DNA of 64,000 nucleotides. Origin: Raillietiella orientalis (Eukaryota). Location: contig JAYWIR010000001.1 in the NCBI GenBank assembly GCA_036172245.1, positions 1 to 64,000 on the forward strand. The letters run 5' to 3'. The position numbers and the translations under genes were made by a program. Under the pieces are notes generated by a model. The model saw only the letters and a list, made by a program, of their open reading frames with translations, had not been told where the DNA came from and did no database searches. Positions 1-64,000 of this stretch are shown here, one piece after another; the stretch's first letter is position 1, and every line of letters begins with the position of its first letter.

Positions 1-130
1 TTTATAGGACAGGCTCGCGCGTGCGAGCAGTGTGGCAAGGAGGGACACCGAATGAAGGAATGTCACACCCCGAAATGCCGCTATTGCAAAGAAACCGGGC
101 ACGAAATGAAAAAGTGCCCGGTCCTGGACT
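1..130 (+). pseudogene. L1/Tx1-like ORF1 fragment with two CCHC zinc knuckles (runs off window start)
   Basis: Translates FIGQARACEQCGKEGHRMKECHTPKCRYCKETGHEMKKCPVL (two C-x2-C-x4-H-x4-C); homologous to the minus-strand ORF1 at ~37520-37660. Confidence 0.85.
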
Positions 131-2380
131 CTTCAATGACGGGGGAAAGGGAAGCCGGGGGGAGGATGCGGCGCCCGGAGCCCTTGCGGTCGCAGTCGAT
201 TTGCGTGAAGCTTTCGATTGCGTCGACCAGGAGCTCCTCCTGGAGCTCCTGGAACGCTTGGGATTTCCTGCCGTCTTCCTGGCGTACCTGCGCTCCTGCT
301 GACGCTTCGCGCTAATTAACATCAATTTCAGCGGCCGGTACGTGTACGGCGTGCCGGTTCGTCGCGGCATTCGGCAGGGTGACAGCCTGAGCCCCCTCCT
401 CTTCAGCATCTACTTTGAGTTGGTGCTGAGAGCATACAGGGAGACTTTGGCAACCCTGCCGAGCTCTTGTCCCGGCACGCCTGCCGTGTCGGCCTATGCC
501 GACGACCTTCTGCTTCTGCTTCCCGTGTCCACCCCGGCATCGGCGCTCGAAGATTTCTTTGAGTTGCTGAACCGGGGGACGGGCTTCGAGGTAAACAGGG
601 CGAAGTCGTCAATCATTTCTACGGACTCGTCGCGGGCAGGACGGTCGGACTGGATCCGCTTGGGGATCCCCACAAGCGGGTACTTCAAGTACCTGGGCGT
701 TCCGTTGGGGGACTTCTGCGCTGCAGAAGCCTGGTCCGACCGTCTCCAAAAGGTGGAGTTGGCAATCGGCCCGTTCCGGGATGGCAAGTTTTACTTGCAG
801 GAACGGGCCGCGGTGTGGAACGCTTTTGCGGCCCCCCTCCTCCGCCCCCTACTTTTTGTATGCCCCATACCTCCCCAAATTCGTCAAAGGACAAGGGGCC
901 TCATCAGAAAAGCCCTCTGGGGCAATCGGAGGCCCCGCGTCCGTCTTAAAGACTTGTGCGCTCCACGCAGGGACGGTGGACTTGGTCTCCTGACGCTGGA
1001 GCGCATGGAGCGACAGCTCCAATTCCGTAAACTTGCCCTTGTGGCAAAGTACTGGACCGCACCCTGGTGTGCACCTTCACGACTCCTGGCTCACAGGGCA
1101 ACCGGCTGCCATAAATTGACCTCAATCCTAGTAGCCAACGACCGCAGCCTTAACCACTGTGGTTTTCAGCTGCGGGAATTGGTTGCCCTGTTTAGAGACA
1201 ATCCGTGGATCTCCTGCATCCCAGCGGACTGGACTACCTGGCTCCAGGAATCCGTTTCCGCATGGGCTAAAATCAACGGCTCCAGCGATGAGGACTTCTC
1301 CTGCCTCCGTAGAGGCAGGTACGCTGGTCAGCCACTGCAGGAGATCGTCAGCAACCCACGGAAGCTTCTGTGGGCCTCCTTTACCCCCTTGCCCCAGTGC
1401 TGCCCTCCCTCAGGGAAGTTCTGGACAGCCAGCAGGAGGCATCGTGGGAAGTGTCCTGCCTCATCGGAGGCAGGAAAAAATTATTGAAGGCGTGGACGTC
1501 CCGGGAACTAGCGGACGCTAGTACCCCGAGTGTCCCGCCGAATGGACTTTCACGCTGGGGCGCGCTGCTCGAAGTACCTCCGGAGGAGGTGAAGTGGCCC
1601 CCGGCGTCGTGGGATAACGGACCCTTCCTCTGCAGTGGCAGGAGACGGCGTTGCTTCTGCTCCATTGGGGACTGTTAAGCAGAGCGCGCTTGTCTCACTG
1701 GACACACGGGAGTGTGGATGCTAATTGCCCAGACTGTGGGGAAAGAGAAACCTTTCCTCACTTAATCATTGAGTGCGTTGCCCTACGCGATATGTGGGAC
1801 CGACTCTCGTCGATCTTGAACATTCCGCAGGGCGACCCGAAGAACATTTTTCGACTCCTGATGCGGGACGCCTTGCCAGCTTCCGGGTGTGTAGCAGTGC
1901 TCTGATGCATACGCGGAATACTGGACAAGTGGACCGCGTCAAGGAGAGGACATGCCAGTCGGAATGCCATCCACTGGGCAACCATCTCCTTGGAGAAGGC
2001 CTGCCGTTGGCGCCGACTTGGAAAACACTTACAGGCACTCGTCCGCATCCGTGACCGGATGCAGAGGCCTCCTCACGGCGTACCGTGATTCCTTCCCTTC
2101 CCTCCCCCCCCGAAGAACATTGCCCCCCCCAGGCGTTTTCTTTTTTTTGTTTATTTTTGGTTTTCCCCGCCCCTTCGCCAGTGTGGAGGACCTTATCGGC
2201 CTTAGGGTCGGGAAGGACAAGTGTCTCAAGACAGTCGGGCCATATGTCCTGACTGAAAAACAAGAACAACCACAACAACAACAAAAAAAAAAACAAATCA
2301 TGACTTTATTATGAAATTTTATTTTGTATTTTGGAAAATTTTAATAATAAAAGCCCCGGCTCACCCGGGTGAAAAACCCC
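130..2380 (+). mobile_element. 5'-truncated A-group L1/Tx1-like element: RT, C-terminal Cys/His domain and 3' UTR, disrupted
   Basis: AVDLREAFD, RGIRQGDSLSPLLF, AYADD, FKYLGVP (ORFs 21..302, 342..1487); CPDCGERETFPHLIIEC (1651..1905); stop at 300 and frameshifts; ends in AATAAA-hairpin at 2346-2371. Confidence 0.92.
2256..2297 (+). repeat. (CAA)n / A-rich simple repeat inside the element's 3' UTR
   Basis: aaaaacaagaacaaccacaacaacaacaaaaaaaaaaacaaa. Confidence 0.8.
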
Positions 2381-2382
2381 CC

Positions 2383-2716
2383 AAGGGAGAAATCGCGGTG
2401 GGGAAGCCAATTAAAAAGGGGCGCGAGGGTTCTACGTGTGCCGTGCCCGCCCTCGCTGCCGTACTGGGAAACACCTCTCCAGGCCAGGAACCAAGAAATA
2501 TCCGAAGAACCTCGGTAGGAAAGGTAGGTGAGCAAGAAGATCGACACAGGGCGAAGACTTCCAGCTCCAACCCGCTGTCCCTCCCCAAACCGGCAAACCC
2601 CAATCCAACGTAGGGGTCTCTGCGGCGGCTACGAAACACGTAGCAAGCCGCGGCGCGCCGCGCAAAAACACGCTGCATGCAGCCGCCCCTTCACCGACTC
2701 GACAAGTTTTCCCAGG
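2383..2716 (+). pseudogene. C-terminal remnant of an A-group ORF1
   Basis: KGEIAVGKPIKKGREGS... matches the tail of zinc-knuckle ORF1 37143..38009(-). Confidence 0.75.
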
Positions 2717-2843
2717 TCCCACAAGGGGTGGGGTAAATTTATTTTTCAAAATTTTTCTACAAAAACATTCACACTATAGTCTCATTCATACCATTAGCAC
2801 TGCTTTTACCACTCTGAAGACCATGAGTTCACAAGTTCTGCAC

Positions 2844-5800
2844 TCATGGTGGGTTTCCTGGTGTTTGGTCCCGGGCGTCGTTTTCTATCCTCTTCAGGAT
2901 GAATCGGTACGTCCAGGCTTGGATTTTTCCACAGTTCCTAATGCCGATTTCCCTCTTCAGGAGCCCTTGCAGGATCTCCATCGGTGGTGCGGCTCTCCTG
3001 GCTTTCCTCATTTTCCACCACCGAACAAGTATGGCGGTGATGAAGAGGGCAATGGTCGTCCTCACCATGGGATTGTAACAGGGAACATTACCATCCCCCT
3101 GAAACATCCCGGTGAGGATCTCCATTACGGATCTGTTCGTAAGTCCGATGATCCTTTTCAGGATCAGCCAATCATGCAGCAATGTCGGACACGTCAAGAC
3201 GTGAAGTCTCGTGTCGTTGTCTCCACATGCCGTGCAGTCTCGATCTTCCCGTCTTCCGGTATAGTACTGCAATCGGGACCCACTCTGGATTCCTCCATGA
3301 TGAAACATCAGGAGGTCATCCTGGGTGCCCGGCGGAAGGTCACTTCTCCAGAGCATTGTGCCGATCGCTAGCAGGTTGATCCGGTCACTTCCGTAGCGAT
3401 CGGCGGCTTCCTGGAGGGCACTGATGTCACAATCTTCTTCCGGAATTATTCTTCGGAGGTTTGTTTTGATTACCCTGGACCACGCGAAGTCGTTGTGGTT
3501 AAGCCACACCTCGCGGGTCATGTGGGTAAACCTTCCTAACATCATCTCTATATACCTGAGTATACGAGTGTGATGTAGGTACCCTTCTCGCCTCCACTCC
3601 TGGATTTGTTGTAGGGTAACTCTGGACCGCTGGTGGATCCAGCTTCTCGTGTCCGGCGGGACAGGAAGCATCCAAGGGATCACCAGGATGGACTCGTCCT
3701 GCCAGAGTTCCCTGCTTCTTGGCACGATCTTCATCTTGTGCTTTCGCACAAGCCGCTGTTTTCTTCTCCAGGTTGGGTCGATGGTGATCCATTCCCCTGC
3801 TCGGCCTAGCAGCGCAGTCATCAGGCCTTTCGAGTTGTTCAGCAACAACGCGTAGGCCCTGTGCGCCGCATACGGCCAGTCATCCCAGTAAGTGGCAATG
3901 TCCAGGATGTGTCGCGTATCCATGATTTCCATGGAATGTGCAAGCGACTTCATCCCGGAACCGCCTTCTTCCCTGGGACGACACAGGGGTTTCAGTCTTA
4001 CTCTTGGGCGATAGTGGTTCCAGAGTATTTTTCTTTGCAGCTTGTCGAACTCCCTAGTAGTGTCCTTGTTCATCCTCGCGAAGGCCGCCCCGAAGAGCAC
4101 TTTCGGAAGGAGTACTCCGTTCCATATGTTGGCCTTTCGCTTCATCCCAAGGTCCGTTCGGGTGTACTTGGCTGCTTCCTTGGCCGTTTTCCCTAGGATC
4201 TCGGTCCACAATAGCTTCGACGCAGAGTCGTCGCCAATGTAGACACCCAGGTACTTGGCCGTGTCCACCGTTCGGAATCCTCTTCCCGCTAGAGCGGAGA
4301 GATCGAGGATTCCAACGAGCAAGAGCTGGCTTTTCTGGACGTTGATCTTTAGACCCAGGCCTTGATCCATCAGGTCTACCACATCCAGAAACGCTCGTTG
4401 ATTTCTCTCTCCCTCGATAAAGAAGAGTAGATCATCAGCGTATGCCAGATGGGTAAGACGCTGGCCATCGATGGCTATGCCTTGTAGTCGTCCGCTCTTC
4501 TCGATAAAGGACGACAACGCCTCCATGTAGATGACGAACAGCAACGGACTTTGCGAGTCGCCCTGCCGGACTCCCCGCTCCATCCGGATTGCTGCCGTCT
4601 CCTGGCGGTTGATTTTGATTCGGCAGTACTGGTTCTAAAGTACCACCCTCACGGAGTTGCTTAAGTGTTCCGGAAGGCCTAGCTTCTCCAGAACCTTCAG
4701 CAGCATCCCATGGTCGATGGAGTCGAGAGCCTTCTCCATGTCAGTGAACACCAGCACCAGGTTCTCGCCGACGTATCGGCTGAGTCCAACGGTGGCCTGG
4801 GCACACTTGACATTGTCCGACATGTGACGTCCAGGGACTGCACACGTTTGGACCGGAGAGATGAGCTTCGACATGACCCTGCCTAAGCGGTTGGACCAGA
4901 TCTTCGCCAACCACTTGGCATCGGAGTTCAGGATTGAGATTGGCCTCCATAGAGCGATCTGGGTTGGGTCGGCTCCTTTCGGCAACAAGCTCATCCTACT
5001 CTCGTAGAAGGACTCAGGTAGTCTGCCTTCTTCACGGATGCAGAGGTTCAACTGGTGGGACAAGCGCAGGAAGGCATGCAGGCACCGCTGATAGTGCGTG
5101 ATGGGTACACTGTCAGGGCCCGCCGCCACATCCTTGCGCAGTTGTCCAAAAGCAGTCTTCACCTCGTCTTCGGAGAATTCCTCCTCCAATCTGTTCCGCT
5201 GGAGGTCGTCGGTCCTCTTCTCGAGATAGCTCAGAAAGGCTTGTTGACTAGACCGACAGAGATGTTGTCGCCTGAAGTGTTTCGTGTAATGCCTGTGAAA
5301 GGCTTCCACGATATCCTCGGACGACTGTCGCTCTTGATCTTCGTACTGGATGCAGAAGATATCTGTTGCCAGATTTCTCTTCTCCAGCACGCCGACTTCC
5401 CCTTTTATGTTGTTGAAGACGTACCGACTCTCGTACTGATCGAAGTACTTTGAGAGTGAGCGATCTTGGATGTTCAGCTCTCGGTACGCCTCCTGCCTCA
5501 AGCGCCTATCCCCGAATTGCATATTTGCAAACAGGTGTATCCTGTGTTCCAAGCTGTCCCAGTCGGCGACTCTTCTGATTTTTGTGGTTCTCAGAATCGT
5601 CTCCAGGACCTCCAGATGTCCAGGATGTGTCTCGAACCAGGAGGGCATGCTGATGAGCGCCGCCCTGGTGCCTTGCCTCCGCCGAGGATTCTCCGTTCTT
5701 AGGTAAAACCGCACCAACGGGAGATCGGACAGAGTGGTCAATGTGTCTCGAAAACCCTGAATGCGATTCCCTAGTTCGGTGCTGTGGAGGACGGGATCGA

Positions 5801-6362
5801 TCGGCTTGTGACTTGCAGTTCGCCACACCAGTCCGAACTCTTCGGATAGCCGCCGATACGCCGTCCTTCCTCTGGCGTCTTGGTAATGAGTGATCTCATC
5901 CAATATGTTGAGATCGCCAGCAACAATCACGACGTCCTTGGGGGCGACCTTTTCACGGAGTGCTGCATGCAGCGCCTCCGCACAACGATGTTTCAGCCTG
6001 TGCGGCCCGTACACGTTCATCAGGATGAGGTGAACAGTAGCGGACCAGGCCAGTCGCACGCCGATGATTCGTCCGGGTTGGGGACAGAACACTTCCAGAA
6101 TAGTGGGGGCCATGTGGTTCTTGATTAGGACCGCCACACCCTGCGTGTTCCGTTCTCCCTCGCTGACGAACATCTGCCCGTTGAATCGCCGTTCCATTCG
6201 CTGACCAATCTCGAGATCCATCTTGTGGGTCTCCTGCAGGCACACTATGTCTTGTTGTGCGATGGTTCGCACAATCCTTTTTCTTTTTCCCTGGTCGACC
6301 ACACCGTTTACATTCCAGGAGGCGATGTTCAGCCTCTTGGCGGTCGATAGGCAAGAGGCCAT
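2844..6362 (-). pseudogene. Family B ORF2 (APE + RT), ~1170 codons, one in-frame TAG at 4635-4637
   Basis: ASWNVNG, CLQETH, AGDLN, WRPISILNSDAK, RGVRQGDSQSPLLF, AYADD, KYLGV, CTACGDNDTRLHVLTC. ORFs 4635..6467 and 2844..4583 are in the same frame. Confidence 0.92.
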
Positions 6363-6375
6363 AAAAGGGGAAGAC

Positions 6376-8124
6376 CTATTTCCTGGCCTTCCTGAGCTTC
6401 TTCTGTCTGGGAGAGCGTGCTCTTCCAGACGATGAAGAAGCAGCGGGCTTCTCGCTGCCGGCGTCACTCTCCGTTCCGGTGAGGTCGGTTACTTCCGCCT
6501 CCTCCGTAGAGTGTTCGGCCCGCCCGATCAATTTTCGAGATAGCGCCTCTATCTCGACCTTTGCGCAGAAGTTCGCCTTTACGTCGAGAAGCTGTTCTTC
6601 TAGCATCTCGCCCTCGGTGACCTCCACAACCTGGTTCACCTTTTCCTGTGCATTGCAGATCTTCTGCAAGATTTTCTCTTGCTGAGGCCCGCTTTGCACC
6701 TCCATCGCTTCCTCCGCTAGTGTTGCCAACTCCTCCGTGGACTGCAGGGCCTCCTGCGACACTTTAGTGGCTTCCTGGTTTCCTTCTTTCGCGCCTTCCT
6801 GCGCTAACTCCATCTTTCCGCCTTCCTGCGCTGCTCCTTCTAGGATAAGAGGGGTTTCTTGCTCCTTGACGAGCATCCTCCTCTTTCCTTTCTTTCTTTC
6901 CTCAATGAAGCCGTCCGTCGATACCTGCACGGCTTCCTTCACCTTCTTCGGCCTTCCTGCCAACTTCTGAGGCTGTTCGGCCTCCTTGATGTTTCTCTCT
7001 CTCACGAGAGAGAGACCTCGAATCCTTCTGCAGTTTTCAAACTCCGGACAGCTCCATTGAGCATGTCCGTGCTTCTTGCAGAAGGAGCACACCTCCGGTT
7101 GCGGGCAGTTTCGGACTTGATGTCCAACTTTGCCGCAGCGGAAGCAACGGCATGTTGGGCAAGTGCCGGCCCTGTGGCCGAACTGCTTGCACTCGGTGCA
7201 GAATACCGGTTGTTGCCGGTGGCGCACGTTCACTCCCTGGGATTGTTCGTCAATAAACGCCAACCCAGGTATAACAGCTCCCTCCTTCATCTTCATCTTG
7301 GCGATCATGTCGCCAGAAAATATGTTTCCAGAGAAGTTCTGGAAATCAAGGTCCAGAACTTCCCCAAACTGCTCCAAGTAATTCCACACCGCTAGTTGCG
7401 GTGTGAGGATGGAGATGCCGTTTAAAAAGACGGTTGTGTATGGCATCTCGTTAATACCACAAACCATCCTTCCTTGAATATTGATCCCCTTCTGGATCAA
7501 TCTCTCTCTAATGTTTTAACAGTCTGTAAATACTGTGAAACCGTTGTTACTGGGTATAATCGCCTCTATTCGATCAAAATTGGTGTCTGTTTTTTCCAGG
7601 GACAGATACACCTCCCTGATGTTGTTGAATTTTATTAGCCCAGTCTTGGAAATAATGGGCTTTACATTCGGCCTTAGCTCGAAGATCGGCCGATCTACCT
7701 TTTGTACTTTTCCACATAGCGGCTTTCCAAATTTCCTTGGCGGGTGGACACTCGCTTGTCCTGCCGCCACCGACGCATACGAAATAAGCTGCGCCGCCGT
7801 AGCCGAAGAAGATGGCGTCACGCCCTGTACCGCGTGGACGCCTGCGGATCCCGCCTGGAACGCCGCCGCCGCGGGCGCAGCTCTCGACGTTGCCACCGTT
7901 GCCGCCGCCTGCGGCACCCTCGGCATCGCAGCCGCAGGCGCGACCTTCCCCGCCGCGGGCACGATCCTCGGCGTCGCCGCCGCGGGCACGACCTTTACCG
8001 TCGTCGCCGCGGGCACGACCCTTGGCATCGCAGCCGCCGGCGCAGCAAAGCCCGGCGCAGGCGCGATCCTCGGCATGCCTGCCGCCGCCTCGCCGTTGCC
8101 GCACGTTACCTCCATGGCTTCCAT
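6376..8124 (-). pseudogene. Family B ORF1 (gag-like, Ala/Pro-rich N-terminus, 3 CCHC knuckles), one stop at 7516-7518
   Basis: CTECKQFGHRAGTC, CFRCGKVGHQVRNC, CSFCKKHGHAQWSC; the GAA codon of the other copy is TAA here. Confidence 0.9.
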
Positions 8125-8330
8125 TAGGGACGACGGCCTCTCCACTCCTCTACCAGGTGCCTGCATCCTGGCAGCTGTTCTTGCTGCTCGGGACGACTAG
8201 AGGTCTTCCGCCGTGATCTCCTCGGCGCTTCTTTTGTAGCTGTATGAGCAGATCCTATGCAGCACACTCTAGTCCGCACTCACTTTCTTCTGGACACTTT
8301 CCCTCTTCGGGCACACTCGATCACAATTAG

Positions 8331-11300
8331 CTAATTAACCGTCGTCGTGCGCGCAATTGAATGAACCTCGAAGCAAGGTCATCGACTCGGTAAGAGAGAA
8401 GCAATCTCCCGACAGCCAAGAAGGTGACTCCGCTGCCTCCTTTTAAAGGCGTGGCGGAAGCGACGCACCTAGATGCGGCAGCGAAAACTCCGGAGGTTTC
8501 CTAGACGAAAGTCGCGGAAGCGTCCGAAAATCGTGACGGAGAATGAAAGGTTGTGGAGAGGAGAAAAGAAAAATCTCCCAAGAAGGCTTCGCAACCTCCA
8601 TCCGCGAGCTCTTTGAAAGCAAAGAACAGCCGCGTGAACAAGAGAACACGCGCGGAGGGTTCTTCTGCCCAGGAAAAAGCCAGCGCCGTCAACGCGTGCA
8701 AGTCCGCCCTGTGACCGCCGAGAAGACGTTTCCGGTGCGATCGGAGGGATGCAAACGCACGTCGATCGTGCGAGCATCAGACTCCGTAAAGGAGTCCGAT
8801 AACGCCGCTGAACGACGAGTTACTCGCGCGGGAGCGAGCGCCCGCAGGGCTGAAGTCCTGAGGCGTGACACACTCGCCGCGGAACGGCGAGTGCTCACCC
8901 CGGAATCCACAGGTTCTGCACCCGGGGAGGAGCACTCGATTACGCGCTGAACGGTGGAGGCCGGTGGCGACCGCGCCCTCCAGCCCGTCGTGCTGCTTAC
9001 TGCCCGCTCGCCGGGTGAGGCGAGCACCACGGCCTCGCTTTCCCAGCCGTGATGAGGGCAATCGCGTCTTCTCGTCGTGTTGCCGTGGCGTGCTGGAACG
9101 TCAACGGTCTCCAACACGACGTGAAGAGGCGACCAGTAGCCAACGCTCTGCGCGCCTTCGACTTGACGCTCCTGCAGGAGATTCACAGCATCTCCGGAGA
9201 CCAGGCTGCCGAAATCAAACGGCGTGCGGGCAGAACGCTACATTATATGTGCGGCGTCGCTTTCCTCGTACGAGGAAATTTGGCGGGAGCGGTGCGCAGC
9301 GTTCGTTTCGACACGGAAGGCCGAGTGGGACAGCTTGTACTCAAGTGGTCCGACTCGATCGACCTTGTCGTAACCAACGTGTACGCGCCGAGCGGTGCTG
9401 GACGATGGGCCGAAAGGATTGAGTTCTTCGGTACTCTTCAAAGCCAATGGCTCACTCGATCTCACCCTACTGTGGCCCATCTCATTGCGGGGGACTTTAA
9501 CGTCCACCTGCTTTCCGAGAATAGATCCCACAAAAGGGAAAAGTTGCTAGCGGAAGAGATGTGCGCGTCCGTTCACGCGTGCAACTTTTTCGCTAACGAC
9601 TCTGTTATGGCGACATCACCGGACCATGTATCCCTCGATGAACACTTGCTCTCTCGAGTGGGTCGGAGCGGTCCCATGCCGTCCGTGCTTTCAGACCACA
9701 ACAGACTCGAGTTCGAGTTGCTCCCGCCAGGCAAGGGGCCTCCAAACTGTTTTTGGAGGATGCCGGCAGACTGGCTAAGCCACCCGGAGGCGGCTGAGCA
9801 TCTTCGCCAGTACCTCCGCGGCTTCCCCATAAGTGAGCTCGAGGACTGGGACGATCTGAAAAGATCGGTCCGCTGCCGGTTTCTCTTGCACCAGCTTCCG
9901 CGCGGCTTCGGAGAGGGTGTAGCCAACAGCAGAGATTTTCTGCAGGCTCGCTCCTACTCCAGGCGCGCGGACGTTGGTCGATTAATCGAGTACAAGGCCA
10001 AGGCTGAGCGCCAGGTCTGGCAGTCTGGAGCGACAGTTCTGCTCGACGACCAGGACCGGGAATGCTCGGCTCCAGCCGACGTGCGGCGGATAGTCAGGCG
10101 CTATTACTCTTCTCTGTATGCAGAGGCACCGACGGAACGCAGTCTCTTCGAGCTGCTTCTGCCGATTGATGCACCTGTTGTAGACGAGGAGGAACGTGCG
10201 CGTCTCGATGAGCCCTTCACGGCAGAGGAAATTTCTTCGGCCATCTCGGGGCTCAAGAGACGAAAAGCGCCAGGCGAAGATGGGCTCCCCGCGGAATTCT
10301 TTCAGTGTTTTGCGGCGGAGCTCATCCCCCTGGTGCTTCAACTCTCGTCGCTGATGCGAGACGCGGGCGATATCCCCGCCTCGTTTTGCTCAGCGAAGGT
10401 GCGTCTCCTGCCGAAAGGCGGAGATTTGCGCCAACTGAACAATTGGCGTCCGATCACATTAGTGAATTCGGACGTCAAGTTGTTCTCAAAACTTTGGGTG
10501 GCGCGGATAGGGAGGATCGCGGAGTCTTTGGTAAGTCCGGAGCAGACCTACGCTGTCCGTAGGCGGTCCATGGACGTGAACCTCTTATTCATATGCACAT
10601 GGCTGCAATTGCAGTATCGTGTGGCGATGGATCGTCGTGCGGAAGCGACGCTTTCGATCTCGCACCGACGGAGGCGCGGGTCGCCAAGGGAAACCACAGG
10701 AGCCTTGGCGGTTGCAGTCGATTTGCACAAAGCTTTTGATTGCATGAACCAAAAGCTTCTACTTGAGCTTTTGGAACGTGTGGGCCTCCCGGCATCCCTA
10801 TTGGCGTACTTGCGCTCCTGCTGGCGCCACGCGATTACATCCATTGTTTTCAGTGGCTGTCGCGTGTACGGCGTGCCGGTTAAACGTGGAATTATGTAGG
10901 GCGATAGCTTAAGCCCGCTGCTCTTTAGCATCTATTTTGATATGGTGCTGGAGGCTTACAGGCTGACGCTATCTAACCTGCCGAGCTCCTGTGCAGGTAC
11001 GCCGGCCGTGGCAGCCTATGCCGACGACCTGCTTCTCCTGTTGCCCATGTCCACCCCAGCAGCGTCGCTTGAAGATTTCTTTGAGTTGATCCGTCACGGT
11101 GCGGGCGTGAGCGTCAACAGGAGCAAGTGCATGGTTGTTCCGGTTGGAGCGACGTGGGAGGGGCAGTCCGACTAGATCCGCCTGGGGATCCCCACTAGCA
11201 GGTTCCTAAGGTAACTTCGCGTGCCGTTGGGCGACTTCTGCGTCTCAGAAGCGTGGTCGGACTGCCTTCGGAAGGCAGAGCGTGCACTTGGCCCGTTTTC

Positions 11301-12944
11301 AGGAGGCGAGTTCGTCTTGCCGGAACGGGCCTGCATCTGGAACACCTTCGTTGCCCCCCTACTCCGCCCCCTGTTTTTTGTTTGTCCACCCCCCCAGGAA
11401 GTCAAAGTCTGGGCGCAGCGCCTTCTACGCAAAGCGTTGTGGGGCGCTGCAAGATCCCGTGTTAGACTTAAAGACTTGGTGGCGCCGCGTCAGGATGCAG
11501 GCTTGGGCATCCTAGACTTAAACAGCATCGAACTGCAGGTGCAGTTTCGCATGCTGCGGCTCTGTGCCAAGCTGTGGTGTACGCCGTGGTGCTTACCCGC
11601 ACGCCTTATACTGAGGCGCTGCACGGGAAGCGAGGGACTGCTTTCGTTGCTACCCCACTTTCGGCACACCAGAATAGGGTTTGGCTTCCCGCTGAGGCAG
11701 CTGTCCTCACTGCTGGAAGCCCAATGTTGGATCTCCTGCCGCCCCATGAACATTAATGCATGGCGGCAGGAATCTTTTTCATCGTGGGCAGCTTCCGAAG
11801 GAACGCGCCCGGAAGATCTTCGACGTCTGCGACTTCTCCTCAGTCATCAAATGGACGAAGTCATGCAGGACAAGAAGTTGTCGGATCGTCTTGCCGCCAC
11901 ACCACTCGCTTCAGCGCTGTCTGCCCTCAGGGCAAGCAACGAGGATTGCCTACCGGCGGAATGGGAGTTCTGCAAAATAGCGGGAGTCAGTAAGCTCCTC
12001 GGCTGCTGGACGACAAAGGAGCTGGTGGAAACTGCCACTCCTCGTAATCGGGCGAAGGGCCTGCTTCGCTGAAGCGAACGTTTATGTGTGCCCCCCGGAG
12101 AGATAGTGGTTCCCTTCGTTTGTTTGGACAGCTCCGTGTTCCCCCTAAAGTGGAAACAAGATGCGCTGCTCTTTTTACATTGTGCATTACACTGTAATAG
12201 GCAGCGAAGCATCGTTTCCGGGGGAGCTGCTTTGCCAAACTGTTAAAGGTGCGGAGAGATCGAGTCTTTTCCGCACCTTTTGCTGGACTGCGGTGACCTC
12301 CGGGAACTGTGGCGAAGGCTCACTTCGGGCATCATGCCACAAGGAGGCACTGCCATTGATGTGCTGCGGCGCTTCTTCAGCAGAAATGGACTTTCGGTTG
12401 GCGCGATTGTCGCAACCATGTGTTGCGCTCGCGCCATCGTGAAGGCCCGCTACGCCCTGGAGTTGTCAGTGCAGCGAAGGGAGGCTCACCTGTTTGCAGC
12501 TTAAATCATGGAGAAGGCTTCAAGGTGGTCTCATCTTCGTGACAAGGTGAATGAGGACATCACCGGCATACATCGCCGGTTTACAGACCTTTGAGAACGG
12601 CGTAATCCGGTGACCCCTGCGACCTCTCGCCCACTCATACCTTGTCCCCGTTCGCTCGGTAAAATTTCCGGTGCCCATGCTTTTATCCCCGTGTCTTCCA
12701 GAGCGATCCCAAACACCCTTATCCCGTCCTCCTTATTCATTGTTTTTATTTTATTTTGGTTTCTTTGTGTTCCCTGCCCCCCCACACCGTTCACAAAACT
12801 GTTACTCTGGCCTGCGTGCCAGCAATATTCTCTTCATTCTTGTTCAGTCGTCGGTTGGGAGTTTGGTTCCCAACTGGTTTATTTTGTATAATTGCTTTTT
12901 TTGGTTATGTTATATGGAATAAACGCCCCGGCGTGACCGGGTGA
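8331..12944 (+). mobile_element. A-group L1/Tx1-like element: ORF1 3' part, full-span disrupted ORF2 (ATG 9052), 3' UTR
   Basis: ACWNVNG, LLQEIH, AGDFN, SDH, APGEDG, WRPITLVNSDVK, DLHKAFD, YADD; stops at 10897, 11173, 12070; AATAAA-hairpin 12918-12944. Confidence 0.92.
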
Positions 12945-14813
12945 GAAATCTCTTGCGCTTGTTCTGCAGAGATCACGTGGATCTCCTGCAGCACCGCAAG
13001 GTCGTAGGACTCCAGAAGGGCGGCCATGTCTCGTCTCCTGCCGCCCTGCATTACTGCTGGGAAGATTAAGGTGTGGGGGAGCCCGCCTCTTGCGAGGCCG
13101 GCGGGATGTCCATGGGGGTTTCGGCCTTCTCAGGCACCTGAGGCACCTGTTCGGCCTCCACCCCCTCCATCCCCTCCGTGTCCGTGCGTGGGAGTCTCTC
13201 GGGCGACGGGTCCCGAGAGTTTCCCACGCTCATGGCACCCTCGCTTGCGAAAGCCATCTCTTCCCCTTCGACGGGGGAGACGAGCTTCCTCGGCTTTGTG
13301 GACTTACGTCCAGCCTTCTTGCGGGGTGCCGTGGAAACAGAGGCTGCGCTTCCGGCCTCCACCTCGGGGTCGGAAGTGGGGGACTCTTGAGGGGAGGCCG
13401 GACGCCTTACGGCCTTCTTGCCAGCCTTGGAGATTCTGGCTGCAACGAGGCAGCCAGTTCCTCCGCGGCTCGCGCGAAGGCTACGTCATCGATGGTGGTG
13501 TCGATGACGGACGCCGCCGCCGGCTCGCTCCCCTCGCTGTTGGCAGAGTCAACAGAGGGGAGGTCGTCGGTAGCGGCGAGTTCTATCTGGCAGCGTTCGG
13601 CAACATCGAGAACGCGTTCGACGACGACGCTGCACTCTTTAATTATCGCGCTACCCTGCTCTTTCTTCTTCTGTTGGTAGGTGATTTTTTTTTCCATCCT
13701 CCTCTCCTTCTTTGATTTTTTGGCCGTTGCCACCTGCCACCCAGGCTCCTGGCTAGTTCCCTCGACTTGTTCGGCGTTGTTCGCCGGGGTCTCGGGTGCG
13801 GCCTGGGCCTTGGGCGCGGGTGGCACAGCCTTCTCGGCAGCTTTCGCCACCAGCCTTTTCTGCAGAAGCCGGGCGCGTTTTTTAAGGTTTCTCTTGGAAA
13901 CCACCCGCACTGCTGCTTTTGGGCACACCTCCCTTGTGTGACCCATTGCGCCGCATACTTGGCACTGCACGTTGGGACACCTCTTTTTGAGGTGGCTCGA
14001 CGTATTGCAGAAGCCGCAGTATTTCGGCTTCCCCACATACCAGAGGTCGACGGTTTCGCTTTCGACCACCAGTTTGTGGGGAAGAGTGCAGCCCTCCCGA
14101 ACGGTCAGGCGCGCAGCCGTGAGGCCGTGTTGCAGCCCCGTGTAGTCCTCGAAAGGACTAACTTTCGTCCACTGCGCGTGGACCGTTCCGAACTGTTCCA
14201 AAGCGGCGCGAACCTGTTCTTTGCGCATTCGCGCGGTTACGCCTAACAGGTGGACCACCATGCTGCGGTCCGCCGTAGTGGGGAGGAGCCTGCGCGTCCC
14301 CATCACAACGGGGGTTTTAAGCAGTCGTTGGGCCAGCTCTGCATGTTTGCAGATGACCTCAACGTACTGACCCCCGCTGCGGATGGTCATAGCGCTGAGC
14401 TCCTCCTCTTTCACATCGAGAGCGCGCATGCCCTTCGAGAAGGCTCGCGCGCTCTCTAAAGAATATAAATTGCCTACCTTGTAGAACAATGAGGGGTTGT
14501 ACCCCTCCTCTACATAGGCCGACAATTCCGCCGCGGCTGCAGGCGATGGCGCCGACACAACGGCGCTCCACGCCCGCGCTGCAGCGGGGACCGATTCTGT
14601 GGGGGCGGATGCCCCCACCTCCATCGCCTCTGGGGGCGACGTTGCCGCCGCCCCCTGGCTCTCCATCGCCTCTGGGGGCGGCGTTGCCGCTGCCCCCTGG
14701 CCATCCCTGGTGGTCGCGTCAGGCATCGCTGCCTGATCGACCACCGAACCACACGACGGGAGACTGCGGGAGACTTCCTGGCACAAGGAGCACCGAGAAA
14801 ACACGTCCGCCCT
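12945..14813 (-). mobile_element. 5' half of an A-group element: 5' UTR, ORF1 (ATG ~14726, frameshift ~13430), start of APE
   Basis: CGFCNTSSHLKKRC and CQVCGAMGHTREVC knuckles; TAATG junction ~13050; YDLAVLQEIHVIS cut off at 12945. Confidence 0.88.
14619..14702. repeat. 42-bp tandem duplication in ORF1 N-terminus
   Basis: ctccatcgcctctgggggcg... at 14619 and 14661; encodes QGAAATPPPEAMES / QGAAATSPPEAMEV. Confidence 0.9.
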
Positions 14814-14814
14814 A

Positions 14815-16930
14815 GAGCGCACAAGGCGTTCGACTGTGTAGACCAGGAACTACTCTTGGAGCTCCTGGGTCGCATGGGCTTCCCACCCTCCCTGATTTCC
14901 TCCCTGCGCTCTTGCTGGCGGAATGCGACAATTACCGTCTCTTTCAGCGGTCAGAAGGTGTATGGCGTGCCGGTGCGGCGGGGCATAAGGCAAGGAGATA
15001 GCCTCAGCCCCCTGCTCTTCAGCACCTACTTTGGGTTGGTGCTGAGAGCGTACAGGGTGACTCTGGCCCCCTTGCCGAGCTCGTGTCCCGGCACGCCCAC
15101 CGTAGCAGCGTACGCCGACGATCTTCTGCTCTTGTTGCCAATGTCCACCTTGGCAAAGGCGGTCGGAGACTTATTCGATCTGCTCAGCCGCGGGACCGGA
15201 CTGCAGGTTAACAGGGCGAAGTCGTCGGTGGTGCCAATAGGTGCGGCGTGGGCAGGGCAGCAGGACTGGGTCCGTCTGGGGATCTCCACGGCGAGGTGCT
15301 TTAAGTACCTTGGTGTGCCGTTGGGGGACTACTCCACTGCGGAAGCGTGGTCCAGCTGCCTTCAGAAAGTCGAGACGGCGATCGGCCCGTTTCTCGAAGG
15401 CAAGTTTCACTTGCCGGAACGGGCCGCGGTTTGGAACGCCTTCGCGGCCTCCATCCTCCGCCCCTTGCTTTTTGTTTTCTTCCCCACCGTGGAATCCAAG
15501 AAGAGGACGAAGGACCTCCTCCGTATCGCCCTTTGGGGCAAGGGGAGGCCCCGAGTCCCTCTGAAGCACTTGTGCGCTCCGCGTCGGGACGGCGGTCTTG
15601 GCCTCCTGACGCTGGAGCGCGTGAAGAAGCAGCTGCGGTGTCTAACTCTCGCCATCGCAGCGAAGATGTGGAGCACCCCTTGGTGCACTCCGGCCCGCCT
15701 TCTGGCCAGCCGTGTGTCCCGGTTCGATGGACTCGCATCTTTTCTTCTGAGCCCTGGCCGGATTATGCGAAGATGCGGCCTACTGCTCGGGCGCATGGCG
15801 ACATTGGCCAAGGAGAACAGCTGGATTGTTTGCTGCCCCGCCAACTCCCCCGCCTGGCTGGAGGAGAATATTGGAACGTGGGCAGTGGTTAACCAGAGAA
15901 GCCACGAGACGTGGAATCGTCTCCGATGGGGCCCCTACGCCCGCTGCACGCTGCGGAATCCCCTGGAGAGTCCAGCAAGATGCACGTGGGCAGAGACGAC
16001 CTGCCTAGCTACGGCGTCGCCCTTCCTGAGGAGGGCACTTCACAGCAGCCGGACGCCAAGGTGACAAGTCTCCTGCTGCATCGAGGGACGGGAGACGTTG
16101 ATAAGCGGCTGGACAACAGGAGAACTGACAGACGCCACGACCCCGAGCATCCAGCCGCGAGGATTATTAAGATGGGGCGAGCTGCTCGCCATCCCCAGGG
16201 ATGAGCTGAAGTGGCCCCCGGTGATGAAGGAATCCAGGATCCTGCCCCTCAAGTGGCAAGAGTCGGCGTTGCTCCTATTGCACTGGGGTCTACCCTGCAA
16301 CGCGCGCCGCTTCCACTGGACGAGGGGAGCTGTGGATCCTGCGTGTGCCAGGTGCGGGGAGCGGGAGTCGCTCTTCCACCTTATTGTGGATTGTGCTGCC
16401 CTCCGACCCCTTTGGGAACGGTTCGGGACGACCCTCGGGCTCCCTACGGGCAGCATTCCCAGAGACGTTCTTCGGCCCCTCTTCGTGAAGGACGCACTGC
16501 AGCCAGCCGCAGCCAGCGCAGCCTTGAGCTGCGTCCTTGGTATCGTGGCGGCATGGAGCGACGCCAAGAACGAAGGAGTGGGTCCACACGCGAGGGATGT
16601 CATCCCATACGCGCAACGCTTCTTGCGGAGAGCTGCCGGATGGCCCCAACTGGGTGATATACGGAGAGACCTCGAGGGCTTCCTTCGAAGGATGGGCCCT
16701 CCTCACAGCGACCAGTGATCCCTACCCTGCCCTCCAAATTCTTTTTGTTTTTTTATTTCTTTATTTTTCTTTTTGTTTTTTCCCCTCATCCCCTTTCGCT
16801 GTCGGGGAGTGCCACGCCGGGCTGCGTCCCGGTGTCCGGACAGGTCCTGTGTTTACGGCCGTGGTGGGGCCTTGTACCACGCATGTAGAGTTTCTAAATA
16901 AACGCCCCGGGCGTACCCGGGTGATAACCC
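14815..16930 (+). mobile_element. 5'-truncated A-group element (RT motif A to 3' end)
   Basis: HKAFDCVD, RGIRQGDSLSP, YADD, CARCGERESLFHLIVDC; stop 16718; AATAAA-hairpin 16897-16923. Confidence 0.92.
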
Positions 16931-18215
16931 CAAATCCCTTGGCAAGCGGACGTGTTTTTCCTTCGCTCCCGAGTGAGTCGACAGGAAGCGGTTTTTTCTG
17001 TGTGTTTTGTTGTGTGAAACATCGCTGGTGTCCGATGGCAGCGATGCCTGAGGACACCACGATGGAGGTAGCTGTGGGGGAGGCTTGCCCACCCCCACAG
17101 CCTGCAGAATCAGGGGCGTCCGCCCCGGAATCGCCCTCGCCGCTCAAGGCGAGGAGCTGGAGCGCCATGGTGGCCGCGCCGAGCGCGGAAACCATGGCCG
17201 AGATGGCAGTTTACCGGGCAGCTGGGTACAAGCCCAGCCTGGTATACCAGGTAGGCAATCTCTTTGACGGGCGAACTGCACGCGCTTCTTTGAAGGCGCT
17301 GCAGAACGCCAATCTGTTAGAAAAGGATCTTGACAGTCTATCCGTGCTCAGCGGGGGACAGCGCGTCGAGGTTGTCTGCAAGGACATCACCTTGGCACAA
17401 AGCTTGATTACTACCCCGCTGAACGTGCACGGACGCAAGATCCTGCCGGTCACGATGGACCGCTCCGTAGTGGTCCATCTGACTGGGATTACCAGCCGCA
17501 TGACGCGGTCTGCGGTTGGTGATCAACTGCGAAAATACGGAGAAGTTCACGCGCTATGGCCAAAGGCCACAATCTTCGATGGCTACGATAGCCTTTTCGG
17601 AGGGCAGGCCGCCGCGCGTGTGACGGTGAAGAAGGATAGTGGGTTTCCCCACAAACTAGAGGTCAATGACAAAGTCGTAGACCTCTGGTACGTGGGGAAA
17701 CCCCGCTTTTGTGGCTACTGCAATGCAGTAGGACACTTGCGCAAGCGGTGCCCGAACATTGTGTGCCACTTATGCGGGGAGAAAGGCCACGTGCGCCGCG
17801 TATGCCCTAAACGCCTCACTCCGGTGCCGCCTGCCGCAAAGAAAGCGCAGGCAAAACGCGGAAAATTGGTCGAAAGACCAAAGAGAGATACTGGCCGGCA
17901 GCAGCCGCTAGCCCCCGTTCCTCCCACACAGGCGTCGGAAGAAAAACCTTCCGAAGACGCGGCAGTCCAGGACGGCTGGCAGCTGGTTAAGGCCAGGAAG
18001 GAGAAAAAGGTGCCCCCCGCGGAACCCGCGAAAGCGGTCAAAAAGACAGCCGGCAAGGCGAATAAACCTGGGCCACGCTCTAAGACCATGCGGGAATGTA
18101 CGGTAGCACTGGAGCGCATAGCCGTTCCCGAGACTGCCACCCGGGGCGACGAGCCTCCCCTCGCCGTTTCCGCCGCGCCCGAGGTTCGCGACGGCAAACC
18201 CTCTGTTTACACAGA
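16931..18215 (+). mobile_element. 5' UTR and uninterrupted but 3'-truncated ORF1 (ATG 17035/17044) of an A-group element
   Basis: CGYCNAVGHLRKRC and CHLCGEKGHVRRVC; colinear with ORF1 13407..14822(-), e.g. ARSWSAMV and VDLWYVGKP. Confidence 0.9.
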
Positions 18216-18900
18216 GGGAGTGTAAAACAGAGCAAGAGCGTGGTCGTACCCATTGGTGCGGCGTGGGAGGGGCAGTCCGACTGGATCCGCCTGGGGATCC
18301 CGACCGCTTCGTCCATCCAATATCTGGGCGTTCCGCTGGGGAAAATCAGCCCAGTGGAAGTGTGGTTGAACTGTCTTCGGATGTCTACGAGCGCTCTGAG
18401 CCCGTTCTACCATGGCAGGTTCGCCATGCCGGAGCGGGACGCGATATCTAACACCTTCGTTGCCCCCCTCTTGCGCCCTTTGCTGTTTGTTTGCCCTCTT
18501 CCCAATTCGGCCAAGCTCCAGGCGCACAGCCTGCAGAGGAACGCTCTGTGGGGACCTGCGAGGTGCAGGATCCGCCTCAAAAACTTGGCGGCTCCGCGTC
18601 GGGATGCTGGCTCAGGCATCCTGACGCTGGAGAGAATCGAGCTGCAGGTGCAGCTTCGGATGTAGGCCCTGTGCACCAACATTTCGTGCACTCCGTGGTG
18701 CGCTTCCGCGCGCCTGCTCCTGCGGCGCTCCACCGGCAGCGATGGACTTCTGTCCCTTCGTCCGCACACGGAGCGCCCTACGTGTAGCTTCGGTTTTCCG
18801 TTGAAACCACCCTACCTTCCCCTGGCAGCCCTCGCATGGATCTGCTTTCGCCCAACGAACTTTCAAGCCTGACGGCAGGGAACGTTGCATGGCTGGGCAA
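18215..18900 (+). pseudogene. Decayed ORF2 fragment (late RT), same subfamily as 37790-39404
   Basis: QSDWIRLGIP, QYLGVPLG, APRRDAG; nucleotide match to ~37795-38380. Confidence 0.85.
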
Positions 18901-21900
18901 CCCGTTCTGCGCATCCATCCACCACGTTCCAACCACCGACCCATGCCCACTCGTCATGCGCACCTCAAGTCACGACGCAAACCAGGAACCCATTCAAATT
19001 TCATCTGAGCACATCTCCCCTACCCGACCTCGCAACCGCTGCAGGGTGGCCGACTGTTCTCCCTTCTTGCGAGCAACCACCCTTCCACGCATAGGGGTTC
19101 CCATCCAGGCGATTCACGCATCCCAGGAAATTGGCTCAGCTCTAGAACGCACCAGCACCTACCTTTCCCGTCTACGCGTATCCCCGGGGATCGTGACCAT
19201 AAACGGAAAAAGCGAGTCCATCCCTTTCATCGCCCCAAACCCTCCCTCCGTCCTTTGGAATGTCGGAACTGTATGCGACCGACAACATCATTCCGGAATC
19301 CGATGGGGATCCTCTACGATTCCTTCCGTCTAGGAAGCAATCAATCGAAATGCAACACGACAACCTGTTGGTTGCTGCGGCCTCGCATTTCGGCAATAGC
19401 AAGAAAGGAACGGCGCCCGCGGATCGGCATCGCGCGAAACGTGCAAAATCCGTTCTGCCTCTCCTTCGGTTGCGGCTTTTCATCTGTAAAGGAAGGAAAC
19501 CATGGAAACGCCCGCGCTGCTTGCATTTTTCATTCCGCAAACCAAACTTCCAACGGCAGGATGGACTGCCTAGGCGGCCCAAGCTGCCTTTCAGCTTACA
19601 GGGTTGCTCTGCTCCTCCTCAGGAGCAGAATCGTCCGCTCGTTGGACAGCTTGAAGGAACTGCTGAGGATGCCGATGTTCATCTTCCCTGAAGACGTCAA
19701 AGATAGGAAGCGCCGAATGGAGAGGGAACGGAGCTTCCTTTCCAGGAGAACCTCGGACCTCAATCATTACCGCAAAGTCACAATGGAGTTCACGAAGAAA
19801 TCCGAGACCACCGAGTTGGCATTATTCTCCCGGATTCTTTCAAGCTCATTTCAGTATATCACCGGATGCTGAGAACATTGCATGCCAGAGCGCTCCGTTC
19901 ATGCACGGCAGCGTGCAACTTTGGTCGTTGGAGCACAACGTTTTGATGATGTTGGGTTGGTCAGTCCAGGCCAGCGACTCTGCTTATATTCCTCTTTTCT
20001 GCTTTGGCACCTTTCGAGTTGGTCGCAATCTTACCGGTTAGCCTCAAGCAGCGGTGCTCTTCCTTTTCCGAACATCGTGTGACCACCTCGATCAGGAAAT
20101 TGCACGTCTGTCCGCCTTGTTTTTCCTCCTCCGTCGGCAGCCGCAATGTCAACATACTGCGAAGGCCGGTAAACAGCTTTGAACATGCGCTCGCGACGGA
20201 TTGTCTCGAGCACACGGGCACTTCAGGAAGGATTGCTAGTGCGCCGGTACGCAGCATCCCTGTAGTTTCGAGGAGTCGAATTTGGATCTGCTGCTGCCAC
20301 CTTCCGTTTACTGCGAGTTCTCTGCCTCCCATTGGAACATTTGCTGCCGCCCATCACGGTCGTATGGACTACCAGAACTCTGGCAAAAAAAAATTCCAGC
20401 TCCCAGAAGTGCCACACTACGTACCCGTGCATGCGCTGCACCGCGTTTTCTCCGTTTAGCTCTTCGTTCTCTTACAGCTCCTCATGGCATCTCACAAATG
20501 CAGACTTCTATTCCGCCGTGTTTTCAAGGTTAGCGTGAACAAGCTGTCGATTTGCGTTTTCCGCTGCTCCAGGTGTGCGAGAACCCCTTGCTCCCTGCAC
20601 ATTTGTTCTTCGTCAACGAGTCCCGTTTCGGCGTGTCCGCTCTTCAAGACAGGCAGCAACGACCTCGATTCTTGCTCCTGCCCAACGAAGAACGTTAAAA
20701 AAGCGGCAACTCACATTCAACTGACCCGCGCCCGCATGTCAACCGGATCCACGCATTCCAAGAAGCGTGCGCAAATCTGGTTCCTGGTCGGCTAGAAACC
20801 CGAGTTCGGCAGCAACCGCATTCCTTTTCCGTGGTTGCCGGGATGCGGTACAGTACTCCTCCCCATCCCCACCGCGTTCTTTGACCACACTCCCATCCGA
20901 AAGCGGAATGCTTCAACCCCACCCTTTCCCTATGGCGTGAAAGGGCCTCACTCATCTTCCGCGACCACCAACGTGAGTCCCTGCGGGCTTTACTAATCGC
21001 AACGCGCAGCGCACTCCTGACTTCGTTGCGCGCGCTCGTGCAGCGCTCCTTACCGGCCTTCCCAGCATGTTCACGCATGTCTTCCTCGGCAAGGCAGACG
21101 TCCACCGCAACGCTGTAGGCGTCCCTGACCAACGTCAGCAGCATCCGGTGCACTGTAGACCACAAGCAGTGCTTCTTGTCGCTCATTGGCAGCATGGCCA
21201 TGAATTTCCGAGGTGCCAGCGTGGAAGCGAATGTGCCGGCAGCAGACAGGCAGCCTCGCGTGCCAAGCGCGCACTCTTGCGTTGCCGTGCGCGCGCGCGA
21301 CCACGGCTCCTCCACGCCGCCGTGTCTCGGCGCGCCGCTCTCTCCTCCGAGCGTGTAGACGACCAGGCATGCGTGCAAAACAGCCTTGGCAGGAAGCGGG
21401 CTGTGGGCGCTGAGGCCGGCGCTTTTCGATTTTTCATCCAGCTCTGTGGCCAATTCCTCCTTGTGGCTGTCCATTAACCTGCCGAGGAAGCCCACTGTCC
21501 TCTCACTCTTTCGATGTTGGTGCACAATGCCGCAATCGCACAACCAGCTGCACCGCTTGCAAAAGGAGGCTCATTTCTGCGATGCACCTGTCGGCTTGGC
21601 ACCTCAATGTACTTAAGCAACGTCGTAATTCGGGTAGCAGCCGCCGACGCCTTGACGCTCGATTCTCACCCTGCGAATTTTGCCTCCGACATGAAATCCA
21701 ACCAAAACGACCGTTTCCATGGTTTCGTTTGTCCCTCGATGGAAGAGAAGAAGGGGGGAAATTCGTGCGTGGATTCCCGTTATTCTCTTTTCGCCACCCG
21801 CCATTTCCGCAAACTAGTGATCATGGGCTGCAATCTGCCGCTCGCAGCACGAAAGCTCACTACTGGACCCCTTTGCGGGGAAGGCGTTCCCAGTGCCGTT

Positions 21901-22310
21901 TGCTTACCTCGCAACCAACCGTATCACCAGTGGTCAAATGCCTAATGAAAACGGTTTCACTTTCCCACCTCAGGGCAGGGATCTGTCTGTGGTTTCCGAT
22001 TGCACTCGCAAAATGGGGATGACATGCGCGATTCACCTTGAGGCTGCTGGCTTCCTCTTTGCTTTCACAACTGCCTTTGGTCAAAATGTACCCTTCGTGC
22101 GTAATGCGATGTCCCTTTATCTTGATAGGAACAAGGATTGCTACGCTTGGAATCGCTCGCGGCATCGAATCGGATTGAGTGGTCAGCAACGCTCGTGAAT
22201 GCTGTTGGTTCGAACACAAGACACGGGGAGACTTTCCTTTCGTTACCGCCTCATTTCGGTCGCCACCTTCCAACGCTGTGTGCGTATTTCATGCTCAGAG
22301 AGCAGTGAAT

Positions 22311-22930
22311 GGGTTTTTTACTCGCTTATGCCTGGGAATTTATCATCGAAGAATTTCCAGATTACAGAATTTTATCATAAAGTCTCGAGGTTCTTTCAGA
22401 CAGCACACGTGGTCCCTCCTATCTGGAAAGTGTATCTTTACCAGCCCTTGAAACCCTTAGGTCTTTTTCGCATGCGAAGTGGGAGAGGGGGGGAAAGCAA
22501 AACAAGACAGAAACACGAGGAGAAAACAATGTTTCACTGAAAGCGGATGGAAGGGAAACGATCACAGATCGTCGGCAGGGGCTCTCTGCATCCAACGTTG
22601 GAAGCCGACAACTGCCCGTCGGAATGACCTTAGCCAGCGCCCCATCGGCAAACCTAAACGCAGATGGCTGCCCAGGGTATGACATTCCGGATCTTCTGAA
22701 CCCTCGTGTACGCAGTGCATCTGTCCAGGATTCCGCGTATGCAACAGATAACTGCTGCACAACCGGTTGCTGGCAAAGAATCGCTTCAGGAGCCATAGGA
22801 AAATGATCTTTGGGTCGTCCATCGACGACAGTCGATTCCACACGGGACGTTGGGCAACACACTCGATGATTACGTGCGGGAAAAATTCCAGAACGCCGCA
22901 TCCTGCACAGTTACTATCTACACTTCCACG
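22311..22930 (-). mobile_element. Decayed 3' end of an A-group element related to 1700-2380
   Basis: GSVDSNCAGCGVLEFFPHVIIEC; 3' UTR similar to 2150-2380; decayed terminus gataaattcccaggcataagcgagtaaaaaaccc on the minus strand. Confidence 0.75.
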
Positions 22931-23640
22931 GTTCCCATAGCTCCCAGATGGGACCAGCCGGTCGCGATTCGCAGGTAGCGACCCGCGTGTACGATGGGGT
23001 CCCTGTCGCTGCTCCCTCTGTTGGCTGCGCTCCACGCGGCCACAATCCCTCGGAGGCAGCAAAGCGCTGCCACGGTTGAGGCTGGTGGCAGGGCGTCTCG
23101 CACGAAGAGGAGGCGTACGACGTCCCTGGAGAGGCTGTCGACCGGCATCCGCAGGGTCGTAGCAAAATGTTCTTGCTAGGGACGGAGGGCTGAGCACTCC
23201 ATCAACAGGTGGGACCGGGATTCCTTCTCTCCGCAAACTGCACACTTGTGTCCCACCTTCCCCAACGTCCAGTGGTGAGGGCGCGCGTTCCAGGGAAGAC
23301 CCCAGTGCAATAGCAGCAGCGCCGATTCCTGTTACCTCAGGGGGAGGGTGGATCTGTCTCTAAATACCGGAAGCCACTTTCGGTCTTCCAGCAGGATGCT
23401 CAGCAGCTCTCCCCATCTCTGAATTCTATTCAGGAGGACGCTTAGGGTGGCGGCGGCAGCGAGTTCGTTCATGGTACAGCCGCTTAGCAAATCCTCCCTG
23501 CCTGCTATTCGGAAGGAGACTTGTAACCACGGCGTTCGGCTACTCCCGGGCACGCTCCTCGAGAAGGGCAGCGCCGTGGTCAGTGGGGTCGTCTCTGCCC
23601 ACGTGCTTCTAAAGGGAGACCGGTGACCCGGCAGGCTCCG
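22930..23640 (-). pseudogene. Decayed ORF2 C-terminal fragment related to 16000-16700
   Basis: RDVVRLLFVRDALPPA, CCLRGIVAAWS, LLLHWGLP-like segments. Confidence 0.8.
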
Positions 23641-23879
23641 TGTTCCTTTGTGCGTGTACTGTACGTCTTTGTAAAAGTGTATTTTCAAATTAACGCCGCG
23701 GCCTAATCCGAGTGAAAATCGAGCGCAAATGCCCATCTGGATCCGGGAAGCAACAGCAAAAGATCGTCTGCATAGGCCGACAAGGAAGATGTGCCAGGAC
23801 ACGCTCTCGACAAGGTCCAGAAAGTCAACGCCTGGAGCAAGGCTACGGGAGGACCACGCGACCAGGATGCCATCCAGCC

Positions 23880-25630
23880 AGCCTCGACAGTGTAAACCAG
23901 GACCTCCTTTTAGAGATTCTGGGACGCCTAGGTCTCCCGACGCACCTTATCGCCTACTTGCGCTCCTGCAGGCGCCAGGAGTTATGCTGTATCTCTTTCA
24001 GCGGGAGCCACGTGTTCGGTGTTCCCATACGGCGGTATATCAGGCTGGGAGACAGCTTAAGCCCCCTGCTCTTCAGCATCTTCTTTGAGTTTGTGCTGGG
24101 GGCGTACAGGCTGACGCTGGCCAACCTTCCGAGCTCCTGTGCGGGAACTCCGGCCGTGGCCGCCTATGCTGACGACCTTCTCCTGCTGCTGCCCATGTCC
24201 ACCCCGGCGTCCAGGCTCGAAGACTTCTTCGAGCTCATTCGTCGGGGAGCGAACCTGAGCGTCAATAGGAGGAAATCAACCGTTGTATTGGTTGGCTCTA
24301 CGTTGGAGAGGCAGTCCGACTGATTCCGCCTGGGGATCCCCACAAGCAGTTGCTTTAAGTACCTTGGCGTTCCCTTGGGCGCCTTCTGTCCATCAGAAGC
24401 GTGGTCGGACTGCCTTCACAAGGCCGAGACTGCTCTGGGTCCGTTCCAAGGCGGCAAGTTCCTCCTGTCGGAACGGGCCTTCCTGTGGAACATTTTCGTT
24501 GCCCCTCTCCTCCGTTCCCTCTTTTCTGTTTGTCCCCCTCCCTACTCGACTAAGCGTCGGGCGCAACACCTTTTGCGAAACGCCTTGTGGGGACCGGCGA
24601 GGTCTAGGATACGCATCAAGGACTTTGTGGCTCCTCGGCGGGATGCAGGATTGGGCATCCTGACGTTGGAGCGGATCGGACTGCTAGTGCAGTTCCGCAT
24701 GCTGGCACTTTGCGCCCAGCTATGGACTACTCCCTGGTGTGCTCCAGCGCGGCTGCTGCTGCGGCGCTGCACGGGTGGCGACGGAATGCGTTCATTGCAC
24801 CTGCGCACGGAGTGCGCTTAGAGAGGATTCGGCTTCCCACTGAAGCAGCTCTCCTCGCTTCTGGGAAAGCATGCTTGGATCTCCTGCCGGCCGACAAACT
24901 TCAACACCTGGAGGCCGGAAGCATTATCGTCCTAAGCAACGCAACAGGATGCGTTCCGTTTGGAACTCCGTTGCGTGAAACTTTCCCCATACTGTCCAGT
25001 GGGAGAGGTGCATGAAGACCAGGACCAGTGGACACGCCTAGCCGCCACGCCCCTTGCCGAAGCACTGTCTGCATTGATGCTGCGAAACGACAGTGACCTG
25101 CCGACGAGGTGGGAGGTCGCTTGCTAAATCGCAGGCGAAACCCGACTTCTGGACGGCTGGAGGACTTGCCAGCTGGCAGACGCTTGCACGCCTCGCCTTC
25201 GTGCCAAGGGACTTTTCCGGTGGAGCGAGCTCCTCGGGGTGCCCACCGAAGAACTTGTGGTCCCTTCTGCGTGCTTAAACGCGACTGTCTTCCCCCTTTG
25301 GAGGAAATAGGACGCTTTTCTACTTGTGCATTGGGGTTTGTTCTGCAACCAGCGCGCGCACCTGGTTTCCGGGGGATTCCCCGAACTGTGCCAAATGCGG
25401 AGCGGTGGAATTGCTTCCGAATTTGCTGTTTGAATGCGGTGTTTACCAGGAGCTGTGGCGGCGGCTGTCTTTAGCGCTCCTGCACCCCGGACACACCGCA
25501 ATGGATTGGATGCGCCGCTTCTTCACGCGTGGCGGCCTATCTCTTGGGGCGGTCGTCGCAATCATCTGCTGCGTCCGCGCCACTGTCAGGGCCCGCCACG
25601 TATTGCAGATGCGAGCAGTCTCAACATCGG
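23880..25630 (+). mobile_element. 5'-truncated, disrupted A-group ORF2 (RT to C-terminus)
   Basis: DSLSPLLF, AYADD, FKYLGVP, CAKCGAVELLPNLLFEC. Confidence 0.88.
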
Positions 25631-25634
25631 TTCA

Positions 25635-26277
25635 CCCTGCAACGCACGCCGCTTCCACTGGACAAGGGGAGCTGTGGATCCTGAGTGTGTCAGGTGCGGA
25701 GAGCGGGAATCGCTCTTCCACCTTATTGTGGACTGTGCTGCCCTCCGACTTCTCTGGGAACGGTTCGGGACGACCCTCGGGCTCCCTACGGGCAGCATTC
25801 CCAGAGACGTTCTTCGGCCCCTCTTCGTGAAGGACGCACTGCAGCCAGCCGCAGCCAGCGCAGCCTTGAGCTGCGTCCTTGGTGTCGTGGCGGCATGGAG
25901 CGACGCCAAGAACGAAGGAGTGGGTCCACACGCGAGGGATGTCATCCCATACGCGCAACGCTTCTTGCGGAGAGCTGCCGGATGGCCCCAACTGGGTGAT
26001 ATACGGAGAGACCTCGAGGGCTTCCTTCGAAGGATGGGCCCTCCTCACAGCGACCAGTGATCCCTACCCTGCCCTCCAAATTCTTTTTGTTTTTTTATTT
26101 CTTTATTTTTCTTTTTGTTTTTTCCCCTCATCCCCTTTCGCTGTCGGGGAGTGCCACGCCGGGCTGCGTCCCGGTGTCCCGGCAGGTCCCGTGCGTATGG
26201 CCGTGAGCGGGGCATTGTACCGCGTATGCAGAGTTTTCTAAATAAACGCCCCGGGCGTACCCGGGTGTAAAACCCCC
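25635..26277 (+). mobile_element. Short 5'-truncated copy nearly identical to 16292-16930
   Basis: Direct repeat; same C-terminus ...RRMGPPHSDQ; AATAAA-hairpin 26241-26267. Confidence 0.93.
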
Positions 26278-26834
26278 AAGGCTGGCAAGAAGGCCGTCAG
26301 GCGTCCGGTTTCCCCTCAGGAGTCGGCCACTTCCGACCCCAAAGGTGAAGGCTGGAAACACAGCATCCATCTCCGCGGCACCCCGCAAAAAGGCAGGACG
26401 AAAGTCCACAATGCCCCGGAAGATCGTCTCCCCCGACGAAGGGGAAGAGATGGCTTCCGGTAGCGAGGGTGCCATGAGCGTGGGAAACTCCCGGGACCCG
26501 TCGCCCGAGAGAATTTCACGCTCGGACACGGAGGGGATAGAGGGGATGGAGGCCGAACAGGTACCCCAGGTGCCTGCAGAGGCCTCCGTCCTCGTTCCGA
26601 TGGTCCTCGTACCGATGGACCTTTCCTACATCTGCCCCGCGGCAGGTGCCGCTACGCCACTTTCCCAGCCATAATGCCGGGAATCGCCTCTCGCCATCAT
26701 CTGCTGATCACCTGTTGGAACGGGCTAAGCGACGACGGCAAGAGGCGTGACGTGGCCGCCACCCTGGCATCCTTCGACCTGGTGCTGCTGCAGGAGATCC
26801 ACGTGATCTCCGCAGATCAAGACCTGGAGATTTC
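26278..26834 (+). pseudogene. ORF1 C-terminus, TAATG junction (26672-26676) and APE N-terminus of an A-group element
   Basis: ORF 26345..26674 resembles 13066..13362(-); ORF 26674.. reads TCWNG...FDLVLLQEIHVIS. Confidence 0.85.
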
Positions 26835-29800
26835 TCACCCGGTCACGCCGGGGCGTTTATTCCATATAACATAACCAAAAAACCAATTATACAAAATGAA
26901 CCAGTTGGGAACCAAACTCCCAACCGACGACTGAACAAGAATGAAGAGAATATTGCTGGCACGCAGGCCAGAGTAACAGTTTTGCGAACGGTGTGGGGGG
27001 GCGGGGAACACAAAGAAACCAAAATAAAATAAAAACAATGAATAAGGAGGACGGGATAAGGGTCTTTGGGATCGCTCTGGAAGACACGGGGATAAAAGCA
27101 TGGGCACCGGAAATTTTTCCGAGCGAACGGGGACGGGGCATGGGTGGGCGAGAGGTCTCAGGGGTCACCGGATTACCCTTTCTCAAAGGTGTGTAAACCG
27201 GCGATGTATGCCGGTGATGTCCTCATTCACCTTGTCACGAAGATGAGACCACCTTGAAGCCTTCTCCATGATTTAAGCTGCAAGCAGGTGAGCCTCCCTT
27301 CGCTGCGCTGACAACTCCAGGGCGTAGCGGGCCTTCACGATAGCGCGAACGCAACACATGGTTGCGACAATCGCGCCAACCGAAAGTCCATTTCTGCTGG
27401 AGAAGCGCCGCAGCACATCAATGGCAGTGCCTCCCTGCGGCAGGATGGCTGAAATCAGCCTTCGCCACAGTTCACGGAGGTCACCGCAGTCCAGCAAAAG
27501 GTGCGGAAAAGACTCGATCTCTCCGCACCTTTAACAGTTTGGCAAAGCAGCTCCCCCGGAAACGATGCTTCGCTGCCTATTACAGTGTAATGCACAATGT
27601 AAAAAGAGCAGCGCATCTTGTTTCCACTTTAGGGGGAACACGGAGCTGTCCAAACAAACGGGGGGAACCACTATCTCTCCGGGGGGCACACTTAAATGTT
27701 CGCTCCACCGAAGCAGGCCCTTCGCCCGATTACGAGGAGTGGCAGTTTCCACCAGCTCCTTTGTCGTCCAGCAGCCGAGGAGCTTACTGACTCCCGCTAT
27801 TTTGCAGGAGAACTCCCATTCCGCCGGTAGGCAACTGTCGTCGCTTGCTCTGAGAACAGACAGCGCTGCGGCGACTGGTGTGGCGGCCAGGAGATCCGAC
27901 TTCTTCTTGTGCTGCATGATTTCGTCCATTGGATGACTGAGGAGAAGTCGCAGGCGCCGAAGATCTTCCTGGCGCGTTCCTTCGGAAGCTGCCCAAGATG
28001 GAAAAGATTCCTGCGCCATGCATTAATGTTCATGCGGCGGCAGGAGATCCAACATTGGACTTCCAGCAGTGAGGACAGCTGCCTCAGCGGGAAGCCAAAC
28101 CCTATTCTGGTGTGCCGAAAGTGGGGCAGCAACGAAAGCAGTCCCTCGCTTCCCGTGCAGCGCCTTAGTATAAGTCGTGCGGGTAAGCACCACGGCGTAC
28201 ACCACAGCTTGGCACAGAGCCGCAGCATTCGAAACTGCACCTGCAGCTCGATGCTTTTTAAGTCTAGGATGCCCAAGCCTGCATCCTGACGCAACGCCAC
28301 CAAGTCTTTAAGTCTAACACGGGATCTTGCAGCGCCCCACAACGCTTTGCGTAGAAGGCGCTGCGCCCAGACTTTGACTTCCTGGGGGGGTGGACAAACA
28401 AAAAACCGGGGGAGGAGGGGAAGGGCAACGAAGGTGTTTCTGATGCTGGCCCGTTCCAGCAAGACGAACTCGCCTCCTGAGAACAGGCCAAGTGCACGCT
28501 CTGCCTTCCGAAGGCAGTCCGACCACGCTTCTGAGACGCAGAAGTCGCCCAACGGCACGCGAAGTTACCTTAGGAACCTGCTAGTGGGGATCCCCAGGCG
28601 GATCTAGTCGGACTGCCCCTCCCACGTCGCTCCAACCGCAACAACCATGCACTTTCTCCTGTTGACGCTCACGCCCGCACCGTGACGGATCAACTCAAAG
28701 AAATCTTCAAGCGACGCTGCTGGGGTGGACATGGGCAACAGGAGAAGCAGGTCGTCGGCATAGGCTGCCACGGCCGGCGTACCTGGACAGGAGCTCGGCA
28801 GGTTGGATAGCGTCAGCCTGTAAGCCTCCAGCACCATATCAAAATAGATGCTAAAGAGCAGCGGGCTTAAGCTATCGCCCTACATAATTCCACGTTTAAC
28901 CGGCACGCCGTACACGCGACAGCCACTGAAAACAATGGATGTAATCGCGTGGCGCCAGCAGGAGCGCAAGTACGCCAATAGGGATGCCGGGAGGCCCACA
29001 CGTTCCAAGAGCTCAAGAAGAAGCTTTTGGTTCACGCAATCGAAAGCTTTGTGCAAATCGACTGCAACCGCCAAGGCTCCCGTGGTTTCCCTTGGCGACC
29101 CGCGCCTCCGTCGGTGCGAGATCGAAAGCGTCGCTTCCGCAAGACGATCCATCGCCACACGATACTGCAATTGCAGCCATGTGCGGATGAATAAGAGGTT
29201 CACGTCCATGGACCGCCCAGGGACAGCGTAGGTCTGCTCCGGACTTACCAAAGACTCCGCGATCCTCCTTATCCGCGCCACCCAAAGTTTTGAGAACAAC
29301 TTGACGTCCGAATTCACTAATGTGATCGGACGCCAATTGTTCAGTTGGCGCAAATCTCCGCCTTTCGGCCGGAGACGCACCTTCGCTGAGCGAAACGAGG
29401 CGGGGATATCGCCCGCGTCTCGCATCAGCGACGAGAGTTGAAGCACCAGGGGGATGAGCTCCGCCGCAAAACACTGAAAGAATTCCGCGGGGAGCCCATC
29501 TTCGCCTGGCGCTTTTCGTCTCTTGAGCCCCGAGATGGCCGAAGAAATTTCCTCTGCCGTGAAGGGCTCATGGAGACGCGCACGATCCTCCTCGTCTACA
29601 ACAGGTGCATCAATCAGCAGAAGCAGCTCGGAGAGACTGCGTTCCGTTGGTGCCTCTGCATACAGAGAAGAGTAATAGCGCCTGACTATCCGCCGCACGT
29701 CGGCTGGAGCCGAGCTTTCCCGGTCCTGGTCGTCGAGCAGAACTGTCGCTCCAGACTGCCAGACCTGGCGCTCGGCCTTGGCCTTGTACTCGGATAATCG

Positions 29801-31440
29801 ACCAACGTCCGCGCGCCTGGAGTAGGAGCGAGCCTGCAGAAAATCTCTGCTGTTGGCTACACCCTCTCCGAAGCCGCGCGGAAGCTGGTGCAAGGAAACC
29901 GGCAGCGGACCGATCTTTTCAGATCGTCCCAGTCAGCAAGCTCACTTATGGGGAAGCCGCGGAGGTACTGGAGAAGATGCTCCGCCGCTTCCGGGTGGCT
30001 TAGCCAGTCTGCCGGCATCCTCCAAAAACAGTTTGGAGGCCCCTTGCCTGGCGGGAGCAACTCGAACTCGAGCCTGTTGTGGTCTGAAAGCACGGACGGC
30101 ATGGGACCGCTCCGACCCACTCGAGAGAGCAAGTGTTCATCGAGGGATACATGGTCCGGTGATGTCGCCATAACAGAGTCGTTAGCGAACAAGTTGCACG
30201 CGTGCACGGACGCGTACATCTCTTCCACTAGCAACTTTTACCTTTTATGTGCGCTATTCTCGGTCAGCAGGTGGACATTAAAGTCCCCCGCAATGAGATG
30301 CGCCACAGTAAGGTGAGAACGAGTGAGCCACTGGCTCCGAACGGTACCGAGGAACTCAATCCTTTCGGCCCATCGTCCAGCACCGCTGGGCGCGTACACG
30401 TTCGTTACGACAAGGTCGATCGAGTCGGACCACTTGAGTACAAGCTGTCCCACTCGGCTTTCCGTGTCGAAGCGAACGCCGCGCACCGCTCCCGCCAAAT
30501 TTCCTCGTACGAGGAAAGCGACGCCGCACATATAATGTAGCGTTCTGCCCGCACGCCGTTTGATTTCGGCAGCCTGGTCTCCGGAGATGCTGTGAATCTC
30601 CTGCAGGAGCGTCAAGTCGAAGGCGCGCAGAGCGTTAGCTACTAGTCGCCTCTTCACATCGTGTTGGAGACCGTTGACGTTCCAGCACGCCACGGCAACA
30701 CGACGAGAAGACGCGATTGCCCTCATCACGGCTGGGAAAGCGAGGCCGTGGTGCTCGCCTCACCCGGCGAGCGGGCAGTAAGCAGCACGACGGGCTGGAG
30801 GGCGCGGTCGCCACCGGCCTCCACCGTTCTGCGCGTAATCGAGTGCTCCTCCCCGGGTGCAGAACCTGTGGGTTCCGGGGTGAGCCCTCGCCGTTCCGCG
30901 GCGAGTGTGTCACGCCCCAGGGCATCAGCCCTGCGGGCGCTCGCTCCGGCGCGAGTAACTCGTCGTTCAGCGGCGTTATCGGACTCCTTTACGGAGTCTG
31001 ATGCTCGCACGATCGACGTGCGTTTGCATCCCTCCGATCGCACCGGAAACGTCTTCTCGGCGGTCACAGGGCGGACTTGCACGCGTTGACGGCGCTGGCT
31101 TTTTCCTGGGCAGAAGAACCCTCCGCGCGTGTTCTCTTGTTCACGCGGCTGTTCTTTGCCTTCAAAGAGCTCTCGGATGGAGGTTGCGAAGCCTTCTTGG
31201 GAGATTTTTCTTTTCTCCTCTCCACAACCTTTCATTCTCCGTCACGATTTTCGGACGCTTCCGCGACTTTCGTCTCGGAAACCTCCGGAGTTTTCGCTGC
31301 CGCATCTAGGTGCGTCGCTTTCGCCACGCCTTTAAAAGGAGGCAGCGGAGTCACCTTCTTTGCCGTCAAGAGATTGCTCCTGTCTTGCCGAGTGGTTGAC
31401 CTTGCTTCGAGGTTCATTCTGTTGCGCGCACGACGACGGT
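26835..31440 (-). mobile_element. Inverted duplicate of A-group element 8331-12944
   Basis: Same proteins and shared stops; extra frameshifts near 30237 and 29895. Confidence 0.92.
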
Positions 31441-31653
31441 TAATCAGTTAATTGTGATCGCGTGTGCCCGGAGAGGGAAAGTGTCCAGAGGAAAGTGAGT
31501 GTGGACTAGAGTGTGCTGCATAGGATCTGCTCATACAGCTACAAAAGAAGCGCCGAGGAGATCACGGCGGAAGACCTCTAGTCGTCCCGAGCAGCAAGAC
31601 CAGCTGCCAGGATGCAGGCACCTAGAGGAGGAGTGTAGAGGCCGTCGTGCCCC

Positions 31654-33402
31654 ATGGAAGCCATGGAAGTAACGTGCGCCAACGGCGAGGCGGCGGCAGG
31701 CATGCCGAGGATCGCGCCCGCGGTGGGCTTTGCTGCGCCGGCGGCGGCGATGCCAAGCGTCGTGCCCGCGGCGACGACGGTGGAGGTCGTGCCCGCGGCG
31801 CCGACGCCGAGGATCGTGCCCGCAGCAAGGAAGGTCGCGCCTGCGGCGGCGATGCCGAGGGTGCCGCAGGCGGCGGCAACGGTGGCAACGTCGAGGGCTG
31901 CGCCCGCGGCGGCGGCGTCCCAGGAGCGATCCGTGAGCGTCCACGCGGTACAGGGCGTGACGCCATCTTGTTCGGCTGCGGCGGCGCAACCCATTTCGTA
32001 TGCGTCTGTGGCGGCAGGACAAGCGAGTGTCCACAGGCCAAGGAAATTGGGAAAGCCGCTATGCGGAAAAGTGCAAAAGGTAGATCGGCCGATCGTGGAG
32101 CTAAGGCCGAATGTAAAGCCCATTATTTTCAAGACTGGGCTGATAAAATTTAATAACATCAGGGAGGTGTATCTGTCCCTGGATAAAACAGACATCAATT
32201 TTGATCGAATAGAGGCGATTATACCCAGTAACAACGGTTTCACAGTATTTACAGACTGTGAAAACATTAGAGAGAGATTGATCCAGAAGGGGATCAATAT
32301 TCAAGGAAGGATGGTTTGTGGTATTGGCGAGATGACATACACAACCATATTCTTAAACGGCATTTCCATCCTCACACCGCAGCTAACGATCTGGAACTTT
32401 TTGGAGCAGTTTGGGGAGGTTCTCGACCTTGAATTCCAGAACCTCTCTGGAAATATATTTTCTGGCGACATGATCGCCAAGATGAAGATGAAGGAGGGAG
32501 CTGTTATATCTGGGTTGGCGTTTATTGACGAACAATCCCAGGGAGTGAACGTGCGCCACCGGCAACAACCGGTATTCTGCACCGAGTACAAGCAGTTCGG
32601 CCACAGGGCCGGCACTTGCCCAACATGCCGTTGCTTCCGCTGCGGCAAAGTTGGACATCAAGTCCGAAACTGCCCGCAACCGGAGGTGTGCTCCTTCTGC
32701 AAGAAGCACGGACATGCTAAATGGAGCTGTCCCGAATTCGCCAATTGCAGAAGGATTCGAGGACTCTCTCTCGTGAGAGAGAGAAACATCAAGGAGGCCG
32801 AACAGCCTCAGAAGTTGGCAGGAAGGCCGAAGAAGGTGAAGGAAGCAGTCCAGGTATCGACGGACGGCTTCATTGAGGAAAGAAAGAAAGGAAAGAGGAG
32901 GATGCTCGTCAAGGAGCAAGAAACCCCTCTTATCCTAGAAGGAGCAGCGCAGGAAGGCGAAAAGATGGAGTTAGCGCAGGAAGGCGCGAAAGAAGGAAAC
33001 CAGGAAGCCACTCCAGTATCGCAGGAGGCCCTGCAGTCCACAAAGGAGTTGGCAACACTAGCGGAGGAAGTGATGGAGGTGCAAAGCGGGCCTCAGCAAG
33101 AGAAAATCTTGCAGAAGATCTGCAATGCACAGGAGAAGGTGAACCAGGTTGTGGAGGTCACCGAGGGCGAGATGCTAGAAGAACAGCTTCTCGACGTAAA
33201 GGCGAACTTCTGCGCAAAGGTCGAGATAGAGGCGCTATCTCGAAAATTGATCGGGCGGGCCGAACACTTTACGGAGGAGGCGGAAGTAACCGACCTCACC
33301 GGAACGGAGAGTGACGCCGGCAGCGAGAAGCCCGCTGCTTCTTCATCGTCTGGAAGAGCACGCTCTTTCAGACAGAAGAAGCTCAGGAAGGCCAGGAAAT
33401 AG
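31654..33402 (+). CDS. Open 582-aa family B ORF1 (gag-like RNA-binding protein)
   Basis: Uninterrupted frame; Ala/Pro repeats, RRM-like FLEQFGEV region, knuckles (first has C>Y), acidic helical tail. Confidence 0.85.
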   Translation: MEAMEVTCANGEAAAGMPRIAPAVGFAAPAAAMPSVVPAATTVEVVPAAPTPRIVPAARKVAPAAAMPRVPQAAATVATSRAAPAAAASQERSVSVHAVQGVTPSCSAAAAQPISYASVAAGQASVHRPRKLGKPLCGKVQKVDRPIVELRPNVKPIIFKTGLIKFNNIREVYLSLDKTDINFDRIEAIIPSNNGFTVFTDCENIRERLIQKGINIQGRMVCGIGEMTYTTIFLNGISILTPQLTIWNFLEQFGEVLDLEFQNLSGNIFSGDMIAKMKMKEGAVISGLAFIDEQSQGVNVRHRQQPVFCTEYKQFGHRAGTCPTCRCFRCGKVGHQVRNCPQPEVCSFCKKHGHAKWSCPEFANCRRIRGLSLVRERNIKEAEQPQKLAGRPKKVKEAVQVSTDGFIEERKKGKRRMLVKEQETPLILEGAAQEGEKMELAQEGAKEGNQEATPVSQEALQSTKELATLAEEVMEVQSGPQQEKILQKICNAQEKVNQVVEVTEGEMLEEQLLDVKANFCAKVEIEALSRKLIGRAEHFTEEAEVTDLTGTESDAGSEKPAASSSSGRARSFRQKKLRKARK

Positions 33403-33415
33403 GTCTTCCCCTTTT

Positions 33416-36400
33416 ATGGCCTCTTGCCTATCGACCGCCAAGAGGCTGAACATCGCCTCCTGGAATGTAAACGGTGTGGTCGACCAGGGAAAAAGAAAAA
33501 GCATTGTGCGGACCATCGCACAACAAGACCCACAAGATGGATCTCGAGATTAGTCAGCGAATGGAACGGCGATTCAACGGGCAGATGTTCGTCAGCGAGG
33601 GAGAACGGAACACGCAGGGTGTGGCGGTCCTAATCAAGAACAACTTGGCCCCCACTATTCTGGAAGTGTTCTGTCCCCAACCCGGACGAATCATCGGCGT
33701 GCGACTGGCCTGGTCCGCTACTGTTCACCTCATCCTGGTGAACGTGTACGGGCCGCACAGGCTAAAACATCGTTGTGCGGAGGCGCTGCATGCAGCACTC
33801 CGTGAAAAGGTCGTTTCCAAGGACGTCGTGATTGTTGCTGGTGATCTCAACATATTGGATGAGATCACTCATTCCCAAGACGCCAGAGGAAGGACGGCGT
33901 ATCGGCGGCTGTCCGACGAGTTCGGACTGGTGTGGCGAACTGCAAGTCACAAGCCGATCGATCACGTCCTCCACAGCACCGAACTAGGGAATCGCATTCA
34001 GGGTTTTCGAGACACATTGACCATTCTGTCCGATCTCCCGTTGGTGCGGTTTTACCTAAGAACGGAGAATCCTCGGCGGAGGCAAGGCACCAGGGCGGCG
34101 CTCATCAGCATGCCCGCCTGATTCGAAACCCATCCCGGACATCAGGCTGTCCTGGAGACGATTCTGAAGGCAACAACAATCCCAAGAGTCGCCGACTGGG
34201 ACAGCCTGAAACATAGGATACACCTGTTTGCAAACATGCAGTTCGGAGATAGGCGCTTGAGGCAGGAGGCGTACCGGGAGCTGAACATCCAAGATCGCTC
34301 ACTCTCAAAGTACTTTAATCAGTACGAGAGTCGGTACGTCTTCAAGAACATAAAAGGGGAAGTCGGCGTGCTGGAGAAGAGAAATCTGGCAACAGATATC
34401 TTCTGCATCCAGTACGACGGTCAAAAGCGACAGTCGTCTGAGGACATCGTGGATGCCTTTCAAAGGCATTACACGAAACACTTTAGGCGACAACATCTCT
34501 GTCGCTCTAGTCAAGAGGCCTTTCTGAGCTACCTCGAGAAGAGGACCGACGATCTCCAGCGGAACAGACTGGAGGAGGAATTCTCCGAAGACGAGGTGAA
34601 GACTGCGTTTGGTCAACTACCCAAGGACGTGGCAGCGGGCCCTGACAGCGTACCCATCACTCACTATCAGCGGTACTTGCATGCCTTCCTGCGCTTGTCC
34701 CACCAGTTGAACCTCTGCATCCGTGAAGAAGGCAGACTACCTGAGTCCTTCTACGAGAGTAGGATGAGCTTGTTGCCGAAAGGAGCCGACCCAACCCAGA
34801 TCGCTCAATGGAGGCCAATCTCAATCCTGAACTCCGATGCCAAGTGGTTGGCGAAGATCTGGTCCAACCGCTTAGGCAGGGTCATGTCGAAGCTCATCTC
34901 TCCGGTCCAAACGTGTGCAGTCCCTGGACGTCACATGTCGGACAATGTCAAGTGTGCCCAGGCCACCGTTGGACTCAGCCGATACGTCGGCGAGAACCTG
35001 GTGCTGGTGTTCACTGACATGGAGAAGGCTTTCGACTCCATCGACCATGGGATGCTGCTGAAGGTTCTGGAGAAGCTAGGCCTTCCGGAACACTTAAGCA
35101 ACTCCGTGAGGGTGGTACTTTAGAACCAGTACTGCCGAATCAAAATCAACGGCCAGGAGACGGCAGCAATCCGGATGGAACGGGGAGTCCGGCAGGGCGA
35201 CTCGCAAAGTCCGTTGCTGTTCGTCATCTACATGGAGGCGTTGTCGTCCTTTATCGAGAAGAGCGGACGACTGCAAGGCATAGCCATCGATGGCCAGCGT
35301 CTTACCTATCTGGCATACGCTGATGATCTACTCTTCTTTATCAAGGGAGAGAGAAATCAACGAGCGTTTCTGGATGTGGTAGACCTGATGGATCAAGGCC
35401 TGGGTCTAAAGATCAACGCCCAGAAAAGCCAGCTCTTGCTCGTTGGAATCCTCGATCTCTCCGCTCTAGCGGGAAGAGGATTCCGTACGGTGGACACGGC
35501 CAAGTACCTGGGTGTCTACATTGGCGACGACTCTGCGTCGAAGCTATTGTGGACCGAGATCCTAGGGAAAACGGCCAAGGAAGCAGCCAAGTACACCCGA
35601 ACGGACCTTGGGATGAAGCGAAAGGCCAACATATGGAACGGAGTACTCCTTCCGAAAGTGCTCTTCGGGGCGGCCTTCGCGAGGATGAACAAGGACACCA
35701 CGAGGGAGTTCGACAAGCTGCAGAGAAAAACACTGTGGGGCCACTATCGCCCAAGAGTTCGACTAAAACCCCTGTGTCGTTCCGGGATGGAACGGGTCCG
35801 GGATGAAGTCGCTTGCACACTCCATAGAAATCATGGATACGCGACACATCCTGGACATTGCCACTCACTGGGATGACTGGCCGTATGCGGCGCACAGGGC
35901 CTACGCGTTGTTGTTGAACAACTCGAAAGGCCTGATGACTGCGCTGCTAGGCCGAGCAGGGGAATGGATAAAAATCGACCCAACTTGGAGGAGGAAGCAA
36001 CGGCTGGTGCGAAAGCACAAAATCAAGATCGTGCCGAGAAGTAGGGAACTCTGGCAGGACGAGTCCATCCTGGTGATCCCTTGGATGCTTCCTGTCCCGC
36101 CGGACACGAGAAGCTGGATCCACCAGCGGTCCAGAGTTACCCTACAACAAATCCAGGAGTGGAGGCGAGGAGGGTACCTACATCACACTCGTATACTTAG
36201 GTATATAGAGATGATGTTAGGAAGGTTTACCCACATGACCCGCGAGGTGTGGCTTAACCACAACGACTTCGCGTGGTCCAGGGTAATCAAAACAAACCTC
36301 CGAAGAATAATTCGGGAAGAAGATTGTGACATCAGTGCCCTCCAGGAAGCCGCCGATCGCTACGGAAGTGACCGGATCAACCTGCTAGCGATCGGCACGA

Positions 36401-36912
36401 TGCTGTGGAGAAGTGACCTTCCGCCGGGCACCCAGGATGACCTCCTGATGTTTCATCATGGAGGAATCCAGAGTGGGTCCCGATTGCAGTACTATACCGG
36501 AAGACGGGAAGATCGAGACTGCACGGCATGTGGAGACAACGACACGAGACTTCACGTCTTGACGTGTCCCACATTGCTGCATGATTGGCTGATCCTGAAA
36601 AGGATCATCGGACTTACGAACAGATCCGTAATGGAGATCCTCGCCGGGATGTTTCAGGGGGATGGTAATGTTCCCTGTTACAATCCCATGGTGAGGACGA
36701 CCATTGCCCTCTTCATCACCGCCATACTTGTTCGGTGGTGGAAAATGAGGAAAGCCAGGAGAGCCGCACCACCGATGGAGATCCTACAAGGGCTCCTGAA
36801 GAGAGAAATCGGCATTAGGAACTGTGGGAAAATCCAAGCCTGGACGTACCGATTTATCCTGAAGAGGATAGAAGACGACGCCCGGGACCAAACAGCAGGA
36901 AACCCACCATGA
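33416..36912 (+). pseudogene. Family B ORF2, disrupted
   Basis: 20-bp deletion between AGAC repeats near 33530 removes IVCLQE; stops 34119 and 35121; frameshift ~35790. Confidence 0.9.
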
Positions 36913-37038
36913 GTGCAGAACTTGTGAACTCATGGTCTTCAGAGTGGTAAAAGCTGTGCAAATGGTATGAATGAGACTATAGTGTGAATGTTTTTGTAGA
37001 AAAATTTTGAAAAATAAATTTACCCCACCCCTTGTGGG

Positions 37039-37790
37039 ACCTGGGGAAACTTGCCGAGTCGGTGAAGGGGCGGCTGCATGCAGCGTGTTTTTGCGCGGCG
37101 CGCCGCGGCTTGCTACGTGTTTCGTAGCCGCCGCAGAGACCCCTACGTTGGATTGGGGTTTGCCGGTTTGGGGAGGGACAGCGGGTTGGAGCTGGAAGTC
37201 TTCGCCCTGTGTCGATCTTCTTGCTCACCTACCTTTCCTACCGAGGTTCTTCGGATATTTCTTGGTTCCTGGCCTGGAGAGGTGTTTCCCAGTACGGCAG
37301 CGAGGGCGGGCACGGCACGCGTAGAACCCTCGCGCCCCTTTTTAATTGGCTTCCCCGCCGCGATTTCTCCCTTTTGGGGCGTTGCGGGCGGGGACGCCTT
37401 TTGTATTGCCTCATATTGCTTGGCTCTTTTGCCAAGACTCCGCGGACACTGCTTTTTGTTGGGGGCAGCGGCCTTTTGTGCGTTCATGTCCTGAACGCGA
37501 CGAACTTCCGCTGCTGCCCTTTCCTTTGCAAGGAGCGGGCACTTTTTGATTTCGTGCCCGGAATCTTTGCAATAGCGGCATCTTGGAGAGGGGCACTCTT
37601 TAATTCGGTGCCCATCCTTGCCGCACTGCTCGCACGCGCGAGTCTGGCCTATGAACCACAGGTGAACGACCGTGCCGTTCACCTGCAGCTGCTCGGGCAC
37701 AACACGCCTGTTCGCAACGGTGATCCGCGCAGAGGCTTGTCCAATGTGGACAGAGGGGAAATCCTTTAGAGGATTTGGCCTCCTCCACAG
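37039..37790 (-). pseudogene. A-group ORF1 3' half with two zinc knuckles
   Basis: CEQCGKDGHRIKEC and CRYCKDSGHEIKKC in ORF 37143..38009. Confidence 0.85.
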
Positions 37791-39404
37791 AGGTCCACCC
37801 AATATCTGCGCGTTCCGCTGGGGAACATCAGCCCAGTGGAAGTGTGGTCGGACTGCCTTCGGAAGGCTACGAGTGCGCTGAGCCCGTTCCAGCATGGCAG
37901 GTTCCTCCTGTCGGAGCGGGCCGCGATATGGAACACCTTCGTGGCCCCCCTCTTGCGCCCCCTGTTTTTTGTTTGCCCGCGCCCCTACTCGGCGAAGCTC
38001 CAGGCGCACGGCTTGTTGAGGAACGCTCTGTGGGGTCCTGCGAGGTCCAGGATCCGCCTGAAAGACTTGGCAGCTCCGCGTCGGGATGCTGGCTTAGGCA
38101 TCCTGACGCTGGAGAGAATCGAGCTGCAGGTGCAGCTTCGGATGTTGGCCCTGTGCGCCATCCTTTGGTCCACTCCGTGGTGCGCTCCTTCGCGACTGCT
38201 CCTGCGGCGCTGCACCGGCAGCGAAGGACTTCTGTCGCTGCGTCCGCATACGGAGCGCCCCACGACAAGTTTCGGTTTCCCTTTGAAACCGCTTTACCGG
38301 CTCCTGGCAGCCCAGGAATGGATCTCCTGCCGCCCAACGAACTTTCAAGCCTGGCGGTACGAACCGTTGCATGGCTGGGCAAAGCACCAGGATGTTTCCC
38401 TCCTGGAACTCCGTTGCGTTCACCTCTCCCCGTACTGCACGGTGGATGAAGTCTGCAGCAGCCAGGAGAAGTGGACTCGCCTGGCCCTCATTCCCCTCGC
38501 CGACGCACTGTCAGCCCTCAGGGCAAGAGATGACAGCTGCGAACCGGCGAGATGGGAGGTCGCGTGCACCATTGCAGGAACAACACGACCTATTGGCGGC
38601 TGGAGGAATTGCGAGCTGGCAGACGCCGCCACGCCTCGCCACATCTCGGAGGGACTCCTTCGGTGGAGTGAACACTTAAGTGTGCCCCCCGAAGAACTTG
38701 TGGTCCCTCCCTCCTGTTTGAACACTTCTGTGTTCCCCCTTTCGTAGAAGCAGGACGTCATCATGCTGGTGCATTGGGGTTTTCACTCCAACCAGCGGAC
38801 GAATTGTGTTTCCGGGGGAGCTGTCTCCCCAAACTGTAAGCGGTACGGGGAAGTGGAAACGCTCCCGCACCTGCTCCTGGACTGCGGTGCCCTTCTAGGA
38901 CTTTGGCGGAGGCTGACCTCAGCTCTCCTGCACCAGGGGGACATTGCGAGGGACTTGATGCGCCGTTTCTTCACGCCAGGCGGCCTGTCCTTAGGTGCTG
39001 TCAACGCAACGGTCTGTTGCACCCACGACATCGACAAGGCCCACCGACAGTTGGAGAAGCTGGCCATCGTTCGTCAGCTCACCGATTAGCCAGCACAAGC
39101 ATGTCGTTGGCTCACGAGTGAGCATATCTGCCACAGGTCGTAAGGAGAGAGATCGCCGGCATCCATCGCCGGTTTTCAAAGGAAGGAACGGACTCACCAA
39201 AGACCCCTGTCCCCTGGCCTCCGTAGTTTTATTTTTATTTCTTATAGTAGTGTACTTGTGGTCCCCTCCCTCCCGTTCCGGACTTTCGGCATACCGACCT
39301 TCGTGTCGGGGATCCCAACCCCTTCGTATCTTGTTTTCCCCTTTGTCCAGGAACTCTGTTCCCGGATAGTTTTTAATAAACGCCCCGGCGCACCCGGGTG
39401 ATAA
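37790..39404 (+). mobile_element. 5'-truncated A-group element (late RT to 3' end)
   Basis: ORF 37836..38747; ETLPHLLLDC; AATAAA-hairpin 39375-39400. Confidence 0.9.
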
Positions 39405-39500
39405 ACGGCCGTCCTGCGGAGATCCGCTCGATCTCTTGCGCTATTTTCTATAATTGTTTCAAAATCTTGTGTGGAATAAACGGCCGGCGTGACCAGGTGA
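39405..39500 (+). mobile_element. Remnant 3' terminus related to 12870-12944
   Basis: tattttctataattg...ggaataaacggccggcgtgaccaggtga vs tattttgtataattg...ggaataaacgccccggcgtgaccgggtga. Confidence 0.75.
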
Positions 39501-41890
39501 CTAATCTGCTCTTGTTCTGCAGAGATCACGTGCATCTCCTGCAGCAGCTCAAGGTCGTAGGACCCCAGAAGGGCGGCCATGTCTCGTCTCCTGCCGGCGT
39601 CTGTCATGCCGTTCACGTTCCAAACGGCGATGCGCAGACGACGGCGGGAGGAGATTCCCGGCATTACTGCAGGGAAGATGTCGGTGTGGCGGACCCGCCT
39701 TTTCCAAAGCGGGTGAGATGACCATGGGGGTTTCGGCCTCCCCAGGCACCTTAGACGCATGTTCTTTCTCCACCCCCTACATCCCCTCCGTGTCCGCGCG
39801 TGGGAGTCTCTCGGGCAACGAGTTCCAAGATTCTCAAACGCTCATGGCACCCTCGCTTGCGGAAGCCATCTCTTCTTCTTCGGCGGGGGAAAGGGTCTTC
39901 CGGGGTATGCTGGACTTTCGTCCAGCCTTCCTGTGGGGCGCCGCGGAGATGGAAGCTGCGTTTCCGGCCTCAGCCTCGGGGTCGGAAGTTATTGACTCCT
40001 GGGTAGAGGTCGGACGTTTCACGGCCTTCTTGCCGGCCTTGGAAGTTGACGGCTTCAGCGAGGAAGCCAGCACTTCCGCCGCTCGTTCGAAGGCGACGTC
40101 ATCGAGCGCGGCCTCGATGAAGGACGACGACGTCGGTTCGCTTCCCTCCTTGTTGATGAGCCTTGTTCATGACCTTCGTCTGTCCAAAAAACCTTGGAGC
40201 TCATGTGCTGGGCTAGACAAAATCATAAAGTATGTCGTGAAGCGGTCCATCCTCTTCCTCTCAAAAGGATCATCGTACGAATATCTCTATGGAGAAACAA
40301 GGGATTGCTGCCTTGCAGTGATGCGCCTTATCGAGAAAGCGTGCTCGATGACAGGAGATTCCTCCTTCCAACTGCTTACTTGCCCAGATAGCAGAGTTGC
40401 CGACCTAGCAAAGATGACGTTGTCGGACGCTGTGAAGCGATAGCGAACCATGCCCCTCCTGACATTACCCTCATTACCCGTTTTCTCAATGGGTATTGTC
40501 TGGATCCCCTGAATTGCATGAGTGGTGACCCACGCACATTTTGGTCCCCGGTCAGGGAAGCATCCAAACATCCACCTATCGGATCAGGTTCTGAGGAGAA
40601 CTGCATCACCATTTCCGTCCACTCTACTACTGCTGAATTCCCCAAAATTCTTTCGGCTTCACATAGGAGGCAAATGGCAGGAAACATTCGCTATTTCTAA
40701 GAGACGAAAGATGCAAATCTCTCTTTGCGAAGCCTGATCAGGGAAGAATAATGGAATGCGTTAGCCTTCATCCCACGTCCATGTCCTTCCTATCGCTGTC
40801 TGGTGGTATAAGATTTTCTCATTAACGATTTATCCACAGAGCACGATTAAACCAGTTAGTGCTGAACGGAAGTCGTCGACGTCCCACGACTCATCGTAAC
40901 GTGCCGTTTCTGCGGATATGAAAAAGAAACACTTGCGCATGTATTGTGCCATTGTCCATGCCATTTCAGCTCCTCCATTACCAAAAGGCACGACTAGCGG
41001 ATTGGATTTTTTCGTTACTATCCCCTTCGTGGCCAATTTCGTCTCAGGTCAAGAGAATCGAGACAGTAGACTCTTTCCTGCGTCCCGACATCTTCTTGCA
41101 TCCACTACAGCGATCATCATAGATATCATCGTTCCCTTCGAGAATCATCCCGTTGCATTCAGCTCAGCACTACAAAATTCCTTAAACGTCTTCAATGACG
41201 CTATTGTGATTAATGCTCTAGGAAGCTGGGACTCCATCAATGGCAATGTACTGAAATCCCAAGGAGTGAACAGCCACACCCTAAGAGATGTGGCAGCTCA
41301 TTTAGCTACGCCACTATTCCAGAGATATTCACCGGAAAACTTGCTGCCTCCAAACCTTCCTGAAGCTTCGATTTCCTCCCACATCCATGCTGTCCAAGAA
41401 CGGACCCCTTTAATTCTGCATGATGAAAATCCCAATGATTTCAGTACCCTACTTGGACAAGGCGTAGCCATCCTAGCTACACTTTGAGTTCCCTCCTCGT
41501 GGTTAAACACTTTTCTCTTTGACTATAACAGTGCCAGTGTTCCCCAATCCTAACAAAATAACAGTGAACGTAATGGCACTAGACTCTTGATGCAAAACAA
41601 AAAAAATTAATTAAATATTAATCAAATACAGATCTAAGTATATCTTAATACATATGTTCGAAACTTTTACATTCTTACCCAATATTTCTCTGTTCGAGAG
41701 AAAGCATGTATTTTAAATGCGAAAAGAGAAACATGTGAAAAAAAAAATGAATATGTCCACTGAGGGTTGCTCCACGGTAGCGGCGAGTTCTTCCTCGCAG
41801 CATTCGGGAACGTCGGGAACGCGCTCTTCGACAACGCTGCACTGACGTGCCCTGCGTTGCTCCTCGAGCGCGATTCCTTTCCGTCTTCTT
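39501..41890 (-). mobile_element. A-group ORF1 tail and APE start (39501-40157 and 41755-41890), split by the RLE element
   Basis: Both pieces align consecutively to ~12950-13640; AVWNVNG...YDLELLQEMHVIS. Confidence 0.82.
40158..41750 (+). mobile_element. Decayed 5'-truncated RLE-type non-LTR retrotransposon (NeSL/Utopia-like)
   Basis: EYLYG...FQLLTCPD (40200-40440); RFIHRARLN (~40826); CRFCGYEKETLAHVLCHC (~40902); KRHD; IIDIIVPFEN...ALGSWD (41110-41235). Confidence 0.8.
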
Positions 41891-44800
41891 TGTGTGAGGT
41901 GTGCTCGCGTGCGTCCACTCGGATGTCCACGGCCCCCGTGCATGAAGGGGATGGGTGTTTCTACCCCTGATGCTCGGCCCGCCTCTGATGGTTCGGTCTC
42001 GCCACCGGCGAGACGCTTCGCCTCCATCGTCAAGGCGGCTGCAGCAAACGGAGCACCGCCCGACGAAGCGGGGATGCAGGCATTTGCAGCCCATGGCTAC
42101 AAGCCTGCTCTCTGCTATCCGGTTTGTGCTGCTGTCTCCGACGGGGTCGGAGAAAATCTATGGGCCTATCTCGAACGCGTCGGTGTCAGGCAGGAAGACC
42201 TCTTGGCTGTGATGCCTGTGAACGCGCTTGGACACTGGGAGGTGCACTGCAAAGAGGCAGCCCTAGTCCAGCGCCTTCTTGGTACCCCGCTAAACATACG
42301 CGGGAAGGAGGTCGTCCCGTCGGCCATGGACCAGTCGTTCGTGGTCCGATTGTCCGCCGTCCAGGTGGACAATCCCGATCGCGTTCTCGTCGGTGCACTG
42401 AGTGCATTCGCCACGGTGCACGCGCTGTGGAGGGCAGAGAATCCGATTAAAAGGATTGCATCTCTCCACAGCGGACTCGCCATGGCGCGAGTGACCATGG
42501 CGGATCGGAGGCAAATGCCTCCGCACTTGCAGATGGGCGATGCGATCGTCCACCTTAAATTTGCCGGTCAGCGACCGGCTTGCGGCATTTGCGGTGCAGA
42601 GGGCCACCGTCCGTGGACGTGCCCTTCACGCAACTGCCGCTATTGTAAACAGCTCGGCCACTTCATCAAAGAGTGCGCCGAGCTGAAGCGAAAACGGCAG
42701 CCGAGGAATCGCCTCCAGCAGACGCCGGCCACCCGAAAACTTCGTCCGCTGCGCCCGGGAAGAAATCGGGCGCGAATGACGCTGCTGCAGCGAGCGACGG
42801 CCCTGCGAAAAAGGGCGTGGTTGCTCGAGGGAAGGCACAGTCCTAGACATCCGCGCAGACGGGGAAGATTGCCACGTCGCTCTGGGGGCAAAGCGTCCCT
42901 CGCGGAGCAGCCTAAGAGTGCACACACGCACTCAACGAAGGCTGCTGGGTCGTCCTCGGCCGGAAAACACGGGAAACCGTGCGCGGACAGCCTCAGAACT
43001 GCCTCTGAACGGCCGTGCCTCCCTAAGTGCGAGGAGAGCACTCCGTCCACGGCGAAAGCACCGGCAGTGAAGGCTGCAATAGCGCATGGCGCGATGGCGG
43101 CAATGACCGCCGTTTCGCCCGCACCAGCGAAGGAGCAGGTGAAGCGGGCAACGCCTTCTCTCGTCGCGAGAGCGAAACCTGAGCCGGTAGCTCCGGACAA
43201 ACAGGCGAGGAAGGCGTCGTCCTCCCAGCATGGCGTTCCCAAGGACAGCGACGCGGTCTGAACTCGGGTCGCCAGCACGCCCATAAAGGGGAAGAAGAAG
43301 GTAGATCCTTCGCAATTCCTCATTTTTAAGGTAGGTGGCAGGAGCGAAGCACGCCGCAGAAGGTGCGAATCCAGGTTTGCACTACGGCTGCGTACTCTGT
43401 CTCTGTCGCTTCGCGCGAGAGGGCCGCTGCAGAAGCCAGAGCGCCGGGATCTGAGGAAGCGGTCCTGGCCCCTGCTCCGACCCCGAGGCGATGATTGTCG
43501 GCTCCCAGGACTTAGCTGCGTACGATGCGGCGGTGAACGGGAGCGAGTCGGCTTCCCAATCCGCGGTGCTGCCAGCTGACTTCTCGCAGGACGGGGCGAG
43601 GAGCACGCCGACATGTCCTCAGCAGTAATACGCCCGTCGTTACGCGAGCACCACCAACGTTCGTCGCCTGGCCGAGTACCGAGCCGGGGCTGAGCGCCAA
43701 GCCTGGCAGTCCGGGGCGCCCACCATGCTGGACGACCAGGACCGGGAACACTCCGCCCCGGCCGCGATTCGACACATGCTGAGGGAATTTTATTCCTCCC
43801 TATATGCCAGGGCGCCTCCCGAGCGGGACACCTCGCGACTGCTACTCCCGGACGGAACCTCGGCAATAGGGGAGGGGGAGAGGGAAAGCATAAACGAGCC
43901 TTTTACGATCGGTGAAATCATCACCGCGATAAAAAGGCTCAAGAGGCGGAAGGCAGCAGGGAAGGACGGCCTGCCCACGGAATTTTTTCAAGCTTCGTGG
44001 CAGAGATGACCCCCTTGGTGCTTAGGTTGACACAGCTGATCCGGGAAGAAGGCGATGTTCCCGCCTCGTTCCGGTCAGCTAGGATGAGGCTCCTTCCTAA
44101 GTGAGGAGACCTCCGTAAGTTGAACAGCTGGCGTCCGATCACGGTCGTCAACACGGACGTCAAGTTGGTCGCGAAACTGTGGGCTGCGCGGCTCGGACAG
44201 GTAGCCGAATCCGTAATTAGCCCGGAGCAGACTTACGCTGTTCCCATGCGAAGTATGGAGGCTAACCTGTTCTTCGCCATTCCATGGTTTCATGTGCAAG
44301 GCGAAGTTAAAGAGCGGAAGAAATCTGACTTCAACCCCTATTTGAGGGTGACCGCTGGTCAGGGTGGGGACAGCCGAGCGGGAAAGGGTGCCCGAGCGAT
44401 CGCAGTCGATCTCCATAAGGCGTTCGACTGCGTGGACCACGTGCTTTTCCTGGAGCTCCTGGATCGCATGGGCTTCCCACCTACCTTAACTGCGTACCTG
44501 CGCTCCTGCTGGCGCGCCGCGCTGACGAACATTTCTTTCAGAGTACAAAACGTGTACGGCGTGCCGGTGCGCCGCGGGATACCGCAGGGCTATAGCCTCA
44601 ATCCCCTGCTCTTTAGAACCTACATCGAGTTGGTGCTGAGAGCGCACAGGACTACTTTGGCTGCCTTGCCAAGCTCCTTCCCCGGCACGCCTGCCGTGTC
44701 GCCATATACCGACGATCTGCTGCTCCTGCTCCCACTGTCCGCCCCGGCAACGGCAGTCGAATATTTCTTCGATCTGCTAAGCTGTGGGATGGATCTCCGG

Positions 44801-46090
44801 GTAAAATCGTCGGTGGTGGCAGTTGGAGCGACGTGGGTAGGACGGCCTGATCTGATCCGCATGGGTATCCCAACGGGCGGGTATTTGAAGTACCTTGGCG
44901 TTCCGCTGGGCGACTTTCGCCCGTCAGAAGCCTGGTCAGGCCGTCTCCAGAAAGTGAAGTTGGCGATCGGCCCGTTCCTGGAAGTACGCGGTATGGAACG
45001 CGTTTGCGGCTCCCATCCTTCGCCCCCTACTTTTTGTTTGCCCCGTCCCAGTGGAAATAAAAAAGAGGACAAAGGATCTCCTGCGCATCGCCCTTTGGGG
45101 CAAGGGGAGGCCCCGAGTCCCTTTGATGGACTTGTGCGCTCCGCGTCGAGATGGTGGTCCAGGCCTCCTGACGCTGGAGCGCATGGAAATTCAACTGCGA
45201 TGGCGAACCTTGGCCATCGCAGCGGAGTTGTGGAGCACCCCTTGGTGTGTTCCGGCCCGCCTCCTCGCCAGACATGTATCCGGAACGGGAGGACTTGCAT
45301 CTCATCTTTTATGTCGTGGAAGGAAGATAGGAAGATGAGGCCTTCTTCTCGGACGAATAGCCACCCAGGCGAAGGAGAATGCGTGGATGATCTGCAGCTC
45401 CGTCAACTCAAGCGCATGGCTGGAAGAAACGGCAGTTGGCACGTGGGCGGTACTGAATCAGAGGAGCCATGAGACGTGGAATAGCGTGCGACGCGGCCGA
45501 TACGCCCGCTGCACTTTACGCAAGATCCTGGAGTGTCCAGCCAGGAGCACGTGAGCAGGGACGACCTGCCTAGCGACGGTGGTGCCCTTCCTACGTAGGG
45601 CCCTCATCAGCAGCCGGACGCCGACGTGGCAAGTCTGTTGCCGTATCGCAGGCAGGGAAAAGTTGATGAGCGGTTGGACCATGGGACTGCTGGCAGACGA
45701 CACAACCCAGAGCGTCCTTCCGCAAGGACTCGAAAAATTGGGCGAGCTACTCGGCATCACGACGGACGACCTGAAGTGGCCTCCAGTGATAACCGGAAGA
45801 AGGATCCTTCCCCTAAAATGGCAGGAGTTGACGCTTATGCTGTTGCACTGGGGGCTCCCCTGCAACGCGCGCCGCCACCACTGGACACGGGGACGAGTGA
45901 ATCCAAAATGTGCCAGGTGTGGGGAGCGTGAATCCCTTCCGCACCTCTTAGTTGACTGCGCTGCCCTCCGGCTTCTTTGAGAACGCTTGGGTACGACCCC
46001 AGGGATCGTGGAAGGTAGCCCTCCCAGAGACGTTTTTCGGCTTTTCTCCGTGAGGGACGCCCTGCAGCCAGCCGCTATCGTAGCAACGCT
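41890..46090 (+). mobile_element. A-group element: ORF1 plus internally deleted, disrupted ORF2 (most of APE missing)
   Basis: CGICGAEGHRPWTC, CRYCKQLGHFIKEC; WRPITVVNTDVK, DLHKAFD, YTDD, CARCGERESLPHLLVDC. Confidence 0.9.
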
Positions 46091-48099
46091 CGATCAACAT
46101 TGCTTTTCATTTCTTCTCTACGCTGGCGGCTCCTTTCCTCCTTACGCACATGCTTTATCTATTTACTTTTCATTTGCCACCTGGCTAGCATGTTTTCCCA
46201 CGCCGATCCTTTCCACATTCCTTACGTGTGCATTCCAGGAATCCATTTCCTCATGAGAACTGTCCGTCATTCATGTGAAAACTCAGCACGACTTGGCTGC
46301 AATGCACAGTTTCCAGATGTGTACTTTCAGACGCAGTGAGCGCATCAATGAACGAGAAATGGGGAAACCTGACGCAAAAAGATGAACCGACTCTCCAGCG
46401 GAATCGCTTACAGGAAGCGACCGAGATGCCCTCTAGCGGAAACTCAATTGGGAAGCATAGTACGTGAGAGGGCTACGTGTGTACACGTGGTCCGTGTAGT
46501 GCACCGCAAACACCCTCCTGCCGGACACACTGGCAGAATGAGCGCCACTGCTGGAGACACCTCGCTCTGCAGATGACACCCTCACGACGCCGTCTGGAAT
46601 GCGCGACAAATGGGAGCACAATCGCGGGAAGCTCCAAGCATCCAGACGGTTGTTTGCTTCCCTTCTTCTCTGCTGCCGATGAAGTTTCTTCATGGCTTGC
46701 AAAATAGCTTCGTGCTCTCCAGAAGTACGCATCCACGACACCAGAAGAGCTGCGGAGCATCAGGAATACCGAAAGTGTTCCTCCTGCACTTTCTGCTCCC
46801 TCAAAGTAAAGAACCGAGTCCTGGGGCAAATCCTCAGTCTCCATCACTCGTGGGGAGGCGAACCAAGGAAGGCACCAGCTATCCGCAGTAATGGGAAAAA
46901 CAGAGAAGATAGCGAGAAGAGGGATCCAGGAGCTGAGACTGCGTGCAAGAGCACGAAGAGGAAGAGGCGCGCAAGACGACAAATGGCAGAGCACCAAGGT
47001 AGGATGAGAGCTGCAGGAATGAAGACGGCAAGTAGACGAAGAGAGCAAGGGTTGTAATTTTGGCAGAGGGGCAGGGAGCGCAAAAGACGATCCACGTAGG
47101 TTCGGACGAAGAGAAGGACGGATGGACGGGAAAAGCCTTATTCGAGAGTTCCGTTGACGAGAGGTGGCGGTGATTTTCTTTTCGCTCCATCCACCTTCTC
47201 GGATGGAAATCCCGTGTCACCGCCACGACCGCGAAAACGAGCCGCCCGAAAATCGCAGTTTCCACGAGTGAGACGGGGCCTGTCCTAAGAGGTTTCCTAG
47301 GATACGCATCGTGCAAAGAAAAAAAAAGACACAAGACCATCCCTGCAAACAAAGTCCATCCCGTCGAGTGTTGCTCATTTATCCGCCAGCTTCGGGATGC
47401 CAACCGGAAAAACGTGGCTCGTCTGCAGTCTTGCAGCCGCAGCCGGCATCTGGTTTTACAGGAAGGAGGTGGGAGCCCGTTAACTGACGGCGCAGGGACT
47501 CTAACATTCCTGTTTCTGATTGCAGCTGAGAAATCTCATCGGGCGTTGCACACGCAAGAGTTCGGATGCCGAATCCAAGGATCGGAAGGAAGAGGACTGC
47601 GCGGTTTCGGGGGGCACCACGAGTCCATCCTCGATCCTGTGTGGGCATTCCGGGGAATGCCCGCGCGCTTCCGAGCCACCGCTGATCGTGGTGTGGGTAA
47701 GCTGAGGGATTTGTTCCTCGGATGATGACACTTCTATTTCCAGCAATCGGAGGCGTGGGGCACGATGAATACCGGTCTGTAATAACATCATCTGGACGGA
47801 CGGGGGGCCGTTGCAGAGAAATACAGCCAACCCCGGAGGGAACCTTGTTGTCTTTTAGTAAACGGGACTGCTACAAGGGAGGGAGTGGAGGAGGGAGGCC
47901 AATTGGAGATAATCAGGAGGAGGGAAACGAGTGTCTGCAGACGGAGAGACGGCGGAAGAGTCGAGCATGGGCGTAGGATTGCATGAGTGAAGAAAACTTC
48001 TGGCTAAGGAATCAAAGGGATGAGGCTGTGTTAGCGATTGACCAACTGAAGAACGTGAGCAGAGATGATGAGTGGGAATCCTAGCAGCGTTACGGAGAA

Positions 48100-51000
48100 G
48101 AAATTATCGTGAAGAAGTAGGTGGTGTTTCCTAGTTACTGTGGGATGGTGTGCGTGCATGGTTACGCCTCCTGTTCGATGCATTGTTGCTTTTCAACAGA
48201 CTGCCTCGTTTGGAGAAGGCGCGAAAAAAATTGGTGTTCCTCTTGTGATTAACCACCGCCTTATAGATCTCTGCACATTTGCCATGCGGTCTCTGTTTCA
48301 AAGCAAGTCCTCGCAACGGACATCGCCATCGTGGTGGGAGTTCTGAACATTTTGGATACTATGACCCATTCGTAGCTCGCGCGGATTAAAATCGCCTCTC
48401 GTAGGCTGTTTCTCGAATTAGGTCTTGTGTGTATTACGGCGAGCCACAAACCTGCGCACTACGTTCTTCTTGGTCCATGATATCGCGTTTTGTGTATAAG
48501 GCTTCCGAGGCATGCCTTCTTTGTCTTTGGATTACATTCTTCTACGGTTCTCGCTGGGAATTTAAATTTTCGGTGCAGCGCTGGTGCGAGAGCTGTGTTC
48601 TGCATGCCCACCATGTTCGAGACGCATTTCTGTCACCTGGATCTCCTCGAGTCGATTCTGCGTGGCGCCGCCATGCACAGTGTTGCCAACCACCGCAGTC
48701 TGATGCGGAACATCCATCTGCGCAGAAACCTGAAGTTCCTCCACAGGAAGATGAGTCTAGAAGTTGAATATTCAAGAGTTTTCCTTTTCGAAGCCTTGAG
48801 AACTATACGAGACACGGTTCTTTTTCAGGAACGAGATGAGGTAGTTTGGCGTGCTGGGGAATTGGAACATCGCCTCCGATGTCCTCTGCATCCATTAGGA
48901 AGAACAAGTCCGGCACAATTCGAAAGGAATAGCAGTAGGTTTCCACCACGACTACGTCTCGCACTTCCGACGTCATGATGTGTGCCTGACGGAGCAGCGT
49001 AACTTTCTTCGTTTCCTGCATAAATTACTGAACTCTTAACAACGAAAAGAAGATTTTTAGAGGAAAATCTTAGCCTATGAAGTGAAGAGATCGTTCATGG
49101 AAGGCGCAAGGACTTGGCGGCCGGTCCCGATGGTTCTCCCATCCCTCACTATCAGTGCTATCTTCACGCCTATCTGTGTTTATGCTATCAGCTGACGCTC
49201 ACCATCAAAGAGGAAGGAAGGCCTTCTCCATCGTTTCATCAGGACAGGATGAGGCTACTGCTGCAATGAGGTGACCTGACGTAGGTAACTTAATGCTGAC
49301 TCATCTCCTTCCTGAACGCGGATGGCAAGTGGTTGGCAAGGATCAGTGAGAATATGGAGCATACATCATGGCCAGTTGCTCAAGCAAGACGATGTCATCG
49401 GTCGTTTCTCTGTCTCAGGCATTCGCGGTGTGTGGGCGCTGCATGTCTGCGTTTGTGAAGCGTGCCCAGGACGCCTCCGGGTACTGCCGATTCGTCGGCG
49501 AAAACGTGGTGCCTTGTCTCACAGATATGTTGAAAACTTTTGACGCAGTGAATCACGGGATGCTCCTTTAGATCTTAAGGAAACTTCACTTCCCATTCTG
49601 CTTTAGACGGTACGTGGAGTAGATACTTGAGAAGCAGGAGGTCAAGATCTCGACCAACGATATGGAGGCGGCAGCTTTTCAGTTGTATAGCGGAGTCCGT
49701 TAAGGCGACGTGCTCAGTCCGATTCTGTTCGTGTTGTACATGGAGGCGGTGTGGATGCTCTTCGAACGTGGCGGCTGCTCCCAGGGAATCTGTATCGATG
49801 ACCAACGGCTGACTCAGTTTGCGTACTAAGGCGATCTCCTGCTCTCCCTGAAGGAGGAGAGGGATCAGCGTGCTTTCCTTGGTGTAGTGGATTCTTTGAG
49901 AAAGGATGGGACCTGAAAATCAGTGCTCGGAAAAGTCGCCTGTTGCCCATCGGAATTTTGGGCCTATTCGCACTAACGGAGGAAGGATTCGGAGTTGGAG
50001 AAGTGAGTTACCTTGATATGCACCTTGCCGATGCCTGATCATCGCCGAATCTGTGGGAAAAATTCCTGCATCAAATCCAAGAGACTACCAAATTCACCCG
50101 GGTCTACTTTAATATGAAGCGGATGGTCACCTTGTTGAATGGCGTTCTACTTCCCAAGGTGCTCTACGGAGCCGCCTTCTGCTTCGACTAGAAGACCCGA
50201 GTGGAAATCAGAAAACTACAAAGGAAGATCTTGTGGAGAGAATTGAAGCCGAGGGTCAGGCCCAACCTTTTGTGCTGTCCTCGAGAGGAAGGTGGGACCG
50301 GCATGAAGCCGTTAGAACACTCCGTGGAAACCATGGACGCGTGGCGATTTCTGCGACTCACCGAAACGGGGTGAGTGGCCTTTCGCGGCTCACAGAGCCT
50401 ACTCGAAGTTGCTGAACAGCTCGAGAGGCCTAATGGTTGCCCTGATAGGCTCAACTGGAGAGTGGGTGAACATCGATCTTACATGGAGCAGGAAACTGGC
50501 ACTGGTGAGGCTTCACCAATTCAAGATCATACCTAGAAGTAAAGAAATTTGTAATGAAGAAATAGCGCTGGTGATACCCTATTTTGTCCCCGTTCCGAGG
50601 AAGACGTCAACGTGGATGCACCTTAGGCCAAAGTTAAAAATCGAGGATCGGGAACAGTTCGCCACCAGTGGCAATCGTCGCCAGGCACTACGGTTTCGCT
50701 ACAGAATTGAAATGAAAGTCAAGTTCAGCTACAGAACGCGGGAACTTTGGGAACATCTGCCACATCAAGGGTGGACATTGATGACCAATGCCATTATAAG
50801 TGAAGAAACATGAAGAAACATCAAGATGACGTTGCCCTCAATGTAGTTTCGAGCCGCTACGGACTTGCACATGTAAACGTGGAGGCGGTCGGAGCTGCAC
50901 TCTGGATTAGTGATCTTCCCCCAGACACCCAGGTCGTCCTCCTGTTGTTCTATCGCAGTGGGTTCCTGATTGTATCTATATTACAACACTGTACGGGAAA

Positions 51001-51427
51001 CACTGAACTCTGCAAGACGTGTAGAGTCGAAGAAACGCAGCTCCATGTGTTCACCTGTCTTACGCTCCTACCTGATTGGAAAGCAGTGAAGGTAGTGACC
51101 GGCATGCAGAGCATCACAAAGATAGAAATCCTGGAAGGTTTGTTTCGGGAGAGTGGAAATTTACCCCAGTACAACCCGATGGTGCGAACCACGCTTGCCC
51201 TCTTTATCATAGCAATTGTGATAAGAGCAAAGATGCAGAAGCCGCGACAAGGTACACCGGCTTTAGAAGTCTTGAAAGGATATACACAAGAAGAGATAAG
51301 GATCAGGAATTTCGGAAGTGTCTCCCCCTCCTGGACGTATCGTTACATCCTAAAGGCAGTTGACGATTACTTCCAGACAAACAGAACCATTCCCCATCCA
51401 CCTTTGACAAAGATGCGATTGGAATGA
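48100..51427 (+). mobile_element. Old, heavily decayed family-B-related ORF2
   Basis: MPTMFETHFCHLDLLESILR resembles MPSWFETHPGHLEVLETILR; TDMLKTFD; NGVLLPKVL; ORF 50810..51427 PQYNPMVRTTLALFI matches the B C-terminus. Confidence 0.85.
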
Positions 51428-52455
51428 ATGGCGTCTCTAATAGTGCAATTTTTTTACTCTGCAGCTTGTTTAAAGTGTGTTTCATCAAGGCAGCCCAGCG
51501 CTTGCGGACTTGTGGACAATGTGGTGAGAGCACTTGATGTGAGTTTTGCAATCCAGCAAGAGAAGAGGTTGTGTTGAATCGTGCTGATGTACCAGTTATT
51601 GTATGGTTGCCAGGATTTTCGGTACGTAAGTGGATTATCATTTATTAAGCAAACTCCCCTAATGGTTCTCATTACCACCAATTCACATAAGTCTTCCTCC
51701 TTACTTTTTAATATCCACTATTTATATTAGAGTACCTAATTCTGTTTTATTAATAATAGTTTATTAAAAATTAATATTTAGATATAAAACCAAAATTTTT
51801 TATTTTAAATTAATAAAGCATTACTATTGATTTAACTCTTACGTCATATTCCAACTTTTGGAATGTGACGTAAGTAGTCTCACTTATTAGAATGGTATCC
51901 TAGAAAGCATTATCAGGAACAGGTTCAAAGTCAGCAAGCTTTTGCTTCAAAGTCCCGGAAGAGAAAAGTCAACGGAAACAAGTTATTACCTTTCATGACG
52001 GAGTGGGAACGTATTTGCGAGTACTGAGGTCGACGACCTTTCGTGCCCAAAGAATACCTGCAGTGGAGTTTCGAAAAGCAGGAGACAACCTTGGTTATCC
52101 CTCACGAAACCAGAGTTGAAAGGAGGAGCTTCGGTCTGTGTTCCCCGAACACTCCCGCGCCTTCCCGAATTGAGCTTGAAATCTGGTGCACGCCCGTCAG
52201 GCTGTATTTTTAGGTTTTCCGTAATACACACGTGGTATGTGTGTTTCGCCTGCAGCATTGCCAGGAAGGGAAATCGTGCCCTCTTGGAAGGCGTACACCA
52301 CTTGGCTCTGGTAAGGTGTTTCAGAGCAGGGGGTGTACGAATCGACGGTGTGAACAGGAAAGATCGCGGGCGCATCCGAAGAGCCTGCGTGCTCGCTCGT
52401 GTTGCACAAATTTGCAAAATACATAGCAAAGAGGATAGGTGAAGAGAAATCCTAC

Positions 52456-53533
52456 ATGGAGGACTTGGACTGTCTTTTGTTGAGTGAGCATCCCACTTTT
52501 TTCGAGGAATGTTCCCGTTTGCTAAATGAGCAATGGCCCAGGAACGACACTGCCAGGTGGGTGAATGGGTTCATGATTTTCAAGGAACCCGATTTCCATG
52601 CTGCTAAGGAGGTACAAGTGCTGTCGTTATGTATGCACGGGGACCCCGTGTTTACCTACAAAGTGGTTTCCATTCGTATTGGCAGAATGCATGTGAAACC
52701 GTAAACGCACTCGCACGAATGGACTTGTGCTGTACTTTGGGTGTGTCCATTCTTGTACGGTTTCCTCATGAACTTACCTCCTCCCTAATTGAAAGTTGTG
52801 TCTTCCGCATTCATGCGTGACTGTCATTTGTGTCATCAGCAGTCTGAGGATGAACGTAATGTACTGCATCATTTTGGTGTTTCAGAAAGTATTCTTTGAA
52901 AACTGAAAACGGACGTTTCCCACAGTCTTTGCTGCTAGTCAAAAAAAACAATTTGGAAGGACAAATTCTCATAGGGCATAGTCGTATCAACACATTACCT
53001 TTCTCAAATAAAGACTGCTGGATTGAGTCAGGTATCAATTCATTCTATAGTTCATTAGTAATAGAAATTACAATAGTAATCATAAAGGAAGAATTTAGAA
53101 AGAAAGGCTTTGGTTCCCAACTCATGACTCTGACTGAAACATATGCTATTCAGTGAGTGGGGAAAATGTTATGTTGTTATTCATTTGCAGGCAGGGATTT
53201 CAGAGAGCATTTCTGATGACACATGATCAAGTGGACTTCTATCTAAAATCAGGATACAAACCAACCAATCCAGTTTTCTATTTCCAGGGAAATGGGGCTG
53301 TTTGCCAACAGTATTTGCAACGGCAAAACTTGATAAAACCACCATCACCAATTGTTTATGATGCAGCAACACATTCAGGATGCTTACAAAGTGCTAAGGG
53401 TAGCAGTGAAAGTGTAGTTGTCGCTCCTCCACCACCACCACTACCACCACCATCAATCAAAAATATAGCTCAGTCAAAATCACATTTTATGGTGAAGGAG
53501 CTTCTGGAATCACCTGCAGATAATATTCCATAG
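52456..53533 (+). CDS. NAA80: N-alpha-acetyltransferase 80-like (actin N-terminal GNAT acetyltransferase); exons ~52456-52556, 52886-53031, 53077-53152, 53191-53533
   Basis: GT-AG splicing keeps frame; LLNEQWPR, IGHSRI, RKKGFGSQLM (acetyl-CoA motif), LMTHDQVDFYLKSGY and a polyproline tract typical of NAA80. Confidence 0.85.
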
Positions 53534-54179
53534 AATCTAGTTTGCAAAGTGAGCCAATAACTTATGTTCTGTAGAAGACATATCTTGCATGAAGTGTACT
53601 TGGTAGATTCGTTGTAAAATTAGGCAGCTTTATGAAAAGCAGACAAGAGGTTGATTGAGGTGCACCAAGTGGTGGAGTTGGAGAGCTCATTGACACTACT
53701 GCCAAAAAAAGAAAAAAAACATTGTAGCTACTTTAATGTTGAAACAAGTAATACACCAAAGTGAGAATTTGGAACTGAATGTGCCATATGAAAACAATAG
53801 TCACACTCTTGGGAATGCAAATCTCCCAGCTAGAAGGGTGGTAATCTGATTATATGCACCAAAGGCACAAATTTTCAATAGGAATCTCCTGCGAATCCTT
53901 CAGTTATTAAAAGAACTTATTTTATTAGGAATGAATTCCATCTTTAAATTCCGGTTATGCTGCATGGCTTTTTATTTGCATTACTTTGGCTAAATTCAAA
54001 GACTTGCTTAAGCGATACCAGGATGTTTCCACCGCCTCTGTTAAAATGTATAAAGTTTTGTCAACTGTGCACTCCTGTCCAAATTTACTTAGGCACCATT
54101 TCAGGTTGGAGCTAGTGTCCTTTGTTTGTGGTGTGTTCAGTTTCTTATATGCTTGAAAGTTGGAGATACCAGCGAGAGT

Positions 54180-55350
54180 TAATTGTTTTCCTACCTTTTT
54201 ATGTAACTGAATTGGAATCGATTACGATTGGCGAATCGTACTTCTGTAGGGTTCGCTTCTGATAAGTCTTTCCAGAATGGTGAGAGAATTTTGTAGCAGG
54301 GGAGAATTGCACTTGGTGACTGTTGCTGCTTCTCAATTTGCAGGTTTATCGCACCTTACCAAACTTAATGATTCCGGTTAGATGTACAGATTTCGCCCAA
54401 CACATCTCAAACACTCATTCGTTATGTGTTCCCATGCCACAATACGATTCCTCAGCCAAGTGCTCAGATGGGGAACGGTGTGAAATGTGACGATATTCAC
54501 AAAGGACACCTTATCCTTCTGGAGCAGTCTACGATAAGTGCATGATGGGAAACGCTTGTCGCAAACTGTTACCACATGTTTGCACCCTGTGACCCATAGA
54601 TTATTTCAGGTTCCGAAGAAGCATTGTATCATGAACAGTGTGCTCCCAAGGGAGACCAGAAAAGTTATTATGTTTCCCTTCTCCTTTGAGATCTCAGATA
54701 TGAGATTTCTGGCGATTTCCAACCATCGCAGAGTCGGTTGACCTTATTTTTGCACTTAAGGTATGTTAATAATTTCTTTTGGAACGCAAAAATTTCCCTA
54801 TCTCAAATTCAGTACAAAGTCTCCAATTTCCTGCGCCTCGACCAACTAGTAGAATCTAAATTCTGATTTAAAAGAATTGTATTTTGAAGCAGTATGAAGA
54901 GTTTTAAAAGAAGTGACCTTGGAATTCTTGTCAGTGTATTATGAAACACCAACAAATGCACGTATTTCCGTGTACGACACATTTCCAAAGTCCAATCCAG
55001 TTCCAAAAGCACTCATGGAGAGGTGGTACCCAAATGCACGTTCGCAAAGTATTCCGTGAAGATTAGCTGGTCACCCATGTGTGTATGTGGAAGATGCTTT
55101 TCATTGTAACTGTGTGTGTGATCTGGATACCCGTTCACGAATTTATTTCTACCGGTAACTATTTAATCTGCATCAAGAAATTGAGATGCGGTCGAAATCA
55201 TTCACTGCAGTGGATGAGTGTTACGGTTTTCAAGTCACTTTCCATGAATGCCTTAGGCATGACCTTCCTGCAACTCCAAATCTCCATGTGTTGAAAACTG
55301 TTGCACTCTTCCGAAGCTCGTTTTTTCGTAATTTCCCGTGATGTCCTTCT
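54180..55350 (-). mobile_element. Possible very old CR1/L2-group LINE RT remnant
   Basis: Only loose similarity: NDFDRISIS, RRLLQKDKVSFVNIVTFH...AW, NRNRFQFSY; many stops. Confidence 0.3.
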
Positions 55351-55570
55351 GTGACTCATCATGTGTGACTCGCGCTTCCTTTATGCTATGGAACATCCCT
55401 AATTGACAAGTAAACGATAATACTTAAAATGTATTTTATAAAATCTATGCTTCTCTATCGTAGCTTCTAGTATCAAATTCCAAACAAATATGTAGTAGAA
55501 AAAAATATAGAGAAAGTTTCTATCCTGTGGAATAAACATCCAGGAAGAAATGCAGGTAATTCTGTAGTTA

Positions 55571-58220
55571 TCAGGAATACGGATCATGCAATGGGAAGGA
55601 AAAGAGAGCATTAGCTAGGCCTTTCACAATATAAATAGATATTATTAGAGTTTGATTCATAAGGGTTTTCCAGGATTTGCTTTTTGCTTTCCGCGTCAGA
55701 TGCTGCTCCAGTATCTTAGTCTTGAGATCATTGTTTTCCAGCCTGGAATGCAATAGTGTATATCTTACCCCTTGGAATTGTAATGATACCTGTACTCCAT
55801 TAATGAATTTTCTAGAACCTCAAGTTCATTATTCTTTCGTTTTACAACGCTTTTCAAATCACTTATGTTTTCTTGCAAATTCTGCGAGTCGTTCGTGCTG
55901 GCTAACAGTTCTTCGTTCAGCCTCCCAGTTTGCAACTCGAGCGATTCCATCTTGCTGAAAAAGGCGTTCACGGAGAAGTGAGCTGCTTCTCGAATCTTTG
56001 CAAACCTATTTAAATGGAAATTCAATCTGTCAATATGCTTCACATTCGCTTTGAGTGTCTCAATTTCGGCTTCGTATATGTCGATAGACTGCTGAACTTT
56101 CCTCAGTGTTTTCTCCATTTCTGCCTTCTGTCTCTCAGCAGCAGCCAGCTCTGACGTCCGCTTGTTGCATTCAGATAGAAGTTCGTTCATCTGGGAACAC
56201 GTTACAGTCATTTTGTCCACTTACTGTTCGCCGTGCTTTCGTAAAATACCTTTGCCTGCATTTCGAAAAGATCGTTCCGATATTTCCCTGCATTTCTTTG
56301 TTCTTGCTGTAGTTCTTCCTCGTACAGCTTACAGTCGTTCTGCAAGTCTTCCATTTTTAGAAGCAGTTGACTTCTTTCATTTAGTAACAAGCTATGCTGC
56401 TTTTCATAGCGATGCAATCTTTGGCAGAGGTCCAGCTTTTCCTGTTAATGTTTGGCGTCGTACATTAAAAATTAGAGCTAACAGGATTGCTACTTCTTTA
56501 CTTGTTGCGTTCAGTGTTAGCAACAAGAGCTTTCAAATGAGTCTGGAGAGGCTTAAATATCAGCCCGAGGCTCATAGTTCTGCCATTGCAGCAAAGCAAT
56601 AAACAACAAACATCAAGTCAGTGTGTTTTGAGTAACCTCAGAACCATCCGTTTCAAGCTACCGCTTGATTCCTTATCTCTTTAGAATGGAAGTGTTGCGA
56701 GTTTTCCAAATGCATGTACTATGAAGGAACTACAACCCTATGTAATCTCAGTTTGCTTCGGGTGTTACCTTACCTTTTGGCTTCTCCCCCTGGAGATGCA
56801 GTGATCCTTACCGAAACCGATTCAAGAAGAATATTCCGCAGCTCTTCCCCCTCCCATTTTTTCTAATGAAATATGCTTCTTAGGTATGCAAAAAGCAAAT
56901 GCCAAAGCACCACTGCACTTTCCCACTCCGTACCCCGGTAATCCCTCCCTGCTAAAACGCCTACAAGATAACTTGAAAGTTTGCGTTTATTTCATGAGCA
57001 ATGCTTGCAGCTCAAGGAAACTCCTCCGCTGATTTCTATTGATAGCGAGAAACAGGGCACTTGGATATTGTGGAACACATGTACATATTTAATAAATGCG
57101 ATGCCGCCCGTTTCCCTTTGGTACCCCACGTTCTGCTTGGGTCAAGAACCACAAAACGCTGGTCACAGTGTACTTCCAGTGATGGACGGCTGAGGAGACG
57201 GCACCGTGTGTTTTCCCCTTTCACAAACCGAAATCCGTTATGAAATTTACGTTCCTTCAACGAGCAAAGGAGCGACTCCAGTAGGTAATTCTATCACCAA
57301 GGTTGGTCCGTTATTCCGATTTGCTATTATCCGTCGCTTCCCGACTCGATATGAATCCAATACGAGGTGCGGGGTGCTGCTATTTATCATGTGTTCGGAT
57401 TAGAAAAATGATTTGGTGAAGCCTCTAAAGAGTAGTACGCACGCAATGAAGCAGACTCACTTTCCTTACTTAAGGGAGCACTTTGTACACAAGCAAGCGG
57501 AATGCCTGGCTGGCAATATTCATCTACTGCTCTTGCTTTGCAAACTGTTTAATTTGCTCCTACTCTCTCGGTACGTAATGATCGAAAAGCATGCTTTAAA
57601 GTCACTAGGTCTTCACATTCTCATGAGTGTACCTGACTAATCACACTTAATTGGGACTGGAGGTTATTTATTTCCCTCGTCCTGCTGTCGCAATCTTTCT
57701 GGATTGCAGTCGAACGTTCCTTCTCTGAATGTAGCATCGACCGAGTCACCTTGATCTGCATCTGAAGCTGCTCCACCTTCCAGGATCATGCCTGAGTAGC
57801 TCTCCCTAGTTCCTCTTTAATTCCCTTTTTACTTGGTGGTTGATTCTGCGGCACTCTGCTTGAAATTGGTCGTTTTCTTTGCGACTCTTCCTCCAGCAAT
57901 TGAGAAGCAACGTGTGCAAAATTTTGCGAGACGCAGACTCCAGAATCCGCAGATTCTCCGATTCAGTCAACATAATGTTTTTTTTCTTCAGTTTTCGCAA
58001 GGAGCTCAATAACATCGCATTCTGGAAGTGGACGTCAATACAAGAAGAGAAGGGAACGAGGGCAGGGTCTCATTATACTTGCACTACGATATCAGCATTC
58101 TTCACCCGCTGGCACTCTCGCATCCACGAGTGCAGTTCCGGATCCAACAGTTCGCCACTTCCGAGTACATCAGAAGCATTGCCATAAAATTTACCGCCGA
58201 GTTGGCTTATGTCTGGAGGA
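55571..58220 (-). CDS. Multi-exon coiled-coil protein gene of unknown identity (5' extent uncertain)
   Basis: E/K/Q/L-rich heptad-like exons (57806-58015, ~57670-57780, 56208-56417, 55765-56220, 55571-55742) with GT-AG borders; last junction AAG GG|gtaag...cag|G CTG is in frame. Confidence 0.6.
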
Positions 58221-61137
58221 ACACTGAAATGATCATAGAAGCACCCTTGGATGCATGCTGCGGGAAATGAAACAAGCTAATACGGCAACGCCGAATAAGT
58301 CTAAGAACTGCTTTGCCCGGACAATTTCCCAGGAATAAGCGTGTGGGAATAATTAATGATTCTAATTCCTCTTCGCTACTGCGAATTATGGAACCCGCCG
58401 ATCACCGACACGGAACCGGAAACTCTGGCCCTCTACATCTGAAAAGTCGCAAGGATGACCGCATGGCTTTTGGTGTATCCTCGAGTTAGTTTGGAAAGCT
58501 TTGTTTTCCGCTGAATGCCAAATGGAGTCGAGGCACAAGTAAATAAAGCAGAATACGTTATCAAAGGAACGTGAGCGATGCATTAAGCTTTGCTACGAAC
58601 ACCTTACCTTTTCCTCAGGTGGGATTTGCACGGTACATCGTTGCACGACAAAGATCTACGCAACCGATGTAGATGTGGCTGCATTGTTCAAAAGGATCTA
58701 TTCATCAGAACGAATCAGTCACAAGTACGGGCAAGTTCTTCTTCAGTCGTTTCATTCAAAGCATTAATTTCGAAAACACAAACAAAACACGGCTCTTTGC
58801 ATGGATGAGTTCCTGGATTTAACATACTTGTTTTGCGCAAGCCAAAACAAGTGAATGTTTCGAAGGAGGAAGAAAAAAAACACAAAAACCAATTAACTTC
58901 TCATCAAGTTCGCTCCGAACCTCCTGTAGAGGGTGCACGAATGTCGGAACTTCGTATTTTGTTTTCCCTTTCACCTTGATTTGGTGCTTTTGAGACTTGC
59001 GATCGTCTCGGTTTCGAACGAACCCGCGGTTCGAAAGCAACAATGGCGGACAATCGTATGGCGACGAACAATCATGGTGCCCAGCGATGAAAGTCGATTT
59101 GCATGTATAATTCGTTTAATGTGACCCCTTCACTCTTGTGAAGTTATCCCCGGTCCCTCACGGAAGAGCACGTTTCCAATACGGGAACGCGCTACTTCCA
59201 TTCTGTCCATAACCTGAAGATTACCGTGTGGGTCTGAAGCGTAGGTCTGAAGAATCGGACCGACTAATCTTCCAAAGCTTGAAACGAATTTGAGAAAGGT
59301 TCACGTTCAGGATTTGTCCGAGATATCAAAGACGATTGTGATCTCGTAATTGCGCATTTTGGCATGTTGTGTAAGAGTGGATGTTTGTAATAGATATTCA
59401 AGATTTGTAAAAGATGGAGTTATCGACCTCAAGAAAGATAGCAACATTGCGAGAAAAAAAAAGCCTTTCTACAATTCAGTCAGGAGTTACACCTTCGGTC
59501 CATAGTTAGAATTTGAGCCAACTGATTTGTTCCACCGACTTCATGACGTACCAATCTGATTTCCTCATCTGAAGACCTCTAATGTAACTTGGAACTCTAA
59601 GAACATGTATACAGTGATTTCTGACTGCACCGCGTATGAGACATCAGCTTGAAAAAAATTACAGTAACGAGAGCGCAACATAATTTTCAATCCAAAAAAG
59701 GCTGTGTAGTGTTACATTTACTACAGATCCTGTTGTATTAGCCAGTGTCATCTGAACCTTGGACAGATTTCCTCCTCGTGAATTACATCACCATGTGATG
59801 AGCACCTGCAAAGTGATCCCGAAATGCAAGAAGCACCAAGCAGTTGATATTTTTGCAGTGTCGCAGGGAATATTCCTGTAAATTACGTTTGAACTGGGGA
59901 TTTGAGTATTTTCAAAAAGAGTGAAATGAGATTTTTCTTAATGTGGAATTTGTCTAGTTTGAGCTTCTTTTGCATCATTGGAAATTTTCTTTTTTAGTTC
60001 CCTGATATGATTGCTAAATGGATTGCTACTCTAAAAAAAAAATAGGTTAACTCTGTTGTCTTTACCTTTCAGAAGTCGGAGATTGCATTCGTAATGCTGA
60101 AAAGCTTGCACTTACATTCGAAATACTGAAAACAAATTTTCGGTTTCAGATTGAGCACCTCACTGTATTCAGGGAGAGTAAACAAACACTTACGAATACG
60201 GCTGAAGACTAGAGATGTTCTAATCCAATCTGAAGATTCATCTAGCTTCCATCTAGACCTCCCAAAGATTGCGAGTCTTTCAAATTCGAGCAATGCAAAG
60301 AGAACGTGCTGTAGTGGGTGGAAGCTAGTAATGGCAGTTGCTGCGGTTAATTAAACAAATGATTCTAGGGATTATGCATTTAGGTGTATGTTTATTTTAA
60401 ATGCTAATCTCATTTCTGGGGAAGCAGCTGTTCCTATCACTCCTTAATACGATTCGTTTGTAACAAAACGTTTGTGGGTTTCGCATTATTGAAAGTGGCC
60501 TTTCGGTCGCATGTATGAATGAAATTTCGGCAAGAAAACCAATTAACTGATTTACTAGAAATATGAAACTCATTCAGTCTCCTAGTCTCCCCTAACTTAC
60601 CCTCCACTGCTTGTACGAGACCGGCCGTTTTCCATAGAGATTCGCAAATGTGTCCTCAAAAATGAAAAGACCACAGAAAGCATTTGACGAATCTCAGTAA
60701 TTTGTTACTAATAGATGATTAAAACAAAACTTTTAAAATGAAATCGCAGGAATCTCTGGAAATATTTGAAAGCATTGAATAACCAAATGCGATGGCTTCA
60801 AATTTATTTGCACTAAAGGGCCACTACACGCTACATCAATGCTTATAGCCTCAACAATTATATTCACATATATTATAAGAATTGAAAATTATAAAACTAT
60901 AATTTGCACATATGCAGTAGATTTCACACGTCTGAGCCACATGAATACCACTTAACGCAGGTAATTTTTAAATCATTAAACAAATTTTCTTTGATTGTAA
61001 GTTGGGCTACAGAATGGGTACTAAAATGAATATGAAAATACAACATAGAAAATGCTGCTGGACCAAGCGCTCTTTTAACTGAACTCATAGAATAACATTT
61101 GTTTAATGAGTGTCAAATGCAGATGTGAAAAACAAAA

Positions 61138-62229
61138 TTAAAACAATTCTTCATCATATGTAACCAAAGTTCTTTTGTCACGATGACTTCCCTTCTGTGA
61201 GTGACTAGCAGCTGAAATATGAAAAAAAGTTGATCTACAATACATAGAAGCATAATGCTCATATACCTATGGTGGACCATGCTGACGAAGAAGACACATC
61301 ATTGATCGGTTCAATGATAGGTTGCCTGCGTGCAAAGGATACTTTCAGCTGAATTCCAGAAACCATGCAACCATTCAACTAAGAATTCAACAATTAGAAT
61401 AAAATAAGCCATGCTTATGCATACTTCCAAAACGGCTTTTTCAGCACTTTCAACTTTTTCAAAGGTGACAAAACCACAACTACACATTCATTAAAGTTTG
61501 GTGGAGTATAATCTAAATACCTACTTTTTCTCAATTTCCATAGAAATATTGAGAATTTTTCCAAATGTTTGAAATGCTCTTCTTAAGATTTCTTCCGTTA
61601 TGCTATAACCATAAATATATATAGTATTGCCCTGACGAGGTTTGTATGGTGATTTCATTTCTGAACCATCAGGCTCACCTCTGTCATTTTGATGATTTGA
61701 AGGAAGGAAAGAGTCATACAAATTCTGTGCAATTCTTTTAGTCTGTGAAGTGCACAGAAAGATTCAGAGTACCTTAACTCTCTTCTGGGAACAAACAACA
61801 TCTTCAGGATGAGTAGCTGAAAATGGTTGATAACCAGACAAAGCTTTATCAGCTCCACTCATTTTCCTTTCAAAACCTGTTGAACGTTTAAATGTTGTTC
61901 TTTCTTGTTTATCTGCAAAAAACAGATTTGCAAACAAAAAAAACTTTGAACTACAAAACCTGGTTTAGGGATGGCACTAATAACTCCAGATTTAATTAGC
62001 TTCTTTGCTACTTCTTTGGCATCTTTTGCTTCAATAGGTCTTTTCAAGCTTCCTGCCTTATCAGCATCCTGCTTGGGAACCTTCAGAGATAATAATGCCT
62101 TTTTCTAAAAAAACAAAATAGGAAAAAGCCATACAAATGTAAACATACCTTTCTTTTGAGTTTCTGATATTTTGCTTGTAGCATCAGTTCTTCTTCTGTA
62201 TAATTTGTTGGGAAATGCAAATAAACCAT
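61138..62229 (-). CDS. NELFE: Negative elongation factor E (RRM protein), multi-exon
   Basis: MVYLHFPTNYTEEELMLQAKYQKLKRKKKAL N-terminus; RRM GNTIYIYG...CGFVTF...LKVSFARRQP; C-terminal SQKGSHRDKRTLVTYDEELF*. Confidence 0.92.
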
Positions 62230-62666
62230 TGTTTGCCTGCTGCAACGATAGCATTTAGAAAACACATACCTGACAAACACAATTTCATATATTATCAACA
62301 TATAATTTATATCCCATGATTCCTTAATGTTGAGAGTAACCAAAAATACATGAATGTAATACATATTACACAACACAGTATAAAATAACTGGGGTATAAG
62401 CTAAATTTCTAAGCACTTACTCTGCAGAAGCACCCTGAAATTTGCACTAAGTATATAGGGCTCCAGATAAGGGTCCAGAAAAACAATCTGCGGTGAAGAT
62501 GCGATGAAGATGATGTCACTTATCTTCAAAATAACTGTGCACAACGGCTACAGAGACGCTCACAACTGCCGACTAGAATACATTGCAAACGCGTACTTCC
62601 AGGTAAAGAAGGCCCTGCAGGTCGCGCTTCGAAATTTCGTAAACAATTAGTAATCACATTGGAGCT

Positions 62667-63350
62667 ATTAATGCTCTTCCACTGCCAACTGATAAATCAC
62701 ATCAACAACATATTGCCATAAGAATTTGTCGACTTTCAGCAGCCTTTCATTAATTTGAAAACACTGCACAACTTGCACCATTCTACGGTCGAAGGAACAC
62801 TACGGATGACTTGGCATCCTATGTCAACAACAACACCACTCTCCTACGAAAGGAAAGGGGTGCCCGTGCAAACGAAGATGGCATGATTTTTATTTGGTTT
62901 TGCACGAAATGGGAAGGCTTATTATTAGGAAGTACTGAATAATATTGTGCGAAACGGAAAAAAGATTAGCCTTACTAATGAGTGTAGTAACTTGCAAACA
63001 AGTCAAGAAGAGTATGCACAGTTCTTGCTGTAAATTTTCAAAAGCTTGCAAAAAACACACAAGCCAATATTCGAAAATTTCAGGAATCTCTACGCTTTTT
63101 CGAAAGACTTATCAATACATAGCAATTTTACTTCACAAATTAAGCAAAGGAGACACGTTTCCTAAAATATTTAATTTCCATCTGCCTGTCTCTGTTGCCA
63201 ATCAGCATAATCCGAAGCTTGATTAAATTGCCAAAACTTTGTTAAAAACCATCAACAAGAATACAGCAGTAGTTAGATTCTTAATTTGAGACTATTGGTC
63301 CGTAGATGTGACTCCACTGATCTTGAGAGTAGTGACAGCTGTGGTACCTA
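62667..63350 (-). CDS. Probable exons of a small host gene with an actin-like GVVVDIG motif (model incomplete)
   Basis: Splice-bounded segment ESGVVVDIGCQVIRSVP at ~62790-62843 and neighbouring short open segments. Confidence 0.3.
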
Positions 63351-64000
63351 AACCAAAGAAAAATAATAGATGGTGCATCTAATGACAAAAAATATTTACA
63401 GTTTCTGTGACATTATAAATATATAGAATGTCTTAAATGTTCACTGCAATATTGAAGTTTAACATTGGCATTTGAAATTTTCCTTTTCCTTAAAAGTCAA
63501 GAAAGGCAGAAATTGGTTAAATTCAGTTGAGACTGAATCAGACATGTGCATGAAAATGTGTAGTATTCAGAAAATGGTTTCACTTCGAAATGAATGAAAT
63601 ATGTAAGAAACCTCGGTAAAGTTTTTCAGTGAAGAAAACATCGTGATCCTTCTTCATTCAGTGCCATGACAATTTTTTTTGTCAAAATCGCGTTTTTAAA
63701 AAAGGTTCTGTAAATTCCGTTCCGTATGATCCGAGACTGTAAGTCTTTCGGTGGTGTTTCAAACACGCATTCCATATTATGTTCATTTAAATTGGAATTT
63801 CAGCGGAATCGAAACATTTGGTATAACCTCCAGTTTACAAATAGCTCGGTACTACTTACTCTACCTCCATGTTGATGCAAAATTAAGAAATGATTTAATC
63901 ACTTGCTATCCGCATTATTGAATTTTCTCTCTTGTTATATAAGGATGGCGGATACATTTGAAAGTCGTTACGTATTTTTCATTTAACATCCGTTTCAATT

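Follow-up and report, generated by a model that had tools for sequence, protein, structure and literature searches.

A poly(A)-less hairpin terminus of L1/Tx1-type LINEs in Raillietiella orientalis and subfamily-specific insertion into sibling elements

The motif AATAAA-N3-CCCGG-N4-6-CCGGG-TG-NN-AA, without poly(A), marks the 3′ end of a deep-branching lineage of L1/Tx1-type LINEs, here called A, which was analysed starting from the window, a stretch of 64,000 nucleotides of R. orientalis (contig JAYWIR010000001.1, positions 1 to 64,000). The subfamilies of A each have their own target motif of about 5 nt at the start of the target-site duplication (TSD), and each prefers one fixed 'home' codon in sibling LINEs, located in the endonuclease (EN), the reverse transcriptase (RT) or the zinc finger and mostly hit in antisense.

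The A terminus in the window and genome-wide

The exact terminal motif occurs six times in the window and not once in 100 dinucleotide shuffles. All six intact copies that an earlier note had placed, with their loops, at 2346, 12918, 16897, 26241 and 39375 (+) and 26861 (−) are real, although those at 12918 and 26861 are not independent elements as they lie within an inverted duplication of 96-97% identity; the three decayed copies it had proposed are also present. The features of the window are as follows.

2346..2375, + strand: A 3′ terminus, AATAAA-AGC-CCCGG-CTCAC-CCGGG-TGAAAA, of a 5′-truncated copy with an ORF2 remnant at 171-2019
2364..12901, no strand: inverted duplication arm of about 10.5 kb; other arm 26877-37392, 96-97% identity
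2707..2743, − strand: B 3′ terminus, AATAAA-TTTA-CCCCACCCCTTGTGGG-ACC-TGGG-AAAA, of element 2707-8235 (−); different hairpin, no poly(A)
12918..12947, + strand: c4 3′ terminus, loop CGTGA, tail TGAGAA; ORF2 at 9052-12582, short uORF only instead of ORF1
12948..14627, − strand: 5′ part of a sibling A element (ORF1 and start of EN) that the 12918 copy targeted, with the cut in the EN 'QEI' codons
16897..16927, + strand: A 3′ terminus, 6-nt loop GCGTAC, tail TGATAA, of a 5′-truncated copy at 14823-16927
22315..22344, − strand: A terminus, decayed (4 mismatches), lying downstream of what remains of an ORF2 C-terminus (22945-23592, −)
23688..23718, + strand: decayed A terminus, 3 mismatches, tail TGAAAA; the TCGAG after it is a c6-type target motif
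26241..26271, + strand: A 3′ terminus, tail TGTAAA, of a short copy at about 25629-26271, 96% like the 16897 copy
26832..26861, − strand: 3′ terminus of the duplicated c4 element, ORF2 at 27195-30726 (−)
37013..37049, + strand: B 3′ terminus, duplicated copy, of element 31543-37049
39375..39404, + strand: c0 3′ terminus, loop CGCAC, tail TGATAA, of a copy at 37770-39404
39443..39503, + strand: decayed 61-nt 5′-truncated c4-type insert at a 'QEI' site, with the motif at 39475-39503 (4 mismatches)

The copy ending at 2346..2375 is inserted in sense into an ORF1 remnant, and the empty allele of this insertion, preserved in the duplicated copy near 37392 (−), does not possess the tail. At 16897, the loop GCGTAC gives a 6-bp stem. 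The EN 'QEI' codons hit at 12948..14627 are the home site of c4, in antisense, and the c4 copy at 26832..26861 also sits at this site of a sibling (26674-26831, +). While a B element and a c4 A element face each other head to head in the arms of the inverted duplication, the 3′ flanks of the 12918 and 26861 copies are only 81-87% alike. The 39375 copy is located at the c0 home site, in EN after 'GR' and in antisense, with the insert at 39443..39503 residing 26 bp from the c0 site and bounded by a degenerate TSD, the left copy of which is 39431-39442.

A genome-wide search, as the earlier note had called for, yielded 2,702 matches to AATAAA-N2-4-CCCGG-N4-7-CCGGG compared to 0 for the reversed control, while the relaxed, stem-agnostic AATAAA-N18-TGNNAA gave 5,034 versus 839, which corresponds to about 4,200 A ends with a 5-nt loop. 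Element parts (the C-terminal end of ORF2, a linked 3′ UTR or a short insert bounded by TSDs) are found upstream of the motif at 270 of 273 termini, and the motif was recovered within 3 mismatches at 68 of 90 ORF2 ends not marked as having prompted retrieval of their locus, a set in which some copies chosen for retrieval remain and many motif misses are interrupted by other inserts. The alternative that the motif is a target site or a separate repeat is rejected by this linkage and by empty target alleles devoid of the motif, in agreement with the earlier note, which had tied it to an upstream element.

The earlier note had let the element end at TG, which is 4 nt too early. Among 88 A loci, the base at +1 after the stem is T in 88/88, +2 is G in 85/88, +5 is A in 86/88 and +6 is A in 85/88, and TSDs begin at +5/+6. 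Of the 75 TSDs of 10-17 bp, which flank inserts of 8-5,460 nt, 58 start 5-6 nt after the stem, thereby defining the consensus end with TG-NN-AA; in a wide scan from −6 to +16 the same start was observed in 25/38, whereas 1,760 swapped controls gave 31 chance hits of at least 11 bp, none at +5/+6. With TSDs of at least 11 bp, 61/70 junctions are flush and 4/70 show extra A only, which suggests that poly(A) can adjoin the tail; donor-flank transductions were not seen at the junctions. The full end is retained even in inserts with just 8-48 nt upstream of AATAAA, and 5′ truncation and TSDs, hallmarks of TPRT, are present in A elements. That the TGNNAA tail is supplied by the target was rejected, as it is absent from empty sites, while in some families its sixth base is target-derived or microhomologous (TGGCAT, TGTCAA). 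The claim that no poly(A) follows the hairpin holds, as a genome-wide search for at least 7 A after hairpin-TG gave 18 overlapping hits, which reduce to 9 distinct loci. Tandem-repeat tails were not found at the termini. AATAAA is nearly invariant at A termini and preceded by UGUA and U-rich elements, with TGTA no more than 40 nt upstream in 113/273 cases versus 58 expected.

Lineage, hairpin structure and target sites

The RTs of A (PF00078; identity 45-64%, minimum to median) are diverged, with the hairpin common to them, and find their best PDB match in human L1 ORF2 (E 3.9e-39 versus 1.3e-16 for R2); database matches are EN-RT-zf-RVT proteins of mostly 21-37% identity. An N-terminal APE endonuclease (PF03372) is recognized in A (E 9.7e-07 and 3.9e-08) and in a second, distant lineage, B (E 2.3e-18). 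A C-terminal CxxC..H..C is visible in the translations, the Pfam zf-RVT model giving no match at E 0.1, and a Pfam search of the A and B proteins gave no match to an RNase H domain. ORF1 of both A and B contains CCHC knuckles (PF00098), except for subfamily c4, which has a short uORF only and no full ORF1. A near-intact c0 ORF2 is present in L144, with an open frame of 1,140 aa whose N-terminus extends beyond the retrieved stretch. In a quick IQ-TREE analysis with a weak backbone and references without Xenopus Tx1 or mammalian L1, A (support 100) and B group together (98), with long branches that fall outside the fish and amphibian groups; the references BAC82621 and Q76IM5 are presumably of Tx1 type. 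A metagenome scan for relatives yielded 60 loci, none of them close (long matches of 20-39% identity), and one protein, P0139, is 62% identical.

B elements, which form head-to-tail arrays of about 5.6 kb (L227, with ends at 275 and 5913), have a different hairpin at their end, with AAA(A) behind it and equally without poly(A), and in the window the sequence of these hairpin ends is unlike that of A. Judged from sequence, B is the same end design with another hairpin; a compensatory relationship between CCCGG/CCGGG of A and CCCAC/GTGGG of B is not claimed, as B folds best in another register.

The GC hairpin of A comprises 5 bp, or up to 7 bp with one bulge, and a variable loop (40 sequences of 4-6 nt). 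The stem-loop is predicted in all five intact A copies folded, with z-scores versus shuffles of only −0.01 to −1.4, so that its energy is not unusual, and an Rfam search of the window gave 0 matches. Flanking pairs are mostly kept (G-U/A-U/G-C in 149/158, C-G/U-G in 137/158). Besides CpG-type double changes, the covariation analysis proposed by the earlier note identified no two-sided compensatory change in the core stem of A termini, and stem variants resemble neutral decay. Thus, of the postulated L1-clade lineage with a structure-defined 3′ end, the L1-type affiliation and the poly(A)-less hairpin end shared by diverged subfamilies stand, whereas an RNA structure is not borne out by covariation.

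With respect to targets, the home-site share of copies is 12/40 in c0, 15/35 in c1, 9/11 in c2 and 3/5 in c6, in each case above the 20% of flanks in one repeat used as a threshold for target preference in the crocodilian study (PMC4494074). Home flanks are independent in 10/10 cases for c0, 14/14 for c1 and in 8 groups among 9 for c2, these insertions differing in flanks, truncation lengths and TSDs, while home counts are inflated by duplication in c3 (9 copies, 3 flank groups) and c4 (8 copies, 4 groups). In c1, up to 28/78 copies are at the strict home pattern, of which 585 sites are empty; CTYCC occurs about 24-32 times per element, yet most c1 insertions into kin ORF2 are at one codon. 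For one subfamily, enrichment of the home codon over the short motif is estimated at about 150-fold. The positions of the homes are arbitrary and differ between subfamilies, each main home site being used by one family or close-kin group, and the antisense excess is partly compositional. The own homologous site differs from the target 5-mer in 5/6 subfamilies checked, and in A a home site is re-used in tandem only occasionally. Self-priming by fold-back into an element's own EN was considered and rejected, as the antisense flank derives from other subfamilies and TSD-bounded cases exist.

The target motif follows the RT and EN trees. Within-family identity at non-home sites is high only at +1 to +5 (0.65, 0.71, 0.69, 0.49, 0.53 versus 0.38, 0.33, 0.29, 0.26, 0.37; 0/500 permutations match), while little of the signal upstream of the nick is specific to a subfamily. 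Both the target motif and the home site are tied to the 3′-UTR subfamily (0/500 permutations), and a SINE sharing the tail was not found, with 3/273 termini unexplained in a sample of less than 10% of termini. Cross-mobilisation between subfamilies, which the earlier note had considered possible, therefore looks rare rather than common.

Recognition of the end and choice of the target

The hairpin probably fixes the start of reverse transcription at +5/+6, with the ORF2 proteins setting the targets. The transcript would carry UGUA and a U-rich tract, AAUAAA, the GC hairpin and the short tail UG-NN-A(A). ORF2p may bind the hairpin as a ruler, such that TPRT would start 5-6 nt 3′ of the stem whether poly(A) follows or not; the fixed start would account for the observed endings of copies in TG-NN-AA flush to a TSD of 10-17 bp, the end being rebuilt every generation. 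Target choice would be separate from end recognition and subfamily-specific, set mainly in cis by the subfamily's own ORF2 through the endonuclease and extended DNA contacts. Insertion into sibling LINEs may be favoured since these offer many places to land without harm.

Several observations count against this reading: the core stem has no compensatory changes beyond CpG-type double changes, its folding energy is ordinary, no partner SINE was found, the subfamily signal upstream of the nick is slight, the c3 and c4 home counts are inflated and the antisense excess is partly compositional. It is also demanding, since an endonuclease would have had to gain a long new specificity at least 6 times, each time for another sibling codon.

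A considerably less likely explanation retains the hairpin for the +6 junction, but has transcripts run through the weak end, so that RNA of the donor's 3′ flank anneals to the nicked primer strand. Each subfamily would inherit the target of its master copy, with long matches (sibling codons) used often and 5-nt matches rarely. The confinement of the subfamily signal to the primer side and the arbitrary homes are compatible with such guidance, as are second copies inserted right behind the tail of a first copy, with the upstream flank replaced (L027+2168, L144-4718), and the similarity of c0 non-home flanks to the home flank past +5 once bulges are permitted (0/150). A precedent is R2Ol, the efficiency of which is raised by the read-through 28S flank (PMC6530143). 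On the other hand, the extended c0 signal is weaker without kin-UTR/ORF sites (gapped, 8 and 4/150; ungapped, 19 and 20/150) and absent in c1 (57-115/150), where home flanks are just 64% alike. Furthermore, position +1, expected to be key for priming, varies in c0 (A/T/G/C), flank transductions were not seen, and the extra As at 4/70 junctions suggest poly(A) adjoining the tail. A first extended-match result (0/300, c0 and c1) had been inflated by home-like sites; after 10 such copies were dropped, nothing was left in c1 and a modest signal in c0. Only tentatively can it be considered that a universal hairpin fixes the start of reverse transcription while the read-through flank serves as a heritable, reprogrammable guide RNA re-targeting the sibling codon of the master copy. 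If so, the LINEs would form a network in which each spares itself but disables EN, RT and zinc-finger motifs of the others, and would represent a compact programmable insertion system.

It is rather improbable that the hairpin acts in 3′ processing, by exact cleavage 22-24 nt after AAUAAA or by protection of an unadenylated end, with reverse transcription starting at the last base. The nearly invariant AAUAAA, the upstream UGUA/U-rich elements, the exactness of the end and a spacing from AAUAAA to the end within the normal cleavage distance are in line with processing, but polyadenylated RNA copied from its last base would leave long A tails, seen at 9 loci only. A hairpin between signal and cleavage site should, as Wu and Bartel are said to have reported in 2017, shift cleavage downstream.

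A palindrome acting as a DNA-level or sequence-only signal, with homes arising from clustering, nested-block duplication and purifying selection, is very unlikely. The lack of covariation and the existence of duplicated nested units (c3, c4, the inverted repeat of the window) speak for it, and the distinct c0, c1 and c2 home insertions, the use of one codon among many CTYCC sites by c1 and a junction fixed relative to the stem on the transcribed strand speak against it.

Relation to known systems

Stringent L1 hairpins and transposon-targeting Tx1 elements are known separately; their combination, the A terminus and sibling-codon targeting were not found described in the searchable literature, which excludes most subscription papers and Repbase. 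That many diverged subfamilies of an L1-type lineage in an animal share an exact end free of poly(A) is relevant to the question of whether the L1 group had strict 3′ recognition ancestrally, and a constant RNA end combined with at least 6 target specificities provides a natural panel in which recognition of the template can be told apart from the choice of target. If LINEs do aim at conserved sibling codons, this would be a clear example of retrotransposons competing with one another or using each other as safe harbours.

Recognition of a 3′ stem-loop has equally been proposed for UnaL2/ZfL2, SART1 and R2 (PMC5135761; PMC7265360; PMC6530143), which belong to other clades and have tandem-repeat or poly(A) ends or rDNA or telomere targets; their function has been tested, and for SART1 and R2Ol the RNA end or flank has been shown to anneal to the target (PMC7265360; PMC6530143). 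Stringent L1-clade LINEs of maize/sorghum and green algae share a conserved 3′-terminal hairpin across diverged families (PMC3747384; PMC5135761). In plants, these show compensatory stem changes and SINE partners, with most L1 families ending in poly(A), whereas A has a sequence-invariant stem, no SINE found, no poly(A) and an exact junction. Zepp/ZeppL L1 elements of green algae likewise show nested insertion into existing copies (PMC8226300), to which the head-to-tail arrays of B can be compared, but Zepp targets its own copies and A subfamilies mostly siblings.

Within the Tx1 clade, Xenopus Tx1 inserts into Tx1D, crocodilian Tx1-Mar into Mariner-N4, and Tx1-8_Crp and Tx1-4_AMi into LTR elements (PMC4494074). 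The A lineage has in common with this clade APE, RT and a putative C-terminal zinc knuckle, a CCHC ORF1 and family-specific targets within repeats. It differs by an RT that is not nested with the named fish and amphibian proteins in the quick tree, by its end of a shared hairpin plus six bases without poly(A), and by its targets, for which each subfamily has a different fixed codon in sibling LINEs belonging to the same lineage.

Terminus of lineage A

Copies of the AATAAA-N3-CCCGG-loop-CCGGG terminus of lineage A, a LINE lineage of L1/Tx1 type, are found where the earlier note had placed them, six intact (2346, 12918, 16897, 26241 and 39375 on the forward, 26861 on the reverse strand) and three decayed (23688 and 39475 forward, 22315-22344 reverse), with no match in 100 shuffles of the window. 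The genome-wide search that it had proposed returned 2,702 exact matches in the 210-Mb genome versus none for the reversed control, and 5,034 versus 839 for a stem-agnostic pattern. That the motif is common to diverged subfamilies is borne out by the reverse transcriptase (RT) identity of 31 A copies (minimum 45%, median 64%). The observation is confirmed and extended, and its interpretation is supported in part.

The CCGGG stem is followed by T, G, two bases typical of the subfamily and AA. The stem is extensible to Y-R-(bulge)-CCCGG/CCGGG-U-G with variable loop and bulge; the covariation analysis proposed in the earlier note found no true covariation among genomic copies, and folding against shuffles was unremarkable. 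Counted from the stem, 75 target-site duplications (TSDs) of 10-17 bp start predominantly at +6 (39) and +5 (19), the others at +3 (3), +4 (2), +7 (4), +8 (5) and +9 (3), and swapped-flank controls gave no TSD of at least 11 bp at +5/+6. Among 70 junctions with a TSD of at least 11 bp, 61 are flush, four have only extra As and five are otherwise different. At least seven As follow the terminus at only nine loci genome-wide, at one of which an A run flanks the insert on both sides; the proposed lack of poly(A) therefore holds, and empty target alleles are without the TG-NN-AA tail.

Upstream of 273 sampled termini (220 loci plus the window; biased to the contig that starts with the window and to two loop types, and less than 10% of all ends) lie an ORF2 C-terminus (219), a linked 3' UTR (50), a short TSD-bounded insert (1) or unexplained sequence (3). 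At the centre of locus L037, a 38-nt insertion, barely more than the terminus itself, lies between 11-bp TSDs.

Lineage B and composite units

The first 46 kb of the window are stacked, nested LINE pieces of A and of the distant lineage B, with a 10.5-kb inverted duplication. B, too, lacks poly(A) and ends in a hairpin of its own, AATAAA-TTTA-CCCCACCCCTTGTGGG-ACT-TGGGG-AAA(A) (228 pattern matches versus 1 in the control), with an intact AATAAA in 16 of 19 fetched copies:

Window 2707-8235, reverse strand: B-lineage LINE
Window 31543-37049, forward strand: B-lineage LINE
Locus L227, 275-5950: B-lineage LINE

ORF2 is open over 1,150-1,250 aa in several B copies, and head-to-tail arrays of a ~5.64-kb B unit occur on many small contigs, often with CTGCCGAGTCGG at the flanks. 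An old, broken B-like LINE (48259-51367, forward; 36-48% to B ORF2) has no recognisable hairpin end. In the host gene region from ~52 kb, an exon encoding MVYLHFPTNYTEEELMLQAKYQKLKRK (62083-62400, reverse), which we take to be NELF-E-like, has no Pfam match; it is the basis for regarding the host as an animal.

Both lineages encode an APE endonuclease (EN) and an RT, with CCHC-type ORF1s; the closest relative with a solved structure is human L1 ORF2. Identity between the ORF2s of A and B is 26.5%, and a quick tree joins the two on long branches; database relatives show mostly 25-38% identity, except two metagenome proteins (62% and 65%). Among named database proteins, an NCBI-annotated turtle protein has the best E-value (36% over part of the RT), and in the tree it groups with fish-type proteins and not with A.

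Subfamily c4 of A (window 8400-9050; L198, L207, L211) has an intact-looking ORF2, with only a ~137-codon uORF in place of ORF1, and stands head to head with a B element 5' end at three loci, with no matching left TSD. Full-length (5.9-kb) c3 copies are nested in sense inside a sibling EN (L188, L193, L194, L219, L181, L142/L143) and recur with their flanks on different contigs at 94-97%; this unit is a duplicated or co-mobilised composite.

Target sites of the A subfamilies

Subfamilies were defined by 3' UTR grouping. Each has its own TSD start, and many copies share single codon positions within sibling ORF2s as a preferred (home) site:

c0: ACAR/TCAR; home in EN, residue ~63, antisense
c1: CTYCC; home in zinc-finger 'WTRG', antisense
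c2: CYAKC; home in RT 'DAKL', antisense
c3: ATTTC; home in EN 'GDFN', sense
c4: ATCTC; home in EN 'QEI', antisense
c5: CCAGTG; home in a dispersed repeat
c6: TCGAR; home in RT 'KAFD', antisense
c8: AGCAR

The c5 repeat, seen in the flanks of L009, L023, L025, L175 and L209, carries ~90 nt from the insertion site a GGTTCGA(A/T)TC stretch, presumably B-box-like, and is possibly a SINE or the leader of an LTR element. The TSD start is also kept in 56 copies that lie outside the home sites (0 of 500 permutations), and the target motif tracks the protein trees. Flanks map to kin elements in 118 of 273 cases, and 71 of 97 distinct kin flanks are antisense and 26 sense, an excess that is partly compositional. 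The homologous site within a subfamily itself differs from its target 5-mer in five of six subfamilies and matches in c6 (one copy checked each).

At most 28 of 78 c1 copies occupy the strict home pattern (two slightly different patterns were used), of which 585 empty sites exist (17 by chance); with an estimated 250,000 CW-CTYCC sites, extrapolated from 47-64 kb of the window, home-site enrichment would be roughly 150-fold. With the 13-bp TSD that is usual at the c1 home, e.g. window 1696-1714 (reverse), an AGTG follows each of the two nicks (CACT, 13 bp, AGTG), and this may be a dyad used in cutting the first and the second strand.

Mechanism and known systems

Lineage A combines an exact 3' end, the hallmarks of TPRT and subfamily-linked targets. 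As judged from sequence, the hairpin probably makes the RT start at +5/+6, and ORF2 would set the target. The RNA is likely to be polyadenylated at this point, as suggested by UGUA, a U-rich tract, AAUAAA and occasional extra As. Guidance of target choice by read-through flank RNA, for which R2Ol (PMC6530143) and SART1 (PMC7265360) offer precedent, is consistent with a primer-side signal and with tandem re-use of sites, but an extended-match test gave a mixed result and a search for transductions saw none, and we consider it unlikely. A hairpin acting in processing only appears more doubtful still. A duplication or selection artefact is very improbable. Home flanks are independent in c0, c1 and c2 but partly duplicated in c3 and c4. 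Cross-mobilisation between subfamilies, envisaged as a possibility in the earlier note, is disfavoured as a frequent process because UTR and target are tightly coupled; one c10 copy has the tail and target start of c2 type.

With respect to known systems, L1s ending in a hairpin are described in maize, sorghum and green algae (PMC3747384, PMC5135761), Tx1 families targeting other transposons in PMC4494074 and self-nesting of Zepp in PMC8226300. For the terminus of lineage A and its sibling-codon targeting, we found no earlier description in the literature searched. In its behaviour the lineage resembles a stringent LINE of Tx1 type with specific targets, which makes it a candidate for, rather than a proven member of, the Tx1 clade and the stringent class.
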